This document shows, piece by piece, positions 1 to 64,000 of a stretch of DNA of 64,000 nucleotides. Where the stretch lies: NCBI GenBank assembly GCA_965178125.1, contig OZ237766.1, positions 1 through 64,000 of the forward strand. The letters are read 5' to 3'. The notes under the pieces were generated by a model, which had not been told where the DNA came from, did not search any database, and saw only the letters and a list, made by a program, of their open reading frames with translations. This stretch comes from Bilabrum cf. latius. Taxonomy: Eukaryota. Position numbers and translations under genes: made by a program. Position 1 is the first letter of the stretch. Every line of letters starts with the position of its first letter.

Positions 1-106
1 ATTTCGCGCTGCTCGTTGGGTGAACGGGTAGGTTTCGGCGTGACAAGTGCAAGTTGCGTGCACTTTTGATGCGAATCTGTATTTTTTTTTCGGTTTCGCG
101 TGGGTT

Positions 107-198
107 GCTGTGGTGGTGGAGTGGTATTGCGTACGGTTGGTAATCGCACCCCGGCCTACCCCCGAGGTTCGATTCCCGTTGGGGCGATCTTTTTTTTT
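107..198 (+). ncRNA. Degenerate tRNA-like / Pol III promoter element (A box, B box, oligo-T)
   Basis: A-box-like TGGTGGAGTGGT at 114-125, B box GGTTCGATTCC at 166-176, T-run from 189; cloverleaf stems pair poorly, so probably not a functional tRNA. Confidence 0.55.
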
Positions 199-413
199 AT
201 TTTTTTCTGGGCTGGAGTCCGGCCCCCCACGACTGGAGAGCCGACCCAACATCATGGGTCCCGGGTCTGAGACCGAGTGGGCGGGGTCGTGGCCCTTTTT
301 TTGTGTCCTCGAGCTTGCCCTGGAGTACCTCTAGGTCTCGTGTCCGTGTTCCCTGCCGCACTCAAGCGTCTGTTCGTGACCTCACCTGTGTTCCCCTGTC
401 ACCGCAGAGTACC

Positions 414-1994
414 ATGGCCGCCGCAAAGAGCTACAGCGTCAAGCACACCAGCAAGTCTCGCCCTGTCGTGGCCGCCCTGGCTTCAGGCGTCGACACGTCC
501 GCGGCCAAGCAGGTCCTACTGATCTCTCTCGTGGGCCTCCACCAAGACTGCGGGTTGCTCTGCGGGTCTACCGAGCACTACAAAGGGACCAAGAAGGCGG
601 GCATCAAGGCCTGCGTGGATGCCATCCTGGCGCTGGATGAGTCGAAGCTGCCCATCGTTTTACTGACCGCGCTTGACAGCAGGCTAGCACCTGGCCCATC
701 AGCCAGGAGCTCCAGCTCACCAGGCTTCCAGAAGATGCGGGAGCTCCTCACAGGCCTGCGCGAGAGCGGTTACTCTGTCACCAAGAACTCGTGGCTAAGG
801 GCAGGCATGGACGGTCTCCGGAAGTACTACAAGGACACAGTGAAGCTCGTCTGTGACTATGGAACCGGCATGGCGACAATGCGTGCTCGCGGAGGCATGG
901 ACGCTCTCTTCATAGACGTACTTGAGACGCCTGCTTATAAGCATGCCGGGGCTTCAGCAGGAGATCAAAGTAGTTCTTCGGGAGCCACTGCTGCCGCGCC
1001 GAGTGGCACGTCCCGTACGCGGAAGGGCATGCGCAGTATCATGGACGACGACGACGACGACGACGACGAGAAGGATGCCGCGGAGTACAGTGCCTACACG
1101 ACCCGGGGGGACCAGAGCAGAACGGTACCAGACGACTCAGAGTCCAGTGGAGCGGGGGAAAGCGAGCATGAGGGTGCCTCTGGCGAGTCCAGCGACTCTT
1201 CGACCGATCAAGCATTCAACGATCTTCTCAGAGCCAAGCGTGCGGCGGAAGCCAAGGAGAGGAAAAAGGCTAAGGCCAAGGCCAAGGCTTGGGCAAAGGC
1301 TGCGGGCAAGTCGACGGGCAAGTCCAAGGGCACGTCTAAGGGCAAGTCGAGGGATACAGGTACCCAACCGGCAGAACCGAAGGGCAAGAAGGCGGCTGGA
1401 GCCGCGCCTCGGGCTAAGAGGCAGCCCGAGCGATCGCCTGTCGTCCATCTGGGCAATGCCGGAAGAGCTCGCCGCGCCGTTGAACAGGAGAAGAGGGGAG
1501 CAAGTGGCGCAAGGAGTGGAGCAGCAGCATCACTGCATCGACAGGACTCTGAGGAAGATGAAGAGGAGACCGGTGGTCGGTACCAAGCAGCTGGAGAGCA
1601 GGACGACGACGAGGCTCCGATGGGGCTTATGCAGCAAGACGAGGAGGTGCAGCTGGACGAGGAAGAAGAGAACGAGGCCCAGAACCAGCAGGACGACTCT
1701 GACAACAACAGTGGAATGGAGGAGCCCGGCTTCACCCCCTAGCAGCGGAATCTGGTGGACCGCATCCTCGCTGCCTGCGATGACACCGCGATGGGCGTCG
1801 GCCGGACCATCGAAGACATGGTCGAGGACGTGGAGGAAACAATTGCAGAGAGGGACCACGGGTTGAGCACGCTCGCAGACCTGATGACGGCCCTCGAGCA
1901 GACGGTGAAAGGAGATCTCAATGCGGAAGCCGTGGACGCTGTGGAGGCGATCCTAGCAGCTGTCGGAGCGGAGCCTTCCTCCGATGACGAGTGA
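414..1994 (+). CDS. Element-encoded protein of unknown function (~526 aa with TAG=Gln): conserved N-terminal domain, D/E- and K-rich linker, acidic helical C-terminus
   Basis: ORFs 303-1742 and 1755-1994 are in one frame, split by TAG 1740-1742 and ending in TGA; paralog at 3797-5329 differs by many synonymous changes. Confidence 0.75.
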
Positions 1995-2272
1995 GAGGCA
2001 GTCAGGGGGAGTGAGAGCCAGCCAGGAGGATGGCAAATGAGGTCAGTGGCTACTGGGCCAGCTTGTGAGAGGAGTTTGCCAATGTGTCGGCCAGTGACCC
2101 GTTAAGACGAAGTGTTAGGAGCCAGGAGGCATTCTGATTAGTCTTGACTGTAAACCCATCAATACCCACATATCAAAGCGGTCCATCAAGCAAATACATT
2201 GCCGTCTTCACCATACCCATACTATGGACACATGAACAACACAATTCTGAAGATATGAACTTCACCATTGGT

Positions 2273-3025
2273 CCATATCGGCGCCGCGCGACCAAAACGG
2301 AACCTGGGGAACATTTGCCCCATGTTGTGCCCCCAGGCCGTCCCAATGCCGTTTCAACGGTCTTCATATCTCCTGTGGTTGCCGAGATCCTATGTTGTAT
2401 TTTTGCAGCATGTAAATCTTCATCGAGCCATATCGGCGCCGCGCGAGCAAAACGGAACCTGGGGAACATTTGCCCCATGTTGTGCCCCCAGGCCGTCCCA
2501 ATGCCGTTTCAACGGTCTTCATATCTCCTGTGGTTGCCGAGATCCTATGTCGTATTTTTGCAGCATGTAAATCTTCATCGAGCCATATCGGCGCCGCGCG
2601 ACCAAAACGGAACCTGGGGAACATTTGCCCCATGTTGTGCCCCCAGGCCGTCCCAATGCCGTTTCAACGGTCTTCATATCTCCTGTGGTTGTCGAGATCC
2701 TATGTCGTACTTTTGCAGCATGTAAATCTTCATCGAGCCATATCGGCGCCGCGCGAGCAAAACGGAACCTGGGGAACATTTGCCCCATGTTGTGCCCCCA
2801 GGCCGTCCCAATGCCGTTTCAACGGTCTTCATATCTCCTGTGGTTGTCGAGATCCTATGTCGTACTTTTGCAGCATGTAAATCTTCATCGAGCCATATCG
2901 GCGCCGCGCGACCAAAACGGAACCTGGGGAACATTTGCCCCATGCTGTGCCCCCAGGCCGTCCCAATGCCGTTTCAACGGTCTTCATATCTCATGTGGTT
3001 GCCGAGATCCTATGTCGTATTTTTT
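2273..3025. repeat. 155-bp tandem satellite, type A (~4.9 units)
   Basis: Unit starts CCATATCGGCGCCGCG at 2273, 2428, 2583, 2738, 2893. Confidence 0.97.
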
Positions 3026-3087
3026 CGACAAATATTGAAGATGAAAATATTTTTTCCCCGACCCTGTCCCTGACTTTATATTAGATA

Positions 3088-3584
3088 CCCTAACCCTAAC
3101 CCTAACCCTAACCCTAACCCTAACCCTAACCCTAACCCTAACCCTAACCCTAACCCTAACCCTAACCCTAACCCTAACCCTAACCCTAACCCTAACCCTA
3201 ACCCTAACCCTAACCCTAACCCTAACCCTAACCCTAACCCTAACCCTAACCCTAACCCTAACCCTAACCCTAACCCTAACCCTAACCCTAACCCTAACCC
3301 TAACCCTAACCCTAACCCTAACCCTAACCCTAACCCTAACCCTAACCCTAACCCTAACCCTAACCCTAACCCTAACCCTAACCCTAACCCTAACCCTAAC
3401 CCTAACCCTAACCCTAACCCTAACCCTAACCCTAACCCTAACCCTAACCCTAACCCTAACCCTAACCCTAACCCTAACCCTAACCCTAACCCTAACCCTA
3501 ACCCTAACCCTAACCCTAACCCTAACCCTAACCCTAACCCTAACCCTAACCCTAACCCTAACCCTAACCCTAACCCTACCCTAA
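3088..3584. repeat. Internal telomeric tract (CCCTAA)n, ~0.5 kb
   Basis: Perfect hexamers; one CCCTA variant at the proximal end. Confidence 0.99.
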
Positions 3585-3796
3585 ATTCTGGGCTGGGGCC
3601 CGGGCCCCCACGACTGGAGAACCGACCCAACATCATGGGTCCCGGGTCTGAGACCGAGTGGGCGGGGTTGTGTCCTTTTTTTTTTTGCCCCTCGAGCTTG
3701 CCCTGGAATATCCCTGGGTCTCATGTCCGTGTTCCCTGCCGCATCCAAGCGCCTGTTCGTGACCTCACCCGTGTTCCCCTGTCACCGCAGAGTACC

Positions 3797-5329
3797 ATGG
3801 CCGCCGCAAAGAGCTACAGCGTCAAGCACACCAGCAAGTCTCGCCCTGTCGTGGCCGCCCTGGCTTCAGGCGTCGCCACGTCCGCGGCCAAGCAGGTCCT
3901 GCTGATCTCCCTCGTGGGCCTCCACCAAGACTGTGGGCTGCTCTGCGGGTCTACGGAGCACTACGAAGGGACCAAGAAGGCGGGCATCAAGGCCTGTGTG
4001 GATGCCATCCTGGCGCTGGATGAGTCCAAGCTGCCGTCTGGCGTGCTCGAGTCGCTGAACCGTCGCCTGTACCCGGCTGCATCAACCAGCGGCTCCAGCT
4101 CGCCAGGCTTTCGGAGGATGAAGCAGCTGCTCATGGGCCTGCGCGAGTGCGACTACTCGGTGACCAAGAACCAGTGGTTCAAGGCAGGCATGAAAGGCCT
4201 GAGGAAGAACACCTACAACGAAGCGATCAAGTTCATCTGCGACTACGGAGCTGGGAAGGCCTCTGTGCGTGGTCGCGGAGGCATGCAGGCTGTCTTCCAG
4301 GACGTATTCGAGTTGCCGGCTGACGACTCTGCCGAGGATTCAGCAGGAGATCAAGGTGGTTCTTCGGGAGCCGCTGCTGCCGCACCTAGTAGTGCACCCC
4401 GTACGCGAAAGGGCAAGCGGAGTGCCATGGACGACGACGACGACGACGACGACGAGGATGTCGCGGAGCACAGCGCCACCACGGCCCGGAGGGAGCAAGG
4501 CGGGATGGATCTGGACGACTCAGAGTCCAGCGACTCATAGACCGAGCAAGCACTCCACGATCTTCTCAGAGCCAAGCGAGTGGCGGAGGCCGAGAGAAAG
4601 GAAAAGGCAAAGGCCAAACTTAAGGCCAGGACCAAGGCCGCGGGCAAGTCGAAGAGCAAGTCGAAGGGCAAGGCGAAGAACAAGGGTGCCCGATCAGCAG
4701 AGCCATAGGGCAGGCACGCTGAAGCCGCGCCTCCGGCTAAGATGCAACCCAAGCGATCGCCCGTTCTCCAACCGGCCTATGGCGGAGGAGCTCGCCACGC
4801 CGTTGAACAGGAGAAGAGGGGAGCAAGTGGCGCAAGGAGTGGAGCAGCAGCATCACTGCCTCGACAGGACTCTGAGGAAGATGAAGAGGACATCGGTGGT
4901 CGGTACCACGTAGACGCAGCCGAAGAGCAGGACGAGGATGAGGCTCCGATAGGGCTCGTGCAGCAGGACGAGGAGGATGGGGACGAGCTGGATGAGGAAG
5001 AAGAGAACGAGGCCCAGAACCAGCAAGACGACTCTGAGAACGACGGTGGAGTGGAGGACAACGGCTTCACCGACTAGCAGCGGCACCTGGTGGACCGCAT
5101 CCTCACTGCCTGCGATGACACCGCGCTGGGCGTCAGCCGGACTCTCGACGACATGGTCGAGGACGTGCAGGAAACAATTCAAGAGAGGGACCACGGATTG
5201 GGCATGCTCGCAGACCTGATGACGGCCCTCGAGAAGACGGCGGAAGGAGATCTCAATGCGGCAGACGTGGACGCTGTGGAGGCGCTCCTGGCAGCTGTCG
5301 GTGCGGAACCCTCCTCCGATGACGAGTGA
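3797..5329 (+). CDS. Element-encoded protein, copy 2 (~510 aa with TAG=Gln)
   Basis: One frame with TAGs at 4538, 4706 and 5075, ending in TGA; colinear with 414-1994. An in-frame upstream ATG exists at 3635. Confidence 0.75.
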
Positions 5330-5686
5330 AAAGCAGCCAATCGGATGGCAATTGCGGTCAGTGGCAGCTGGGCCAGCTTGTGAGAGGAGTTTGCCAAAGT
5401 GCCTGCCAGTGATCCAATTTAGGACGCATTTGTACGAGCCAGGAGGCATTCTGTTTAGTCTTGACCATCACCCAATGGAAGCCTGATATCAAAGCAATGT
5501 ATCTAGCAAAGTGGGTTTAACGCATACAAATAGCTAGGTAGAACGAGCCATGGCATCTAACATCGGTCAATAACCGCTAGCTTCTCGAACCAAGCAGTGT
5601 AGGTTTGTAGACCCCCTTGGGTAGGTTTGCAAACCCCCACCGGGTGAGTTTGAAAACTCCATACTTCCGCTGCATGATGTAAACAA

Positions 5687-7188
5687 ACCCTGGCAAACAT
5701 TTGCCCCATGATATGGCCCTAGGCCGTCCCAAAACAGTTTGAATCATCTTCATACCTATTCTAGTTGCTGAGATCGCAGAGGGCACATTTTCGGCATGTA
5801 AATCTTCATCAGCCAGTATCGTCGCCGCGCGGTCAAAACGGAACCTGGGGAACATTTGCCCCATGATATGGCCCTAGGCCGTCCCAAAACAGTTTGAATC
5901 ATCTTCATACCTATTCTAGTTGCTGAGATCGCAGAGGGCACATTTTCGGCATGTAAATCTTCATCAGCCAGTATCGTCGCCGCGCGGTCAAAACGGAACC
6001 TGGGGAACATTTGCCCCATGATATGGCCCTAGGCCATCCCAAAACAGTTTGAATCATCTTCATACCTATTCTAGTTGCTGAGATCGCAGAGGGCACATTT
6101 TCGGCATGTAAATCTTCATCAGCCAGTATCGTCGCCGCGCGGTCAAAACGGAACCTGGGGAACATTTGCCCCATGATATGGCCCTAGGCCGTCCCAAAAC
6201 AGTTTGAATCATCTTCATACCTATTCTAGTTGCTGAGATCGCAGAGGGCACATTTTCGGCATGTAAATCTTCATCAGCCAGTATCGTCGCCGCGCGGTCA
6301 AAACGGAACCTGGGGAACATTTGCCCCATGATATGGCCCTAGGCCGTCCCAAAACAGTTTGAATCATCTTCATACCTATTCTAGTTGCTGAGATCGCAGA
6401 GGGCACATTTTCGGCATGTAAATCTTCATCAGCCAGTATCGTCGCCGCGCGGTCAAAACGGAACCTGGGGAACATTTGCCCCATGATATGGCCCTAGGCC
6501 ATCCCAAAACAGTTTGAATCATCTTCATACCTATTCTAGTTGCTGAGATCGCAGAGGGCACATTTTCGGCATGTAAATCTTCATCAGCCAGTATCGTCGC
6601 CGCGCGGTCAAAACGGAACCTGGGGAACATTTGCCCCATGATATGGCCCTAGGCCGTCCCAAAACAGTTTGAATCATCTTCATACCTATTCTAGTTGCTG
6701 AGATCGCAGAGGGCACATTTTCGGCATGTAAATCTTCATCAGCCAGTATCGTCGCCGCGCGGTCAAAACGGAACCTGGGGAACATTTGCCCCATGATATG
6801 GCCCTAGGCCGTCCCAAAACAGTTTGAATCATCTTCATACCTATTCTAGTTGCTGAGATCGCAGAGGGCACATTTTCGGCATGTAAATCTTCATCAGCCA
6901 GTATCGTCGCCGCACGGTCAAAACGGAACCTGGGGAACATTTGCCCCATGATATGGCCCTAGGCCATCCCAAAACAGTTTGAATCATCTTCATACCTATT
7001 CTAGTTGCTGAGATCGCAGAGGGCACATTTTCGGCATGTAAATCTTCATCAGCCAGTATCGTCGCCGCGCGGTCAAAACGGAACCTGGGGAACATTTGCC
7101 CCATGATATGGCCCTAGGCCATCCCAAAACAGTTTGAATCATCTTCATACCTATTCTAGTTGCTGAGATCGCAGAGGGCACATTTTCG
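5687..7188. repeat. 155-bp tandem satellite, type B (~9.7 units)
   Basis: TTGCCCCATG recurs every 155 bp from 5701 to 7096; shares the core AAACGGAACCTGGGGAACATTTGCCCCATG with type A. Confidence 0.97.
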
Positions 7189-7249
7189 ACAAAAAAATGA
7201 AGATGAAAATATTTTTTCCCCGACCCTGTCCCTGACTTTATATTAGATA

Positions 7250-7730
7250 CCCTAACCCTAACCCTAACCCTAACCCTAACCCTAACCCTAACCCTAACCC
7301 TAACCCTAACCCTAACCCTAACCCTAACCCTAACCCTAACCCTAACCCTAACCCTAACCCTAACCCTAACCCTAACCCTAACCCTAACCCTAACCCTAAC
7401 CCTAACCCTAACCCTAACCCTAACCCTAACCCTAACCCTAACCCTAACCCTAACCCTAACCCTAACCCTAACCCTAACCCTAACCCTAACCCTAACCCTA
7501 ACCCTAACCCTAACCCTAACCCTAACCCTAACCCTAACCCTAACCCTAACCCTAACCCTAACCCTAACCCTAACCCTAGCCCTAACCCTAACCCTAACCC
7601 TAACCCTAACCCTAACCCTAACCCTAACCCTAACCCTAACCCTAACCCTAACCCTAACCCTAACCCTAACCCTAACCCTAACCCTAACCCTAACCCTAAC
7701 CCTAACCCTAACCCTAACCCCTACCCTACC
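7250..7730. repeat. Internal telomeric tract (CCCTAA)n, ~0.48 kb
   Basis: Perfect hexamers except one CCCTAG near 7574 and CCCCTA-CCCTA at the proximal end. Confidence 0.99.
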
Positions 7731-8597
7731 GGGTGAGTTTGAAAACTCCATACTTCCGCTGCATGATGTAAACAAACCCTGGCAAACATTTGCCCCATGA
7801 TATGGCCCTAGGCCGTCCCAAAATAGTTTGAATCATCTTCATACCTATTCTAGTTGCTGAGATCGCAGAGGGCACATTTTCGGCATGTAAATCTTCATCA
7901 GCCAGTATCGTCGCCGCGCGGTCAAAATGGAACCTGGGGAACATTTGCCCCATGATATGGCCCTAGGCCGTCCCAAAACAGTTTGAATCATCTTCATACC
8001 TATTCTAGTTGCTGAGATCGCAGAGGGCACATTTTCGGCATGTAAATCTTCATCAGCCAGTATCGTCGCCGCGCGGTCAAAACGGAACCTGGGGAACATT
8101 TGCCCCATGATATGGCCCTAGGCCGTCCCAAAACAGTTTGAATCATCTTCATACCTATTCTAGTTGCTGAGATCGCAGAGGGCACATTTTCGGCATGTAA
8201 ATCTTCATCAGCCAGTATCGTCGCCGCGCGGTCAAAACGGAACCTGGGGAACATTTGCCCCATGATATGGCCCTAGGCCGTCCCAAAACAGTTTGAATCA
8301 TCTTCATACCTATTCTAGTTGCTGAGATCGCAGAGGGCACATTTTCGGCATGTAAATCTTCATCAGCCAGTATCGTCGCCGCGCGGTCAAAACGGAACCT
8401 GGGGAACATTTGCCCCATGATATGGCCCTAGGCCGTCCCAAAACAGTTTGAATCATCTTCATACCTATTCTAGTTGCTGAGATCGCAGAGGGCACATTTT
8501 CGGCATGTAAATCTTCATCAGCCAGTATCGTCGCCGCACGGTCAAAACGGAACCTGGGGAACATTTGCCCCATGATATGGCCCTAGGCCATCCCAAA
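7731..8597 (+). mobile_element. Element copy 3: short fragment truncated at both ends, mostly type B satellite (~5.3 units)
   Basis: Begins at the equivalent of ~5642 in copy 2; ends inside a unit at CCCAAA, fused to the telomeric tract. Confidence 0.7.
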
Positions 8598-9432
8598 CCC
8601 TAACCCTAACCCTAACCCTAACCCTAACCCTAACCCTAACCCTAACCCTAACCCTAACCCTAACCCTAACCCTAACCCTAACCCTAACCCTAACCCTAAC
8701 CCTAACCCTAACCCTAACCCTAACCCTAACCCTAACCCTAACCCTAACCCTAACCCTAACCCTAACCCTAACCCTAACCCTAACCCTAACCCTAACCCTA
8801 ACCCTAACCCTAACCCTAACCCTAACCCTAACCCTAACCCTAACCCTAACCCTAACCCTAACCCTAACCCTAACCCTAACCCTAACCCTAACCCTAACCC
8901 TAACCCTAACCCTAACCCTAACCCTAACCCTAACCCTAACCCTAACCCTAACCCTAACCCTAACCCTAACCCTAACCCTAACCCTAACCCTAACCCTAAC
9001 CCTAACCCTAACCCTAACCCTAACCCTAACCCTAACCCTAACCCTAACCCTAACCCTAACCCTAACCCTAACCCTAACCCTAACCCTAACCCTAACCCTA
9101 ACCCTAACCCTAACCCTAACCCTAACCCTAACCCTAACCCTAACCCTAACCCTAACCCTAACCCTAACCCTAACCCTAACCCTAACCCTAACCCTAACCC
9201 TAACCCTAACCCTAACCCTAACCCTAACCCTAACCCTAACCCTAACCCTAACCCTAACCCTAACCCTAACCCTAACCCTAACCCTAACCCTAACCCTAAC
9301 CCTAACCCTAACCCTAACCCTAACCCTAACCCTAACCCTAACCCTAACCCTAACCCTAACCCTAACCCTAACCCTAACCCTAACCCTAACCCTAACCCTA
9401 ACCCTAACCCTAACCCTAACCCTAACCCTACC
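8598..9432. repeat. Most proximal telomeric tract (CCCTAA)n, ~0.83 kb
   Basis: Perfect hexamers; C-rich strand on + is the orientation of a left chromosome end. Confidence 0.99.
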
Positions 9433-9434
9433 CC

Positions 9435-9765
9435 TTCAGGCGGTGGGAAGCGGGCGCCGTGGATGGCCGCATTCAGGCGGTGGGAAGCGGGCGCCGTGGA
9501 TGGCCGCATTCAGGCGGTGGGAAGCGGGCGCCGTGGATGGCCGCATGCAGGCGGTGGGAAGAGGGCGCCGTGGATGGCCGCATGCAGGCGGTGGGAAGAG
9601 GGCGCCGTGGATGGCCGCATTCAGGCGGTGGGAAGAGGGCGCCGTGGATGGCCGCATTCAGGCGGTGGGAAGAGGGCGCCGTGGATGGCCGCATGCAGGC
9701 GGTGGGAAGAGGGCGCCGTGGATGGCCGCATTCAGGCGGTGGGAAGAGGGCGCCGTGGATGGCCG
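9435..9765. repeat. 37-bp G-rich subtelomeric minisatellite (~9 units)
   Basis: Unit TTCAGGCGGTGGGAAG(C/A)GGGCGCCGTGGATGGCCGCA; some units begin TGCAGG (36 bp). Confidence 0.95.
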
Positions 9766-9858
9766 GATCTGGGTAGCTGGTGGAACGAAAGGCAGGCCCT
9801 GAAGGTCAGCACCCGAACAGTAAACGTTAGTCGTACTTTCAAACAGATGATAACATGA

Positions 9859-10640
9859 TCATGTCCTCTATTGTCCTCGTACATCCTCATCACCTGCTCC
9901 GGCGCTATCAGCAATTGCTGACCCATCCGTCGGAGTCTCTTGTGCAACACTGCGTCTTTCTTCGGACTTTGCCTCGGTTCCAGTCAGATATGGAATAGAA
10001 GGTAGAAGCAGAACGGTTCCTGGTAGGCGCACAACTTCGAACAGTTGCGTCAGTATCCAGGCTCCAGCCACCGAGGTGCACCAAGGGGCCAGCTTCCCAT
10101 CATCTTGTTGGGGCAGCTTGTCGAGGATGCCTTGCAGCGAAGACTGCATAAACTCCGGAAGACTCGCCACCAAATCGTCTGGTTGCATCCCAAAATTATG
10201 GTTCTGCGAGGCACTTACTATGTCGGAACAATGAAACATTGCTCTTGGACGGTTCATCGAGCAATTGACGGGAGAATAACCGGTCTTACAGCCTACATAA
10301 TGAAATACCCGGTTGCAAACGGCCCCAACCAAAATGGACCGAAGTATATCGCAGGGAACCACAGGCCATACTTGCCAAACAGGTGCTTGAACTTAGCAAT
10401 CACACCGTCAAGCTGCTGAACCTCTTTCCATTCCTTCCTGAAGTTGCCAATCACATCTAGGCCAGAAGAAGAATCTACACTGCTTGTGCTAGAGAATTCT
10501 GCGAAGCGGCCATGACGGCCACGCGCGCCAAATGGCTCGGGGCGAATAACTTGTGAGGTTGCGGCCAATCTATGCACGCACGGCAAGATGGGCATGGTTC
10601 GCCATACTCTGCGAAGTAGATGCGTTCGAACACGAGCCAT
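9859..10640 (-). CDS. FAM210/DUF1279-like probable mitochondrial membrane protein; one intron (10204-10289)
   Basis: R-rich N-terminus, KFKHLFGKYGLWFPAIYF and AWILTQLFEVVRLPGTVLLLP resemble DUF1279; GTAAGA..CAG intron joins the two frames; TAGs at 10293 and 9868; stop TGA. Confidence 0.65.
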
Positions 10641-10953
10641 GGTAATATATTATGCTGCAAGGTCTATCTATGATCGCCTGTGGTGAACTTGTCGCCACTG
10701 GCAGGCAGAAACTCTGGGCCCATGGCATCGTGCACTGCAGTTTCAGCATCATTTTGGTCGGCAGGCATGCATGCAGCACGCATCGGACCTGCGGGATACG
10801 AAGAGCTGTGCAAGCGGGTCCCTTGGGTCCAGTCAGCAAGTCAAGTGCTGTCCGTTTGAAATCCAACGGCATCGATGGGTTCGTGATCATTGGTGGACTG
10901 CTTTGAGCTGATGCTTGTGCCTGTACTAACACAGTTGAAGAAATGGCGTTGAT

Positions 10954-12201
10954 TCATGTCCATCTGGCCCCAGCTATCATGCTCCGACTCAGTCGCAGCA
11001 GCTATGGCGCCAGTCTCTCGACGCACTCGTGTCCGCACCCGTAGTGCCCTACATGCCCGTCAAGACACGGTGGCTCGAACTTGCACTGGCTAATCACCAG
11101 TGCCTGCATGCTCCTCCACACCCTCACCTGCTCTTTCCATCGCGGCACCTCTGCTTCCAGCCTTGCGAGCAGCACCAATTTGGCAGTCCTGTGCAGTGCA
11201 TAGTCTGGGTTGGTCGACCGGAAGGGACCCAGCAGGTACTCCTTGATGCGAGGCGGCTAGCTCGACAGGGGAAGCGGACGAGCCTGCACTGGCTGCCCGT
11301 CCAGGAGCATGTTGCCCTTCAGTGGGCTGTCGGCTGGAGCAGGCGTGGCTCGGTCGAGCAGGTCCTGCAGCTCCCTGCTGCCAGCAGGCGCCGAGTGAGC
11401 GCCGTGACTCGTGGACTTGGCCGGTACGTGCACTGTCCAGTGCAGTGGGATGCGCATCATGTGTGCAAGCAAGACCATAGACTCGGGCATATGCTCCACT
11501 ACACCAACGAAGTTGCTCGGGTCCCTAATGGTCGCATCGGCGCGGAGCGGGTCGCAACAGGGCAGCTCGTCTTCACTACCGGGAAAGGACATGAGCTACG
11601 GTTCTGCGTCTAGCATAATGCATGCGAGCCCAATTCTTGCCTATAAGGTTCGCATCACGTGTTCGTCAGAGAAATTGCGGGCGACTGCTGTCCCCCAGGT
11701 CGTGTGAAACGCAACTGTGGATATTGCCGTCTGTGTCGGGTCTCTCAGCATCGTTACGACCCCAAAAGAATACTAAACACTTGCAGTTTTCCACGTTGTA
11801 CCACTCTGAAGAAGATTAAGCATGTGCCGCAGCATTGGGTGACCTTTCGGTGTCCAAACGACTGACGTGCGAGCAAACCGTCGGGCTGGGTCCGCGTTGC
11901 AGCCATCACCATCAGAGTAACCATCCGCATACTGACATGTACAGTTTGGCGTCACCGGCAGGCTCGCATTAAATGACATGCAGTTATCATAATTCGCGTA
12001 GAAGTTGGAACGGCGTGCAATGTGTCTCAGTACTCCTCCAATAGAACTCGATGCGCACTTTGGAATCGCAACATGCATAAACACCCGAGATGTTACTGAC
12101 ATATCAATAGCTGTCCCATGCACGCAAGAAACACCGAGTACGAGGATAGCAAGTACTGAGTGGATGCCCAAGACTAGCATTTGCATTTGTTGCCACACCA
12201 T
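10954..12201 (-). CDS. Golgi-type sulfotransferase (~415 aa)
   Basis: N-terminal hydrophobic anchor, 5'-PSB-like HVAIPKCASSS, 3'-PB-like VTMLRDP..S, FVGVVEHMPESMVLL and NPDYAL all in one frame across 5 TAGs; stop TGA. Confidence 0.8.
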
Positions 12202-12612
12202 CTAGCTGTCGGAACCGCGTCCTATATCAGCGGCAATATCAGTTTGATTGAAAAGTCATTGAAGGGGGTTATAATGTTACCGAAGGAAAGCAGATGCGAG
12301 CGCGTCTCGAAACTTCCAAAAAAGTTGAATTCGAACCGCACGCAACTACTGAACGATCGAGAATCTCGGTCCGAGATTCTAGACTTCTTCTCCAAGAGTT
12401 CGAGGAGGGCTGCTGTACAGCGAATGCTGCTTGGGAGGACTTTGATGAGCCTGGCTGTAGGGGCAGCCGAAAACAGCAACGTGGCCACGCAGTATCCCGC
12501 TTCAAGGGCCTCGAGGCAGGGCAGGATGAGAACGTGTAGGACGTCAAGGAGACACACAAGCATGCGATGAACCTTCTACTTGTGTAGGACACCACGGCGA
12601 CGATGACACATA

Positions 12613-15600
12613 TTAACCCCGCCCGTTACTGACAGACCCAAGGTAGTCATCCTGATTTGCCCTCCGCTTGTCTCGCATGGCAGCCTTGGCAGCGGCACCC
12701 GCCTTCTTGCCGATCCTGTACCGCACGTCAGACCCCCGAGACACAAACCTTCGTCGCCATGCCGCAAATTCGGACTCCAAAGACGATGATGTACCAGCTC
12801 CTGTCCCCTGGCCTCGACTACCTGACTGCAAACGAGACGCGTGCTGCTCTGCAACCGCGTAATCCGCCATGTCTCCCCGCACGTCACCGGCCCACTCCAC
12901 CAGCAGCTCTTGCCCTGCAAACACCCGGCCCGGCAAAGGTAGGCGACCCATGGGCCCCTGCAGCCTCACTGGGGCCTCGGCATCCACCGGTGGATCACCG
13001 CTGCGCAGCGCTGCCACCACGGCTTGGTCCTGCCCCGGGCCGGTAGCCACGCTCAGCGAGGTCGGCAGTGCCCTGCCCCCCCTCGACACGGCCGCCCCCA
13101 GTCCATCCATGAGCACCCGCACCACCACCGCTGCTGCCTCTGGGCTCAGACCCCGCACATCCAGCAGCACAGGGTCGTCGCCCACTCGGCTGGCCATGTC
13201 ACCGTCCATGGCTGCATCCAGCCGAGCCCACACTGGGTCCCGCCCCGGGGAGCTCGCCGGCCCGCGGCCTGGCTGTCCGACCCCGAAAGCGAGACGACTG
13301 AGCAGCCCAGCCCCCCAGGCTGCCTCCAGCACAGACAACACATGCTACTGCCGACCTGCCTGCACCGCTAGCTCCAACAGCTCCACCGCCTGCGCCTCGC
13401 ACTCCAAGCGCCTCGATCCACCGTCAGCTGCCATTGCCATCCCACCAATCTCTAGCGAATGTGCCCCTGTGGAGATCGCTTCCTGTGCAGCAATCCTCAG
13501 TTCGTCTGCCTGATGCCCGCCCAGCCCTACCCCGCCGGCACCCACCGCCAGTGCGGCGCTCCCGTCCAGCTCTGCAGTCCGTGCCCGCGCCAGTGCCTCC
13601 CTGCCGGCGGCAACCAGCACTCCACAGAGCTTGCCCACAAACTCGCTGCTCAACGCACTCACAGACCCACTAGCCACTGCAGCCTCCAGCAGCGCAGACG
13701 CAGCCTCGACGCGCTCGGCAGGGGAGCGAGGGTTTGCCTCAGCCGCCTACGGAGGGGTGCCGAGTCCCTGCCCTCTCCGTCTAGTCAGTGCACCGGTACC
13801 TGCACCTCCCAGCCGGGCATCCACTGCGTCGAGTGGAGGCAGAGAGTTACTCGACCCGCCTGCACTTGCCGTGACACCTTTCCCAACGGCTCCTGCCTCG
13901 CCCTCTAGCTGCTCCAAGAAACCGCACGCCTCTGCAGCTGCCTCCAGCAAAGCAGAAGACACGGGCAGCCGCATCATCTCCCACGCCTCAGCTACGCTCG
14001 CCACAACTGCACCGTCTCTGGCAAGCGCACCTGCTGAAGCCACTGCCTCCAAGTGCGCCAGCAGCTGGTTGCGTTCTATTGCTGGAGCGATGGACGCAAT
14101 GCCGTGCTGCTCGAGCCGGTGAAGAGTTTTTGTCGCATGATCCACGACTCGTGCGGGTGGGGCTCTTACGGACTTCTCTCCAGTGGCTTGCGCCACTGCA
14201 AGCATAGAAAGCACATGCGCGGCACGACGGGCCTCGGCGTCTGCTTCCACGAGTGGCTCGGGTGGCATGCACAGCTGCAGCACTCTGCGAGCCAGTCCCG
14301 ACCACTCCTTCGGCTGGATCGCCTCGCGGGCGCCCTGCATTGCCCTTCCCTGCGCCGACCTCGCCGCCTCGTCGTGGGGCTACTTGCCGCCGGTGAGGGC
14401 GCGCAAGCCTGCGCCCCGACCTGCGGCCAGCGAGGGGTCCGACCATGCCGCTGCTCGCTCCGCCCTCACCACGGCCAGCGCCGCACGGCTCTCGGGGCCC
14501 ATGGCTGGCCCTGGGCTCGGGAGAGTTACTGCATGCGCTGGCGAGACCGGCCCACTACCGATGGGAGCTGATGTTCCGAGAGCGCCAGCCACATCGCTGG
14601 CATGCCTGGAGAGCAAGCTACGCATCGCTAGTGCGGCGGGGCCTGTGCTTGCGCTCGCAGGCAGGCGGGGCAGAGAGGGGGCAAGCTGGTGGGCCTGGGC
14701 TGCAGACGGCGCCCATCGCATGCGCTGTGCATCTGGCGTGGCTAGTTCCCCTATGCTCGCCAGCTGGGGACTCGGGTCCGTCGGTTTCAAACCAGAGCTG
14801 CCTTCCTGCACGCTTGGCAGCAGATCTTGCGGACCCAGAGTCCCGGGGACGTGTCCTCGCGCAAGGGCAGGGACTGGTAAGGCCGGCACCACTGCGTCAG
14901 GCGGTGCAAAGGCGCTGGCTTCATTTGCGGCTTGCATGGCAATCGACTCCATGCGGGTCAGCGGAGGTTCGCTGGCGCCATCAGTGATCGGGACCAGCTC
15001 ATCGCTAGTCGACAGGACCGCCCCGGGTGCCCTCACTTCTTGCAATGGGATCGACTGGGACACTTGCGATGCAGCATCCCTCGTGACTGATGTGGGCGAA
15101 TACGCAGCAACAAGAGGGTTTGAGCTGGACCCGTTGCTCGACGATGCGCCTACAAATCGTTCACTCACTCCGCCTGATTGCGGGGCACCTCGTGATGACG
15201 CATCAGCGCGATTCAACCTGCCTTGTTGTCCGGCCTGGATCTTGGCCGGCGTCTTGGTCTGGCGGCCATCTGCCACTCCTCCACCGATCAGGGCCGCCTC
15301 ACTGTGGGCAGGCCATGCAGTTGGGTCGTCATCTCTACCTAGAGGTGGCAAGCCCGCTTCTCGTGCGGCTCTTTCTGCCCTGCGCATCATGGACCAGTGC
15401 CCGTCGGGAAGCGGCTCCACTTTTGCAGCTGCGGTCTCTTCGTCTGCTCCATCTGCTCGAGCGGCTCGACGGGCAGCTCTCACCCGCCGAGCTCGCGCCT
15501 CTGCCACTGCACGCAGCTCCCTGGCCTGCTCTCGGGCATACATGCCGGACGCAAGCCTGCCGATGCTTCCGGCATCGTAGGGATCCGGTGTCTTTCGGCG

Positions 15601-18252
15601 AACCACTCGAGTGGATGACCGTTGCGGTGCATCTACTGACTTGGCACTGGTTGGACCGTCCACCTGCTACATAGAACCCAGCTGCAGCAGATCTGCCAGG
15701 GTGCCCCGTCCGTCGCTCGCTTCTCTCACAGCCTTCTCTGCACCTTCCAGTCCCGGGGCAGCAGCAGCTGCCAACTACCGGTGTGCCATGCCGAGAGCAA
15801 AGCCGCGCGTCTGCACAGCTCGTTCGCGGGCAGCCTCTTCAGCACGTTGTCTCCAAGCCACAGGAAGGAATGATAGCGCCGCTGCAGCCGCCTATGCAGC
15901 TTGGTCAGCAGTTGGAAGCAGCGACAGGACGGTCCGCGCTGCTGCCGCTTGATCGACACCAATGACCTTTGAAGCATGGCCGGGGGCCATGGTTGTTCCA
16001 GCGATCAGCTTCGTCTCTTTGCGTTGCTAAGCTCCACCATAACCGCGATGCGCGGCTACACCGGCAGCTGCAGAGACGCCCGCCTGCATCTCATCCCACG
16101 ATGCCCACTGCCCACTCTCAGCAGCAGCCCGAAGCTCCTTCACGAAAGCACCCCGAGATTCGAGTTGCAGTCGGGCAGCTGCCCAGTCGCATCGCATCAT
16201 CGCTCGCACGCAATCAGTCAAGGCGTCTGCGCTGCGAGAGGCAGCCAGACGGGCTGCCCGTTGGTTGGTCCCGGGCTACATGTTGCTCAGTGGAAGCAGC
16301 GATAGCGCACGAGATGCCGCCCGCGTTGCACTGCTGGCTGCATCACCATCTGGGTGTGACCCAGTCGTCCTCAGCAGGCCAGCGGTTCGGCCTAGAGCGG
16401 CGTGCAGTGAGTCTGGGGACAGCTGCGGGAGTCTGTGAGCCGCCAGTCGCCCCGAATCAGCTGCCCCCAGCAGCGCCGACCATGATGGGCCCAGAGCCTC
16501 TGCGCCCGCACTCAACTCGGCGCTGTCTTCTCCGCGGAACATCAAGAGCCCAGACCCGGTTTGTGTCCGCCGGGAGAGTCTGGCCCATCGCTGGGCATCG
16601 TGCGCAGCCTCGACGATGCTGGTGAGCGCCGTGGTGGACTCAAGGCGGGCACCAGATGCCGCGCACACGCGCAGCAGCCATCGAAGCGCGGGAGCATCTG
16701 CCTCCGAGCATATGCGGGCCAAGACAGACGCCCATGCAGAGCCCAGGTCGCGCTGACACCGTTCGGCTACCGCTTCGCCCCCTTGCTGCACGGGCGGGGC
16801 GGTGGTCAGTCGAGCCGCCGCAGAGGTCGCTGCCATGCCTCTCGCACTGGAGAGAGTTTGTCTCTGGGCGGTTTGGCCAGGCTACGGCAGCTCTAGGATG
16901 GGCGCTACTGCAGCCACCACGTCTTCCAGAGGCACGAGCGGCGAGGCAGCTATGCCCTGCACTGCCGCTCGCACCGACCGAGCGACTGCAGGCGATGCAA
17001 GTACACGAGATCGAACCTCAGAACCAGGCCTAGCAGCGTCAGTTACTGCACGGAGAACTTGGCGGGGCAGCGCAGTGTTTCCAGCTTGATGTGCTAGGGA
17101 AAGCACGGCGTGGATGGCAGGCTCCAGTGCCTCCGACTACCCTAGGGCACCAGGAGCACCTGGATCGCGCTACTGCATCAGGTACCAGCGCCAGATGGCC
17201 AGCAAGGGCACGCTGATAGCATCGAGCACTGGACTATACGGGCCAGCGTCTCCTGTCCGCTCGACGGCTGTTGCCATGCCCGACACAAGGACCGACAGCC
17301 GAGAAAGCAACTCAGGGGTGCTTTCAACGTGCGTACCCTCGTCCAACGTAGTGCTCGCTAGTTGCCTGGATATAGAAAGTACCATCTCTACTGATTCTGT
17401 CTGCTGCCGCACCCCGGCCGCTGTGTGAGGGCCTTCCTGTAAGGTACCCGCCATTATCCATGCCCGAGCGAGCCGACTGTTTCCAGCCTGCATGCCTGCC
17501 TGCAGCAGAATTTCATCAAGAGAGGAGCTGATGCTAGTATTTGCTCCCTTGCTGATACTTTTGAGAGCAGCGGACACAGACTCGGCCCACAAGAGGCCCT
17601 CAGGGATAGTCTCATGCAGGAGGGCAGGACGGCCGAGGAACCAGCCGCCGAGCTGCGCTTCTCGACAGCTGAGAGCCAGCAAAGCAAGTGTAGGTCGATT
17701 AACCACATAATTTAGGGATGTACTGCATGCATTCTTTGCTGCAAGTGCCGCTTGTACTGCGACTGTCTGGTGCCACCGGGCATCTGCCTCGCTAGCTCGA
17801 TGTGCCAATGCAGGCGGCTGCTATACTCCCTTGGAGGCCCGCAGAGAGTCTAATAGACTGTACATAGCAATACTAGGCGAACGAATGTGATGCTCGCATG
17901 CATCTGCAAATCGCTTGGCCCATATTGACCTGCCACCGTAACTTCCCTGCGCGGCATTCCATGCGGCATCCCCAATGCTCTGTTGTGCAGAACCACGCCA
18001 AGCGCTCGTCCGGCTCGCGAATGAATTCTGACACCTGCGTTGACCTCTGAGTGTTGTTTTACGTGTTTGGAAGCTGATGGAGCCATGTAGGTTGCAAGTC
18101 GTCGAGCTGCTTGCTCTCAGCTGCAACTGTCGCCGGGTTGCCCGACTAGCTTGATGCAGTATCAAAAATTGCAGGCTTGAGCGGAGTCTAATAAAGGCCT
18201 GGGCCATATCCTCGGTCCTACGCAGTTGCTAGTGGCGAATGAGAGCATTCAT
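12613..18252 (-). CDS. Large alpha-helical protein with C-terminal Smr-like domain (PPR-SMR-like), up to ~1879 aa
   Basis: Nine listed ORFs share one frame; 13 in-frame TAGs and no internal TAA/TGA; LLDVRGLS..AAAVV..LSVATGPG resembles Smr; stop TAA. Start codon uncertain. Confidence 0.7.
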
Positions 18253-18329
18253 GCTGCCAGTGTTGTGTTCGTCTGTTCATCATCACACGCACTCGGGCTG
18301 CAAGAGCAGCTTGCCGCTCAGTCAACGCC

Positions 18330-19589
18330 ATGGTGACTGCTAGCAGTCAAGTGAGCAACCATCCCGCAGATGTAGATGAGGAATTGCCGTTCTCACCGCG
18401 AGCTCCTGTTACAGGAGTTTGGAGGCTGGACCATGAGGCTTCAGAGCCACCAACACAACTGCTACTTGCACTGGGCCTGAGCAGCACCGCGAGAGATGCA
18501 GCAGAGAAGGTGGACATAACTTTAGTGATGCGCATGGTTGAAGGCAAAGCCGAAGATCAGCCCGCGTGGGTCTTGGAACACCATTCAATTCTAGGGCGTA
18601 AACGACGACGGTTTGTCCCTGCCTATGGCTTTGTCGTCAGGGAAGACGGCGCAGCAGCAGGAAGAGCTGAGCATAGACTAGCATATCGAGAGCCGATAAC
18701 AATACAAAGCGCAACCGAGCCGGCCTAGCCGGACTTGTCACAGTCGATTCTGCCAACGGTGCCGAAACCAGAGGCACCAGATCGCGACGTCCTGGGAGCT
18801 TCATGTTCATCGTGGGAGGAGCAGTCAGCAACATCCGCCAAATTAGGTATCTCCGGGAGTATTTAGCCGGCATCATCAGCCCGTGAGCCCGAGAATGGGC
18901 CTCTAGTCCGGGTGGAGACAAAGCTGAGCCGGGGCACCATCGAGGACGTACGTTGGCTTGAGGGTGGCGGGGATTGTCTAAAGCAAGCTGTCACGTTCAG
19001 ATTATCAAAAGCAGGGGCTGATTTGATAAGGTCAAATGCGGCCCAAGCTGCTGCCTCCTCTTCTTCCTCGTCTGCATCGGGGAGCAGCACAGCCAAGCCT
19101 CCCGTGCTGCCGCGAGTGGGGGAGCCGGTGCGGTTCGTGCGCTGTTTCTGGCGCGCGGGGGGCCGGTCTCCCTCTGCCCTGGCCAGAATTGCCGCCGCGC
19201 GTGGTCCCGTTGGCACTGCTTCAGGACTGGCAGCCCAGCAGCAGGTGCTGCAGGCAGTGACTGCCATCCTGCAGAGGCCAGTCATGGCGGCCCTCAGGCA
19301 GCGCGTGCAGGGGCTGGTGCTGAGGGAGGCCACCATGCGCGGCTCGCAGCAGGCTGCTGTTGAGATGAAGCTGCCTCCTGCACAGCTCTAGGGTCTGGAC
19401 AAGGCCCGCGCGGAGATCGAGGCAGCCGTCAAAGGGGCCCAGGACCAGTACGTTCGGGCACAGCTGCAGGCGGGTGTTCCCGCGCAGCTCGCCAAGCCTC
19501 TGCAGTTCGATCCAAAACAAATCCAGGCATGCACAGATGCTGCTGCGCAGGCGCAGAAACAGCAAATCGCGAAGCAACTGATGATGTTG

Positions 19590-19664
<75 letters not shown>

Positions 19665-20063
19665 CTGCAGCACAGATAGGCCCCTCAGCCTCAGGCCCAA
19701 TCCGCCAGCTCGTCTCAGGGCCTTGCTGCCCCAGCAGGACTACCTAGCGCTGCACCTGCCGGAGCCGGCACAATAGCTCCTTCCGTGTCTAGCAGTACTG
19801 GCACGTAGATGGGGCAAGCGCCAACAACGGTATCGAGCCAGACTCCCATGGCCGAATCGAGCCAAGCCCCAATGGCCGAATCGAGCCAGACGGAAAGGAC
19901 ACTCCCCAGCAGTACCGCGGCAGCCTTAGGATCTGCATCGCATATAGCTACCAGCTAGTCGCAACCGACGGCTGCCCCCGCCCATATCAACCCCGGTGCA
20001 GGGAGGATTGGGCTGTAGGGCGGGCTGGCCCCGGTGGTGCCGGGGACAGGGCCCAAGGGATGA
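18330..20063 (+). CDS. Hypothetical protein (~577 aa) with FABP/lipocalin-like N-terminus and a ~25-residue poly-Q tract
   Basis: Single frame through 7 TAGs to TGA 20061; VTGVWRLDHEASEP..LLLALGL resembles the FABP start; CAG/CAA run at 19590-19664. Confidence 0.65.
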
Positions 20064-20230
20064 CCAGGCTAATGGAAGGCTGTTGCAGCGGGCAGCAGGC
20101 TTACCTACATTTTAGATTGACAAAGATCCTAAGGATGGGCCTAGAATGTGGATGTAGTCATGATAATCTTGAGCAACATAGATTTTATCCGGAATCAAAT
20201 CACGACTCAGGTAGACATAGGCCTACAGAA

Positions 20231-23200
20231 TCACATGCCTGGGTCCATGTCCATGTCTTCACCCTGCCAGTCATCCATTGGCGAGGACATGGTGAAGCCA
20301 TCGGCCAGATCACACTGCCATGCCCCGTTGACGGCGCTAGGCCACCCATCCTAACCAGCCCTGTCTCCGCCCGCCTCACCTCCGTGCTGATGATGCGTTG
20401 CAGCAGTACGGCCGGTTGCATGGATTGGACCGAATGCACTATGCGCGCCAGGGCTCGACTGCCCGCGCCCAGGACTCATGCAGCCGGTGCTTCTGCTCAT
20501 GGGGCGAGAGGCCAGACCTGCTTCACTGGCATCACCACCGCCTGCCAACATGTCGCCAACAGGACTCAGACATTCCGAAATACCGCGCCTGCCAGCGTCA
20601 TCCAGCCGGTCCGGCTCAAACCCCTGCATGGCGTCCTATCCACCTGCAACCACCCCAAGCCCGCCCCGAGGCGATGGCGACAGCCCTCCGAGCCCAGCAG
20701 CGCCAGCACCAGCCCCAGCCCCAGCCCCCGCCTCCCCACTGGCAGATCCTGCCAGTGCCTCTGCTATTGAATCTGCCTCCCATCGTTGCGGATCGTCTTC
20801 GCTAGGCCCTGTTGCGCCCTCATCCACCTGCCACCCCACTCCATTCACAGGCGAAGACATGGGGAGCTCCCTACGGCCCATCAGCCCCTGCTCCAAAACA
20901 GACAATGTGCCGGCGCTCCCCTCCATGGGTCCCATTGCAGGACTCAGCGCCGAAGATGTGCTCGCTGTAAGCACCGCAGGTGACCCGTCTGCCCCTGCTG
21001 TCGGGCTTACCATGCCCAGGCCAGCGTCCCCAGTAGAGCCGAGCAGCCTGAGCCCCCAACACGTCCCGCTCGGCATGGTCTGTCCTGACCGGCCCTCGAG
21101 ACTACATCTGTGTGGTGCCCCCACAGGCGAACTACGGGCCTCCTCCTGGCCAGCAGCTGGACTAACCAATCTGGGCTGCGCATACACGGGCTCACAGTGC
21201 CTGGACAGGCCAGAATCTACCGAGGACTCTCCATCATCGCTCTCACCATCCTCGCGCTCAACTTCCTGGGCGTCGTGCTCGGCCTCACGCCCTCCCCGGA
21301 GCTTCGACGCTGAATCCTGTCGCACTGAGCCACGCCTGCGCTTCTTGCCCAGAGCCTGCCCGTCGTCAGACCCATACGAATACCCCGATGTTGAAGCGCT
21401 TCGACTGCCCGGACGCGGCCGCTTGCCGCCGATGGGTACTGCGCCTGCACTTCCCAGCATAGGGGGTTCGCGATAGCCACCAGCCGACCGTTCCGACACT
21501 TTTCCTTCAGCATTTCTGTCTGATCCAGCCTCTGGCAGCACGTCAGCGGGTACCTGTGCGTACACGGGGGCGAACAGGGGGTCGACAGGGGCAGGCACCA
21601 GAGACAGGTGGGCCTCATCAGGCTTTACCTTGTTGAGGGAGCACAGGAAAGACACGTGCAGCCAGTGCGCTAGCCTGGACGTCTCAATTGATTGAGTGCG
21701 AGCGGTGGGTCTTGCCAGAGTTACCAGCGCTGCAGGCCCTGTATCAGCACCAGCACTAGCAGCCGAATCAGCTGGTGATGATGGTGCAGCCAGTGACGTG
21801 GTTCCCGTGGCATTTTTTCGCCGAGACGCACGCGCTCGTCCGCGCGACTGCCTGCTTGGCGGATGCCTCTTGCTCTTGCTCTTGCTCTTGCTCTTGCTCT
21901 CGGTCACATCGGCGCTCTGCCTGCGCAGGAGCCTGAACCCCTGGAGCACTGAGTTGGATTGGGTGCGGCTGCCAAGTCGCACGAACACCCGCAGCCCAGC
22001 TACAGGCGGCCCCTGTTCTCGATCTCCAGCTGCCACATCGCTCACTGCTGCCTTAAAAGAGCCTGGCCCCTCCACTGCCGACGCAGTCACCGTATCCGCG
22101 CTGCTGGCCGGCATAGCCAGCACCACGTCTTTTACCTGTACGGACCCAGCGGCGCGACGGGAGGCAGCCGTCGCCGCACCGCGGTGTTGAGCCAGGGCCG
22201 CCTCTGCTACCAGTCGCCTGGCCGACTCCAGCGCGGCCTCTTTCCCCCCGGCTGCGCCTGCAGGCGCCATGGAGCGCCCCCCGTGCACGAGCACCCACTC
22301 AGCCGGCTTAGTCCTCACGTCGAAGCCACCGGTCAGGAGTACGTCTCTGCCCATGCGGATCCTGCACTGCGCCAGGCTGCCTGCAGTCGGCTGCGGGGGC
22401 ATGAACCGCACCCTCCACACTCCCTTACCTACGGTTGCCTCCACTGACTCCCAGGCCGGCAAGCAAGAGCTGCGGAGGGGCAGGACCCGGGAGGGTTCTG
22501 CCCCGAGGCCATTGTAGAAGAGGTCCACCCGAGGGCGGGAACGCTGGAAGCGGGCGATGGCAGCCTGCTTACTACCTGTGCATGCTGCAAGTGCATCCGC
22601 ATGGAATGGTTCGCTAATAGCAGCGGACGAGGAGGAGGACGATGAGGAGGAGGACGTGCCTGCGCCCCCGCGCTCGCGCACTTGCACGCCAAAACCATTC
22701 ATTTCCTCGAGACCGATTTCCAGCTCAAGCTCCTACTTGGCAGCCCCCATGTGCAGGTAAACGTGCCCCATGCACTGGCAAGCCGAGTCCCCGCAAGGGT
22801 ACAGACCCCTCCTCCCCACGTGCGGCTCCACGAGAGACACACGGGCAGTGAGTCGGAGACCTACCGAGGGGAAGGAGGATTCAGCAGCACGGGACACGGA
22901 GGCAGAGACAGGCACATTACTACAAGCTGCGGTTTGCGCGGGGGAAGCGCCACCTGCGTTTTCAGTCTCGGGGGCGACTGCATTTCTCCCGGTCAGACTC
23001 ACCTGGCCGATAGCAGCTGCAGCTGAATGAGGGCCGGTAACAGCGCCCGCCTCACCTGAGGCAGGGGGTGCGTCGCCCAGTTCAAAAGCATGCCGGGCCT
23101 GCGTGGGATGCCAGTGGCGTGGTACATGGTTATAGCTGGCTTCCGACAAAGGCGACTGGGGCGCATCAGAGTGCAAGCGCGAGAGTGTGCTCTGGCACGG

Positions 23201-23872
23201 GGATTGCGGGGTGCTGGGGGAGCCCTTGCGCGCCGAGGACGATATCTGTCTAAACGCAGAGCTTGTGATAGCATTGCCACCCATCCACCCAGAGCTTGGC
23301 GCAGCCTGAGACTGGGAGGCACCTGAGTGCAAGTCATGCTCAGCACCCAGGTCCGGACAGCCTACGCGCACGAACGCACCAGGGCGCGATCGGTTGCCAA
23401 GCCACGCACCACCAAATTTATAGTCCTACACACTATCAGATTTGGCGCCACGGCGAGCATTCTTCGAGCTAGAACAAGGCAACGGGTGCGGTCGCCGCAA
23501 TTGCCTCCGTTCCGGCTCGCAGTCCCGAGGTACAGATTCGAGGGCTCCATTGAATACAGTCTTCGACTGACCCCAGTGAGCGGATTTGGATGATGCAACA
23601 ACTATAGAGGCTGCAAGAGCCACTGCGTTGGAGGTCTGCATGTGCCTAGCACTGCCAATTACCCCGTTGCTTGGTTTCAAGGTCTCCTCACCGGTAGAAC
23701 CGCGTTGGGTGCCTTCGGGGCCAACATCCCGGAGGCCAAAGGAATTAAAAACCCAGAATTTTCGACCACCAATCTCGACGACTTTCCGGTCACTGCCTAC
23801 ACAGTCTAGCACAGTGCCTTGGCCGCACGGGAAGGCCCAGGTCTCTTCGTCCTTGCTGTGCTACATGCTCAT
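20231..23872 (-). CDS. Hypothetical low-complexity protein (~1213 aa)
   Basis: ORFs 23426-23812, 22733-23371, 20636-22702 and 20351-20629 are in frame, separated only by TAG; stop TGA. Confidence 0.65.
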
Positions 23873-24081
23873 GGTGCTTATGCTGCAAACTGTCTTGGTA
23901 GCTTAGCAACTATACTTAAAGTCTTATTGAGCCTGCTACGAACAACCACGCTCTCGGTAGCTCTATAGTTATAGCTCGAAAAGCCGTCTGGGCCGCTCGA
24001 CTCGGTTACAACCGCAAAGATCGGATCAGACCAGCAAACCACCAATACTACTCAAGATCTATAATTGCGGACTCTGACATC

Positions 24082-24976
24082 ATGGTAAGATAGAATGTAT
24101 GGAGACGCTGCTATTACAGGTCCTTAGTATCATGCGCATTAGATATGCGGATACTTCTGGCCTTGGCATTGTTCCATTTGCCTGAGCATGCCCGGTACCC
24201 GAATCGGCAGCTGCCCTTGCCTGGCAGGCTGGCATCTACAGCTTGCTACAGCTCACTATGTTGCACCGACGATCTACTGTTGCTTCTTGGTGTCTCTGGC
24301 TTTTGCAGGCAGCGGCCGCCGGATCGGACAAGCCTTGGAAGGCGGACCAGCAGAAGAACCCTATGCGGTCCATCCGGTGAGAGCCTGCTTGGCAACTAGA
24401 AATAGTCTATGGCGCCATGAAGGTGGCACGGAAGTATTTTTGATATACACAAGTACGCATTGACACCACTGCTTCTGTTTATTTCGCAGCATCGACAAGC
24501 TGGTGCTGAACATCTCCACCGGTGAGGCCGGCGACAGGCTGACCTACGCCAGCCGTGTGCTCAAGCAGCTGGCCAAGGGCCAGGATCCGATCGAGTCCAA
24601 GGCTAGGTACACTGTGCGCCAGTTCGGTATCCGCCGTAACGAGAAGATCGCCACTCACGTGACTGTGCGCGGTGACCTTGCTAGGGACCTCCTGGAGCGC
24701 GGCCTCCGCGTGAAGGAGTACGAGCTGAAGTACGACAACTTCAGCGAGACTGGTTGCTTCGGTTTCGGTATCAAGGAGCACATCGACCTTGGTGTGAAGT
24801 ATGATCCCTCCACTGGCATCTTCGGCATGGATTTCTACATCGTGCTGAAGCGCCCTGGGGACCGCGTGTCCAAGCGCAGGGCCTGCCGCGGCAAGGTTGG
24901 AAACAGGCAGCGCGTCACCAAGGAGGACGCTCAGGAGTGGTTCAAGGAGACTTTCAAGGGCATGCTGTCGCACTGA
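24082..24976 (+). CDS. RPL11: 60S ribosomal protein L11 (uL5); introns 24085-24308 and 24377-24489
   Basis: [53 protein letters not shown] introns, ATG-only first exon; stop TGA. Confidence 0.97.
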
Positions 24977-25110
24977 GCTGGTACGCTGTGCAGCGGGTGT
25001 TTCGATGAGCACTGCAGCTGGATTTGCTAGCCATAGAGTATGATGGCTGTGGATGCACTGCAGAAAGAATACGCTGATCGTTACATAGTTTGGAGTTCAT
25101 ACACACTATT

Positions 25111-28100
25111 TCAGCCATTCCTCAGCCTACCGGCATCCTCGCCACCAGTTTGGCCGTCCGCGTCCTTTGCCGCCGAGGCCGAGGCTGCAAGGAATCCGTG
25201 CGCCCCGCTGCCCGATGGTTTGCGCTTGCTCCTCGCCCGCCCTCGCTTCCCACCTGGACCCCGCCTAGTTGAGCCGTCAGGCGCCTCCCCGCTTTGCCGG
25301 AGCAGGTCAGCAGCGCGCCCCAAAGCTGCGCTCTGCAGGGCCAGCCCAGGAGGGCCCCCACCCCCACCACGCCCATCCATCGCAACTGTCCCTGTTCCCG
25401 CCTGTGGCCTGCGGGCCTGTGGATAGGCTGCAAACTCAGCATCATCGTCATTTCTCCGCCCAAGACTCGCCCCCGCGCGCCCCTTGTCCATGCCAGCGGG
25501 AGGGGAAGGGGAGTGCCCTCTGGACGCGGACAGACCCTCCGCAAGGGGTAGGAAGGCAGGCACGTTGCTGGGCACTGCGGCATCGCCGACGCCCTGCAGC
25601 GGCCCTGACCGCCGCCCGTCCGGGGGCAGGCTGCCAAACCCGCCTGGGCCTGGACAAACGCCAGCACCAACACCAGCACCCGGCCCTGCCCCAGCCCCCA
25701 CAGGCAGCTCCCCCGGGTGCCTCCCGAGGCTGCCCCGCCTCTCCCTGCCGGGGCCGGCCACACCTCGCCCCCCAAGTCGCGCCACTGCTACTCGCGAGTG
25801 GTGCACCCCCCCACCAGCCCCCCCCTCGCTGCCCCCCGTCACCCCCGGGCCCACAGAGTCGCTCCCGCTCGTCTCACCCTCGGACCGGGGAGAGATCATG
25901 TGCCCCCCGGGAGGGAGGCCCTGGACCTGCTGCCTCGACTGCGCTTGCCCCAGGCCGTGCCCCTGTCCCTGTCCCTGTCCGCGCTGTTGTCCCCGCGCGG
26001 ATGGCCTCGAATCCGCAGAGCTTGCCCGACTTACGGCTCTGCTGCTGCTTGACTTGCGACTTCCCCTTGAGCCACGGCGCCTGGGTCGATGCTGTCGTCG
26101 CTGGGCCCCGCGAGAAGGCTATTGCAATTGCTGTTGCTGTCGCTGGTTGTGCGCGCGCCCCAGTGACCTGCTGCTCAAGTCGGCGAGATACCCCGCGCCG
26201 TCCACTGCAGTCGAGCCCTGCACGGGCATGCGCGCGAGAGGAGGCACCATCGGTCCTGCCAGCGGGTAGGCTTGCCTGCCTCCCGGCTAGAGCTAGCTGG
26301 CGACTGGGCCGGTGGTGGGAGCGGGGCCGCCTGCGAAATGACCGGCTGCCTGCTGCATGCCTGGCTGTCCTTGCGCATAGACCATGCTGCCGAACTGCTG
26401 GGAAGGCGCCTACACCCATACCACTGGTTGCTACCCTTGAACTTGCCCCTGTCCTTGCAACTGAGCTTGCCCTGAAGTCAGCATCGGAGCGTGCTGCATC
26501 ATCATGAGCTGCTACTGGTGCTGGGGGACACCCGTTGATGCACCACCAGACGACAATGGCATCGCTTCAGCGCTCCCGTGCGACACCATACCAGAGCTAA
26601 CGCCAATGCCTACATTCACGTTTAAGCCCATGCTCATGCTCACACCCAAAGGCTAGCTCATACTCATCCCCTACCCCGTTCCCATGGTCTGGCCCACCAC
26701 CAGACCCGTGGGTGGCTACACCACTGCCCCAGCCGGAAAGACGCCAGATGATGACCCGCTGCTCCCCACGGACACTGGCACCGCCAAAGCGCTTGCAGTA
26801 CCCGCTGGAGCCACGGAGCTTATGGCAGGGCCTTGCCACCCGCCCATGGGGACCTGGATAGGCATCATCGGGGCACTCGCATACTGAAATGGCTAGGAGG
26901 GCGGCGGCTGTGCGTGCGCGCCTACCGCTGCAGCTTGAGTCACGCCTGGGCTGGACTGGGCGAGCTGCGGTGCCAGCGCGGTAGCACCTGCACCGCTTGG
27001 CATCGGAGGTGGGTATGGGTACAGCTGAGCAGCCCCAGATCCGGTTCGCGAGCGAGAGCCACCCTGGTTGCCGGCCATGCCTCCACCCGTCTCTGTTGAC
27101 GCCGACCCTTTGGACTCCAGTACGCCCCCTCGCGCTCTGCTGGCATCCATTGAAAGACCGCCCTGGTCACCTGGGGACAGGGTTGAGGCGCCGGACTGCG
27201 CTGGTGTGAGCAGCAAGAAATCGCTGTCTCGCCTCCTCCTGTCAGATCCACTGCTGGGAGAATCTGGTTGCTTGTGGAGGGGTGCCTGCCGGCCAGGACT
27301 TGGGGGAGCTGACCCCAGTATCGCAGTCAGGTTCTTCGTCGAAGACTTTCGTGAGGCATTCGATGCGCCTAGAGAGTCAGTACCTGTCAATGGGACCCGC
27401 TTGGAATCTTTTGGCTGCTGCTCCTACTGCTACTGCTACCTTTGCTTTTGGGCCTACCGTTTAGTTTCTGTGTTCTTCTGATTCCTCGTGTTCTTCTTCT
27501 TTTTCTTCTTGGCCTGCTAGGATCGACCGCCTCCAGATGAACCGCCACGAGACGAGGCATCGTCGAATTGACCGCCACCCACTTGTGGTGCCCCTGCCCC
27601 GGACCCAGCCTGTCGTTGCCCTGCCATGGGTACCACGCCATGCATACCTACTGCAGCACTAGCTGCCCCCGGTGGAATGCCGGCATTCCAGACCGTAGCT
27701 GGAGCAGCACCTGTGCTGAAGCCCTGTGGGTGCGCGCCCATTGCGGGTTGGAGAGAGGCAGCGTACTGCATATGCTGGGCGATGCTCTGCTGGGCCTACT
27801 CCATGGACATGTACATAGAGCCTTCGTGCATGGCTTGCTCCGCCTCCTGCTCCGTTAGACTATCCGAGTGCATCTTGTTCGCCGCCACTCCTCTCGTGTA
27901 TGCCTCCCACTGTGCAAGGTACCCGTCCAGCATGCCCTGCATGGTCCTTGCAACGCCGTGAACCAGTTGCCACTCCTCTCGCAGCTGCGTATCCACATCG
28001 AGCACGGCTTGCAAAGGACCGTACATGCGGGCAGCATCGCTTTCTTCCGATCTCCGGCCAGGCCAGGCCTTGATTGCCTCCAGTGCCTCCCCACAGACTT

Positions 28101-31100
28101 GTTGGATCTGCGAAAAACGGTAGCAGGACCGCGCGATGTTTTGCTCTGGCACGGCATGCTGGGGGTCCAGGATAACGAGGGGGTCCAGCTCGATATGTGC
28201 GGGCAGCTTCAACCGCCCATTGCCTGACAGCAGCGGGGCGATCTGCACACGATGGGCCTCGGGCAAGTATGTTGCCCCTGCGTCCCAGGCCTGCGCAGAT
28301 GCGTCTCTGCGCAATTGCGGGGCTTCTGGAAGCCCGCTTTCTGCAGCACCCGCAGAGTGCTCTGAACCAGCCTTGGAAGCGCCTGTAGACCGCTTCTGCC
28401 CGAGGATAGTCTTGGACGCCTGCGAGGTCGGCGGGTCCCCATTCCGGGGTAGGATGATGCCCCGTGCTGGCCACAGTACCGTGATGTGGGGCTTGACCTG
28501 TCGCGCCACAAACCGCAGCAGTCGCACGAACAGGATGGCCATCGAGCTGCGGACCACCCGGTACGCACCATGGGCTGTTGCGGCAGGGGCCTTCTCCTTC
28601 TCCTCTGCGTCCTCGATGGGCCCAAGCAGCGGGACCCGTTCCATGGACGGGTGCCGCAGCTCTGGAGGCTACGACTGAAGGAAGGTGGACACGAGCAAGA
28701 GGAGGCCATACGAGGACAGACCGCCTGCATATGCGTCGTTGAGGCCGGATTTAGCCAGCAGCATCTTCATGGCCATCACGAGCGGGGCAAGGGCGCGCTC
28801 GTGCTGACCCATCATCATGGCCTGCTGCGTGGTGGCAAGCCCACGATGCGCGCTCGATGCCAGCGTCACATCGATCGAGACGATCCGGTGCCTTGCAGAG
28901 GCGGACGCAGAACCGCTCATCGGACTTGCCGCTGTGACCTGCGCAGGTACCCCGCTATCGCTGGTTGCAACTGTTTCACCAGTGGGCGGAGACGCATCCG
29001 CAGGAGATGCAAGCGCCGCCTGCTGGCGCCCAGCTGCCCCTGGGGACGAGGGCGCTCCCAGATCCACCTCCAGCTTGATGACTGGCACCTGGGCCGATGC
29101 AATCTCCTTGAGGTCTCGCACCCACCGCTGCTGCCGGAGGGCCTTGGCTACAAGGCTGAAGTGCCGCCGCTGAGGCAGCTCGATTGCGACGTCCACATCG
29201 CTCGCGGGGGTTGCGAGCTGGGTGATGTGCGAGCCGAAAATGTGCGTCACAGCATCTAGGCTCACAGTGCGCACCACGCTGAATACCATGCTGGCGGCCT
29301 ATCGCTCTGCCTGCCTCCTCTCCCCCTACCGGTGCCGCAGCGCCATGGTTAGCAACCTTATGTACGCGTCCAGCTGCATCTCCTTCGCCCGTCCTATCCC
29401 GCTGCTTATCTCCTGCAATGACAACTCAGCCGGGCCAATGAATCGCACTGCTGGCTGCAAGACGCCTTGGGCGGGAAGTTGCGCGAGATCCGCCTCTTGA
29501 TGACGATCAGCAGCACCCCCGGAGCCCTCTGTGTCTGCCTCCGACCTATCATGCGGATGCGCACTCGACTGTGACTTGGTCGTAGGCAGCGGCAGGATAG
29601 GCAGCCCACCCTGTGCTGACATCTCCACGCCGATGGGGAGGCGGTGACTCATGGCTTCGTCTGTTCCTACACCGATGCTAACGCTGTGTGTGACTGGCAG
29701 GGGCATGGCTTCGCCTGACCGCGGCACCGGTAGCGAGCCGTCACTAGGAAGTGGGGCAGCGGTGGGAAGCCCCTAGGATGACGCAGACAGGGCGGCTGCC
29801 GGCAGCTGTGGGCCCTGGAGCGCGCTTACAGATGCATCGACAGGGCCGGCTGAGGCACCACCCTCTTGCCCATCCCGTGCCTCTGCCGACTGCACCTGCC
29901 CTCCGCCATGGCCCCTCCACCCCTGCAGCATGCTGGCGCCACGCGTGCCACTCCACGCAGAAGCAGGCGCCGACATCTTGCGCCGAATAGCCTCATGGCT
30001 CCCATCTAGCCCAGCCAGAGGGACATGTTGTCCGCTGGTCTTGGGCACTTGCTACTCGGAGTCACCGCTGTTGGAGTGACTCGTGGTTGCAGCGGGATGA
30101 GTGGTTTCGGCGTCATCCGCACCACCCCGGTGCTTGGGCCCTCGGTTGGATGCCCCGCCGCCGAATGCAACAAATGGATTCTGGAGATAAGGGAACTCGG
30201 TGGTTGTCGCAGTGCGCGTCTGCGCTGAAGAGGCATGCCCCGAGGACTATTCTGCCTGTGGTCGCGAGGCGCTAGTTCCAATAGCACGCACGGACTCGCT
30301 GCCATCTTCCGTCGCGCCCTAGGACCCCAGTGCTTTGCCTGCGTCTGCTGCCAGCGTCTGCTTTCCACCGCCTTTGACTTTCTACTAGCTGGCCGCAGCT
30401 CCTTTTGACGATCCATCAGACGCTCCTTTCTTTGGCGAGTGCTTGCCCTTGCCCTTGCTTTTGCCCTTGCCCTGGTCGCCTCCCTGGTGTGCCTTGCCCT
30501 TGGATTCGGAAATCATCAAGTCCATTCGCAGCTCATTAGACTGGATCATGGCCTAAGTCAGGCGCTGAGCTACTGCCGACCGGCTGTGCGGCCCGTTGTC
30601 TGCACCTTGTGCGCCACCCTGGTCCCGCAGCACGGGCGTCAGCCACACGTGCATGGCCACATCGATGCCGCGCCAGTCCAGCGCGCAGTGAGGCCACGCC
30701 TGCACTTCTTCCGCCTCATCTGCCGCTCCTGGCATTCCCGACCGAAGCTCGTGCCCCTGCACGCCTTTCGGCCCCGAGCCCGGCGTGGAGCCCACTGTCT
30801 CGCGAGCTGCTCCGGAGCTTCCCGGCGCCATCTCATCGTCACCACCCGACTCCTCCCTGGGCTGCTAGCCAGGGGAGCCAGGCGAGCCAGGCAGGTGCTG
30901 CGACGGCTCTAGCACGAAGTCATCTGGGATCCGCTACAGGCGCCCGGTATGCTCCGATGCATCTCCTGCGGCCCCCAGATCCGAGCTGGAGCTCGCCATG
31001 GGCTGCAGGGAGGCGGACCGAGGTGCGGCGCGGAGCAGACTGACACCGTGAGGGGACAGTGGCGTGCCAGAGGGCAGCAAATCCGTGCTGCTGACCGCCG

Positions 31101-34100
31101 TGGCAGCCCCGCTCCGGCCCTCACTGGCGTCTCCGTGTGACATGCTGGCAGAGGAGGCAGGCAGTCCGCGAGCCAGTCGGCCGCTGCGCCGCTTCCGATT
31201 CTTGCGCCCCCTGGTTCTGTTCTTTGGCTTGCCCTTTCCCCCGGCACCCCCTTCTGGAACGATGCCCAGAATAGCCATGCGCTCCCCAATGCCCATCTGG
31301 TCCCACAGCTAAATGAATGGCAGCTTGGACCGCAGACCCACGTTCACCTGAGACGCATACCCCGGCGGCAGCTTGTCCAGCAGCAGCCCGTAGCGCTCCT
31401 TCATCTTCTGGATGCGCCGCCTGTCCGGCTCCTCCATGGGAGCCGCGGCGCAACTCGCATCCCCAGGTCCACTGTCTGCATCTGCCCCTTGCGAGCCGCC
31501 CCCCTCGGAGGCCCCCGTGCCCTCGGACACGACGACCCCCCTCGCGGTCGGCCCACCACCTTGCCCGCCGTGCAGCGGAGGCACGCACCCGCTGTCCTGC
31601 CCCTGTTCCTCACCGCCCCCAGCCCGCCGAGACCGCATCGCAAGGCGCCTGTGCTCATCGTCTAAGATCCGACCCAGGAGCCGCACTGCATTGGCTGCAT
31701 CCCGCACAACCCCCTGCTTGCCCTGCCAGTCCTGGCCCCCGCCCAAGCTAAGCCCCGCGCCAGGGGACTGCGCCCCAGCTTCGGCCGCCTCTTCTGCCTC
31801 GGCAGCCTACAGAACGGCCTCACTCCTTCGCAAGCGCGCCCTGGATACCTGAAGGGACTCGGTCCGTTGGACGGGCAGCGAGCGGTGGCTGGCGTTGCCC
31901 CCTTTCTGGCTGACAGCCGCGCCCCGCTGCGAGGAGGTCCCGTCCACGTCCAGCAAAGACTTTGAATCAACGGCGGGAAGGCCCGCACCCCCAGCTGGTC
32001 TCCGTCCCCCGTCCTTACCCCGAGCAGGTGGCCCCCTACCACCGTCATCCGACTTGGCCCTGGTGCGCGGGGCACCCCTGGGGAGCTGGGGCTGGGCTGA
32101 CTCAAAGGTCTCAACTGAGGCACACCCCATGCCCCCTGCCGCCTTCTCGTCCTCCTCGACCGCGGGCAGCTCTGAGGCTCCCAGCGCGAACAGGTTGCGG
32201 ACGTGCCTCCTGCTCAGCTTGCCCCTGATCATGGCCTACCAGGCCCAGAAATTGTGCCAAATGGACAGCTCCAGACGGTGCGCAATCACCGCCCCAAGAG
32301 TCAGCTAAGTGGGCCTGCTGTACCACCCACAGCACCCGAGCTCCCCCGGCAGCGAAGGCGCGGTGTACTTGATACCCTTAGACTACAGGGCGTCTGCCGA
32401 CCCCCTGCGCCCGCCACCCTTCTTGCCCTTTTTCTTTTTAGCGCTGCGCGGACCCGAAGCATGGGTGGCAATGCGCAGGCCTGTGGTCGGGTCTCGGGGT
32501 GGCTGCTCCGTGAGGAAGCACCTGTCCGTGACGGCCATGAGCAGCTCCAGGAGACGAGGTGGGTGCCGCAGCAGCTCGTGAGTCAGGCACAGTGTGTCAC
32601 CCTGCAGATTGCTGTCGCACAGACGGGCCCCTTCCACTAGGGACCGACTTGCTTTCACTCCCGGGCTCAGCTGCTCCCCAACCATCTCCTGCACGTGTCC
32701 ATGCGCGGCCTCTCTTGTCATGGCTTTTTCATCCTGCCCCGAACCCCCGGCAGAGGATGCCTGTGCATCGCTGCTGGAGGATCGCCGGATACCCTTGGGC
32801 CCCCCCTCGCCGAGCCTTCCTCCTGCTCGGTGAGAGGGTGGTAGGGGCGGGCCCAGCACCACATCGGCGGTTGTGCGCGGGGATGGCACAGGGGCTGCTT
32901 CGTCACAGCTAGCTCCCAGTCCTGAAGAGTCGACAGCTCCATTGCCTGTATCAGAGACGGTTGCAAGATCATCCGTGGTGCCCCCTACCCCATCTTCGGG
33001 CCCAGCCTCACTACTTGCCTCCCCCTTCTCCCCCATGGCACCGGCGACCCTCCTGCTCAGCGAGGCATGCACCTGCTGCAGGGCACCGTGCGCCCGCGCC
33101 AAGCTGCCTTCGTCTAGCTCCCCGCTGGCCACAGCCCCCGCCTTGTTCCCTGCCCTCCCCAGCATGGACGCAACGGACGCAGTGAGCCCCCCTATCCCGT
33201 CGATGACTCCGCCCAGCGACTGGATCGACACGAACTGCAGCCGGGAGGCAGCCTGCGCCCCAGTGCCAGGGTCAGACCCACGGCGCTAACGACGAGAGGA
33301 GCGCAGGCCGGCACTGCCTGGCCGGGGGCGGCGGCTCGTTGCAGGCCCCAGCAAGCTGTGCGGTGCCTTGATGCCGCCGGCCCTGCCCCCCTCGTCGTGG
33401 CTCTCGCCCACGGGGGTGAAGATGCCCTCCTTGCCCGCGCTCTACCGGGCCAGCGCCTGCAGGAAGTCGCACCAGGGCTTGTCCACCACGGTCAGCACAG
33501 CCTCTCTCTCGGGTGGGTCCAGCACGCTGGTGAACCACTACCACACCGCGTCTCGCAGTCGGGAGCCAGAGGACCGCACTCCGCCGCTGGCCCGCTGGCC
33601 TTCCTCGCGTGCAGTCGGAAGGGAATCGCGGGCCGACTGAGATGACGATGGCTGCATTGGCCTGGCGTGCAAGTGCGGCTGATTCTGGTCCTATTGCTGC
33701 TAGGAAGAGGACGAGGAAGACGACAGCGGGGCACTTGCGGTGGCTGCATCGGGGGCCGACTGGCTCCTACGTACCCCGCTCGAGTCCCGGGAGGCCTTAT
33801 CTAGCTTGGTTGTGTCTGCTGCACCACTGCTACCGCTCTCCCCGCACCCCTGCTCCTGTTCGAGGCCGTGGTCCTCTGCCTCATCCTGGCCCTAGCGACT
33901 GACCACCTGAGGCTACAGCTGCCCGGCCCCGGCCTCAGATCGACCTTTCTTCTCGGCCTAACTTGCAGTTTGCCTCTCACTGCCTCCCCTCTCCCGGTCC
34001 ATGGCCTCCAGCTGCTCCAAAGACAGCCCTCCTGCATGCTGGGAACCTGTGCGTTGGGGCGGCTGGCGCACTGCGTGCACCGGTGCACCCGACAAAAGCC

Positions 34101-34449
34101 GCCGGGAGCTAGACACGGCCGAGTGTGGTACAGCGCCAAGCAATGCAGCAGCCTATGAGTACGGCTCTTTCGGCAGCTGTGGGGGCACCACTGTGGCCCG
34201 TGGGCGGGCTGCAGCTTTAGAATCAGTCTAGCTGCTGCCAGCAGACCCGGGACCTGCCACTTCTGTCGCTCCATGCGTTCCAATTGTGGACGTTGATGGT
34301 CGTGAATTCGAACCCAACGAGCTCGAGCTCAAGTTCCCTGTAGCGGCTCGGCCTGACGGACCAATGCCTCTTCTGCGGCGTCGAGGCGCCGGTGTGGCTC
34401 GTGCTGGCGAGGGTCTGCTCTACTGCTCAGAACCACGTGATGATGACAT
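25111..34449 (-). CDS. Very large non-canonical poly(A) polymerase / terminal nucleotidyltransferase (Trf4/PAPD5 family, MEE44-like), ~3100 aa
   Basis: FGSHITQLATPASDVDV catalytic motif, LNDAYAGGLSSY, PAP-associated LVILDP..NIARSCYRFSQIQ; frame open from 34842 to 25111 with ~44 TAGs and no TAA/TGA. Start codon uncertain. Confidence 0.85.
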
Positions 34450-35017
34450 TAAATCAGTTACTGTAGCTTTATCTGTGTGCTAAGTATTGCGAATCCTTAA
34501 GCTGAAGAGGGGTAAACAACGTACAGCTTGCGAACTGCCAATTCCAAAGGAAACACTGTTCGTGGCGTGGTCCTGCGAACACAACGGGGCAACAGTCAGC
34601 ACCATACGGCTCATTGGCGCAACAGTGACAGCAAAAATTGCACGCACCAGGAGATTCGAAAGATGGCCTGGACTGGAGATGAGCCATTCCCACAGAGTGC
34701 GACCGTGTACCTAATGCATCGCAGAGGAGGCATCGTCTGACCGAGGCACAGCGCACGAAGACAGACAAACAACTATAACTACAAGTAGCAACTCACACAG
34801 GGTTGAAGGAGTGGGTATGTGGCGAAGCCACCGACGCAAGAGTTAGTGCGAATGGGTAGTGTGGCGCCGCGCAATGGTGCAGTGTGTGGTTCCGCTAATG
34901 CCAAGCTGGAGGCTTGGAGCAAGCGCCGGGAAATGGTCACGCACAGGTGATCCTAGTACGTTGATTCACATTCTATCCATACCGACAAGACCAGGCCACC
35001 CGTACATGTGAGCGTTA

Positions 35018-35803
35018 TCAAGAGCCCGGCCTCGCTCCCAGCATCTCCAGCACTCGAGCATCCACCGCACCCTTCTTCCCCGCCTCCGCCAGCCTCCTAT
35101 CCATCATTGCCTGCGCGAGCCCCTTGAGCAGCTATTCACACCCCTCCCCTGTTACCGCGCTGGTGGCGAGGAAACGGACCCCCTTTGCGCCACCACTCGC
35201 CTTGGTTGGAGCTCCTCCGCCTTGCTCCTCCTCGATCTTGCCGGCAAGCTCGTCTGCTTCCTACCAGGCACCCTCGACGCTGACGTGCCCTTCATCTGCC
35301 CCTGATGAGGCAGCCCTCACAACAGATCGCTCTCTGTGGGCTGGAACTAGATCTGCCTTGCAGCCAACGAGCTGGACAAGAGCTGCTCCACAATTCTCGG
35401 ACACCATCGAAGTCCAGTACGGGTTGGCACTGGGAGTAGAATCGCTATCAGCCAGGTCCATGCAGACTAATATAGCATCTTTGCCTCGAAATTGTTGCCT
35501 TGTAGACGACATGTATCTCTCATCACCGGCAAAGTCCCAGATCTCGACTTGAGCTCGGGTCGGCTGCCCATCTGCGTTCCTGATATCAACTTCGAGCGAT
35601 CCAAAGTCTACTGCCAAGGTTGCGCGTGGAACCACATCCCCAAGCTTAGAACCTAGCAAACACTTCACGAGTGACGTCTTCCCGACCCCATGCGGCCCTA
35701 TCACTGCTACTCTAAACTTGATGGCTCCGCTAGCACCCTCATCGCCGAGCACTGTGATTGGCTCTTTCGGATCTGACGGCTCGGACGAAAACAAACAGCC
35801 CAT
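35018..35803 (-). CDS. Rab-like small GTPase with N-terminal MGC acylation motif (~261 aa)
   Basis: GPHGVGKTS, WDFAGDE, GCKAD; the G5 motif (ATSAVTG) lies beyond TAG 35261; second TAG at 35132; ends TGA-TAA. Confidence 0.88.
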
Positions 35804-36047
35804 GCTTCAACTAGCTTTGTTTATGCCTCTGCACTGGCCTATTTGCGGTAGTGAGTGAGCCAAGAAGGCAGATCCGGAGTCCGGAATCCGGATTGGACAC
35901 GCAACCACCTCTGGCAACTTGCCACTGCCAACACTGCCAGGAGCAGACTGTCAACTCAGAGAGTCTTGCTCCATCATTGTGATACAGCTCTCAATTTGTA
36001 AACTGACACGAGGTTCAACTGCACCGTGCACACCCGAGAAACCGCAA

Positions 36048-36986
36048 TCAACCCCGGGGCGCAGCGGCCGCACCACTGGCAGCCTCGCTGCTGCTTCCTC
36101 CGCCCCGCTCGCCTCCCCCCTCCCCTTCTCTGGGCAGCAGCGCATCCACGCTGTGCTCCGTGCCCATGGCCCGGTTCACCAGCGCCTGCACCACGGCCCG
36201 CACCACGCTCTCCACCCCCTGCCCCGAGAGAGCGCTCGTTGCCACGTATCGCACCCTCCACGGGGACCAGGCGCGACTGGGCCCGTCTGTCAGCAGCACG
36301 TCCTCCCGGAGGGGCTAGCCGCGGGGAGGGGCCGGCGCGCCGCGAACACCTTCTTCCAAGCGGCGCCCCTGCAGAGTCAGCTCCAGTTCTCGAGCGGTTT
36401 CGTGCGCCGTCTTGGCCGACACGATGTGGCCCGACTGCGCCCGTCGCATCGCTGCCGCGTCACCCACCGGCCGCTCCCCCGAAGCTCCAGCGGATCCGCC
36501 CGCAGCTTGGCCAGCCCTTCCATCCGCAGATGCAACGAGGTCTGCCTTGCATCCCACCAAGATGACCAGCGCGTCGGGGGCCTGGTCTGCCAGGTCCTCG
36601 ACCCAATCCGACAGAAGAGACTACCTCGACGATTCATCTGTCAGATCAAAGCAGAAAATAGCAGCGTCAGCCCCTCTAAAGTAAGATGTAGTGATGGAGC
36701 GATACAATTCTTGGCCACTTGTGTCCCAAAGGTGGCATTTCGCCGGAAATGGTCCGCGCGGGCCCAAAGCTTCAAGGCTGATTACAGAGAAACCTGCCCC
36801 AATTGTGGGCTCCGTCTAGGCATCAAACGAGCTCGTTGCAATACGTTGTACCAGTGTAGTCTTTCCTACCGCACTGTTTCCGAGGAGAAGCACCTTGAAT
36901 GGCCTCACAGCGCTGGCTTCGCCAGCCAGATTCAGATCCGGTGGCTCCGTGGATATACCACCATCTTTAGAGTTGGAGCATCCCAT
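36048..36986 (-). CDS. Second Rab-like small GTPase with N-terminal MGC motif (~312 aa)
   Basis: GNSAVGKTT, PTIGAGF, WDTSGQE, YFRGA, GCKAD, ATSALSG in one frame across TAGs at 36816, 36621 and 36315; stop TGA. Confidence 0.88.
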
Positions 36987-37417
36987 CACAAGCAAATGAC
37001 AGGTTGTTTTCGCTGTCTCTGTTCCGATAGACTCGGATTGGTGTGCCCGTGCCGATCAACAGTGACAAAGACTGTCCGAAATCGATCCGCCCAAGAGACC
37101 GGAAGAACCAGGAACCGGGAACGCCGTCTCGTCGGTGGTTCGCCCGCTGTTTCTCAGCAAGGCTGATCTTGGGCTGCCCATGGCCGCGGTCTAGCACGGC
37201 AGACTGCCGGGCTAGCCGGCCTTGCCTCCCAAGGAAGCAGCCATTCTCGCATTGCTGCGCCGCGATGCCCGCCACTGGCAGCAGCGCAAAGCAGGTCACG
37301 GTGTTGCGCTAGGAGGCTCACCGGCCCGGGCGTTCCAATAAGGTTTTGGCCCATCCGCACCCCCTACCACCATCCAATTGCGGCCCACATCGCACCCCAC
37401 TGGCAGCGTATTGATCG

Positions 37418-37855
37418 TCAGCTCTCCTCGCCGCCCGAGGTGCCATCCCTCTTTTCGCCGCTGCCAATTGCATCTGCATCGACACCGTGCGGTGCAGCCT
37501 GAGGATCCAGAGTGCTTGTCCGGACCCAGTCCAGGTACTCGTGGAGCCCTCCCCTCACGTCAGTGAAGATAACCTCTGGCACGTCATAAGGGTGCACCTC
37601 TCGCACGTGGGCAATCAGCCTGTCCGCCAGGCTACTCCTCGTCTTTGCGATCAGCAAGCTCTCCGAGTCCTCCTCCACGGCACCCTTCCAGTGATACACG
37701 CTGGTGATGCCGGGTACAATGTTCACGCAAGCTGCTAGCTTCGCTTCAACGATGCTTCGGGCCACTTCCTTCGCTTTGCTAGGCGGAGCCGTGATGAGCG
37801 CGACTTTGATGCCATCCTCAGCTGCATCCTTGCTGGATGCATGCATTGACGCCAT
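37418..37855 (-). CDS. cutA: CutA1 divalent cation tolerance protein
   Basis: KLAACVNIVPGITSVYHWKG..HPYDVPEVI..YLDWV; the start may lie further upstream. Confidence 0.93.
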   Translation of the reverse strand: MASMHASSKDAAEDGIKVALITAPPSKAKEVARSIVEAKLAACVNIVPGITSVYHWKGAVEEDSESLLIAKTRSSLADRLIAHVREVHPYDVPEVIFTDVRGGLHEYLDWVRTSTLDPQAAPHGVDADAIGSGEKRDGTSGGEES

Positions 37856-38309
37856 TCTTGCCCCCGTCTGCACAGAAGCAAGCGGGGCAGTCCGGGGTTG
37901 CACTTGGAGCGGAGACAGATCGCTTGTGTTTTTCGCCACCGAGACCGCTACAACCTGCGCATATTGCATTCGGCACGCATTAATCACAACTGGTCGCTAG
38001 TATAGACTGAAAAATCGCCCAGCAGAGCACCGAAGGCGAAGTAAAGGCCTCGCAAGCGACCGCATCGACAACGTGCCCTGCTGCTGCAGAAGACCCTTCT
38101 AGACGGAGAGTGTTGCAACGCAGGCCTTACCGATACAGTCAATGCTTTGAGGAGAAACTTAAGTATCGGCAGATTGCAACGTGTATGGTGAAAGCCAGTG
38201 GCCTGCCAGTGTGGGTGAGCTTAGGGATTGATCGCACTGCAGCGCGGTCACAACGCCAACGCCAGGCAGCATCTCTGCACAGTCCCGCAAAGTCAAACCC
38301 ATTAGCATG

Positions 38310-39515
38310 TTACACTCGCAGCAGCTGCACCTTCTTCCCGAACGCAATCACAACCCAGTCAGGCAGGTTGGAGGGCCACAAGAGGCTGTTGATCTCTGCC
38401 TCCGCCCCGTAGGCCAAGATGGGGTCCTCCACAGGGGTGGGCAGCTGGCTCAAGTCCCAGATGAGGGCCTGAGTGTCGTCTGCTCCCGAGCACAGGTGGC
38501 ATGCACTGTGCGGGGCCCACGCCACCGAGTTTACTGGGTGCGAGTGCGCCGCTAGCTCCGCCACAGGCATGGACGGCACTCGAATGTCCACGATCGTGAC
38601 CTTGCTCTGGTCCTGCGCGGCGCACGCGATATAGTTGGTGTCTATCTTGTTCCAAGCCAGCCTCAGCATGGGTGCCTGGTTGGGAGTCTCGTACATGATG
38701 GTCGAGTGGTCCAGCTTGCGCAGGTCGAACAGACGCAGGGAGCCATCCGCACCCACTGTGCCGAAGATGTTCTTGCTCCTGGAGAAGGCGATGTCATACA
38801 CTTCCTTGTCATGCGCGATGATCTGCGTACGGATGCGCTGCTGGTCCACGTCCCAGATGGTGCACGTGGTGTCGATGGACGAGGTGCCGATCAGGTTGGG
38901 GTCCTCCTCGTTCCAGTCGAAGCTCGTCAGCGGGGCGCAGTACTCGCTATTCTTGTTCGAGTTGAATAGACCTTCCTGCGCCACCGAAGACGTGGCCGTG
39001 GAGGAGCCCCCCGCGGGCGGCTCCCCGTCCCTGTAGCTCCACAGTCTCAGGTAGTCCCCTGTGGTGGCAAGGATGTCGCGCTTGGCTGCCAGCGCCTTGG
39101 GCGCCCACATGATCTTCGTCGCGGGGTACGGGTGGTCGAACTGGGCCTTTTCCTTAAACTCGGCCGTATCCTCGTCTATCTCCACTATCTTGATGCGGTT
39201 GCAGTATTCCTCGATGAAGCTGCCAAGGGCAAGCCGGAATGCGACGCCGGGGGCTGGCGCGTTGCTCGATGACATGCCATACACTGTCCAAGGGGCCTCA
39301 TATGTATGTATTTCTTTCTTGTCAATACCTTTTTCAGATGCTGCGCCTGCTGTTTCTGTCCCTTCCTTCGCAGCAGAGCTGGACGACGACGAGGTTGCTT
39401 CCCCCCCTGCTGGTGCATCACCCGCACGACCTCTTGATGCAGCCGCAACTGATTCACCTTCCATTGGTACTGAGCTCGGCACCGCTGGTGGTCCACTACT
39501 TCCTGTGCTTGCCAT
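38310..39515 (-). CDS. DCAF7: WD40 protein of the DCAF7/WDR68/AN11 family
   Basis: FDHPYPATKIMW, CAPLTSFDWN, TSSIDTTCTIWD, IAHDKEVYDIAF; canonical C-terminus QLLRV followed by TAA. Confidence 0.96.
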   Translation of the reverse strand: MASTGSSGPPAVPSSVPMEGESVAAASRGRAGDAPAGGEATSSSSSSAAKEGTETAGAASEKGIDKKEIHTYEAPWTVYGMSSSNAPAPGVAFRLALGSFIEEYCNRIKIVEIDEDTAEFKEKAQFDHPYPATKIMWAPKALAAKRDILATTGDYLRLWSYRDGEPPAGGSSTATSSVAQEGLFNSNKNSEYCAPLTSFDWNEEDPNLIGTSSIDTTCTIWDVDQQRIRTQIIAHDKEVYDIAFSRSKNIFGTVGADGSLRLFDLRKLDHSTIMYETPNQAPMLRLAWNKIDTNYIACAAQDQSKVTIVDIRVPSMPVAELAAHSHPVNSVAWAPHSACHLCSGADDTQALIWDLSQLPTPVEDPILAYGAEAEINSLLWPSNLPDWVVIAFGKKVQLLRV

Positions 39516-39802
39516 GTTGGGTTCAATAATGCAAACAACTTATAGCAACTGATGGCAACAGATTGGAGTCGTTTCAAGCCCTAGACTGAGTACTCGACAA
39601 GTTTAAGTTTTTTTTCTATTCGATTTCTTGTACGCCTTGTACTGATATTTCGTGCTGCCCGAAGTTTGCTTGGCCGGTAGAATTGAAACGGCGATCGAGA
39701 AATAGCACTGTACAATTGAAATCGAACGTTCCAGATAGGTTCGGTCATATGATTCGATGACGTGGGAAAGAATTGAGCCATCTGCACCAAGGAAATTGCG
39801 GA

Positions 39803-40416
39803 ATGCGCCATGCTTGGCAAGTGTTTGAACAGCCGAAACGGGCTGGTAGAATTTTGACGGGAATCCTCATTGCTGGCTGGACTTTCAAATGGATAGTGTG
39901 GGATTTGGTAAGGGAGAGGCACTGCCTGCTGCGAAGCAATCTCGCCATCGTTTGTGGCTACGATATACCTGGTTCTTACTGTGATACTTTGGGGTTGTGT
40001 TTACTGTTGTTTGTCGTTGCGTGGTTCGAACTTCGTGTTGGGCACTGCTCGCTAGCTGCAACTGCTATTGTACTGGCTCATTTGTGCCGCAGGCTAGATC
40101 CGAATTCGCGGAACTTGAGTAGCGTCGAATGGAAAAGCTAGATGAAAGTTTTGCGCAGATGCAAGCCGGTAAGCGAAAGTGCACCCCGTCCTTGTTTGTC
40201 AGTGCCGCATCCTGGATCGAGCCTGAGAATGTTGAGAGATTTCTTTCCAAACACGCAGGAAATCGAGTGAATTGGAGGCTCGTGGAGGCTCGGGCGGATA
40301 GAGAAGAGAAGGTAGCCGCGGAGCTGTTGGGCCAGGGAATCCAGCTGATGCCCCTGGATGCAAGGGAAGCTGTGGACTAGGCTGCCGATCAGGATACACA
40401 CAGCGGCAGGAGCTGA
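39803..40416 (+). CDS. Small hypothetical single-pass membrane protein; intron 39908-40092
   Basis: A GTAAGG..CCGCAG intron joins a hydrophobic exon in frame with the ORF at 40129; two TAGs; stop TGA; no family recognised. Confidence 0.5.
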
Positions 40417-41240
40417 GCCATATACTGCCCATAGCTCTGCATGAACCACTCACTGGGTGGAGGGGGGGGGGGGGTTGTCATTCATTTTTGGAGCGACTGC
40501 CAGTGTAAGGCTGCGTGTGAGGCTCGGAGGCTCGGGTTGAGCACCGTTGTAGCTTAGAGTCCAGGCACCACTGGCGCGGCGCACGTGCTATGGTCTGCAA
40601 CTGCTTGGACCCCGCGTTGGGATGCATGGGTCGCCCTTACCCCCTCTTCGGGCGAGCATATGCGTGTCTTCAGGGCCATACAGGTGTCTCCGTGGCTGCG
40701 TGTTTGTGCCCATACAACGCGCCTGATCGGAGCAAGTGGCGGTACTGCACGCTGTTCGAGCGTTTCTAGCGGCTGCTACCAGCCTAGGATGCTGTAAATG
40801 ACGCGCGTGCATCGTCATGATTGATTGTGGATCGGAGCGGCCGCACTGGTTGTCGTCACAGTGATCCACCCTTTCGTGCGTCTCGCATTCTAGTCGTCTG
40901 ACTTGTACTTCACAGAGTGGCGGTGGGACGGCTGGTCCGATGCTCTCGGCTCGGATCATAGTTACGTGCACTTACAGTCGCTAGAGTGCCATATAACTGG
41001 AAGTGATGAGCAGGCCAGACAGAACCAGTGTGCGCGCAGACGTACTCGCTGGCAAGTCTTGGAATGAGAATCCTGATAAAGCGCATTAATCGTTGTGTAA
41101 ACAAGCTTCAAACGCTTAAAGCATTGCATTGGGGCAGTCGAGACGATAGTCGTACTACTGGCAGTGTTGCGTTCCGTCGCACGGGTCTTTCCTCACGAAC
41201 GCCGGCTCGACGTCATTTTCATTCTGGCGGATCTGCAAGC

Positions 41241-41859
41241 ATGGCCGCATCAGCTGATGGCTCAAGTACTTCTATCATCAAAGGCAAGCGTGTTGGGCAA
41301 GTAATTAAACTTAAACCGGAGAAGTACGATGAGTACAAGAAGCTGCACGCAAGCGTATGGCCGGACGTCTTGAAGAGGATCCACGACAGTAATATTCGTG
41401 ATTATACAATATACTACTCTCCAGGTCAGTATTTGTCATGCTCTTCTTCGTAATACCGCTTTTTCCAGTATTGCATAGAACATGCGATCTTCCAAGGCCG
41501 CCCCGACTCGATTCATCGCAGAAGTAGGATGCCTTTTCAGCCACTTCGTGTACGTCGGGGAAGATTGGGATAAGGATATGGCAGCCATTGCCGCGGACGA
41601 GAAAACTCGGGAATGGTGGGCTGTTTGCGATCCGTGGTGAGTGCAGGCAGAGTATCTCGAAGATTGAGTTTGCCATACCACCGCTGCGGTTTCCAGTCAA
41701 ACGAGTGGGACAGCACGTCACTGAAAGCTACAATAATCAACTTTGAGGTTTCGCAGCCAAGAAAGCGTCGCACCTGATGCCGCTAAAGGGTCGGCTGATT
41801 CGGACGCAACTGGCCGCCCCTGGTGGCAGGGCATGGAGGAGCTCTTCCACTCCGACTGA
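41241..41859 (+). CDS. L-rhamnose mutarotase (DUF718) family protein; introns 41425-41521 and 41637-41756
   Basis: KLKPEKYDEYKKLHASVWP..IRDYTIY / LFSHFVYVG..DMAAIAADEKTREWW / WWQGMEELFHSD then TGA. Confidence 0.9.
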
Positions 41860-42153
41860 TGAAGTGCGCGTCTGTTGATCACTGAGCCTATGCATGTTTT
41901 ACGATTTGGTGCGCCATTGTGGGTGCACGTGGTGCATGCTGTCTTGCTGGCAGGGGGCCAGTGGCAGTGGATGCAGGCCTTGCAGTTGGTGGCCCGCTGC
42001 TCAGGATTCCTAGAAGCCCACTACTTGTCAAGTATTGCACCCATCGTATGCTTACAACCACAATCGTAGTATCGAATCGGATCCACAGGCGGTCGGCCCC
42101 CGTGCCACCAGCAGAGTCGGTGTCAGGCACCCCCTCTGGAAGTACCTCGGCAC

Positions 42154-43065
42154 TCACTGGTACCTGCCTTGTCGGATCCAGACCTGTGATACCCATTTTT
42201 CCTCATCCGCCTCTTCTCCTGTGTGCAGAGCCAGCTTGTCCAGCTTGCCGTCGAGCGTGCACGGGAAAAACACCAGCGCCTTGCCCTTCTTGGGGAGTAC
42301 CCGCAAGTCCAGCTTGGGGAAGTACGTGCCGCCGCCAGATGCGGCATCTGTCAAATACACAAGCACAGTGCCGACTCTGTTCCCGCCCGTGAAGCAGCAT
42401 TCCCTTCCTGGGGCAGTGTTCAGATCGAAGGCGTCGAAGTGCGACTTGTAGAACTGGCCCTTGTAGTACCGACACACCTATGGGGGCTCTTGGTGCGTCG
42501 GCGGCTTCTTAGTAAGCTTTGCCACTTTATCACACAGCCATGATACGGATGCTTTGTTCAAGAAACAACTCTGGCTCGTGCGCGTTGGTGCAGAGCTCTT
42601 GCCCGCCGTCCCGTCCACCACGATACTTCGTTTTAGTCCAGGACCACCGACTGCTTTGAGCTCATCGCATTCATCCGATGTCAAGAAATTTTCAATAACG
42701 TAAACTGGCGGCTGGTCAGAGACTCGCTTGAGCCTGGGTGTCTCTGCGAGGGGTTTCTTGATGGACACGTAGCCACGAAGCTCAATGAGCTGCTGTGCAA
42801 GTCTCCGGTAGCGAGCAGTCTAAACCTTCTTGCTATGGCCCAACGCTAGAGAAATCGGGCTTTGATTCTGCATCAATGCATTCCATCGAGTTGTCGTGGC
42901 AAAGCAGGCACCAATCTCACTCGGGTCAAGCGGCAAATAGTTGTCTTCTCGTCTATCTTTCTCTTCAACAAAGACCGCATGGGGGGCTACCTGTATTTTA
43001 GGAGAATCTGTCGTCGCTGGAATCACATACGGATCCACAGAAGCCGAACTGGACACGGCGGCCAT
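42154..43065 (-). CDS. Prolyl 4-hydroxylase alpha-like 2OG-Fe(II) dioxygenase (~303 aa)
   Basis: IENFLTSDEC, RTS, EPP[TAG]VCRYYKGQFYKSHFD, TVLVYL..GGGTYFP, LH..KW; stop TGA. 5' structure uncertain. Confidence 0.92.
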
Positions 43066-43561
43066 GCCGAGCCGCACCGATTGCTTGGTTCTTAAAGACG
43101 CAGTTCTCCAAGCAGCACCGTTGTTCTAAGGGAGCAGACTTGAAATCCCAAGCAGGCGCGGCTTGCTAAGCAGAAACTGTCGCAGTATCCTGGTAGGAGC
43201 CAAGAGTTCGTTCAGCAAGGAAACTTTGTGTTCCGACAAACTATGAAGATGAATGCGTGGCTTGGTCTCAACCGCCTTGCACTGGCCAGGATGTACTGCA
43301 CGAGGCGGCCTGCTGCCTCAAGAGGTGGTGGCTCCACCGGATGGCACATTTACAATATCATCAATGCATTTGGATCGTGTTTGGCGCAGGGGGGGCTTGC
43401 TGGGTATATACCAGTATTTTATAACATCTCGTAACAATGGCTGCCTGTCCGTTCGGCGTTCGGAGCGAACTTCATCCATCCAACACGGTCGCACTAAACC
43501 ATCCATTTGGGCTGCCCTTTAAGCGTATTGCCATCCTTTCCGTTTATCAGGAGTAATTAAG

Positions 43562-46500
43562 ATGGGATGCGGAACTAGTACCCCCGTGGTGGATGCGTCA
43601 AATCAGAACGTCCAAGTGATGGCACACCGTTCGCAGTCGTAGTCGCACAAAGAATACGTGGCCATGCCAAATCAGGTCAGCGTTGCGAAATATTTGTTGT
43701 GAAGCCGAGATGGAGGTCAAGTTATCGCCACATTTAGTGGTGCCTTGCTTTCGCACCCAATTGGATCGCAGGCAGGAACCAACATTGAGGACCCAGACAC
43801 GGCCAAGTCCGGCGTTTTTTACCACGTGTCCGTTTCAATATGGATGGCAAAGGGTCTCATCGAGGCAGATTCTTTGGGAGGCTCTGATCCGTACGTAATC
43901 GCCGAGTGTCAGGGCGTGAAGCTGAGGACCGAAACGGTGCAGTCCAACACGTGAGCCGAGCCTGCAGGTTGGTAAATAGAATTCTGCTTGTTTGGAGGGT
44001 GTGCTCCAGGCATCCCATGGGGGCCTCTTCGTTGGCATTGTCTGCGTGCTGGCGTCACCTGATGGCCGTGTTCCGCTGCACCAGGGGATCCACTCAGCCT
44101 CACTGCCAGAGGCACCAACCGATCCACTCACGATACGATGCACAAATCCCAGATCGCCCCCCTCCTCCTCATTGCACTGCCCCGCAGCAATCCCGTGTTC
44201 AACGAGCGGTTCGACTTCATGCTCAAGTCCAAGCCCAGCTACATCACCTTCGCCCTCATGGACAGCGACCTGGCAACGAGCGACGACCCGCTGGGCCAGT
44301 GCTACATCGCCCTGGATGCATCCCATTGCAGCGAGCAGGGCCACCCCGTGCAGTGGCTGGATGTCAACAGCACCCCGGAGATGAAGCAGCAGGGCGTGGA
44401 GGCAACCGGCCAGCTACAGGTGCAGGCCAACTGCACGGAGGTCCGGGCCTCTGCCGAGGACGCCGAGACCCAGGCCCGCATGCGGCAGGTGCTCTCCCTC
44501 GGGGTGCACAGCCTCCTGCTCACCTCTGTGCAGTTCAAGCCCGAGCAGGCCGCCAAGGCCCTCCGGTGCGCCCGCGGAGGAGAGCTGCTCCTAGTGTTCA
44601 TCGTGCAATTCGGGCAACACACGGTCCGCTCCCCAGCCATCCCCGTGGACCAGGCGCTGGTTGAGATAGGGACACCCATCCCCATCCACAAGCAGGCCAG
44701 GTTCTGGGTACTGGCAGGCCAGGAGAATTACGTGGCTCGCGTGTACATCTACGCAGACACCAACCGCAAGGCAGGGGCGGACCCTGATCTGGAGCTGCTG
44801 TCCATCGCCAACGTGCCCACCAAGCGGCTGCTGGAGGGCGTGACGGCGGACCGGGCCTCCAAGAAGAAATCGATCGATGAGGGGGCAGAGGACAAACCAG
44901 CGGCAGGCAAGGGCAAGGGCAAGGGCAAGGGCGGCAAGATTGCGGAGAGTGCCACCCAGCACATGAGCGTGGGCTTCCTCGCCGCTGCACTCAGCGACGA
45001 GGACGGAGATGGGGCACTGGGAGACAACCAGCTGCGGGCGGCTCTCATCGCGCGCCCCAAGCTGCACGTCCAGGGGCCGGGGCAAGCGCTGCGCCGGGAG
45101 CAGACGCAGGCGGCCCAGCTGCGGAAGGCGCACACCTAGGAACGGAAGGCCTTGAGGAGGCAGGCGGCCACTCGCCACGTGCTGCCCGAGGGCACGGACG
45201 AGAGTGCCAAGAGTGCCCAGGGCGAGGCGGATCTGCGTGGCACCGTGGTGGCAGGGGGCAAGGGGACGTTTAGCAAGGTGCTGGGCGAGCAGGAGGTGGC
45301 GCCTGCCCTGCGAGACGAGCTGCTGGGTGTCAAGATGGTGCAGGGGGGCGTGGACGAGAAGATACAGGCAGGCGCAGGGGCCAGCGGAGCGGGAGGGGCT
45401 GCATCGGGGGCAGGGGTGGACAGGGACGTGGGCAGCGGCGGCGTGCACACGCTGATCCGGCCCTCCGCAAAGGACGCTGCGGCAGCGATGGCGATCGTGG
45501 GTGTGCGCGGCGTGTTCAGCAGCAAGGTGGATCTGGAGCGCGTGTTTTTCTCCCGTCTGCTGGAGCGGTTCGACGGAGACAAGGACGGCAGGCTGGAGAA
45601 GGAGGAGATCCTCATGGGGCTCTCTGCGCTGAGTCACGGGGACATCAACAAGGGGCTGGGCATGGACGACAAGGGCATCGAGGAGCTGTTCGACCGGCTG
45701 GACGCAGACGGCAGCGGGGCTCTCGAGGAGTCCGAGCTGCTTCGGTTCCTGCGGTCTGCCGAGTTCTAGTCGTCTCGGATGGCCGCCACGATGATGGCCT
45801 ATGTCTTGGACGGGCAGGGGGGCGTGCAGGAGATGATGACCGGCTTCAAGGACCCTGATGCCCGCAGGGTGGGGCAGCTGCAGGCGGTGCGCGGGGGCGG
45901 CAAGATCCTTGCGGGCGCCGAGGAGCTGGACACGGTGGGGGAGCTGTACGGGATGGAGCGCAGGACGGGAATGGTGGTCAAGGAACACATCCCGGGGTAC
46001 GTGCGCATGGCCCTCAACATGCTGTACAAGGCGGGTGACCTGGCCAAGCTGAGTGGGGTGCGGGCCGCGCTCTCCCAGTTCTCCGCCCACGAGGGGGCCG
46101 AGAAGAACGAGCCCTCGAGCGTAGATGGGATTGCAGACTTCATCGCGCAGTTCGGAATCGACGAGAGGGAGATGCAGTTGCCGGTGGAAGCGTTCGGGTC
46201 CTTCAACGAATTCTTCTACCGCAAGCTGAAGAAGGAGGCGAGGCCCATCGCTGCTCCAGAGGACGACTCTGTGCTGGTCTCGCCCGCGGACTGCAGGCTC
46301 AACGTGTTCAACACCATCACGGACGCCACTCGGCTCTGGATCAAGGGCAAGCAGTTCAGCGTGGACCAGCTCTTCGGCACGGGTGCAGACGAGGTCAAGC
46401 GCAAGTACGCGCCCAGGTTCCAGGGCGGCTCGCTGGTCATCGCGCGCCTGGCCCCGCAGGACTACCACCGGTGGCACTTCCCCGTGAGCGGGACGCTGTC

Positions 46501-46957
46501 GCCGCGCATGCCCGTGGATGGTTGCCTGTACACGGTGAATCCAATCGCGATCAAGAAGGAGCTTGACGTGTACACGGAGAACAAGCGGCTGCTGCACTTC
46601 GTGGACACGGAGGACTTCGGGACCGTGGGGATGGTGGCTGTGGGGGCCACTGTGGTTGGCTCGATCCACATCACGGTGGAGGACGGGTCCAAGGTGCGCA
46701 AGGGGGACGAGCACGGGTACTTTGCTTTCGGGGGGAGCACCGTGCTGCTGCTGTTCGAGCCGGGGAGGGTGCGCTTTGACGCCGACCTGCTTGAGAACTC
46801 GTATGAGCGCGGTCTGGAGACCATCGTCAAGGTGGGAGACAGGATCGGGCAGGCGGTGCCTCCGGGGGTCGCAGATGGGGGCAGGGAGGCGGAGGGAGCC
46901 GCGGCAGGAGGCGCAGCGGCGGCGGCTGCTGCTGGTGGGGAGGAGGAGGGGACCTGA
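43562..46957 (+). CDS. PSD2: Type II phosphatidylserine decarboxylase (MGC N-terminus, C2 domain, EF-hands, PSD domain); introns 43676-43771 and 43951-44187
   Basis: C2 motifs SDPYV..NPVFNE; EF-hands DGDKDGRLEKEE and DADGSGALEESE; FNEFFYRKLK, SPADCR, RLAPQDYHRWH, FGGST; TAGs at 43640, 45137 and 45767. Confidence 0.93.
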
Positions 46958-47063
46958 TTTATGCGGTGCATTGCACGCACCCTTATTTGAGATGTGCCCA
47001 TCAAGAGACGATTGCTGCCCTGCCATGGATACGGTCGCCGAACCCAGATCACTTGATCCACAC

Positions 47064-48443
47064 TCATTTCCCTCTCTTCCCCGCGCCCCCGCTCGCTGCA
47101 CCACCTGCGCCCCCACCGCCCCCGACAATGCCGGCGGCCTGCAGTGCCGCCCTGGCCGTGTTGGAGATGTGTGCGAACCGCTTCGGTCCCAGCAGCACGC
47201 CCCCGTACCAGCGGGTCACCACCACGCACGCGTCCTGCGCCCCCGCCAGCTCCAGCAACGATGACATCCTGGCGCCAGCCCCGCTCTCCCCGTCCTCGTC
47301 GTTGTCGCTCACCACCACCGGTGGATCGGCCACCTCCCCGCCCTCGGTCCTCCGTCTGAACCTGAAGGCGAGCATGTTGTGAGTGGCCTTGGCCACCCGC
47401 TTGTCCTCCAGGAGACGAGCCAGCACGGCGCGCACCTCCGCCTCACTCGTCACACGGGCCGCGAATCCCACGAACTCCGACTTCCGGTCTATCAGCGATG
47501 GACCCTTGTGGATGGTGGGGCATTCCACCACCACTTCGCCGGTGCTGGTGCCGGTGCTAGCGCTGGCTGATTCGGCCGCAGCTGTACCCTCTGTGCCTGC
47601 TGCAGGTCTAGCGCTAGGTGACCCGTCTCCGTCTGAGACAGCCAGACTCTTTGCATCCCCGCTGGCACTGGCACTGCCAGCGCCCTCGCCGGCCCACGCC
47701 TCCAAAGCAGCCTACCGCACTGCCTGTGCCGCTGCAAGCACGTGTTCCTGGGCCGACTGGCACTGCAGCTGAGAGCTCAGGCTGCTGCCAGCTGCACCAG
47801 TGCAAGTCCCAGCATCAATCGGTGCCGTTCCCTCCTCTACACCGCTGCCAGACGCACTACCAGTGATTCCCTTGCATGTGCCTTTGCCATCTCTATCAGC
47901 TTTTCCCAGCGCCCCCTGTGCAGGTGGTACCCTCACCCAACCATCCTCCAGGCCAATTGGCACGCCAGGTGTGGCCGCCCCGGGGCCTGCCGCAGACCCA
48001 GATGCAGTCCCACCAGGCTGCTGCAGCACGCCCCCGCGCACCTCCAGGGATGTTTCCCACGCTTTGGCTCGCAGTGCGGCGAGCGCCTCTTCGTTGATCC
48101 CCTTGCCAATGAGCATGAGCGAGGCACCAGCCTCAGGGTATGCCAGCGGGATATCAGCGACCATCCGCACTGTTCTGGTAGTAAGCCCACTACTGTTGTC
48201 GCATAGAGAAATAGTCAGTCTGTATGACGACAGCTCGCTGCTTGCAAATGCAGCCAGAGCGGCGTCTGGATCGCTTCCGATCGTTCGCATTGCATGCAGC
48301 AGCCTCCTGGGCTCGGGTGCCGATACTCGTTCAGCCCCTAGGCTGGATGTGCCTTCGAACCCGTCGCAAAAGCTACCCCCAAACGTTGCTTCAAGCGCTT
48401 CGATCTCATCAGATTGCCTCTTTATCTATTCCGATGTCGACAT
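47064..48443 (-). CDS. IMPACT: IMPACT/Yih1 family protein (RWD + UPF0029 domains, ~459 aa)
   Basis: QSDEIEALEATF, YP motif, DRKSEF, ATHNMLAFR, DEDGESGAG, VVVTRWYGGVLLGPKRF; TAGs at 48426 and 47712; stop TGA. Confidence 0.92.
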
Positions 48444-48674
48444 GGTCGGGTGGATACTCTAGTCCCGTGACCGACCACTGGCAGATTGCTCTTGCCGCGC
48501 TCTTCTGCGCAGCTTCCTCGCTTCCCGTCTCTACTTTCTGGCATCGCAATCCATTCGCTCAGGTATACACAGCCCTTGATCTCAGATGAGCCTCGAGCGA
48601 GGAGTTGCTCTTCGTTGAACGTTCGTTTGCGGGAGCGAACCTAATCGAGCCGGCTCGCCCGACCTCCAATCAGC

Positions 48675-51614
48675 ATGGCTGGTATCGTATGCCTGCATTT
48701 TCTTCTTTTTATCTCGTTAGTAATTGTTTCCGTGAATGGAGCGTTGATGACCGATGAAGGCAAGCCAGTGGCCACAGACGGATACTTTCTTGACGTGGCG
48801 ATGCGTCTCTCGAAAAGGGCTGGCTCTGATCGCGTGGTGCTGCTTTAGGGTGCAACACGCTAGATTGGATCATCATCAAGTTGCATTGCATAGACAGCTG
48901 CTCTTGCTGCCTGCTCAGTTGCCCACGCCGGCGATGTTAGTCATTGCAGTTCTGAGCAGCGGGCGTACATGCGCTGCAAGCGAACAGGAACGCCAGTTCA
49001 CGCAGTGGACCCATTTGTCTCGCAACCTGCCACTGCTAGTCCAGCGAAAGGATTGACAGAGACCGTCGGTGCGTCGGACTCGCAGCAGCCCGCAGTTCCA
49101 AAGCAAGTAGCCCCCGAATCACCAGCCCAGCAGGAGCAGGCAGCGGCCTCCATGTACATGGGCGCTGTCGAGGATGCGGATCAACGCCTTGCCGTGCTTA
49201 AAGGCGCGCTTGGACAAGGGGGCATGCGCTCTCAAGACCATTTGCAGGACGCGCTTGCGGCCGTGGAGGGGCATGGTGCCTCTGCGCGATTCGCTGGAGC
49301 TGCCAGGGGCAGGAGCAGGAGCACGGCGGGTGCCTCTGCTGCCGGTCAGAGCAGAGCCTAGCACTCTGTAGCAGACGCGCAGGGCATCCGGGAGGCCCGC
49401 GCCCGAGAAGCGGTGTTGTCCAAGGCAGGCGCAGCCGCGACCGACACGGGGGTTGCAACCGGGCTGGGGTCCTCTGCAGTCTCCGCTTGCGTGAATCTAG
49501 GGACGTGCCCGCCCGCCGTCTTCGGCAAGCCGCCGGCCACGGGCCCGCCGGGTGACCCCCCGAGCGCGGGCGCCCCCCAGCTGACTGTGTCCATGCCCGG
49601 GATCGGTCCCCTGGGCCCTAACCTCAGCGGCATGGCGGGCATGATCATAGGGGCTCTGATTCACGGGATTGTGGGGCCCGAGGTGATAGAGGCAGTGCAG
49701 CAGTTCCTGGCCAAGATCATGGCGCAGATGCCCATGATCCTGCGGCAGGTGCTCATCGAGGGGGGCAATGCACAGGCACTGGAGATGATCCAGCAGATCC
49801 TCGCGCGGCTCCCCGACGTGCTGGCGCTCATCAAGCGCATCAAGGGGCTCGTGCTGGCCATCCTGGCACAGGCTGAAGCGGCCGTAAGGAGGGCCCTGGC
49901 TGCCGCTCGCATGGCGCTGCTGCTGGCCCAGGAAGCCGCCAGGCGACTCCGGGCTGTGCTGCAGCAGCTGCTGGCCGCCATCCGCGCCGCCCTTCTAACT
50001 GCGGCTGCCCTGGTCGACGCCGGGCCCGGGGGGATGGAAGCGGCTGGACGTGTGGCCCAGGGCGCTCTTGGAGGCGGCTCTGGTGTCCTGCTGCCCGCCT
50101 CCGTGGAAGACGCAGACCGGCTGGCCCGTGCGAGGGCTGATGCAGAGGGCAGCGATGCACTGGCGGGGGCGGGGCTGCAGGGAGGTGGGCCCGGCGGGGG
50201 TGGGTATGGAGGGTCGGAAGATGGCTTCCGGCTGGGGCTCGACGAGGAGGGGCTGCGTGAGTTCGGTGCGGCGCTGGGGCCCGCTGCGCTGGAGGCTGCT
50301 GCCCGCGGTCTGCTCCCGGGGGTGGGTGCTGAAGGGGAGGGGCGGGTGGACGTGGGGCGGGCGAGCGAGGCGGCGGGGCGCATGCTGGGGCAGGTGAGGG
50401 GGGCGCTGAAACAGGCGGCCACGGAGGTGGTGCGGCGGGTGCAGGAGGCCGAGCGGGCGCAGCGTGCGCTGGCGGCAGCGAGGGCGGGGGCGATGGCGGC
50501 GGCAAGGCGGGCTGAGGATGCTCGCCAGGAGGCAGAGGCGGCGCAGCTGTTTCTGGGCGGGAGCAGGGGCACGCGGGGAGGTGGTGAACCTGCGGATGCA
50601 TCGGGTGACGGCATGTCCGGCCCTATGGGAGGAGGGGAGTCCAATGGGTCCCTGCCTCTCAGGGTGGGAGGCGTGTCACCGGGCACTGTGCTGCCCGGCG
50701 TGGCATCGTCTGGGCTGGGGCACTGGGACCCCAAGGAGGCGGCAGGGGTGGCTGATAGAGCCACGGCTGCCTCTGTAGATGCGCTGCGGAGAGGAGCGGA
50801 TGCCGCTGCTGAGGCTGAGCACCGGCTGGCAATGGCTCGTCTGGTGGAGCACGCCAAGGGCGGGGTACCTGCCTTCGATCGGCGGCAGCAAGCGGAGGCG
50901 GAGGGAGGCGGGGATCGAACAGAGGAGCAGAAGCAGCAAGCAGGGACTATCGCAGGATCCGCCGCACTGCTGCAAGCCATGGCAGGGGCAGGGGCAGGGG
51001 CACAGCCCGAGCCGGCGCCTCCCCGCGGTGGCGTGCTTGCGGAGATCATCCATGCAGAGGCCTCCAAAGCAATCACCTCGGCGGTTTTGGAGGCGGCGGG
51101 CAAGCAGGCGAGGGCAGTGGCAGTGCCTGCCCTGGTAGACGCAGGGGCGGGGCCTGCGGCAAGGGCCGTGAGGGATGATGCTGCCGCTGCGATCGCGGAG
51201 GGGCTGGCTGCGGCTGTGCCTGCCGCCGCTGCTCCCGCCCTTGCCGAAGCTCTCGAGCGGCAGCTGCCCCCCGTGCTGCGAGCCTCCGTGACCCGCGCGC
51301 TGACCCACCTGCTGACCCGGGCGGTGACGCACACGCTGACGCAAGCCCTGCCCCCCATCCTGGGGGCTCGCGGGGGGTTCGGACCTAGTGGGCCTGGAGG
51401 GTTATGGGAGGAGGATGGGGTAAGTGGGGGTGGTGCAGAGTCGGGGATGTAGCCTTTGAGGGGCGTGCCCGGGGACGTGCGAGGGAGCACCCGCCGGTCG
51501 GCCTGGCTGGCGGCGGAGGCAGCGTCGGACACGATGGCCAGTCTCGCGGTTGGGGGGGTGCCAGAGGGTGCGGAGGGCGAGGGCAACGGGGGCCAAGGCA
51601 GCCAGGGAGGTTAA
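48675..51614 (+). CDS. Hypothetical secreted Ala/Gly-rich protein (~979 aa) with a twin CX9C motif
   Basis: Signal-peptide-like MAGIVCLHFLLFISLVIVSVNG; single frame through 5 TAGs to TAA 51612. Confidence 0.7.
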
Positions 51615-51861
51615 AAGGGCAAGTCAAGTATTAACTTTGTATCGTTGATTCGGTCCACGTGCGACACGATGCTCCGAAGCTAGCATGGCTGCGACCGCGT
51701 GCCGATGGCTACTGCAGTTGCGACGATCATCCACTGGCAATGGCCACAGCCAACGGACCCAACTGCAACTACTGTCAGTTTCGGTTGTTGCCGAATACAG
51801 AGGCCTTAATAGCCAGTAGTTCATATTAAAATAACGTTATTCTGCACGATCCCTGGATTTA

Positions 51862-54777
51862 ATGGCTGAGCTGCCTCAAGGTGAAGGAGCTGGGTGTGTG
51901 TCCCAGTCTGGACACAACTCGCGAGGAGCAATCGCTAAGCAAGCTGCTGGATCCCAGGCGACAGCCGAAGATGAGTAGACCGGCACACCACATGAATCGC
52001 TTTTTCGGTTCGATCGAGACATTACTGTGGTTTGGGATACATCGGCAGCACAAATGGCTTCTCGCGCCAGATACCAGGCTGCCTCTCGGTTGCTGAGTGC
52101 AGTGGTAGCCGGAGCACAAGGGGGCGGGCTGATTGTTGCTGAAGATATACCACTATGGATGGCTTCCATTGCGGCCGCTGGGTCGTGCTTCGCGCCTCCG
52201 GCAGCGGCCTGGGTGCCGCCTGCGCCCACAACCATCCCTCCCTCCAGCATTGAAATGTGCCCGCCCTGGTGGCGAGCCATCCTCTCGCTCACAAGGCCTA
52301 AGGGGTACATTGATAGGGAGCTCAGTAGCGTTGGCACACACGACTTGCTGAGCGGCTGCTACCGGCGTGCCTGTCTGTGTTTGCCCCCAGACGTGCGCGG
52401 CAGCAGGACCAGTGCTGGGGAGCTGCCCCCCGGTGCTGGCGTTAGCAAAGAGGACACGCGCTTGAGTGGTAACCTGGACCGTGCAATCGTCACACTGGAC
52501 CGCGCGCGAGGTCTCTCCGACGTGGGTGCAGCCATGCGGGCCCAGCTGCTGGGGGCCTCTCCGCACCCCGCCACTGCCACTGCCACTGCCACCGGTCCTT
52601 GCCTGCGAACAGGTGCCTTTATTGGGGACATCGTTGGGCGAGGACAGAGTGCATCGCATGAACGTGCGCATGAGGGCTCGCAGCGGTCACACCCGTCACT
52701 GCCCTTCTTGCCGCTGCCCTTGCTGCTTGGGTCCGGTGAGTGCAGGCGGCTGCTGGCCCCCGCCGAGGAAGACCTCAGAACGGCTCTGCACCCGTTGCAG
52801 AGATGTCTCGCGAGTGCGCGGCGCCGGCAGCTAGGTTCCGCCTTGTTCCGCCTGATTCCGCCGCCCTGGCAGTTCGTGCATGCCCGTCGCCGGTGCCCCC
52901 CGAAGCCCATGCAGGAACGGCCATCGGCATGGGCCTTCTTGGCCTGGAGGGACTGGTGGTTCCGCAGGCGGCGCGGCGCCGTTTGCCTGGCGGAGGCCCT
53001 CCATCAGCGCGTCTTCCGCTGGGAGAGAGAGGCGTTCGATCGACTGCGGGGGGCGGCGGAGGAGCGGCGCCGCGCAATGGAGGCGGCAGCCAAGCAGTTC
53101 CGTCATATAGGCGGGTGGGCGCGGCGCCGCGATGGGTTTCGCAGGCTAAAGCTCTGGTGGTGGTGGCGCACCCACGCGCGGCCCATGCTGCCCCCCTGGG
53201 CCCGAGCTCTGCGGGAGTGGAGGCTGCGGCGTGCCTGGGAGGGCCTGTGGGAGAAGCTGGCGAGGAGGAGGAGGCGGGTGGCTCGACTGGCGGCACTCAG
53301 GTGCCTGCTGCGGTGGAAGAGGTACATGCGAGGGCTGGCCAAGCTGCGGTCAGTGCTGGCCAGCGTGTTTGGGGTGGGGTTCCGCCGGTGGATGTTCCGC
53401 AGGTGGAAGCACCGCGCACGAGAGCTAGCCCGGGAGCGGCGCGAGAGGAGTCGCATGTTCCCCGAGGACGAGAGGTCCGCCCGGGTGGAGCAGGAGGGCC
53501 GGGCTGTGCACTCGATCATCCGCTGGTGGAGGGGCATGGCATGGGAGCAAGCAGTGCCGGTGCTGCGGGAGGAGCTGCCGGCAGCCCCTGTGCAGGCGGA
53601 GATGGAGCCAAGGCTGGGGTTGTGCGAGTGTGTGATCGAGGCCGGGCTGAGGGTGCCATGCGCCTGGCACACTGCTTACCCGCGGGACGCACCTTGGGTC
53701 AGACTGAGGGGATCGAGCGATCGTGGAGCCAGTGGGCATGGGGGCGTGTAGGAGGGCAAGCGGAGACTCAGGGCCGATCGTCTGGCAGCCATGCGGCAGA
53801 GCCAGCTGGCACACAGCGCGCGGGTGAGGGGGGCGCATCTGCTGCGGTTGAAGAGAGAGGTGATGGTGGCGCACGGGTTCAAGACCGACAGGGGATTGGC
53901 CGGACCTGGGGGCGCCTCCGCGGGTCCGCTCGATCGGGAGAGCGCTTGTTCCCTGGGTTTACTGGGGGAGGAAGGGGGGCTACTTCCTGGTAGGGGGTGG
54001 AGATGGATGCAGAGAATGGGGCGTGACAATGCACCGCTGCAGGGCATGGGTAGGAAGGAAGAGGACGAGGGGCAAGTCGATGACGATGCTCCGTTAGGCA
54101 AAGGGGCGTAGCCTCCTGCGGGGACCATGCGCAGTCCAACCCGGGGTCATGCTGCGGACAGCCTAGGCACGCAGACGCTCTCGGATGCACTGCGTGTATC
54201 CAGAGAGTCGGGAGCCGGTCTACTGCAGGAAATCAAGTCCAAGTCGAGCACAAGTGCAAGAATAAGCACAAGATCAAGGGAACAGGGGCGTGTTCTCGCA
54301 GCACGGGCGTCCTCTCTCCGGGCGGAAGATGCTGAGGGGCGACTGGCAGTGAGTGCGCTGGGGCGGTGGGGGCACGCGCCCCTGTGGTGGGGGGCGGCGC
54401 TGCCTAACGGGTGTGATGAGGGCGATTCGTCCACCTGTAGCGACGTGACGAGTGATCTCTCCGGCACGAGAGGCAGGGGTCATACAGCAGTCCCAGGTCA
54501 AGCACAATCCCCGCAGCGGCCGAAGACCGTGGTATCTGCCAGTGGCCCCGCCAGTGCCAGCGGCAATGGCAGCAGTGCCATGCACCCCCGTGGGCCCAAG
54601 CGACGGTTCCATTCAAAGCAACCCCCTGCCCTGCGGTGCTCGCGCGGAGATCACCTGGCCCGGCGACTGCAGGCGGCGCGCGAGTTGGTGGATCGAGCCG
54701 GGGGCAGGAGCATGATGTCCTCGATGGGGGCGGTGGAGGGGCGAGCAAGTCGGTTCAGGCGAAGGAGACTGCGATGA
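51862..54777 (+). CDS. Hypothetical protein (~971 aa) with W/R-rich Sfi1-like repeats
   Basis: Three in-frame ORFs joined at TAGs; recurring F..W and L..W motifs in an Arg-rich helix; stop TGA. Confidence 0.6.
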
Positions 54778-54938
54778 AACGGTGGTTGCGCAGCGATTCA
54801 ACGTGGTAGCGAACGAACAAACGAACGAACGAACGAACTGGTGGCGATGAACCTTCGTTTTGAGCACTGCTGAGGTTCGCTCTGCAGTTGACGCCTGCCA
54901 TCATCGTGTGACGCTCCATATATTTTCGGCTCGTGAAC

Positions 54939-56286
54939 ATGTCTGCCTGGTCGTTCTTACCAGAGGTATCGCCGTTTGTGTGCTAGGTCACCACCGTGGC
55001 GTGCTTCATTTTCTGCATTGCAGCGTCTGGCTTAGGAGCTGTGAGAGATGGTTTCGATGCGCACTAGATGGATGTCGGCCAACGAGCTTGTGCTTGCAAA
55101 AGGACCGATTCTAGTGAAGTAAATTGTCAAAATTGTACCCAGTTGTGGTAGATGACCATATCTTCGGTGCTAGCTCGCATGAATGCTTGCGTGTTGTAGA
55201 ATTCCCGCACGTGCGTAATACAATTCCTGCTGCAACCGTCCCACGTCCTTGCAGGGTGGCACTCTCCCCGGTCTTATCAGCGTGGGAGAGCTTAGTGCCT
55301 AGTATTAGACCGCCATTACCCCCGCAGGGTATGCGTTCTCCATCTGGGGCGCTATATACTTTGCACTTGCCCTGCAGATGGTGCTGATCTGCCTTCCAGG
55401 ACAGGGTCAATGGGCCGCCGAGAACCTGCACCTCTGGTTAGGGGCTAACTTTGTATTAAATGGCTTGTGGATCTTCATCTGGACGAGCGAGCAGACGGTG
55501 CTGGCCGCCATCTGGCTCGCCCTCCTTGTCACCGGCACGCTCATCCCAGTGTACCGGCAGGCAGGATTCGCCTCGGAGTATTCCCCCCTCGCAACTCGGT
55601 TCCTGGGGCTTGGAGGACAAGAGGGGACCGCTGAAGAGCGCTCCCGTCTGTAGGAAGGGCCCTACCGCGCCGCGGTAGAGGCCATGGGCGAGGGCGTGGG
55701 CTCCTGGGTGCCGGCCAGCACTCGATCCGTGACCCGGTTCGGCATCAGCCTCTACCTGGGCTGGTGCTGCGTGGCGACCATCGTGGCGATCGCAGTGGCC
55801 TTTACGCCGAAGAAAGGCATCGCGAACCTGGGATGGAACCCCAGCGGCTGGGGCATGGTCGTGCTCGCGGTTGCAACCGTCCTGTCCCTGCTGGCCGTGG
55901 TGCTGCACAGGGATTGGGTGCTGCCTCTGCCCATCGGATGGGCCCTCATCGCCATCCACTGGCAGCTGCAGCCGGAGAACAGACTGTCCTACCAGCCGGG
56001 TACACCCGCCCTGGCTCGCGTGGCCCTCGGGCTTGGAATCACGTGCCTGGTGTTGGCCGCTGTGGGGGCGCTCATGTGGGTCCCTGACCTGGTGGGGTGG
56101 GTCACGGGGCAGGACCAGGAGGGCAGCGGGGCGGCCAGCGGGGGGCAGGCGGACTGGACTTCCAGCAAGCACGACTCGCTGACTGGGCCGGAGAACAAGG
56201 GCGCCGCGGTGCGGAACCCCCTGGATGCAGCGGGGGGCGTGGATGTAGAGGGGCATCCCGGGCTGGAGAGCAAAGCGGATCTGTGA
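54939..56286 (+). CDS. TspO/MBR-related multi-pass membrane protein; intron 55041-55254
   Basis: VGELSA[TAG]Y[TAG]TAITPAGYAFSIWGAIY, NFVLNGLWIFIW, ISLYLGWCCVAT; stop TGA. Confidence 0.78.
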
Positions 56287-56387
56287 ACCAGACCGTGATT
56301 TCTCTTGTCCTTGCAGTACATTGTACTGATTGAAGGTGGTCGAAAACTTAGCGTGTTAATACCCATCGCTTCATCCGCTCTCGCCCC

Positions 56388-57877
56388 TCACAGCCCCTCG
56401 AGGCTCTCTGCATCCACTGACCTCACCACGCACTTGCCCTTGTCCGCCCTGCGGCTGGGCACTCCGGGCCCCGGCCTAGGTGGGCCCAGCCACGAACACC
56501 GAGGGATGCTGCTCCCCTGCCGGGCGGAGGGCCCCGCGGACCCTTCAGCTCCCGCCCCGAAGAAAGCCTGCAGCTGGAACTGTCCCGCCAACTCTGCCGC
56601 TTCGTCCTCGTCGTCATCCCACTCGACGGCTATGCCCAGACCTCCCGCCTTGGAGTCGCTTTCACCCGACTTGGTGATGCTAGACGGGGCACCCAGCGCC
56701 TGTTCCTCGTCTTCATCATCGTCACCATCATCGTCATGATTGTCCCCGTCCTACCCGTCTCCGCCGTCCATTGGCGCCTGGCCCCCCTTGCCCCTCCCTT
56801 TCTCCATCTCTCTGCTCACACTCACCCCCGCCGCCTTGGCAGCCGCCTCCCGCGCCCCCTCCAGCAACACCCCCACAGTGCTCCACGAGAAGCGCGCCAG
56901 CCGCGGATACCCGAACACAGGGTCTACTCCCTCTCTGATCCACCGCTTCGTGTCAGGGTCTCCGGGGTAACCGCTGCCCAGGGGCTGCCCGTCCTTCGCC
57001 AGGGGAAACGCATGTGACGAGTGGAATGGCGCGGACGAAGGCACAGACTATGATGCCGGCGATGAGGTAGAGGCAGAAGCCGAGGACAAAGAAGAGGCAG
57101 ACGAGGACGAGGACGAGGCAGAGGCAGGCACGCTGGGGGCAGTGTACCCGGGGGGCAGGTACCCGGGCTCAGGAAAAGCGTAGTCTACCATGGCTGCATC
57201 CCTGGTCACCTTGGCGCAGATGCTGGCCGCACCCACCACAGGAAAGTTGGCGTCTGCTTTCTTCTCCACCGTGAAGCGCGGCGCCGGGTACCTGCCGTTG
57301 CGGAACCTCCTCTCTAGCAGGGACTTATACCTGTCTGGATCCCCCACTGTGTCTACTATCACATGAGCCACTTTCACTCCGCGCTCCTGCACGGCCCTGA
57401 CCATGCCCTCGGCCGAATCGAAGGAGAGCGCATTGAGGCTGTAAGGGTGTCTGCGGAGCATGTTGGCGCCAATCTCCCGCGCAGATATAGAGTGTACCAC
57501 GTAGCCGATCCTAGAGCCTTCGCCTTGCAATCGGGTGAGCAGGGTGCTCCGCTTTGCGTGTGTAAGCGCTTTGCTGTCGTTGAATCCAAGCTTGCGGATG
57601 GTCGCGTCGTCGCTTTCCCGCCAATACGCAGCTCCATACACCATTGGTCCTGCAAGGTGGCAGTTTACGCATGATATGCGTGCGTTCTGAAGATGAGGCT
57701 GCATTGTCTGCGCTCTACATGCCCGTGATCCTCACCAAGTACTGGCCCGCGCCCAGCCTCATCGATCCCAAGAACGACGGAATCGCCTCCACGGCATGTA
57801 TCGGGAACCGCACTAACCGTCAGCATGGAACCGTATTCATTATGTGTAATGATAGCATCTCCTGCCTCGGATTCCAT
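56388..57877 (-). CDS. RNASEH2A: Ribonuclease H2 catalytic subunit A; intron 57650-57735
   Basis: [45 protein letters not shown]; conserved [17 protein letters not shown] lies beyond TAG 57048; stop TGA. Confidence 0.95.
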
Positions 57878-57991
57878 GGAAGCCACCGTAAATATTACTG
57901 CAGAATCTGGGTATTTTTTAAATTGTGACGAACGTTCGCTTTGCTCACCGAAGGGGGAATGTCGTGGAAACCTCTCAGTGCTGGACCCGAT

Positions 57992-60244
57992 ATGCGAGCA
58001 ATGTATCTCTCGCGACAAGTATTGCTAGCATTTGCCATATATATGTGCGTTCCTCGGTGCAGTGCTTACAAGTACGAGCTCACAAGGATGGGACTGTCTC
58101 TGAACCACACGTCGCTTATACTTAGCGAGGGGCCCATGTACGCCCATCGCAAGTCTCCGTTCGCGAAACAGGACAGTTACATCAGCATTGAAATGATATC
58201 TAGCTTTGATACAGTAGACGGGCTCCCAAGGAGTCCTGTTGACTCTTGGCCGGGCGTGTATGTCCTCTTTATGGACGAGCACACCATCGAATATGTAGGG
58301 AAGCCGGCTGGTGCGCTGCAAGACGCGCTCTACTACCCAGCTACAACAGAGGTGGAAATTTGCTGTACGCAGTCGCTCTTTATGGCTGGTTAGTGCGGCG
58401 GCTCCACCCCGGGCCAGCCCATCGTGAGCGTGCCTGCAGATGTGGCTGTCTCCGATGGCCCCGTCGTCTTCTAGGTACCCGTGCAGCTCATGGCGGACGG
58501 CAACCAGAGACGAATGAGTGCCCCGAGACGTACATCGTACCAATCCCCGCGCAGGGCCTAGGAGGGCGAGTATCACCCCCTGGCGGACCTCCTGCAGCAG
58601 GCCCCCTCCGTGATGGTCGACGAGATCCAGCCAGTCGGACAGGTGCACTCGCTCAACCTGCAGTCCAGCATGCGCGCTGCTGTGACACGGGCGGGCGTGC
58701 AGGAAGCCCTAGTGGCACTGTGCCCCCAGCCCGCCATCTCCTCCTCCTCCTCTCGCCGGACCCGCCTGCTCCAGGGTACAGGCCCCTCCTCCCCGGCCGC
58801 ATCAGACGCCGGCTCGGGGCTGGTACTGCAGGGCGCGATTACGTTTGCGAATCCCTATGGGTTCCTGCCAGCCATTCGGATGGGCGACTGGCCCGTGGCA
58901 GGGGCGCTCACGATGGGGTATGCAGTGCTGCTGGTGGCATTCGGGGTGGTGTGCGTGCTTGCGTGGAGGCAAGGCAACCTCCTGCAGCTGCACATACTGC
59001 TGGCGGTGCTGGCTCTGGCAGGGCTGCAGGAGGCTGCCACGCGGTTCGGGATGTTGAACCAACGCAACATGAGCGGCAATGCCCCGTGCTGCCCTCCCAC
59101 CCCCGATTTCATCGCCTCCGAGGTGCTGGGAGTGGCCAAGCGGGCGGCCTTCAGGGGCGTCTTCCTGGCCCTGGCCCTGGGCTATGGCGTGGTGGTGACC
59201 TCATTGCCACGCACCACCTGGGTGGGGTCGGCCGTGATGCTGGCGGTCTACAGCGGTCTATCCCTTGGGTCCAACCTCGCGGCTCTAGCGACGTACACCA
59301 CCCGCGGGGGGCTCCTCGAAATCAGCGCGCTCATGCTGGACTTCTGCATCCTGGGGTGGACGTACGTCACGTTCATGTCCACCATCGAGGCGCTGCATGA
59401 GGCCGGGGAACAGGCCAAGAGGGACATGTACCTGCAGCTGCTCGGCGTGATGAGAGCCTTCGGGCTGTCGTGGATCTCTCTCGCTCTCATGGTGCTGCTG
59501 GCGCGCACCATTCCTTCCCTGCTGCCGTGGAGGTTCCTGTTCATGCTGGACGCGTTCTGGGAGATCATGTATCTGGGGCTTCTGGCGGCCGTCTGCTGGA
59601 TCTGGCTCCCGGGATAGGCCACGGCGTAGTATGCTCTGTATCAGCAGGCCATGGGCGAGGAGGGGGAGGGGCCCGATGTGGCAGAGGCTGCCAGTGGGGG
59701 CGAGGGCGAGGGCGAGGGCGAGGGCGAGGGCGAGGGTCCAGAGGGGCGGGCTGAGCGAGGCAGGGGCAGGGGTCCGGGGGCCAAGGTCCGGGCTGTAGAG
59801 ATGGCGGAGCGGGCTTAGGATGGGGATGGGAATGGAGATGGGGCGGGTGAGATCGCGATCGGTGGGGACTCGAGCGATTCGGAGTCAGAAGTTGGTGGGA
59901 GGGGCACGGCCCGCGCTCCAGCTGCTCCTGCTACTTCTGCTGTGGCTGTGCACGGGGCCAGGCGAGAGCTGGGGCCTTCCATGGGTCGGTCTGATGCGCT
60001 GGAGGTGCGCAGTACGGACATGGAGGAGGAGTTGCGCGAGGCGCCTGAGGGCAGGCTGGGGGAGATTGACCTCGGAGTGCTGGACAGCGAGGGGAGCGAG
60101 GGCGAGGGCGAGGGGAGCGAGGGCGAGGGCGAGGGTGGGAGGGGGGAGCTGCAGTTCAGCGGGCAAGCATCTCTAGGAAGGGAGCAATAGGCTGATGAAG
60201 AAATCCCCTCGCTGCAGCCACCCAAGCGCAGTGGCCGCAGGTGA
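57992..60244 (+). CDS. GPR107/TMEM87 (lung seven-TM, GOST) family protein (~750 aa)
   Basis: Signal peptide, CCT..G[TAG]C, FANPYGFLPA, several TM helices, LALGYGVV, WIWLP..YA; stop TGA. Alternative ATG at 57959. Confidence 0.85.
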
Positions 60245-60342
60245 CGAGATCATCTGCCGCTTCACCCGGAATGCCATCAGGCGTCAGGCGGCAGTGCGTT
60301 CACCTCAACTTTTGTGCAATCTCGCGTTTCTCGGGGGATTGA

Positions 60343-63300
60343 ATGGATGACCATCAACTTCTAAATGAACTTCTTCACCTGGCAAAGCAGCCTGAGAGGA
60401 AAGTATCAGACGGCAAAGTATCAGACTAGCAGTAGATCGACGATGTCGCCGATTGGCTAGATCGAGGCGCGGAGCGAGTGGCACTCGCGAGCCAATCTAG
60501 CGGCAATTCCGTTGAAAATGCATGGCTTCAGGCTGCAGCTCATGCGGAGTTAATTGAAGACGATGCAGGGGCTGCCGTAGCAGCAGCAACAAAGCGGCTG
60601 GCAACTGGCATCCCCACTGCAAGAGGAGCGCTGAAGCCCATTGGTACCCGTGCCTCTCACCTAGCTCGGGAGTTGGATTCCTTGCAGTCTCCCATTGGTG
60701 ATGTCGACCATCTGTCGCGGAGTTTGCTCCCGGCAGACCGTGCGGCCACCCAGCAGCAAGGCGCGCAGAGCGGCAGCCTGGATGCGTAGACCAGGGCGCT
60801 GAGTGCCCTCCGTAGCGTGTTAGAGGATGTTTCGTTTGATGTTGGCAGCATATCTGAGAGTGCGTCTAGAGAACGGGCAAGCACTCACGCTAGCGCTGTC
60901 TCCGCGTCCGGTTTGCCGTCCCCTGCGCAGCAGGCCGACAGAGCAGCACCTGCCCCGTTTCAAGACAATGCCGCCGGCGGCCCATCCGGCGATATCATGC
61001 ATAATGATCCCGAAATCCGCATCCCAAGCCGCGCACGCCGCCTGATTCTCGCATCTGCAGCCGGGGTGGGTGCTGGAGATTCGCAGGGTCCACTTCTGCC
61101 CCTGCGCGCCCTGGCGGCACTGAGCTAGCGCCTGCAGGGGCAGCGGGCTTTGCTGCGGCGAGTGGCGCTCTGGCCAGATGCCCACAGACGGGCCCAGGCC
61201 GCGATCGATGCCGTTGAGGTGCTCGATGCGGCTGGTCCTGGTGCTGGTGCTGAGCGCGGGCAAGAAGTCCCAGCCGCAGGGCGGGACGGTGAGGCTGTGG
61301 AGCGGGCTGTGCGGCTGTGTGGGTGGGTCGGACTGGCGGCTTGCTTGGCTAGGGACTGCGTGGCGATGCCAGGCGCGGCAGGACGGTATTCTGAGCTGAA
61401 ATCCCTGGGTCTGGCGGGGGATGCGGCCCTGCAGCAGGCCGTGCAGGGGGTGGTGGGACGAGCCGTTGCTGCACCTGCAGACTCAGGTGGAGTAGGTGGG
61501 GAGGAGGGTTAGGGGAGTGAGGGGGGTTAGGGGAGCGAAGGGGGCACACCCATTGGTGTGGAGCAGCTGGGTGGGGGGAGTGAGGGGGGCACATCCATTG
61601 GTGTGGAGCAGCTGGGTGGGGGGAGTGAGGGGGGCACATCCATTGGTGTGGAGCAGCTGGGTGGGGGGAGTGAGGGGGGCACATCCATTGGTGTGGAGCA
61701 GCTGGCTCGGGCCATGGGTAGATCGGCCGTGCTGGTGAGTGCCGCTGCAACTAGGTCAGACATGGACGGTAGTCCGGTGCTACGGTTGGCGCCGCTGGAT
61801 GCATGTGCCTCTGCGGCTTGTTCCTTGGGGTTTGCCATTGGAGCAGCACTGACTGGGGTGAGCGGCGGAGAGCATCGTCTGGCAGGGGTCCTTGCAGCGG
61901 CGGTGCGCGGGTGCTGCGAGGGGGCCGTGAGCGGCGGGGGCCCGCAGTCATCGCAGGGGGGGGAGGAGCTGGTCGTGGGCGAGAATGAGCTGGCAAGTAT
62001 CGAGACGGGGGAACTGCGTGTGGGCGAGGAAGAAGGAAAGCAGTCCGTGGAGGAAGCCGGGTCACTCGCTCGATTGGCGAGCGAGGGGGGGAGGACGGGT
62101 GCGCTGCTGGGCTGGTTTGCGGAGGCAGGTCGCGATGCAATCGGCGCGGGGGCTGGCAGCAGGTAGGCTGTGGCAAGGGAGGCATGGGAGCGGGCGGCGG
62201 GTTTGCCCACCTCGGTTGGCGCTCGAATGCATGCGGTGCTGCGGGCTATCTCGATGGCGTGGCAAGATGGCGACGATGGAGACACGTGTTCCCTGGGTCA
62301 GGGCTAGTGGCAGGAGGACGTGCTGCGGGGGGTCTGCTTCCACGTCGGTGCAGCGCGCTCTAGTGCTATCAGTGCAGGCATCGGGGCCCTGCGCGCTGCG
62401 GTGGAGTAGTGTCTGAATGGACTGGCAGGGGCAGGGGCAGGGGCAGAAGTCGACGGTGACTCGGCTCGTGCGACGATAGAGGCCATGCAGGGGGTGTTGG
62501 GGGCTAGTGAGGACATACAGGGGAGACCTGGGCACACAGCGACAGCCGTATCTGCAGTGCTCGGCGAGGCCGTGGGGCGAGAGGCGGGGCGGGCGCTGGC
62601 TGTGCTGCAGCGCGCGAGTGTGGGAGCAGGTGCGGCTGATGCGGGTAGCCAAATGGTGAGTGAACTGCAGTGTGATGCTGCCGCTCGAGCAGAAGAGGTC
62701 CTGGAGGCTGCCCTGGCGGAATGGAAGGCGGCTGGTGCTGCTGCTAGGCAGCCCTCGGGTGCATCGCATGGTGGTGCAGGCCAAGGTCGGTCCAGGCAGC
62801 GCCGCAGCCGAGTTCCTGGGGGTGTGTCGGTGGCGGTGCTTGGGGAAGCCGCCAGTGCCGCTTCCGGGGCTAGAGAGCAAGGGGCTAGAGAGCAAGGGGC
62901 TAGAGAGCAAGGGGCTAGAGAGCAAGGGGCTGGAGAGCAAGGGGCTGGAGAGCAAGGGGCTGGAGGCACGGTTGCTCGCACTGGGTGCCCGGCTGGAGGC
63001 ACGGTTGCTCGCACTGGGGGCCCGGCGAAGGAGGACGCGGGGGGCGAAGGTGGTGGGGGGTAGTAGGAGCAGCGAGACGAGGAGGAGGGGGAGTAGGAAG
63101 AGGACTGGATGGATGCGGCGGAGAGGGAGGCTGCCAGCGGGGCAGGTGCATCGCACGATGGCACAGAGCTGAAGATCCTACCGCTTGCTCGCAGGGCGGC
63201 GCTGGTCTCATCCGGGCTTGCCCGCGCGAATGCAGTGGTCGGGGTGCTTGGGCCGTTCTGCGCGTGCCTCGGGCATGGCGGGGGTCACAGAGATGGCACT

Positions 63301-64000
63301 GGCCCTGATGGTGCTGCTGCTCCTGGTGGGTCTGTAGGCGCTTGGTTACGGGCTGGGGTCGAGGAAAGCGAGGCAGGACCTGCCAAGGGGCCTCTGTTCT
63401 CTGTAGACAGGGGAAGCGCCGAAGGATTCCGCCGGTGGTGGCCTGTCCTGAGGGTGGGTGCCGTCGGGGGCCGCATGCGCGAAGAGGTAGAGGACGAGGC
63501 AGGTGGCTACGGAACTCTTCCGATGGTGCTAGCGCAGCTCGAGGCAGGCCAGCGCCTAGGGGCCCGGACAGGGGGCGAAGGTGAGGCAGCCAGGCGCCTC
63601 ATTGGTGGGGACAGGACTGGTCCCGGGGGCGAGGGAGGGTCATAGGAGGGGGCACAGGGGGGGGCTGGGAATGCACAGCTTCAGCTGCCCTCCATGGAGC
63701 AGCTGTCGGTCTGGGTCGCACAGGGGGCGGTGTCCCATGTGACGAGTGCGCATTCGTCACATGAAGATGCTCCGCCTGCGAGTATCCGGGAGCAGGTCAA
63801 GGTGGGAGGCAGGCTGGCGGTGAGCGAGCTGGCGGCGGCGCTGGGGGGCCCGCTGCTGGACGCGGCTTGTGCCTTGGACTTGGACTTGACCCGGGTGACG
63901 AGTGGGGGCTCACAGCAAAGCGTGGCATCTGCTGCGCTGGGACAGGCGCTGGTGGACGTGGCGGGTTGGCTGGAGCCCGTCGCGAGCGGGCGGCAGCTGG
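60343..64000 (+). CDS. Large hypothetical Ala/Gly-rich protein, runs off the right edge (>1200 aa)
   Basis: Six listed ORFs share one frame, separated only by TAG; no TAA/TGA before the window end. Confidence 0.7.
61540..61705 (+). repeat. 45-bp coding tandem repeat (GVEQLGGGSEGGTSI, ~3.5 units)
   Basis: Direct, near-identical, frame-preserving repeats. Confidence 0.9.
62866..62960 (+). repeat. 15-bp coding tandem repeat (GAREQ/GAGEQ, ~6 units)
   Basis: GGGGCT(A/G)GAGAGCAA repeated. Confidence 0.9.

What the first reader, a model, noticed from the sequence alone, without database searches (positions are those of the whole stretch)
1..9432. Chain of telomere-capped, 5'-truncated elements interleaved with (CCCTAA)n: candidate terminal retroelement family
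Seen: three co-oriented copies, each followed by a telomeric tract. Copies 1 and 2 share the exact 3' junction, while the 5' ends of copies 2 and 3 are cut at different points and capped by telomeric repeats; the ORF sense strand points from telomere to centromere. Established: this polarity and truncation pattern characterises chromosome-end retrotransposition (Drosophila HeT-A/TART; endonuclease-deficient Penelope-like Athena/Coprina/Terminon elements primed on the G-overhang). Inference: successive rounds of element addition and telomerase healing. No RT is present, so this is a non-autonomous element or the 3' part of a longer one; Y'-like recombinational spread is the alternative.
Basis: partly seen in the sequence, partly recalled or inferred. 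Interest (0 to 1): 0.85.

Follow-up and report, generated by a model that had tools for sequence, protein, structure and literature searches.

The report
Telomere-capped repeat elements at chromosome end
At one chromosome end of a protist that reads TAG as an amino acid, three same-direction copies of an orphan gene-carrying repeat alternate with long telomere tracts, a layout best explained by repeated RNA-mediated additions to the chromosome tip, each later re-capped by telomerase.

Summary
Window 1-9435 holds three co-oriented copies of one repeat family, each followed by 480-844 bp of nearly pure (CCCTAA)n. Copies 1 and 2 are only about 83% identical, yet their last 50 nt and their junction with the telomere tract are identical. 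Copies 2 and 3 start at different internal points. Each start abuts the irregular base of a telomere tract, like the native telomere/subtelomere junction.

The organism reads TAG as sense, so both ORFs (526 and 510 codons) are intact. The protein has no known domain and no relatives beyond two fragments. No reverse transcriptase, endonuclease, helicase, hammerhead ribozyme, poly(A) or stable 3' fold was found in the visible parts. Copy 1 runs off the window, and contigs from public runs show that its upstream part belongs to the family.

Best reading (about 0.5): a telomere-specific, RT-less (or 5'-incomplete) retroelement added to chromosome ends and healed by telomerase, working like HeT-A, Athena/Terminon or MoTeR. 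Membership in any of these families is not shown. The main rival is recombinational spread (about 0.3). Whether single reads span the tracts could not be tested.

Novelty: new variant of a known kind. Interest is moderate to high.

The parts
1..204 (+). Upstream segment of copy 1, open at the window edge. It contains a weak tRNA-like stretch (105-189) followed by a T-run (190-204).
   Evidence: Contigs of run X5 (records 25 and 26, covering 122-277) bridge position 205. X2 record 9 and X5 record 24 continue about 730 nt further left. The tRNA-like call appears only at relaxed ARAGORN settings and there is no Rfam match.
205..413 (+). Conserved 5' untranslated region of copy 1
   Evidence: 51-59 of 60 columns identical to copy 2 in the bins covering 209-446
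414..1994 (+). ORF of copy 1: 526 codons plus a TGA stop, with one in-frame TAG at 1740-1742
   Evidence: Translation. No Pfam family. 73% amino-acid identity to the copy 2 ORF, with all 7 indels in frame.
2273..3024 (+). 155-bp tandem array in the 3' untranslated region of copy 1 (4.9 units)
   Evidence: TRF; units listed in register
3025..3086 (+). 3' tail of copy 1. Its last 50 nt are identical to the copy 2 tail, and it abuts the telomere tract directly.
   Evidence: Alignment. No significant RNA fold (z -0.2 to +0.3). No Rfam hit.
3087..3584 (+). Telomere tract 1. 82 CCCTAA hexamers; the one variant (CCCTAC) lies at the proximal base next to copy 2.
3585..7248 (+). Copy 2, 5'-truncated at the equivalent of copy-1 position about 205. 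ORF 3797-5329 (510 codons, three in-frame TAG), 155-bp array 5689-7188 (9.7 units), tail 7189-7248.
7249..7728 (+). Telomere tract 2. 77 CCCTAA hexamers, one internal CCCTAG, and two irregular units at the proximal base next to copy 3.
7729..8597 (+). Copy 3, consisting only of the 3' UTR array (5.3 units). It is 5'-truncated at the equivalent of copy-2 position 5640 and 3'-truncated inside a unit. The last 6 nt (CCCAAA) could belong to either the element or the telomere tract.
   Evidence: 4 differences in 863 nt against copy 2. Its last 77 nt match copy 2 at 6891-6967 exactly.
8592..9435 (+). Telomere tract 3, the innermost. 138 CCCTAA hexamers, with an irregular base (CCCTACCCCTT) at the native subtelomere.
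9435..9765 (.). 37-bp subtelomeric satellite (8.9 units) that marks the start of chromosome-specific sequence
   Evidence: TRF

Best explanation
This is a family of telomere-specific repeat elements. Each has a 5' UTR, an orphan ORF of about 520 codons, a long 3' UTR with a 155-bp tandem array, and a conserved unstructured 3' tail of about 60 nt. Copies were added one after another to this chromosome end.

Proposed mechanism (inferred, not shown):
1. A + strand transcript ends in or next to CCCUAA repeats.
2. That RNA is copied from the 3' OH of the G-rich telomere end. The reverse transcriptase acts in trans or is encoded in the unseen 5' part of the full-length element.
3. The cDNA extends the chromosome. 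The new end is the element's full or truncated 5' end.
4. Telomerase seeds a new telomere on that end, with irregular first repeats.
5. The cycle repeats.

What is shown: the layout, the shared 3' junction, the different 5' cut points, the irregular repeats at the base of each tract, the intact and partly constrained ORFs, and the existence of a diverged multi-copy family.

What is inferred: the RNA intermediate, the source of the RT, and priming on the overhang.
For: - Three co-oriented copies are each followed by 480-844 bp of (CCCTAA)n.
- Copies 1 and 2 are about 80-84% identical, so copy 1 is not a local duplicate of copy 2. Yet their last 50 nt and the telomere junction are identical.
- 5' ends fall at different internal points.
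- The tracts hold 82, 77 and 138 canonical hexamers. In all three, variants sit at the centromere-proximal base next to the element 5' end or the native subtelomere. Only tract 2 has an extra internal variant. The distal ends, which abut the next tail, are perfect. This fits de novo seeding on a non-telomeric end.
- TAG is a sense codon in this genome, so both ORFs are open. All 7 indels are in frame, dN/dS is 0.54 overall and 0.08 in the first 80 codons.
- The family is absent from the 54.6 kb of internal sequence in the window.
- At 80% or higher likeness, 163, 87, 112 and 32 contig pieces from four runs in two studies lay on copy 1, spread over all likeness classes. This is the subfamily structure expected of a transposable element.
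- The same polarity and capping pattern is described for Terminon/Athena, MoTeR and HeT-A/TART (passages read).
Against: - No RT, endonuclease or any Pfam domain was found in any frame of 1-2273 or in the + frames of 3585-5689.
- No hammerhead or other Rfam family was found.
- There is no poly(A) and no stable 3' fold.
- The ORF has no zinc knuckle and no homologue apart from two fragments on one unnamed contig.
- Copy 3 lacks the 3' tail. Initiation at the RNA 3' end does not predict this. It needs internal priming at the CCCAAA hexamer or a later deletion.
- dN/dS is 0.46-0.87 over most of the ORF.
- No RNA evidence and no genome-wide map of copies could be obtained.
- Every feature seen in the DNA could also be inherited by recombination once a first element-to-telomere junction existed.
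Confidence: 0.5

Rival explanations
1. This is a recombinational subtelomeric cassette, comparable to yeast Y' elements or ALT-type amplification. A host or ex-mobile gene plus its satellite spreads between chromosome ends by break-induced replication or gene conversion started in telomere tracts. The truncations come from terminal erosion or breaks that telomerase then heals. No current RNA intermediate is involved.
For: - No RT or other transposon domain was found.
- The ORF is an orphan under only moderate constraint.
- Copy 3 is cut at both ends, and its 3' cut lies at a hexamer that matches the telomere unit at 5 of 6 positions. Microhomology-mediated invasion or deletion explains this simply.
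- Identity between the two subfamilies is mosaic: 93-98% in some blocks and 65-80% in others, which indicates recombination among copies.
- The MoTeR paper documents break-induced expansion at interstitial telomere tracts (passages read).
Against: - Recombination does not explain how an element 3' end first came to abut the distal end of a telomere tract with the sense strand pointing inward.
- Copies 1 and 2 differ by about 17-20%, and the laid contigs span all likeness classes. Recombining subtelomeric repeats are usually homogenised (my recollection for Y' elements, not checked here).
- Strict conservation of the terminal 50 nt amid about 20% divergence suggests a function at the element terminus.
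Confidence: 0.3
2. This is an endonuclease-dependent, site-specific retrotransposon that nicks telomere repeats and inserts inside an existing tract, as MoTeR/FoTeR or Bombyx TRAS/SART do. On this reading it does not add to the very end of the chromosome.
For: Elements flanked on both sides by telomere repeats, head to tail, with the 5' end toward the chromosome end, are exactly the MoTeR/FoTeR layout. A non-autonomous partner without an RT (MoTeR2) is known.
Against: - Irregular units lie within the last two repeats next to the 5' ends of copies 2 and 3, and the native subtelomere junction looks the same. Insertion into the middle of a uniform tract would leave regular repeats there.
- No endonuclease or RT is visible.
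- The tracts here are 80-140 repeats long. Inter-MoTeR tracts range from half a unit to just over 20, and FoTeR 3' ends are followed by 3-8 repeats.
Confidence: 0.12
3. This is an assembly artefact. Reads from different chromosome ends were chained through their shared telomere repeats.
For: The tracts (480-844 bp) and the 155-bp arrays are hard to assemble. Spanning reads could not be examined here.
Against: All tracts are C-rich on the same strand. Fusing two true chromosome ends would give opposed orientations. An element tail followed by (CCCTAA)n is necessarily an internal tract, and it occurs twice with different upstream sequence. Copy-1-specific contigs with no differences from the window occur in three runs (records 5, 6, 8, 13, 14 and 21).
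Confidence: 0.05

Closest known systems
Endonuclease-deficient Penelope-like elements (Athena, Coprina, giant Terminons)
   Same: These elements sit at chromosome ends in organisms that have telomerase. Copies are 5'-truncated by telomere repeats and form head-to-tail chains. The 3' end is joined to reverse-complement telomere repeats, and extra non-enzymatic ORFs are common (passages read).
   Different: No PLE RT is visible and no hammerhead ribozyme was found. That motif is said to be present in all PLE groups other than the Naiad/Chlamys clade, both EN+ and EN-, and it was tested here. The tracts between copies are long (80-140 units) rather than short stretches.
Drosophila HeT-A (with TART/TAHRE)
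   Same: [quoted passage not shown]
   Different: HeT-A ends in oligo(A), belongs to non-LTR elements with a Gag ORF, and replaces telomerase repeats altogether. Here there is no poly(A) and no zinc knuckle or Gag family hit, and telomerase-type tracts alternate with the elements.
MoTeR1/MoTeR2 of Magnaporthe and FoTeRs of Fusarium
   Same: These lie in (TTAGGG)n telomeres with the 5' end nearest the chromosome end, head to tail and separated by telomere tracts. Truncated copies are capped by telomeres, and MoTeR2 is a non-autonomous partner.
   Different: Those families encode an RT. My recollection is that they also carry a restriction-like endonuclease, but I did not read that here. Intact MoTeR copies carry variant repeats at the 5' end. 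Their interstitial tracts are short. None of this is seen here.
Yeast Y' and fungal telomere-linked helicase elements
   Same: These are ORF-bearing subtelomeric repeats in tandem, with telomere repeats between copies, spread by recombination (recalled, not read here).
   Different: No helicase domain was found. The copies here are strongly diverged and variably truncated.

Membership tests
EN-deficient Penelope-like elements (Athena/Coprina/Terminon) | Penelope-type reverse transcriptase ORF | tested here: inconclusive
   No RT in six frames of 1-2273 or in the + frames of 3585-5689, nor in the large ORFs elsewhere in the window. However, copy 1 runs off the window, and contigs continue about 730 nt further left.
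EN-deficient Penelope-like elements (Athena/Coprina/Terminon) | Hammerhead ribozyme motif near the 3' end | tested here: not met
   Rfam search: no match at gathering scores over the whole window, none at E<=1 in 1-3100, and only noise at E<=10 in 6990-7290.
EN-deficient Penelope-like elements (Athena/Coprina/Terminon) | 3' end joined to reverse-complement telomere repeats, with 5'-truncated copies capped by telomere repeats in head-to-tail chains | tested here: met
   It cannot be told whether any of the repeats are carried by the element itself.
HeT-A/TART/TAHRE | 3' oligo(A) facing the centromere | tested here: not met
   The tail ends in ...TATATTAGAT and is followed directly by ACCCTAA.
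HeT-A/TART/TAHRE | Gag-type ORF with zinc knuckles | tested here: not met
   No Pfam family and no CX2CX4HX4C motif in either ORF.
MoTeR/FoTeR telomere-targeted non-LTR elements | RT (and endonuclease) ORF in autonomous copies | tested here: inconclusive
   None in the visible parts. The full-length 5' part is unseen.
MoTeR/FoTeR telomere-targeted non-LTR elements | Variant telomere-like repeats at the intact 5' end | not testable with these tools
   No intact 5' end lies in the window, and the genome is not held.
MoTeR/FoTeR telomere-targeted non-LTR elements | 5' end toward the chromosome end, head to tail, telomere tracts between copies | tested here: met
   The tracts here are far longer (80-140 units).
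Y' / telomere-linked helicase elements | Helicase ORF | tested here: not met
   No helicase family in any frame.

The most novel reading that the evidence does not exclude
This protist has telomerase and a TAG-recoded nuclear code, and it builds composite telomeres. A new class of terminal retroelement alternates with telomerase-made tracts. The element carries only an orphan, non-Gag, non-enzymatic ORF and a conserved unstructured 3' tail, with no ribozyme and no poly(A). It would be copied onto the G-overhang by an RT it does not encode, possibly telomerase itself or an unlinked RT. That would be a functional counterpart of HeT-A arising independently outside animals.
Probability: 0.2. Interest if true: 0.85.

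Novelty: new variant of a known kind. Interest (0 to 1): 0.6.

Why it matters
Telomere-specific retroelements bear on how telomerase and retrotransposons are related, and on how chromosome ends can be maintained by more than one reverse-transcription system. A family with an orphan ORF, none of the known hallmarks (hammerhead, poly(A), Gag knuckles, RT in the visible copies) and full-length telomere tracts between copies would add an independent case, apparently in a stramenopile-like protist. The alternation of element and telomerase tract records successive end-healing events that can be read directly from the sequence. If the rival holds, the locus is still a clear example of subtelomere growth through interstitial telomere tracts.

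Tried and rejected
- **Whole genome:** not held, so copies and junctions could not be mapped and copy 1 could not be extended leftward.
- **Sequencing runs:** five runs in two studies hold parts of copy 1. No RNA holder is listed, which says nothing about expression.
- **Laying contigs:** only short Logan contigs were available, so spanning of the tracts, copy number and truncation gradients could not be read. None of the 24 loose ends shown is telomeric, but 104 more were not shown and rows at repeats were dropped, so this is uninformative.
- **Relatives of the ORF:**
  - none among 8000 scored candidates of the 5.8-billion-protein set;
  - 2 short fragments in 1.84 billion representatives, both on one unnamed 12.8-kb ENA contig that could not be fetched;
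  - none in JGI metagenome contigs by protein or by a 29-mer of the 155-bp unit;
  - none in GTDB genome contigs, IMG/VR or a PDB sequence profile search;
  - the ESM Atlas gave only 0.90-score unnamed clusters.
- **AlphaFold2 on the two-sequence alignment:** mean pLDDT 39.9. I ran no fold search because the model is unusable.
- **3' tail:** no significant RNA fold. The three in-phase NNNCCC hexamers in the tail are within chance expectation (2.6 per window) and are out of phase with the tract.
- **tRNA-like stretch 105-189:** found only at relaxed thresholds and with no Rfam match.
- **Which residue TAG encodes:** not resolved. The TAGs in RNase H2A, PSD, the GOST protein and the nucleotidyltransferase fall at poorly conserved positions.
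- **Earlier notes of this scan:** nothing found.
- **Literature:** Gladyshev and Arkhipova 2007 is not held. My memory that it reports such elements in stramenopiles is unverified. Supplements of the papers I read were not consulted.
Full report
**Observation.** The first 9.4 kb of the window holds three co-oriented copies of one repeat, each followed by a long, nearly pure (CCCTAA)n tract.
- Copy 1 (1-3086, open at the window edge): an upstream segment (1-204), a 5' UTR, an ORF (414-1994), 4.9 units of a 155-bp tandem repeat (2273-3024) and a 62-nt tail.
- Tract 1: 3087-3584.
- Copy 2 (3585-7248): the same order of parts, with its ORF at 3797-5329, 9.7 repeat units and a tail.
- Tract 2: 7249-7728.
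- Copy 3 (7729-8597): only 5.3 repeat units.
- Tract 3: 8592-9435. It meets a 37-bp satellite (9435-9765), and ordinary genes follow.

All telomere runs are C-rich on the + strand, and no other run occurs in the window. The chromosome end therefore lies to the left and the ORFs point toward the centromere. The family is absent from 9436-64000.

**Relations among the copies.** Copies 1 and 2 are only 80-84% identical, so they are two subfamilies. Identity is mosaic: 93-98% over the 5' UTR and first 70 codons and again at 1464-1583, but 65-80% in between. The last 50 nt of the tail and the junction with the telomere tract are identical. Copy 2 begins at the equivalent of copy-1 position about 205. 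Copy 3 belongs to the copy 2 subfamily, with 4 differences in 863 nt. It begins about 2.05 kb into copy 2 and ends inside a 155-bp unit at CCCAAA, so it has no tail.

**Telomere tracts.** The three tracts hold 82, 77 and 138 canonical CCCTAA hexamers. In every tract the irregular units, each including a 5-nt CCCTA, sit within the last two repeats at the centromere-proximal base. That base lies next to the 5' end of copy 2, the 5' end of copy 3 or the native subtelomere. The distal ends, which abut the next element's tail, are perfect. Each tract therefore looks like a telomere seeded de novo on a non-telomeric end, onto whose perfect distal end the next element was later joined.

**Genetic code and ORF.**
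- Reading TAG as sense raises the longest open frame in 9801-64000 from 874 to 3243 codons. That frame (25114-34842, minus strand) holds 46 TAG codons and no TAA or TGA. Reading TGA or TAA as sense gives no comparable gain.
- TAA and TGA end the long frames.
- In RNase H2A a TAG lies between two conserved, same-frame domains. In phosphatidylserine decarboxylase, TAGs lie between the C2, EF-hand and PSD domains.
- TAG is therefore a sense codon here. Its residue was not determined, and Q is used only as a placeholder.
- Under this code both element ORFs are intact (526 and 510 codons). They are 73% identical, and all 7 indels are in frame.
- dN/dS is 0.54 overall, 0.08 in the first 80 codons and 0.46-0.87 elsewhere.
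- The protein has a basic N-terminal region that is probably helical, an acidic run, a lysine-rich basic stretch and an acidic helical C-terminus (low-confidence model).
- It has no Pfam family, no zinc knuckle and no PDB relative.
- Against 1.84 billion representatives it matches only two short fragments on one unnamed contig.

**What is not there.** There is no RT, endonuclease or helicase in any frame of the non-array parts. There is no Rfam family, hammerhead included. There is no poly(A), and the conserved tail has no significant RNA fold.

**Evidence from public runs.**
- Four runs labelled organism A (one study) hold 42-51% of sampled words of copy 1. One run labelled organism B (another study) holds 7%.
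- I laid the contigs of three organism-A runs (X1-X3) and the organism-B run (X5) on 1-2280 at 80% or higher likeness. This placed 163, 87, 112 and 32 pieces, spread over all likeness classes, which indicates a diverged multi-copy family.
- Contigs with no differences from copy 1 occur in three runs.
- Two organism-B contigs (covering 122-277) bridge position 205. Rows at 198 and 216 suggest the same for X1-X3, which is my inference. Contigs continue about 730 nt left of the window.
- The 1-204 segment is therefore part of the family, copy 2 is truly 5'-truncated, and the full-length element is longer than anything visible.
- These are short contigs. They cannot show copy number, RNA ends or spanning of the tracts.

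**Interpretation.** Several features match terminal retroelements as described for Terminon/Athena, MoTeR/FoTeR and HeT-A/TART:
- the polarity of the copies;
- the constant 3' junction in two diverged subfamilies;
- the different 5' cut points capped by de novo-looking telomere bases;
- confinement to the chromosome end;
- the subfamily structure.

I favour terminal, RNA-mediated addition followed by telomerase healing (0.5). The irregular repeats at the tract bases argue against endonuclease insertion into a uniform tract (0.12). Recombinational spread (0.3) explains the 3'-truncated copy 3, the mosaic identity and the lack of any transposon domain. It does not explain how the tail-to-telomere junction first arose. 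Misassembly (0.05) is unlikely because the tracts are co-oriented, but spanning reads were not examined. Membership in the PLE, jockey-clade or MoTeR families is not shown. The hammerhead, poly(A) and Gag-knuckle tests failed, and the RT test is inconclusive because the 5' part is missing.

**Context and novelty.** The best named matches to the window's RNase H2A are stramenopiles (Phaeothamnion, Aphanomyces, Tribonema and others, 42-52% identity). The best match overall is an unnamed ENA protein at 69%. This is a weak, single-gene placement. A 2023 paper lists telomere-associated retrotransposons in insects, Chlorella, Anolis, Magnaporthe, rotifers and Giardia (passages). One search combining stramenopile with telomere-retroelement terms listed no paper containing the word stramenopile. 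Three searches on UAG reassignment listed no stramenopile with such a nuclear code. These are listings only, not proof of absence. I rate the finding a new variant of a known kind, with interest 0.6.

Noticed in passing
window 9800-64000, for example 25114-34842 (-), 12616-18276 (-), 56391-57731 (-), 44063-46954 (+): TAG behaves as a sense codon across the host genes, while TAA and TGA terminate. Examples are a 3243-codon frame with 46 TAG codons and TAGs lying between conserved same-frame domains of RNase H2A and PSD. The host looks stramenopile-like by its RNase H2A hits. Three literature searches listed no such nuclear code in stramenopiles. The residue that TAG encodes was not determined.
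   Followed up: partly
window 105-204: A weak tRNA-like stretch with a T-arm-like GGTTCGATTCCC is followed by a 9+7 T-run, just upstream of the point where copy 2 begins. It was detected only at relaxed ARAGORN settings and has no Rfam match. It could be a Pol III-type unit or SINE-like module inside the full-length element.
   Followed up: partly
window 8592-8597: Copy 3 joins the innermost telomere tract at CCCAAA, a 5-of-6 match to the telomere unit inside the 155-bp repeat. This fits either internal priming by the G-overhang on element RNA or a microhomology-mediated deletion or invasion.
   Followed up: partly
window 9435-9765: A 37-bp satellite (8.9 units, 98% matches) lies directly at the native telomere/subtelomere boundary. 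It is unrelated to the elements.
   Followed up: no
window 205-2272 versus 3586-5688: Identity between the two subfamilies is mosaic. Synonymous divergence is 0.12-0.14 at the ORF ends and 0.63 in codons 80-200, which suggests recombination or template switching between subfamilies.
   Followed up: partly
window 19589-19672 and 61530-61705: A (GCA)28 run encodes a long poly-Q stretch in the frame 18243-20060 (+). A 45-bp repeat (3.9 units) encodes a repeated peptide in the frame 60343-63999 (+).
   Followed up: no
proteins P0001 and P0002 (unnamed ENA contig of 12,766 bp): The only database relatives of the element ORF are two short fragments. One switches into another reading frame of copy 1, so that contig carries a copy-1-like element with indels.
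   Followed up: no

Follow-up and report, generated by a model that had tools for sequence, protein, structure and literature searches.

Probable reassignment of UAG alone to glutamine in the nuclear code of a GC-rich protist

Introduction

In nuclear genetic codes, UAA and UAG nearly always change meaning together. Lineages that split the two codons are natural experiments on how eRF1 discriminates between codons and on how a reassignment begins. The 64,000 nucleotides of DNA analyzed here (the window) raise the question of whether they come from such a lineage, since the original prediction read UAG as glutamine and kept UAA and UGA as stops. We asked whether UAG is a sense codon in this DNA, which amino acid it specifies, and whether UAA and UGA still terminate.

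Results

In-frame TAG codons

With standard decoding, no frame in the window exceeds 874 aa. Reading through TAG yields frames of 3243 aa (46 TAG), 1887 aa (13 TAG), 1223 aa (5 TAG) and 1219 aa (13 TAG, open at the window end); reading through TAA leaves the maximum at 874 aa. The claim that fragments of single genes are split by TAG only was borne out: domain pieces of single genes share one frame and are separated by nothing else, as in the frame that encodes C2, EF-hand and phosphatidylserine (PS) decarboxylase domains, where two TAGs are the sole interruptions. Frame joining by itself is unspecific in DNA of 61% GC, in which TGA read-through also joins many non-coding frames, and the case therefore rests on homology, on transcripts, and on a relative (L001) described below. 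The genes and frames considered are the following.

414-1994, plus strand: gene of unknown family, paralogue 1; one in-frame TAG (1740-1742), TGA end
3797-5329, plus strand: paralogue 2; in-frame TAGs at 4538, 4706 and 5075, TGA end
12613-18276, minus strand: 1887-codon frame without Pfam family; 13 in-frame TAGs, TAA end
25111-34842, minus strand: 3243-codon frame; 46 in-frame TAGs, TGA end
36048-37055, minus strand: Rab-like small GTPase; 3 in-frame TAGs, TGA end
38310-39515, minus strand: DCAF7/WDR68-type WD40 protein; no TAG, ends in LLRV followed by TAA
41241-41862, plus strand: small spliced gene (introns 41422-41518 and 41636-41755); no TAG, TGA TGA end at 41857-41862
42028-43065, minus strand: prolyl 4-hydroxylase (P4H) mRNA; CDS from ATG at 43065 to TGA at 42154-42156
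44063-46957, plus strand: main exon of phosphatidylserine decarboxylase (PSD) with C2, EF-hand and PSD domains; TGA end
47064-48581, minus strand: IMPACT/UPF0029-family frame; 4 in-frame TAGs, TGA end
48645-51614, plus strand: 989-codon frame; 5 in-frame TAGs, TAA end
56388-57731, minus strand: main exon of RNase HII (H2A), upstream intron 57649-57734; 2 in-frame TAGs, TGA end
57929-60244, plus strand: GOST/Lung-7TM-family membrane protein; 7 in-frame TAGs, TGA end
60343-63999, plus strand: 1219-codon frame cut off by the window end; 13 in-frame TAGs

Position 414, where the original prediction began, is that of the first ATG. The two paralogues share 411 identical residues among 571 aligned. 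One TAG is common to both (1740 and 5075-5077), and the sequence 3' of it is conserved between the copies; the TAGs at 4538 and 4706 of paralogue 2 face TCG and AAG in paralogue 1. The 3243-codon frame contains a poly(A)-polymerase-type nucleotidyltransferase (PAP) domain at aa 1844-1925 and a TAG CAG TAG CAG TAG run at 27424-27438. In the P4H gene, the intron at 42744-42920 holds one TAG, and the sole TAG of the CDS lies at 42478-42480. The PSD gene has TAGs at 45137 and 45767 and upstream introns at 43673-43768 and 43951-44187. Introns in the window are of the GT..AG type and 86-237 nt long, frames reach 3243 codons, and (CCCTAA)n, or TTAGGG-type, arrays are present. No family matches the long frames at 18243-20063, 20231-23902 and 51835-54777, whose framing may be wrong. 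Searches for tRNA genes in the window and L001 came up empty, even with introns allowed; nor did the window yield an rRNA gene, and eRF1 is not encoded there.

Stop triplets were counted over the 16,446 codons of 20 candidate coding frames. Frame 0 contains 130 TAG, 0 TAA and 0 TGA, against 136 and 112 TAG, 46 and 48 TAA, and 251 and 292 TGA in frames 1 and 2. The lack of TAA and TGA was itself the criterion for picking these frames, so the two zeros follow in part from the selection; the informative part is the existence of frames of this kind with known Pfam architectures. The density of TAG is the same in frame and off frame, so there is no sign of TAG avoidance. The in-frame TAGs are real, and they make up about 15% of the glutamine-type codons in the window.

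The same code in a diverged relative

L001 is an environmental contig from a diverged relative. Its orthologue of the 3243-codon frame contains 34 TAG, 0 TAA and 0 TGA in frame, compared with 11 and 17 TAA and 45 and 47 TGA in the off-frames. The Rab-like orthologue (L001 7422-8276, minus strand) is identical to the window protein at 173 of 278 residues. The TAG code is common to the window and L001, and the two species using it are about 21% apart in DCAF7 DNA and 8 points apart in GC. In one L001 orthologue TAG accounts for about 27% of the glutamine-type codons; taken with the 15% in the window, this means that the reassignment arose long ago and is fixed in a clade.

Termination at UAA and UGA

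Among 19 complete frames and one RNA-supported spliced gene, 17 end in TGA and three in TAA (12613, 38310 and 51614). The original prediction had counted 20 TGA, 3 TAA and no TAG ends; the counts here are three TAA and 17 TGA ends, but frames bounded by TAA or TGA make TAG uncountable as a terminator, and all that can be said is that no gene needs a TAG end.

Both of the codons predicted to remain stops do terminate. For UAA, the case consists of the three gene ends, one of which, that of DCAF7, has a conserved C-terminus: all 120 of 120 homologues end at most 3 residues from the window TAA, and the L001 orthologue likewise ends LLRV-TAA. For UGA, the TGA of the P4H CDS lies about 126 nt upstream of the poly(A) signature at 42028, the small spliced gene at 41241-41862 closes with two successive TGAs, and the support from a conserved C-terminus is weak, with 28 of 135 P4H homologues ending within 3 residues of the window protein.

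Context-dependent stop codons have been reported for Condylostoma and Blastocrithidia. A comparable ambiguous code, with UAG read as glutamine inside genes and yet ending some of them by context, is improbable here. A terminating TAG would be hidden by frames that are bounded by TAA or TGA, and the last TAG of the GOST gene, 17 codons ahead of its TGA, fits either reading. However, none of the frames calls for a TAG end, the conserved DCAF7 end is a TAA, TAG is not avoided within frames, and both the paralogues and the L001 orthologue have conserved sequence that carries on beyond TAGs.

It is very unlikely that UAA and UAG have both become glutamine codons and that TAA is just rare as a result of the high GC content. 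TAA is indeed the rarest stop triplet over all six frames (670, versus 1244 TAG and 1497 TGA) and marks few gene ends, but its absence in frame is set against 46 and 48 occurrences off frame, and it directly follows the conserved LLRV of DCAF7 in both the window and L001. Moreover, when TAG and TAA are both read through, no frames of at least 200 aa become joined to one another, and the largest frames gain just 23-41 codons. The NCBI table 6 pattern, in which UAA is read as glutamine, was rejected on the DCAF7 end and the lack of frame joining.

Glutamine at TAG positions

Two TAG sites fall in columns that are informative across distant homologues. In the P4H column, 149 homologues have Q in 146 cases, S in 2 and M in 1. 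At the PSD TAG 45767, 6 of the 7 nearest homologues have Q, which is also the commonest residue among the 120 homologues (25 of 88 non-gap). Both sites are Q in proteins of close relatives that extend across them, P0013 (97% identical) and P0133 (93%).

More sites could be compared with the L001 orthologues, which were aligned with TAG masked as X. Of 26 well-aligned pairs of TAG with a sense codon, 15 have glutamine (CAG 9, CAA 6), and the log-likelihood (lnL) for Q exceeds that for the next residue (H) by 33.7. The other 11 partners are E (3), H (2), D (2), N (2), K (1) and L (1), a share close to that seen at genuine glutamines, which are conserved at a rate of 0.60 in the same alignments. 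When all 62 TAG pairs are included, 18 have glutamine and Q leads S by 36.6 lnL units. In the orthologue alignments, no TAG of the window faces a TAG of L001. Among the ±2 neighbors, glutamine codons account for 8.5% around TAG versus 10.9% around glutamine codons, and any other residue stays at or below 5.3% in this comparison.

UAG positions correspond to glutamine in homologues, in agreement with the predicted enrichment at TAG columns. An assignment to another amino acid known from variant codes (Glu, His, Lys, Leu, Ser or Tyr) is more doubtful still than a joint change of UAA and UAG. The non-glutamine partners listed above come from variable sites, and further variable TAG sites face H or R (PAP aa 2058), R and L (Rab43), or S and K (between the paralogues); H is also aligned with the P4H TAG site in the Bacillus anthracis P4H. 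Against this stand the nearly uniform P4H column and the lnL of Q, which is ahead of that of every other residue by at least the margin over H. In addition, TAG differs at two positions from CAA, the codon of 6 of the 15 glutamine partners, and closeness by mutation is thus insufficient by itself to explain the pairing. Leucine and serine were specifically rejected by the lnL values and the P4H column.

TAG in transcripts

Transcript evidence was taken not from raw reads but from Logan contigs, in which rare variants are dropped so that low-level editing could go unseen. Seven GT..AG (or CT..AC) joints occur in contigs of runs X5, X6 and X8 and are missing from the colinear 37,855-nt contig of run X1. 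The X5, X6 and X8 contigs also show a loose poly(T) end at 42028; beyond this end and the joints, no other letters are listed. The spliced contigs come from three runs and at least two studies, with run labels that are guesses ("RNA?", and "probably DNA" for X5).

Of the 29 in-frame TAGs between 40301 and 60300, 16 lie within spliced-run contig pieces, which show 0 differences there. These include 5 of 5 TAGs in the 989-codon frame, again with 0 differences; in the GOST gene, 5 of 7 TAGs are covered by X5, X6 and X8 contigs. At the covered sites UAG is kept in the mature mRNA, neither spliced out nor edited, as expected from the original prediction. The X1 DNA contig runs colinear with the window and differs from it at 0 positions; CAG in place of TAG, as an assembly error would give, was not found. 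An artefact of assembly errors, tiny introns, RNA editing or pseudogenes has next to no probability: one of the 29 TAGs (42820-42822) does sit in a real in-frame intron of 177 nt, but the other evidence is an independent DNA contig without differences, unchanged TAGs in the spliced contigs, the same TAG pattern in the separate environmental contig L001, and the absence in frame of the TAA and TGA that decay would also scatter.

Source organism

In a DCAF7 tree, built from 44 of 120 listed homologues of this one gene, the window and P0283 stand beside Cafeteria (99/98), followed by Bicosoecida sp. CB-2014 (100/97). The source is thus probably a bicosoecid stramenopile related to Cafeteria, as judged from one gene tree. 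The earlier suggestion of a Cafeteria-type stramenopile is backed by this tree and not by the PSD tree, where ichthyosporeans are the nearest named entries and a bicosoecid is absent among the 120 homologues listed.

Discussion

Together, the above observations make it very probable that the window comes from the nuclear genome of a protist with high GC content and few introns, probably a Cafeteria-related bicosoecid, in which UAG encodes glutamine and UAA and UGA are stops (the pattern of NCBI table 15). The reading first proposed from the sequence holds: splicing or editing at the TAG sites covered by transcript contigs, assembly error and a lack of glutamine enrichment at TAG columns, any of which would have spoken against it, were not found. 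UAG would be decoded by a tRNA-Gln with anticodon CUA, which pairs with UAG and not with UAA and would explain why UAA stays a stop. In the N-domain of eRF1, recognition of a third-position G may have been lost or weakened.

We found no literature report of UAG-only glutamine in stramenopiles. On balance, we lean slightly towards an independent and unreported origin of this code in the bicosoecid clade, in at least two species, which would be the first stop codon reassignment in a stramenopile nuclear genome. If so, the tRNA-Gln(CUA) and the eRF1 change could be read from existing genome and transcript data and compared with standard-code Cafeteria. The case looks useful as it lies outside ciliates and metamonads and transcript-bearing sequencing runs exist; a diverged relative that shares the code and a standard-code neighbor (placed by one gene tree) make the dating and the molecular basis of the change tractable. 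There is also a practical side. Gene callers set to the standard code will fragment the proteins of this genome, and relatives already appear in databases as pieces (P0013 with 582 aa versus a 964-codon frame, P0133 with 150 aa), so annotation and phylogenomics of the lineage need a TAG = Gln setting.

Comparison with known codes

The precedents given by the original prediction, Iotanema and some ciliates, were correct: UAG-only glutamine is named for Iotanema spirale, Protocruzia tuzeti and two phyllopharyngean lineages (PMC5304391, PMC11687900), and the assignment of code 15 to Blepharisma is described as an error (PMC5304391). The fornicate Iotanema is closest, a non-ciliate like the window organism, with UAG as glutamine and UAA and UGA as stops (PMC5304391). 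A tRNA-Gln(CUA) and an eRF1 N-domain change are predicted for it, the same mechanism that may apply to the window, but its predominant terminator is UAA (PMC5304391), whereas TGA ends 17 of 20 genes in the window. The window also differs from Iotanema in its 61% GC, its TTAGGG-type arrays and its DCAF7 grouping with bicosoecids rather than metamonads.

The window does not look like ciliate DNA in its GC content, (CCCTAA)n arrays, introns of 86-237 nt, frames of up to 3243 codons and DCAF7 kin in Bicosoecida. Ciliate genomes differ in GC, telomere-type arrays, introns and frame length. The two phyllopharyngean lineages and P. tuzeti nevertheless share with it the change of UAG alone to glutamine with UAA as a stop, and these cases show that this change recurs independently (PMC11687900). 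Both UAA and UAG encode glutamine in many ciliates, Dasycladales, hexamitin diplomonads, oxymonads and Amoeboaphelidium (PMC5304391; NCBI table 6 type). These codes have in common with the window a stop-to-glutamine change, probably via an anticodon mutation in tRNA-Gln, but have UAA as a sense codon, whereas TAA terminates in the window. Finally, other nuclear reassignments of UAG alone are described for the rhizarian exLh (Leu) and for Scotinosphaera (Ser) (PMC5304391, PMC11687900); UAG is uncoupled from UAA in these as it is in the window, with a different amino acid.

In-frame TAG triplets

Under the standard code, the longest frame in the window (53-66% GC in 4-kb bins) encodes 874 aa. 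When TAG is read through, frames of 3243 aa (46 TAG), 1887 aa (13), 1223 aa (5) and 1219 aa (13; continuing past the window end) appear, followed by frames of 989, 980, 964, 771 and 751 aa, and reading through TAA leaves frame lengths almost unchanged. ORF length was dropped as a stand-alone test of the code, as TGA read-through likewise fuses many non-coding frames (26 ORFs of at least 500 aa, 25 frame joins), because the off-frames of this GC-rich DNA hold few stops.

Across 20 candidate frames (16,446 codons), the coding frame contains 130 TAG, no TAA and no TGA, the two zeros being partly circular since the frames were selected as free of TAA and TGA. The off-frames contain TAG 136 and 112 times, TAA 46 and 48 times, and TGA 251 and 292 times. 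Circularity does not affect two points: TAG is equally frequent in frame and off frame, and familiar multi-domain architectures are broken by TAG alone. Genes are thus split within one frame by TAG and not by the other two triplets, as the original prediction had it. Pfam assigned the following frames:

25111..34842 (-), giant PAP frame of 3243 codons, containing a poly(A)-polymerase-type nucleotidyltransferase
38310..39515 (-), DCAF7-type WD40 protein
42028..43065 (-), prolyl 4-hydroxylase (P4H)
44063..46957 (+), main exon, phosphatidylserine decarboxylase (PSD) with C2 and EF-hand domains
RNase HII
IMPACT/UPF0029 protein
GOST seven-transmembrane protein
two small GTPases
CutA-like protein

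The 980-codon frame at 51835-54777 (+) includes a stretch rich in Arg and Trp and matches no family; the opposite strand also has long open frames there, and the true coding frame is uncertain. Within the frame at 60343-63999, a 45-bp tandem repeat (61530-61705, 3.9 copies) encodes a repeated 15-residue peptide.

Residue identity from homologues

The spliced P4H coding sequence, starting with the ATG at 43065 and closed by the TGA at 42154-42156, has a single TAG (42478-42480). A HMMER scan of 1.84 billion representatives supplied the best 150 matches for a profile alignment. At the TAG column, which 149 of them cover, 146 have Q, 2 have S and 1 has M, and the flanking residues are an invariant E and an invariant Y (148/149 each). 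For the PSD TAG (45767-45769), six of the seven nearest homologues have Q and the seventh has S; among the 120 homologues listed, Q is the commonest residue (25), with K in 12, R in 10, other residues in 41 and gaps in 32. TAG columns are therefore enriched for Gln, as predicted.

Proteins of close relatives (P0013, 97% identity; P0133, 93%) continue through the P4H and PSD TAG sites with Q. P0013 (582 aa) begins just past the upstream TAG in the 964-codon frame of the window, so that the database proteins were apparently called with TAG as a stop, which suggests that they carry a standard Gln codon at these sites.

Within two codons of a TAG, Gln codons make up 8.5% of neighbors, compared with 10.9% around Gln codons and at most 5.3% for any other residue, and there are mixed runs such as TAG CAG TAG CAG TAG (27424-27438). 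Other, less informative sites were more varied. The P4H site is H in Bacillus anthracis and Q in Chlamydomonas; PAP alignments to PDB entries have Q at aa 1848 (Trf4) and H or R at aa 2058; TAGs align with variable positions in Rab43 (R, L); and the window's own paralogs pair TAG with TAG, TCG or AAG. The homolog search with the GOST protein gave no match at E≤0.001, leaving its 7 TAGs without column comparison, no DCAF7 ortholog was among the PDB matches listed, and the TAG positions of IMPACT fall outside the part aligned to the PDB.

Comparison with an environmental relative

A metagenome scan with DCAF7 yielded L001, from a diverged environmental relative (12.7 kb out of a 22.2-kb contig, 53% GC, DCAF7 DNA 79% identical to the window), with orthologs of the giant PAP frame, the Rab-like GTPase, CutA and DCAF7. 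The four ortholog pairs were aligned with TAG masked as X, and sites were kept if 50% or more of the residues within eight positions on either side were identical. Gln was the partner in 15 of 26 such TAG-versus-sense pairs (CAG 9, CAA 6), followed by E (3), H, D and N (2 each), and K and L (1 each); conservation of genuine Gln sites in the same alignments is 0.60. When TAG partners were scored with the substitution pattern proper to each candidate residue, Q came out best, 33.7 lnL units above H, and it was also best for the 62 unfiltered pairs (18 Gln), 36.6 lnL units above S. Pairing of the window GTPase at 35021-35806 with one L001 gene was rejected as paralogous, and the true pairs were identified otherwise.

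The L001 PAP frame (2129 codons, open-ended) contains 34 TAG, no TAA and no TGA, with 11 and 17 TAA and 45 and 47 TGA in its off-frames. TAG accounts for 27% of its Gln-type codons versus about 15% in the window (TAG 123, CAG 541, CAA 174; 15,785 codons). No TAG position is common to the window and L001 in the aligned orthologs, which fits free synonymous turnover, yet is the weakest-looking number in the data. Gene order differs from window positions 28000-39500: in L001, DCAF7 is inverted with respect to the genes for the GTPase and the giant PAP protein, with a CutA-like gene on its other side.

Transcript contigs

Runs matching 38301-48300 were collected, no RNA run being listed among them, and contigs of four of them (X1, X5, X6, X8) were aligned to 40301-60300. 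A 37,855-nt contig of the DNA run X1 is colinear with the window across 40301-59687 without differences. X5, X6 and X8 are labeled only 'RNA?', X5 additionally 'probably DNA', and the transcript origin of their contigs was deduced from splice-type joints, not from these labels. These three runs, whose spliced contigs are identical to the window, bear organism codes B and D; the DNA runs bear A. Seven short stretches bounded by GT..AG or CT..AC are missing from their contigs, and X1 retains every one of them:

41422-41518, intron
41636-41755, intron
42744-42920 (-), P4H intron
43673-43768, intron
43951-44187, intron
55041-55254, omitted segment
57649-57734, intron

One X5 contig has a loose end of 24 T at 42028, a poly(A) signature of the kind expected for P4H mRNA from the minus strand. 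Convergent 3' ends meet within a few bases at 42028-42031, where P4H faces a small plus-strand gene (41241-41862).

No bases differing from the window are listed anywhere in the contigs of the four runs over 40301-60300. Sixteen of the 29 in-frame TAGs in this region lie within the X5, X6 and X8 pieces shown, all with 0 differences; the other 13 fall outside these pieces, of which 529 more exist. One TAG of the 29 (42820-42822) is inside the 177-nt P4H intron. As predicted, TAG is thus kept in transcripts, unspliced and unedited, at the covered sites; contigs lose rare variants, so that this evidence concerns the main transcript form.

The P4H intron is a multiple of three in length and open in frame with TAG as Gln, and a frame-based gene model therefore reads through it; the transcript contigs alone expose it. 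In all four runs, contigs of very high depth (100-200 for the last bin; a variant with a 3-nt deletion occurs at 60114) partly match short GAG/GAC-rich coding repeats at 60091-60136 and 57078-57125, which are probably low-complexity acidic tracts common to many genes.

TAA and TGA as stops

The DCAF7 homolog ends in ...LLRV followed by TAA. All 120 homologs listed end within 3 residues of this position, and the L001 ortholog has the identical end, also with TAA. Reading TAG and TAA together joined no two frames of at least 200 aa in the window. UAA therefore remains a stop, in agreement with the original prediction, and the same applies to UGA: TGA ends 17 of 20 frames (these were bounded by TAA or TGA, making the method blind to TAG as terminator of some genes), in P4H 126 nt separate the TGA from the poly(A) signature downstream, and the small spliced gene ends in TGA TGA. 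Support for TGA from conserved C-termini is weak, with 28 of 135 P4H homologs ending within 3 residues of the window's end.

Placement of the organism

Among the DCAF7 matches with names, Cafeteria roenbergensis (62% identity) and Plasmodiophora (62%) come first, together with many stramenopiles. A protein atlas offered nothing finer than family names and broad taxa. In an IQ-TREE analysis of 44 of the 120 rows listed (two nematode rows and unnamed rows after P0310 were left out), the window and the database protein P0283 group with Cafeteria (ultrafast bootstrap 99, SH-aLRT 98), and the next partner is Bicosoecida sp. CB-2014 (100/97). In the PSD tree (59 of 121 rows: the window, the first 28 matches and further rows with names), the window joins no named stramenopile; ichthyosporeans are its closest named neighbors, and the 120 matches listed include no PSD from a bicosoecid. 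The suggested Cafeteria-type stramenopile is thus favored by DCAF7 and uncorroborated by PSD, and the taxon is provisional. Ciliate, fornicate and trypanosomatid origins were set aside from base composition, telomere-type arrays, mixed gene orientation and the DCAF7 tree, given the general traits of these groups.

Interstitial telomere-type arrays in a single orientation, interleaved with other repeats, occupy 2273-9765:

3087-3584, (ACCCTA)83
7249-7728, telomere-type array, 80 copies
8592-9435, (CCCTAA)141
2273-3024, 5689-7188 and 7778-8597, 155-bp satellite
9435-9765, 37-bp repeat

The region resembles a subtelomere that arose through rounds of duplication or healing, or else a join made in assembly. 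Two paralogous genes of unassigned family, 414-1994 and 3797-5329, flank the first telomere-type array, one copy being located between arrays. Identical at 411 of 571 aligned residues, they have one TAG codon in common, in the same place.

Comparison with known codes

In the literature covered, with most subscription journals and supplements outside its scope, no nuclear UAG reassignment was found for stramenopiles, bicosoecids, Holozoa or Ichthyosporea; one may have been published elsewhere, and the data producers may already be aware of the code, as the runs date from 2023-2025. A Cafeteria genome preprint puts GC at about 70% and, in the parts covered, names the mitochondrion alone as having a non-standard code (10.1101/751586). 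No tRNA genes were found in the window or L001, and no Rfam family in the window.

Precedents for UAG-only Gln are few, as originally stated: two studies name Iotanema spirale, Protocruzia tuzeti and two phyllopharyngean ciliate lineages (PMC5304391, PMC11687900). The code described here is probably of independent origin. According to the Iotanema study, a CUA-anticodon tRNA can pair with UAG and not with UAA, and an effective reassignment should also need changes in the eRF1 N-domain; for Iotanema, the authors point to T32G in the GTS motif (PMC5304391). By analogy with Iotanema, the window's organism would possess a CUA-anticodon tRNA and an altered eRF1 N-domain.

Follow-up and report, generated by a model that had tools for sequence, protein, structure and literature searches.

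UAA very probably remains a stop codon alongside UAG read as glutamine in the nuclear DNA of a GC-rich microbial eukaryote

We analyzed a DNA stretch of 64,000 nucleotides (the window) and conclude that it is very probably nuclear DNA from a GC-rich, intron-poor microbial eukaryote in which UAG encodes glutamine and UAA and UGA are the only stop codons, in effect translation table 15. Where one of UAG and UAA is reassigned, the other nearly always changes too. Here UGA is a common stop codon and UAA a rarer one. UAG occurs often as a sense codon and behaves as a glutamine codon would, and the UAA following the gene for DCAF7 marks the true end of that protein.

The DCAF7/WDR68 coding sequence lies on the minus strand at 38313..39515, comprises 401 codons without an intron and contains no TAG, TAA or TGA. 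Its frame is a single open ORF of 409 codons (38310..39539, minus strand) with its first ATG at 39515. Eight codons upstream of this start codon, the 5′ leader contains an in-frame TAA (39540..39542, minus strand). At the other end, the minus strand reads TTC GGG AAG AAG GTG CAG CTG CTG CGA GTG TAA, which translates to FGKKVQLLRV followed by the TAA at 38310..38312. The protein matched the WD40 and beta-propeller entries of Pfam, and a homolog search returned more than 2,500 relatives with identities up to 91%, some of which carry the source annotation WD repeat-containing protein 68 or DCAF7. The 120 best of these more than 2,500 homologs all end at the same C-terminal residue as the window protein, with LRV as the final residues in 111 and LKV, LHV and LRL in three each. 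We also retrieved 19 metagenome loci encoding DCAF7 relatives; the final valine is directly followed by a stop-type codon in 17 of them, and at the other two the tblastn match ended short of the C-terminus. No DCAF7 relative was found in a scan of prokaryote genome contigs. An earlier sequence-only reading of the window had located KVQLLRV-TAA within 38300..38345 as the end of DCAF7, exactly at the conserved C-terminus of the family, and the agreement of all 120 homologs bears this out.

The same end is found in a relative. A metagenome contig with a GC content of 0.53 (L001) encodes a DCAF7 that is 89-91% identical to the window protein and about 79% identical in DNA, and its gene carries a TAA at the same C-terminal position. 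In a pairwise DNA alignment of the two genes, 97 of 123 positions are identical through the TAA and 56 of 149 beyond it. Upstream of the TAA the differences fall mostly at third codon positions, and the blastn match between the window and L001 stops on the last base of the TAA.

The frames themselves point to TAG as a sense codon. When only TAA and TGA were treated as stops, the window contained ORFs of 3243, 1887, 1223 and 1126 codons, against a longest ORF of 874 codons under the standard code. We counted 111 in-frame TAGs in the 17 long ORFs, which together hold 14,466 codons, an approximate total because introns are included in some of the counted stretches, such as 42744-42920 in the P4H ORF. 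TAG thereby makes up 14% of the glutamine-type codons in the window (111/773) and 27% of those in L001 (40/149). The longest ORF, at 25111..34842 on the minus strand, has a poly(A)-polymerase-like nucleotidyltransferase domain and contains 46 TAGs, no TAA and no TGA before it ends in TGA. Its ortholog on L001 is an open frame of 2129 codons with 34 TAGs and likewise neither TAA nor TGA. Altogether, L001 has 40 in-frame TAGs and no in-frame TAA in 2,900 codons. The same code thus occurs in at least one diverged relative, and it is therefore no recent accident.

TAGs also lie inside the Rab, P4H and phosphatidylserine decarboxylase (PSD) genes. The Rab-like GTPase ORF (36048..37055, minus strand) contains three, at 36816-36818, 36621-36623 and 36315-36317, and ends in TGA. 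Among glutamine-type codons, TAG accounts for 3 of 44 in conserved domains and 72 of 467 in long ORFs without a Pfam family, a difference that is a trend only.

Under the standard code, such in-frame TAGs would have to be pseudogene lesions, sequencing errors, introns or edited sites. We found no point in favor of this explanation, and we give it practically no credence. The same frames that hold 111 TAGs hold neither TAA nor TGA, and an independent metagenome contig, L001, shows the same pattern. Contigs assembled from three public runs (X6, X7 and X8), matched to positions 35001-55000, bear on introns and editing. Labeling them as RNA is a guess, X6 being "probably DNA", and no matching run is on record as RNA; their reading as transcripts is based on their joints and one loose end. 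Eight joints in these contigs have GT..AG or CT..AC ends, and at 42028 there is one loose end of poly(T), a pattern that spliced, polyadenylated transcripts give. One X7 contig (36206-37165) covers the three Rab TAGs, and DCAF7 with its TAA is covered by a second X7 contig (38265-39615) and by an X8 contig (38153-39615), in all cases without a joint or a differing letter. The TAA is likewise covered, and unchanged, in X6. Since the TAGs and the DCAF7 TAA are unchanged in contigs that are spliced elsewhere, they are neither spliced out nor edited.

The sense reading of UAG leads to the question of its amino acid, for which glutamine fits best. We compared TAG positions in window-L001 orthologs where at least five of the ten flanking residues were identical. 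At these 24 well-aligned positions, the partner of TAG was CAG or CAA in 12, and in the other 12 it encoded glutamate (three), histidine, aspartate or asparagine (two each), proline, lysine or leucine. The log-likelihood of this profile was -48.6 for glutamine and -71.9 for glutamate, the next best residue. That half of the partners are not glutamine would suit a sense codon standing for glutamate, leucine, serine or a mixture, in which case only the stop function of UAA would have been read correctly. So would the TAG site in P4H, where the aligned residue of a solved bacterial P4H is histidine, and codes with UAG as leucine, serine or glutamate are known (PMC11687900). We nevertheless consider another residue very unlikely. 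Glutamine leads glutamate by 23 log-likelihood units, and of 95 comparable sites with a canonical glutamine codon, only 62 are conserved between the window and L001. The in-frame TAG of the PSD gene (45767..45769, plus strand) falls on a glutamine site in its nearest homologs: Q occupies it in six of the seven closest, namely a 97%-identical one and five of the next six. Across 120 PSD homologs, Q is the commonest residue in this column (23 of 90 non-gap rows). In the translations of the large ORFs, moreover, the TAGs fall within Q-rich runs.

We determined how TAA and TGA are distributed in the same 17 ORFs. Both occur only at ORF ends and TAG only inside, the latter with some circularity because TAGs were read through by construction; with the same proviso, no ORF end required TAG. 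The 14,466 codons include no in-frame TGA, while the other two frames hold 223 and 249. They include no in-frame TAA either, compared with 42 and 46 in the two alternative frames, but this zero follows in part from the use of TAA and TGA as ORF boundaries. Free of this circularity are the frame lengths, the position of TAA in frames bounded by TGA, the homology end, the stop of conservation and the drop in composition. In frames running from TGA to TGA, TAAs are confined to short stretches at the extremities: in 8 of the 17 ORFs a TAA lies a few codons before the first ATG, and in 3 of the 17 it lies at the 3′ end.

The most familiar alternative is the UAR=Gln code (table 6), in which TAA would be rare because of GC richness and the DCAF7 TAA would be a glutamine followed by a short tail. 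The composition of the window is in line with this: its GC content is 0.53-0.66 per 4 kb, and the minus strand, which encodes the largest genes, has fewer TAA triplets (188) than TAG (799) or TGA (773). Yet if TAA were read like TAG, the CAA/CAG ratios of 0.327 in the window and 0.879 in L001 would predict about 36 and about 35 in-frame TAAs, respectively, and none was seen in either. GC bias is thus no explanation for the missing TAA. The off-frame TAAs present in the same ORFs, the agreement of the DCAF7 end with all 120 best homologs and the loss of conservation right at the TAA also speak against a glutamine at this codon, and we regard table 6 as extremely unlikely.

A context-dependent UAA, with a sense meaning inside genes and a stop meaning near mRNA 3′ ends as in Condylostoma or Blastocrithidia, is a further alternative. 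Such codes exist (PMC5304391, PMC12153298), and our sample is only about 17,400 codons; a rare sense reading of UAA may escape a sample of 17,366. We consider this highly improbable, given that no in-frame TAA was found in the 14,466 window codons or the 2,900 codons of L001. In addition, we looked in all six frames of the window for TAAs with at least 60 open codons on each side, and found 49, none of which is flanked by coding-like codon usage both upstream and downstream. The highest score belongs to a TAA at 7245, which adjoins a CCCTAA repeat array. The flanks of 74 in-frame TAGs, by comparison, had a mean codon-usage score of 0.12 on both sides.

UAA and UGA as the only stops are also consistent with base composition around the codons. 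GC and GC3 both drop across the three TAA ends, GC going from 0.62 to 0.54, from 0.62 to 0.58 and from 0.76 to 0.54. Ten TGA ends behave much the same, with mean values dropping from 0.67 to 0.52 for GC and from 0.72 to 0.55 for GC3. Across 77 in-frame TAGs, there is no change in either (GC 0.63 on both sides, GC3 0.66 on both sides).

Fourteen of the 17 ORFs end in TGA and three in TAA. Apart from DCAF7, the TAA ends are those of a minus-strand ORF of 1887 codons with 13 in-frame TAGs (TAA at 12613..12615) and a plus-strand ORF of 989 codons with 5 in-frame TAGs (TAA at 51612..51614). Neither ORF has a Pfam family. GC3 falls from 0.70 to 0.30 across the former end, and the GC drop from 0.76 to 0.54 belongs to the latter. 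Two further genes end in TGA: a spliced plus-strand gene ending at 41859, and RPL11, whose last exon is 24490-24976 and whose end was judged only against the human sequence.

These results allow the remaining claims about UAA in the sequence-only reading to be assessed. It had stated that no reconstructed coding sequence contains an internal TAA, which holds for all 14,466 codons and all 49 candidates. Its separation of this code from UAR=Gln is upheld by the DCAF7 end, the collapse of conservation beyond it, the missing TAA and the drop in composition. It had also named two more genes ending in TAA (12613 and 51612); these are real ORF ends, but homology confirms the DCAF7 end only. Its word "demonstrably" for the stop function of UAA is slightly strong for this reason, in that two of the three TAA ends are placed by ORF structure and composition only, although the sequence-level tests agree with one another.

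Several of the ORFs with in-frame TAGs carry eukaryotic Pfam domains. Beside the Rab-like GTPase and the poly(A)-polymerase-like domain, these include CutA, RNase H2 subunit A, a GOST seven-transmembrane domain, phosphatidylserine decarboxylase with C2 and EF-hand domains, and a prolyl-4-hydroxylase-type oxygenase.

An anticodon CUA pairs only with UAG, and an anticodon UUA reads both UAA and UAG. We predict that the lineage has a glutamine tRNA with anticodon CUA, which would pair with UAG only and leave UAA undecoded, and that it has no tRNA with anticodon UUA. Because of the pairing of these anticodons, a glutamine tRNA(CUA) without a tRNA(UUA) would give exactly the combination of UAG as glutamine and UAA as stop. 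The single release factor eRF1 would, on this model, have lost or weakened its recognition of UAG while keeping that of UAA and UGA. ARAGORN found no tRNA gene in the window or in L001, Rfam gave no match in the window at the gathering threshold, and eRF1 is absent among the 22 window ORFs scanned against Pfam. Panek et al. discuss the UAG/UAA split for Iotanema and for the rhizarian exLh, and describe the responsible tRNAs and eRF1 changes as often hard to pin down (PMC5304391).

We next compared the window with known codes. The sequence-only reading had called the split between UAG and UAA mechanistically unusual. The split is real, but it has already been described in other eukaryotes (PMC5304391, PMC11687900). 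UAG as glutamine with a different meaning for UAA is given there for Iotanema spirale, Protocruzia tuzeti and two phyllopharyngean lineages (PMC11687900). Other splits in the same text have UAG as leucine in a rhizarian and some ciliates, as serine in Scotinosphaera, and as glutamate with UAA as lysine in one ciliate, PL0344 (PMC11687900). The code of the window is therefore of a rare type already known from Iotanema, Protocruzia and some phyllopharyngeans, and represents a further case rather than a new kind.

Iotanema spirale, a member of the Fornicata, is paralleled in argument as well as in code. Its published description has UAG as glutamine and UAA and UGA as stops, with UAA as the primary stop and UAG making up about 8% of glutamine codons (PMC5304391). 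The codon meanings are the same as in the window, and the case is of the same type: in-frame UAGs at glutamine positions, true gene ends at UAA or UGA only and no convincing internal UAA. The two differ in that the main stop of Iotanema is UAA and that of the window UGA (14 of 17 ORF ends), and in the use of UAG, with the share in Iotanema set against 14% in the window and 27% in L001. The window has a high GC content, and the DCAF7 it encodes shares 62% identity with Cafeteria DCAF7; the comparison with Iotanema is one with its published description.

Protocruzia tuzeti and the two phyllopharyngean lineages resemble the window in having UAG as glutamine and UAA kept as a stop, in effect table 15. 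Compared with such UAG-only ciliates, the window stands out by its GT..AG introns, long GC-rich genes and CCCTAA arrays. Its best named matches are stramenopiles and opisthokonts, whereas ciliates score lower, with Muranothrix at 59% for DCAF7 and Tetrahymena at 40% for RNase H2A. The UAR=Gln code is used by many ciliates, ulvophyte algae, hexamitin diplomonads and Streblomastix, and UAA and UAG have both been reported as glutamine in Amoeboaphelidium protococcarum, a parasite of algae. These codes share UAG as glutamine with the window, but their UAA is also glutamine, while here it is kept out of frames and ends DCAF7. In exLh, Scotinosphaera and PL0344, UAG and UAA are uncoupled as in the window, but the amino acid differs (leucine, serine, and glutamate with UAA as lysine, respectively) where glutamine fits here.

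The best named matches of individual proteins lie in different groups. For DCAF7, Cafeteria leads with 62%, and Ceratiomyxa and Plasmodiophora come about as close. For RNase H2A they are oomycetes at 52%, among only 36 proteins that passed. For PSD they are the ichthyosporeans Amoebidium (49%) and Ichthyophonus (47%). In a quick PSD tree, computed with a quick search from 41 rows hand-chosen among 120 matches, the window sequence falls among unnamed sequences beside ichthyosporean paralogs and not with Fungi. We found no report of nuclear UAG reassignment in stramenopiles, bicosoecids or ichthyosporeans, including for 2024-2026, in a search that mostly covered work outside subscription journals.

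It is quite possible, though short of probable, that the window comes from a so far undescribed non-ciliate eukaryotic clade that independently acquired UAG as glutamine with UAA as stop, having at least two members (DCAF7 DNA 79% identical) and a heavy use of UAG. If so, a new major lineage would join the few that give UAG and UAA separate meanings. Should the window derive from an aphelid, the result would qualify the report of UAR as glutamine for Amoeboaphelidium. Split cases of this type demonstrate that a single release factor in a eukaryote can be adjusted to distinguish UAG from UAA, and the lineages that have them are natural models for the recoding of single stop codons. There is also a practical side, as gene prediction under the standard code or table 6 would leave most genes of this lineage broken or over-extended.

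The lineage is cultivable or at least repeatedly sequenced, and it combines a compact genome and heavy UAG use with a sequenced relative, traits that would allow a direct test of the changes in tRNA and eRF1 by which the split arose. Public runs from four studies matched at least 60% of the sampled words of the window, and runs from eight more studies matched lesser shares.

In-frame TAG codons, which we read as glutamine in the window, tend to be unevenly distributed. None occurs in the WD40-repeat protein gene DCAF7 (38313–39515) or in the RPL11 exon (24491–24973), and across eight domain regions TAG accounted for 3 of 44 glutamine-type codons. Conversely, long ORFs without a Pfam family contained 72 TAG among 467 glutamine-type codons. 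TAG is rarer in conserved parts and commoner in long ORFs without a family, a difference that is a trend only.

The CutA coding region is preceded by a minus-strand intron at 37953–38128, which shows CT..AC boundaries when read on the plus strand. The exon upstream of this intron falls within 38129–38309, the stretch directly past the DCAF7 stop codon. X6, a contig from a public sequencing run labeled as probably DNA, extends from the Rab-like gene across CutA and on into DCAF7. This arrangement points either to overlapping untranslated regions of neighboring genes or to read-through transcription.

The large minus-strand ORF at 25111–34842 comprises 3243 codons and is apparently free of introns. 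Its only recognizable part is a palm domain resembling those of poly(A) polymerases and TUTases (residues 1847–1925). The ORF is conserved in L001, a metagenome contig of a related organism, where 950 of the 1953 aligned residues were identical. Gene orientation in this region differs between the two sequences: with the large ORF and the Rab-like gene taken as reference, DCAF7 is inverted in L001 (positions 340–11107) compared with the window (28122–39335). A blastn comparison of the window with L001 found no CutA match in the latter.

A small plus-strand gene at 41240–41859 is spliced at 41425–41521 and 41637–41756, and its product presumably resembles L-rhamnose mutarotase-type proteins. It converges on the gene for P4H, a prolyl-4-hydroxylase-type oxygenase, and the two genes share a few bases at their 3' ends (the contig on the side of the small gene reaches 42041, while the poly(A) site is at 42028).

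Near its start the window is rich in repeats (2273–9765). The telomere-type hexamer CCCTAA forms three internal arrays (3087–3584, 7249–7728 and 8592–9435), which are interleaved with 155-bp satellite arrays (2273–3024, 5689–7188 and 7778–8597) and a 37-bp repeat (9435–9765). The arrangement resembles that of subtelomeric DNA or of chromosome ends that have fused. Two paralogous plus-strand ORFs, at 144–1994 and 3602–5329, lie on either side of the first CCCTAA array; a Pfam scan assigned neither to a family. Their translations are almost the same in the N-terminal part, and the C-terminal part of each is acidic. The repeat region also inflates the number of TAA triplets on the plus strand (482, versus 188 on the minus strand).

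What the first reader, a model, noticed from the sequence alone, without database searches (positions are those of the whole stretch)
42440..42500. TAG occupies the conserved Gln of the prolyl 4-hydroxylase E-x-x-Q-V-x-R-Y motif
The minus strand reads HQEPP[TAG]VCRYYKGQFYKSHFD (TAG at 42478-42480). P4H-family enzymes have ExLQVxxYxxGQxYxxHxD here. The spacing is exact, and the HxD..H metal triad lies downstream of the TAG. This is the best single-site evidence that the inserted residue is Gln rather than Leu, Glu or Tyr.
Basis: partly seen in the sequence, partly recalled or inferred. Interest (0 to 1): 0.85.

Follow-up and report, generated by a model that had tools for sequence, protein, structure and literature searches.

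The report
In-frame TAG read as glutamine
A normally "stop" codon (TAG) sits at an almost invariant glutamine position inside an expressed, spliced prolyl 4-hydroxylase gene of a GC-rich protist, and together with close relatives it shows that this organism reads TAG as glutamine while still stopping at TAA and TGA.

Summary
On the minus strand, TAG (42480-42478) lies in frame between E-P-P and V-C-R-Y-Y-K-G-Q-F-Y-K-S-H-F-D of a prolyl 4-hydroxylase gene.

- **Column:** among the closest homologs it is Q in 183 of 191 rows. None is L, E or Y.
- **Orthologs:** a metagenome ortholog (L001, 89% amino-acid identity in exon 2) has CAG at this site. It has TAG where the window has CAG, at a second conserved Gln, S-Q-V-W. 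Two further window TAGs in a 3243-codon ORF pair with Q in a 91% identical ortholog.
- **Transcripts:** spliced contigs from three runs remove a 177-nt intron (42744-42920). They run unbroken and unchanged across the TAG, so it is neither a splice acceptor nor edited.
- **Window-wide:** ORFs of 3243, 1887 and 1223 codons open only if TAG is sense. The 16 complete frames end in TGA (13) or TAA (3).

The interpretation (TAG = Gln) is supported. The code type, UAG-only to Gln, is already known in Iotanema and some ciliates. The lineage looks new: the closest named homologs are from Cafeteria. No tRNA(CUA), eRF1 or peptide evidence was available.

The parts
42478..42480 (-). In-frame TAG codon at the conserved Gln of the E-x-x-Q-V-x-R-Y motif. 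It is codon 137 of the spliced 244-codon CDS.
   Evidence: Column is Q in 183/191 rows. CAG in ortholog L001. Q in relatives P0032, P0182 and P0185. Unchanged in transcript contigs.
42921..43065 (-). P4H exon 1, starting at ATG 43065-43063.
   Evidence: First in-frame ATG of the frame. Homologs begin at the equivalent place. X8 contig covers 42921-43185.
42744..42920 (-). Spliceosomal intron, 177 nt, GTGAGA...CTCGCAG. It is in frame, has no TAA or TGA, and contains one TAG (42822-42820).
   Evidence: Joint 42743/42921 skipping 177 nt, ends CT..AC on the + strand, in one contig each of X5, X6 and X8. The segment is absent from homologs and poorly conserved, with a TGA in frame, in L001. Boundary sequences.
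42157..42743 (-). P4H exon 2. It holds the whole catalytic domain, including the TAG, the H-x-D, the distal His and the Lys of E-E-K-W.
   Evidence: dN/dS against L001 is about 0.03 overall and 0.034 downstream of the TAG.
42433..42441 (-). H-F-D, the metal-binding H-x-D, downstream of the TAG.
   Evidence: Aligned to the H-x-D of solved P4Hs. Codons CAC TTC GAC. Column H in 188/190 rows.
42223..42225 (-). Distal metal-binding His (L-A-L-H-T-G).
   Evidence: Aligned to the His of solved P4Hs. Codon CAC.
42184..42186 (-). CAG (Gln of S-Q-V-W). The ortholog L001 has TAG here.
   Evidence: Column is Q in 138 of 167 rows with a residue.
42154..42156 (-). TGA stop of the P4H gene. About 126 nt of 3' UTR follow, up to a poly(A) site near 42028.
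   Evidence: Relatives end at the same residue. Loose end of 24 T before 42028 in X5.
25114..34842 (-). 3243-codon ORF (nucleotidyltransferase-like, PF22600) with 46 in-frame TAGs. The TAGs at 29328-29326 and 29301-29299 pair with Q in a 91% identical ortholog.
38313..39515 (-). DCAF7/WDR68-like WD40 gene with no TAG. It ends in TAA directly after the conserved C-terminus ...Q-L-L-R-V.
   Evidence: This shows TAA still acts as a terminator.

Best explanation
The window is nuclear DNA of a GC-rich, intron-poor eukaryote in which UAG has been reassigned from stop to glutamine. UAA and UGA still terminate. The TAG at 42480-42478 is an ordinary Gln codon inside an intact, transcribed and spliced prolyl 4-hydroxylase gene. 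It arose recently by a C-to-T change from CAG, which closer relatives still carry at this site.

Shown here:
- TAG is in frame at an almost invariant Gln column.
- It is retained in the mature transcript.
- Orthologs exchange TAG and CAG reciprocally at conserved Gln sites.
- Long ORFs across the window need TAG as a sense codon.

Inferred, not shown: decoding by a dedicated tRNA-Gln with anticodon CUA, which reads UAG but not UAA, together with an eRF1 that has lost UAG recognition. This is the mechanism proposed for the other UAG-only codes.
For: 1. **Column.** Q in 183/191 rows, no L, E or Y. With a +1 pseudocount this gives about 184:1 for Q over E, L or Y, 92:1 over K and 61:1 over S. Rows are related, so these are upper bounds.
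2. **Orthologs.** L001 has CAG at the site, and TAG where the window has CAG in S-Q-V-W. Relatives P0032 (93% identity), P0182 and P0185 have Q. Window TAGs at 29328-29326 and 29301-29299 pair with Q in P0311, which is 91% identical. P0311 stops just before a window CAG. All 4 TAG/residue pairs in alignments of at least 89% identity are Q.
3. **Transcripts.** Contigs of X5, X6 and X8 carry canonical GT..AG joints: the 177-nt P4H intron and eight others. X5 also has a poly(T) loose end. X6 and X8 contigs cross the TAG in one piece with 0 other letters. No differing letters were reported in any of the 4 runs, from 3 studies.
4. **Selection.** Exon 2 against L001 is 174/195 amino acids identical. 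dN is 0.083 and dS is saturated, giving dN/dS about 0.03. Downstream of the TAG it is 0.034.
5. **Window-wide ORFs.** The longest ORFs rise from 874, 698 and 696 codons to 3243, 1887 and 1223 when TAG is sense. There are 122 TAG, 539 CAG and 173 CAA in 15,519 codons of 17 frames that I chose by length or Pfam match. All 16 complete frames end in TGA (13) or TAA (3). The DCAF7-like gene ends in TAA at its conserved C-terminus.
6. **Sequence context.** Residues within 3 positions of a TAG are enriched for Q 1.76-fold, 58 of 716. TAGs are interspersed in Q-runs of the 3243-codon ORF.
Against: - Six TAG pairs in poorly conserved alignments (51-79% identity) are not Q: GAG, GAA, AGA, TCG, AAG and ACG, that is E, E, R, S, K and T. 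By substitution-matrix score these six alone favour E (10) and K (8) over Q (5). Only with the four high-identity pairs does Q lead, 33 against 18 for E.
- The neighbour-profile likelihood does not separate Q from M or from the background.
- Making TGA sense also lengthens random frames in this GC-rich DNA: the sum of ORFs of at least 300 codons is 36,940 against 31,444 for TAG sense. Total ORF length alone is therefore weak evidence. The argument rests on the few very long frames.
- The 17 frames are stop-to-stop and may include introns and UTRs, as one P4H TAG shows, so the count of 122 coding TAGs is an upper bound.
- No tRNA was found in the window, no whole genome is held and no peptide data exist.
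- The runs are labelled RNA only as a guess, and the tool marks X5 as 'probably DNA'. That they are cDNA is my inference from the joints and the poly(T) end.
- The wider P4H family is not invariant at this position. Bacillus has H.
Confidence: 0.86

Rival explanations
1. TAG is a sense codon here but encodes another amino acid, most plausibly Glu or Lys. Leu, Ser and Tyr occur in other lineages.
For: Six TAG pairs in poorly conserved proteins are E, E, R, S, K and T. Scored alone they favour E (10) or K (8) over Q (5).
Against: The column has 0 E, L or Y and 1 K in 191 rows. All 4 pairs in alignments of at least 89% identity are Q, including a reciprocal exchange. The combined score is Q 33, E 18, K 12. 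E, K and R are the common replacements of Q, and GAG, AAG and TCG are single-base neighbours of TAG.
Confidence: 0.05
2. TAG has a dual meaning: sense inside genes, but also a context-dependent terminator near 3' ends, as in Condylostoma and karyorelict ciliates.
For: Nothing here excludes it. My ORFs were defined with TAG as sense, so a TAG terminator would go unseen.
Against: The two genes whose C-termini are fixed by homology end in TAA (DCAF7-like) and TGA (P4H), not TAG. All 16 complete frames reach a TGA or TAA.
Confidence: 0.06
3. The TAG is a genuine stop. The P4H is a recent pseudogene, or makes a truncated protein lacking the metal triad, perhaps with low-level readthrough.
For: Close relatives carry CAR at this site, so the TAG is young. 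Purifying selection measured against L001 cannot exclude a very recent nonsense mutation.
Against: TAG must be read through in many other frames of the same window, with 46 in one 3243-codon ORF. The relative L001 carries TAG at another conserved Gln of the same gene. The mRNA is present, spliced and polyadenylated in three runs. The rest of the frame and all catalytic residues are intact.
Confidence: 0.02
4. The TAG is removed or changed before translation, either as a splice acceptor or donor at CCATAG|GTGTGT or by RNA editing to CAG, or it is an assembly error.
For: The local sequence resembles both an acceptor (TAG) and a donor (GTGTGT).
Against: Contigs carrying the true intron joint cross the TAG without a joint and with 0 other letters. 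No differing letters were found in 4 runs from 3 studies. The residues directly flanking the TAG on both sides align to homologs.
Confidence: 0.01

Closest known systems
Nuclear code of Iotanema spirale (Fornicata): UAG = Gln, with UAA and UGA as stops (PMC5304391; abstract and passages read)
   Same: Only UAG is reassigned, and to glutamine. UAA is kept as a terminator. The inference rests on TAG at conserved Gln positions.
   Different: It is an unrelated lineage: an anaerobic metamonad, against a GC-rich organism whose closest named homologs are from Cafeteria. For Iotanema an eRF1 change (T32G in the GTS motif) was described. eRF1 and tRNAs could not be examined here.
UAG-to-Gln reassignment in phyllopharyngean ciliates and Protocruzia tuzeti (PMC11687900; two passages read)
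   Same: Same codon, same amino acid, UAA not reassigned.
   Different: These are ciliates with AT-rich macronuclear genomes. The present genome is about 61% G+C, has TTAGGG-type arrays and long Ala/Gly/Ser-rich proteins.
UAR = Gln codes (NCBI table 6 type: many ciliates, hexamitid diplomonads, ulvophycean green algae; PMC2984419 abstract in the listing, PMC5304391 abstract)
   Same: Stop-to-Gln reassignment. TAG appears as a synonym of CAG/CAA.
   Different: In those codes UAA is reassigned too. Here TAA terminates at least the DCAF7-like gene at its conserved end and 3 of the 16 complete frames.
[quoted passage not shown]
   Same: UAG-only reassignment with UAA retained.
   Different: A different amino acid. 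L occurs in 0 of 191 and S in 2 of 191 rows at the P4H column, and ortholog pairs give Q.
Prolyl 4-hydroxylases with solved structures: Chlamydomonas P4H-1 (2jig, 3gze), Bacillus anthracis P4H (3itq, 5hv0), human C-P4H alpha-2 catalytic domain (7zsc)
   Same: Same domain. The H-x-D...H triad and the Lys of E-K-W align without gaps around the site. Chlamydomonas has Q at the TAG column.
   Different: A short single-domain protein, 244 residues after splicing. Bacillus has H at the column. Substrate and activity are untested.

Membership tests
Prolyl 4-hydroxylase / 2OG-Fe(II) oxygenase (PF13640) | Significant match to the family profile and to solved P4Hs. | tested here: met
   PF13640 at 40 bits (cut-off 27), E 8e-10. 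3itq at E 3.9e-26 and 2jig at about 1e-20.
Prolyl 4-hydroxylase / 2OG-Fe(II) oxygenase (PF13640) | H-x-D...H iron triad and the 2-oxoglutarate-binding Lys in register. | tested here: met
   H-F-D (42441-42433), the His of L-A-L-H (42225-42223) and the K of E-E-K-W align to the corresponding residues of solved P4Hs. That these residues bind iron and 2OG is established knowledge of the family, not tested here.
Prolyl 4-hydroxylase / 2OG-Fe(II) oxygenase (PF13640) | Hydroxylation of peptidyl proline. | not testable with these tools
   Needs an enzyme assay.
UAG-only to Gln nuclear genetic code (Iotanema / NCBI table 15 type) | In-frame TAG is widespread in coding sequence. | tested here: met
   122 TAG in 15,519 codons of 17 chosen frames, an upper bound because introns and UTRs are not all removed. 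ORFs of 3243, 1887 and 1223 codons need TAG as sense.
UAG-only to Gln nuclear genetic code (Iotanema / NCBI table 15 type) | TAG falls at conserved Gln positions. | tested here: met
   P4H column is Q in 183/191 rows. 4 of 4 pairs in orthologs of at least 89% identity are Q. 0 of 6 pairs in alignments of 51-79% identity are Q.
UAG-only to Gln nuclear genetic code (Iotanema / NCBI table 15 type) | UAA and UGA remain terminators. | tested here: met
   13 TGA and 3 TAA end the 16 complete frames. TAA follows the conserved C-terminus of the DCAF7-like gene. TGA follows the conserved end of the P4H in the window and in L001.
UAG-only to Gln nuclear genetic code (Iotanema / NCBI table 15 type) | UAG is no longer used as a terminator. 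| tested here: inconclusive
   Only two C-termini are fixed by homology, and neither is TAG. The other frames were defined with TAG as sense.
UAG-only to Gln nuclear genetic code (Iotanema / NCBI table 15 type) | A cognate tRNA with anticodon CUA and tRNA-Gln identity. | not testable with these tools
   No tRNA gene in the window. No whole genome is held.
UAG-only to Gln nuclear genetic code (Iotanema / NCBI table 15 type) | eRF1 altered in its stop-codon recognition motifs. | not testable with these tools
   No eRF1 gene was seen in the window (Pfam scans of the long frames). No genome is held.
UAG-only to Gln nuclear genetic code (Iotanema / NCBI table 15 type) | Gln found at UAG positions in peptides. 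| not testable with these tools
   Needs mass spectrometry.

The most novel reading that the evidence does not exclude
This is a so far undescribed UAG-only to Gln nuclear code in a clade of GC-rich, intron-poor protists related to bicosoecid stramenopiles. The closest named homologs of two genes are from Cafeteria. At least two species, diverged to synonymous saturation, share the code (the window organism and the L001 organism). It would be the first variant nuclear code in stramenopiles and a further independent case of UAG and UAA being uncoupled.
Probability: 0.4. Interest if true: 0.75.

Novelty: new member of a known kind. Interest (0 to 1): 0.62.

Why it matters
**For understanding code evolution.** Nuclear codes in which UAG and UAA have different meanings are rare. 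The two papers I read list Iotanema, a rhizarian, Scotinosphaera and a few ciliates. They bear on how eRF1 and tRNA changes can separate the two codons. A further, apparently unrelated lineage with close relatives available in public data would help in three ways:
- Reciprocal TAG/CAG exchange is visible between species.
- It gives a tractable comparison for dating the change.
- It offers a place to look for the tRNA and eRF1 changes.

**For annotation.** Any annotation of this genome or of related metagenome contigs with the standard code cuts genes into pieces. The relatives' P4H and nucleotidyltransferase proteins in public collections end exactly at such sites. This one P4H codon is a compact diagnostic site for the code.

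Tried and rejected
- **Whole genome.** Asked for, to look for tRNA(CUA) and eRF1. None is held.
- **tRNA scan.** ARAGORN on the window found 0 genes.
- **Earlier scan notes.** Searched by place, by words and by sequence. Nothing found.
- **Neighbour-profile likelihood for the identity of TAG.** Does not discriminate: M -1958.4, Q -1958.8, background -1960.9.
- **Search for short fragments of relatives of the 3243-codon ORF.** Returned only 2 proteins among 8000 scored candidates. One of them (P0312) covers no TAG.
- **Sequencing runs.** No listed holder is on record as RNA. The RNA nature of X5, X6 and X8 is inferred from spliced joints only. Depths were not used to rank expression.
- **Odd joints.** Long 'skips' with 20-21 letters on the shorter side (for example 45293/49967 and 50510/53114, in X7, X5 and X8) were set aside as repeat or foreign-contig artefacts.
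- **L002 and L003.** These are 33% identical P4H-like loci and were not used.
- **Splice reading of CCATAG|GTGTGT.** Considered and rejected.
- **Pseudogene reading.** Considered and rejected. See the rival explanations.
- **Literature.** Three full-text searches found no report of a variant nuclear code in stramenopiles or bicosoecids. This is absence in that library only. Supplementary files were not consulted.
- **Not done.** Structure prediction and complex prediction were not run. Sequence-level homology to solved P4Hs was already decisive.

Full report
**1. The observation**

On the minus strand the window reads ...K-P-P-T-H-Q-E-P-P-TAG-V-C-R-Y-Y-K-G-Q-F-Y-K-S-H-F-D..., with the TAG at 42480-42478.

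The frame is a prolyl 4-hydroxylase:
- It matches Pfam PF13640 at 40 bits, against a cut-off of 27.
- It matches the solved P4Hs of Bacillus anthracis (E 3.9e-26), Chlamydomonas (about 1e-20) and human C-P4H alpha-2 (2.3e-13).

The alignments are gap-free around the site. They place the H-x-D (42441-42433), the distal His (42225-42223) and the Lys of E-E-K-W downstream of the TAG. Chlamydomonas has E-G-L-Q-V-L-H-Y at the motif. Bacillus has H instead of Q.

**2. Gene structure**

The closest homologs lack about 59 residues that the uninterrupted frame contains. The DNA there starts GTGAGA and ends CTCGCAG.

Laying contigs of four public runs on 38000-57999 showed a joint 42743/42921 that skips exactly 177 nt, with GT..AG ends on the minus strand. 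It appears in one contig each of X5, X6 and X8. X7 contigs run through the intron, which is the DNA form.

The same runs show eight further canonical joints in neighbouring genes and a 24-T loose end at 42028. I take that loose end to be the poly(A) tail of the minus-strand P4H message. I therefore treat X5, X6 and X8 as cDNA-derived, although the tool labels them only 'RNA?' and marks X5 'probably DNA'.

The gene is:
- ATG 43065-43063
- exon 1, 43065-42921
- intron, 42920-42744
- exon 2, 42743-42157
- TGA, 42156-42154
- poly(A) site near 42028

It encodes 244 residues, and the TAG is codon 137.

Of the three in-frame TAGs of the stop-to-stop frame, one is upstream of the ATG and one lies in the intron. 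Only the reported one is coding.

**3. Is the TAG kept in the message?**

X6 contig 9 covers 42017-42743 in one piece. X8 contig 22 covers 42098-42743 and then 42921-43185. Both have 0 differing letters and 0 gaps. The tool lists no differing letters in any of the four runs, which come from three studies.

The TAG is therefore not a splice acceptor or donor, not edited, and not an assembly error.

**4. Is the column Gln?**

I pooled the 30 nearest proteins and the 150 best representatives of a search of 1.84 billion proteins (9275 hits at E no greater than 1e-3). I aligned them to the spliced protein.

Of the 200 domain rows, 191 have a residue at the site: Q 183, M 2, S 2, N 2, I 1, K 1. No row has L, E or Y. 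Only E134 (189/190), Y141 (190/191) and H150 (188/190) are more conserved nearby.

With a +1 pseudocount this one site favours Q over E, L or Y by about 184:1, over K by 92:1 and over S by 61:1. Because the rows are related, these are upper bounds.

**5. Orthologs**

- The representative search found P0032, 93% identical, with Q at the site. Members of its cluster (P0182, P0185, closer still) also have Q.
- A JGI metagenome contig, L001, carries the ortholog.
- At the DNA level L001 has CCC CAG GTG where the window has CCA TAG GTG. It has TCG TAG GTG where the window has TCA CAG GTC, in S-Q-V-W. That second column is Q in 138 of 167 rows.
- Exon 2 is 174/195 amino acids identical between the two, with dN 0.083 and saturated dS. 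dN/dS is about 0.03 overall and 0.034 for the part downstream of the TAG.
- In the 3243-codon ORF, the TAGs at 29328-29326 and 29301-29299 pair with Q in P0311, which is 91% identical. P0311 ends just before a window CAG, as expected if the relative has TAG there. That last point is inferred, because I could not see its DNA.

So all 4 TAG/residue pairs in alignments of at least 89% identity are Q, in both directions. The L001 organism shares the code.

**6. Results that do not point to Q**

In less conserved alignments TAG pairs with other residues:
- The L001 ortholog of the 1887-codon ORF, 273/506 identical.
- The paralog pair 408-1991 and 3761-5326, 372/507 identical.
- The first PSD exon, 49/62 identical.

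The pairs are GAG, GAA, AGA, TCG, AAG and ACG, plus one TAG/TAG. That is 0 of 6 Q.

Scored alone with BLOSUM62 they favour E (10) or K (8) over Q (5). With the four high-identity pairs the totals are Q 33, E 18 and K 12. E, K and R are the usual replacements of Q, and GAG, AAG and TCG are single-base neighbours of TAG. I therefore read these pairs as ordinary substitutions at unconstrained sites. They are still the main reason my confidence is not higher.

**7. The window as a whole**

The sequence is about 61% G+C.

Under the standard code the longest ORFs are 874, 698 and 696 codons. With TAG as sense they are 3243, 1887, 1223 and 1219. With TAA as sense they are unchanged at the top. With TGA as sense the summed ORF length also rises, to 36,940 against 31,444 for TAG, but the longest ORF is only 1062. 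This is typical of GC-rich DNA. The signal therefore lies in the very long frames, not in the totals.

Pfam identifies these genes:
- a nucleotidyltransferase-like giant protein
- a DCAF7-like WD40 protein
- a C2/EF-hand phosphatidylserine decarboxylase
- an IMPACT-like protein
- RNase H2A
- a GOST-type membrane protein

In 17 frames that I chose by length or Pfam match there are 122 TAG, 539 CAG and 173 CAA in 15,519 codons. This is an upper bound for coding TAGs, because introns and UTRs are not all removed.

The 16 complete frames end in TGA (13) or TAA (3). The DCAF7-like gene ends in TAA right after its conserved ...Q-L-L-R-V, as does its 91% identical ortholog protein.

Residues near TAG are enriched for Q 1.76-fold. 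TAGs are scattered within Q-runs of the giant ORF. Almost all TAGs lie outside Pfam-matched stretches.

**8. Mechanism**

*Shown:* UAG is present in the mature message and must be translated for the conserved catalytic half of the enzyme to be made. Its meaning is Gln by comparative evidence.

*Inferred from what is known of other UAG-only codes:* a tRNA with anticodon CUA can read UAG without reading UAA. eRF1 usually carries changes in its N-domain motifs, for example T32G in Iotanema (PMC5304391, passages read).

No tRNA gene is in the window and no genome is held, so this step is untested.

**9. Comparison and novelty**

UAG-only to Gln is a known code type. It occurs in Iotanema spirale, Protocruzia tuzeti and some phyllopharyngean ciliates. 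UAG-only to Leu and to Ser also exist (PMC11687900 passages; PMC5304391 abstract and passages).

The closest named homologs of both the P4H and the DCAF7-like protein are from Cafeteria roenbergensis, at 62% each. Other stramenopiles follow. This is a weak placement based on two genes.

Three full-text searches found no report of a variant nuclear code in stramenopiles.

I therefore class the finding as a new member of a known kind. The site-level claim is solid. Lineage-level novelty is probable but unproven, because I cannot name the organism, and its assembly and transcriptomes are already public.

**10. Verdict**

Observation confirmed, interpretation supported. Confidence is 0.86 that this TAG is translated as glutamine under a genome-wide UAG-to-Gln reassignment with UAA and UGA retained as stops.

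Noticed in passing
window 2273-9765: Three long interstitial telomere-type arrays (CCCTAA)n lie at 3087-3584 (83 copies), 7249-7728 (80 copies) and 8592-9435 (141 copies). Each sits next to arrays of a 155-bp satellite (2273-3024, 5689-7188, 7778-8597). A 37-bp repeat follows at 9435-9765. This is either subtelomere-like structure or an assembly artefact. On the minus strand these arrays create runs of 'in-frame TAG' (82, 79 and 140) that have nothing to do with coding.
   Followed up: partly
window 408-1991 and 3761-5326 (+): Two paralogous ORFs of unknown function, 372/507 identical, flank the first telomere-type array. They share one TAG at the same position (G-F-T-x-TAG-Q-R) and differ at two others, TAG against TCG and TAG against AAG. 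No Pfam match.
   Followed up: partly
window 42744-42920 (-): The P4H intron is 177 nt, a multiple of three. It has no TAA or TGA in frame and contains a TAG. Read from sequence alone it passes for coding sequence and inflates counts of 'in-frame TAG'.
   Followed up: yes
window 39907-40091, 40168-40257, 41422-41518, 41636-41755, 43673-43768, 43951-44187, 55041-55254, 57649-57734: Further short GT..AG introns (86-237 nt) are seen as joints in the contigs of X5, X6 and X8. The genome is intron-poor but not intron-less. The phosphatidylserine decarboxylase gene has at least two introns near its 5' end.
   Followed up: partly
window about 42017-42041: Two convergent transcripts meet here. The + strand gene 40482-42031 (two introns) and the minus-strand P4H message, with its poly(A) site near 42028, abut or overlap by a few bases at their 3' ends.
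   Followed up: no
window 25114-34842 (-): This is a 3243-codon ORF with a nucleotidyltransferase palm domain (PF22600) and 46 TAGs. Many lie in Q-rich low-complexity tracts, for example Q-K-Q-R-TAG-Q-TAG-Q-TAG-E-Q-Q. Almost all TAGs in the window lie outside Pfam-matched stretches.
   Followed up: partly
window 38313-39515 (-): The DCAF7/WDR68-like gene has no TAG in 401 codons. Its 91% identical ortholog protein P0191, from a 22-kb JGI contig, is also uninterrupted. TAG may be avoided in highly conserved or highly expressed genes.
   Followed up: no
L001 1-3771: Gene order differs between the relatives. In L001 the P4H is followed by the ortholog of the window's 12616-18276 ORF, about 24 kb away in the window. 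The PSD first exon stays next to the P4H on the other side. L001 itself has in-frame TAGs in all three genes.
   Followed up: partly
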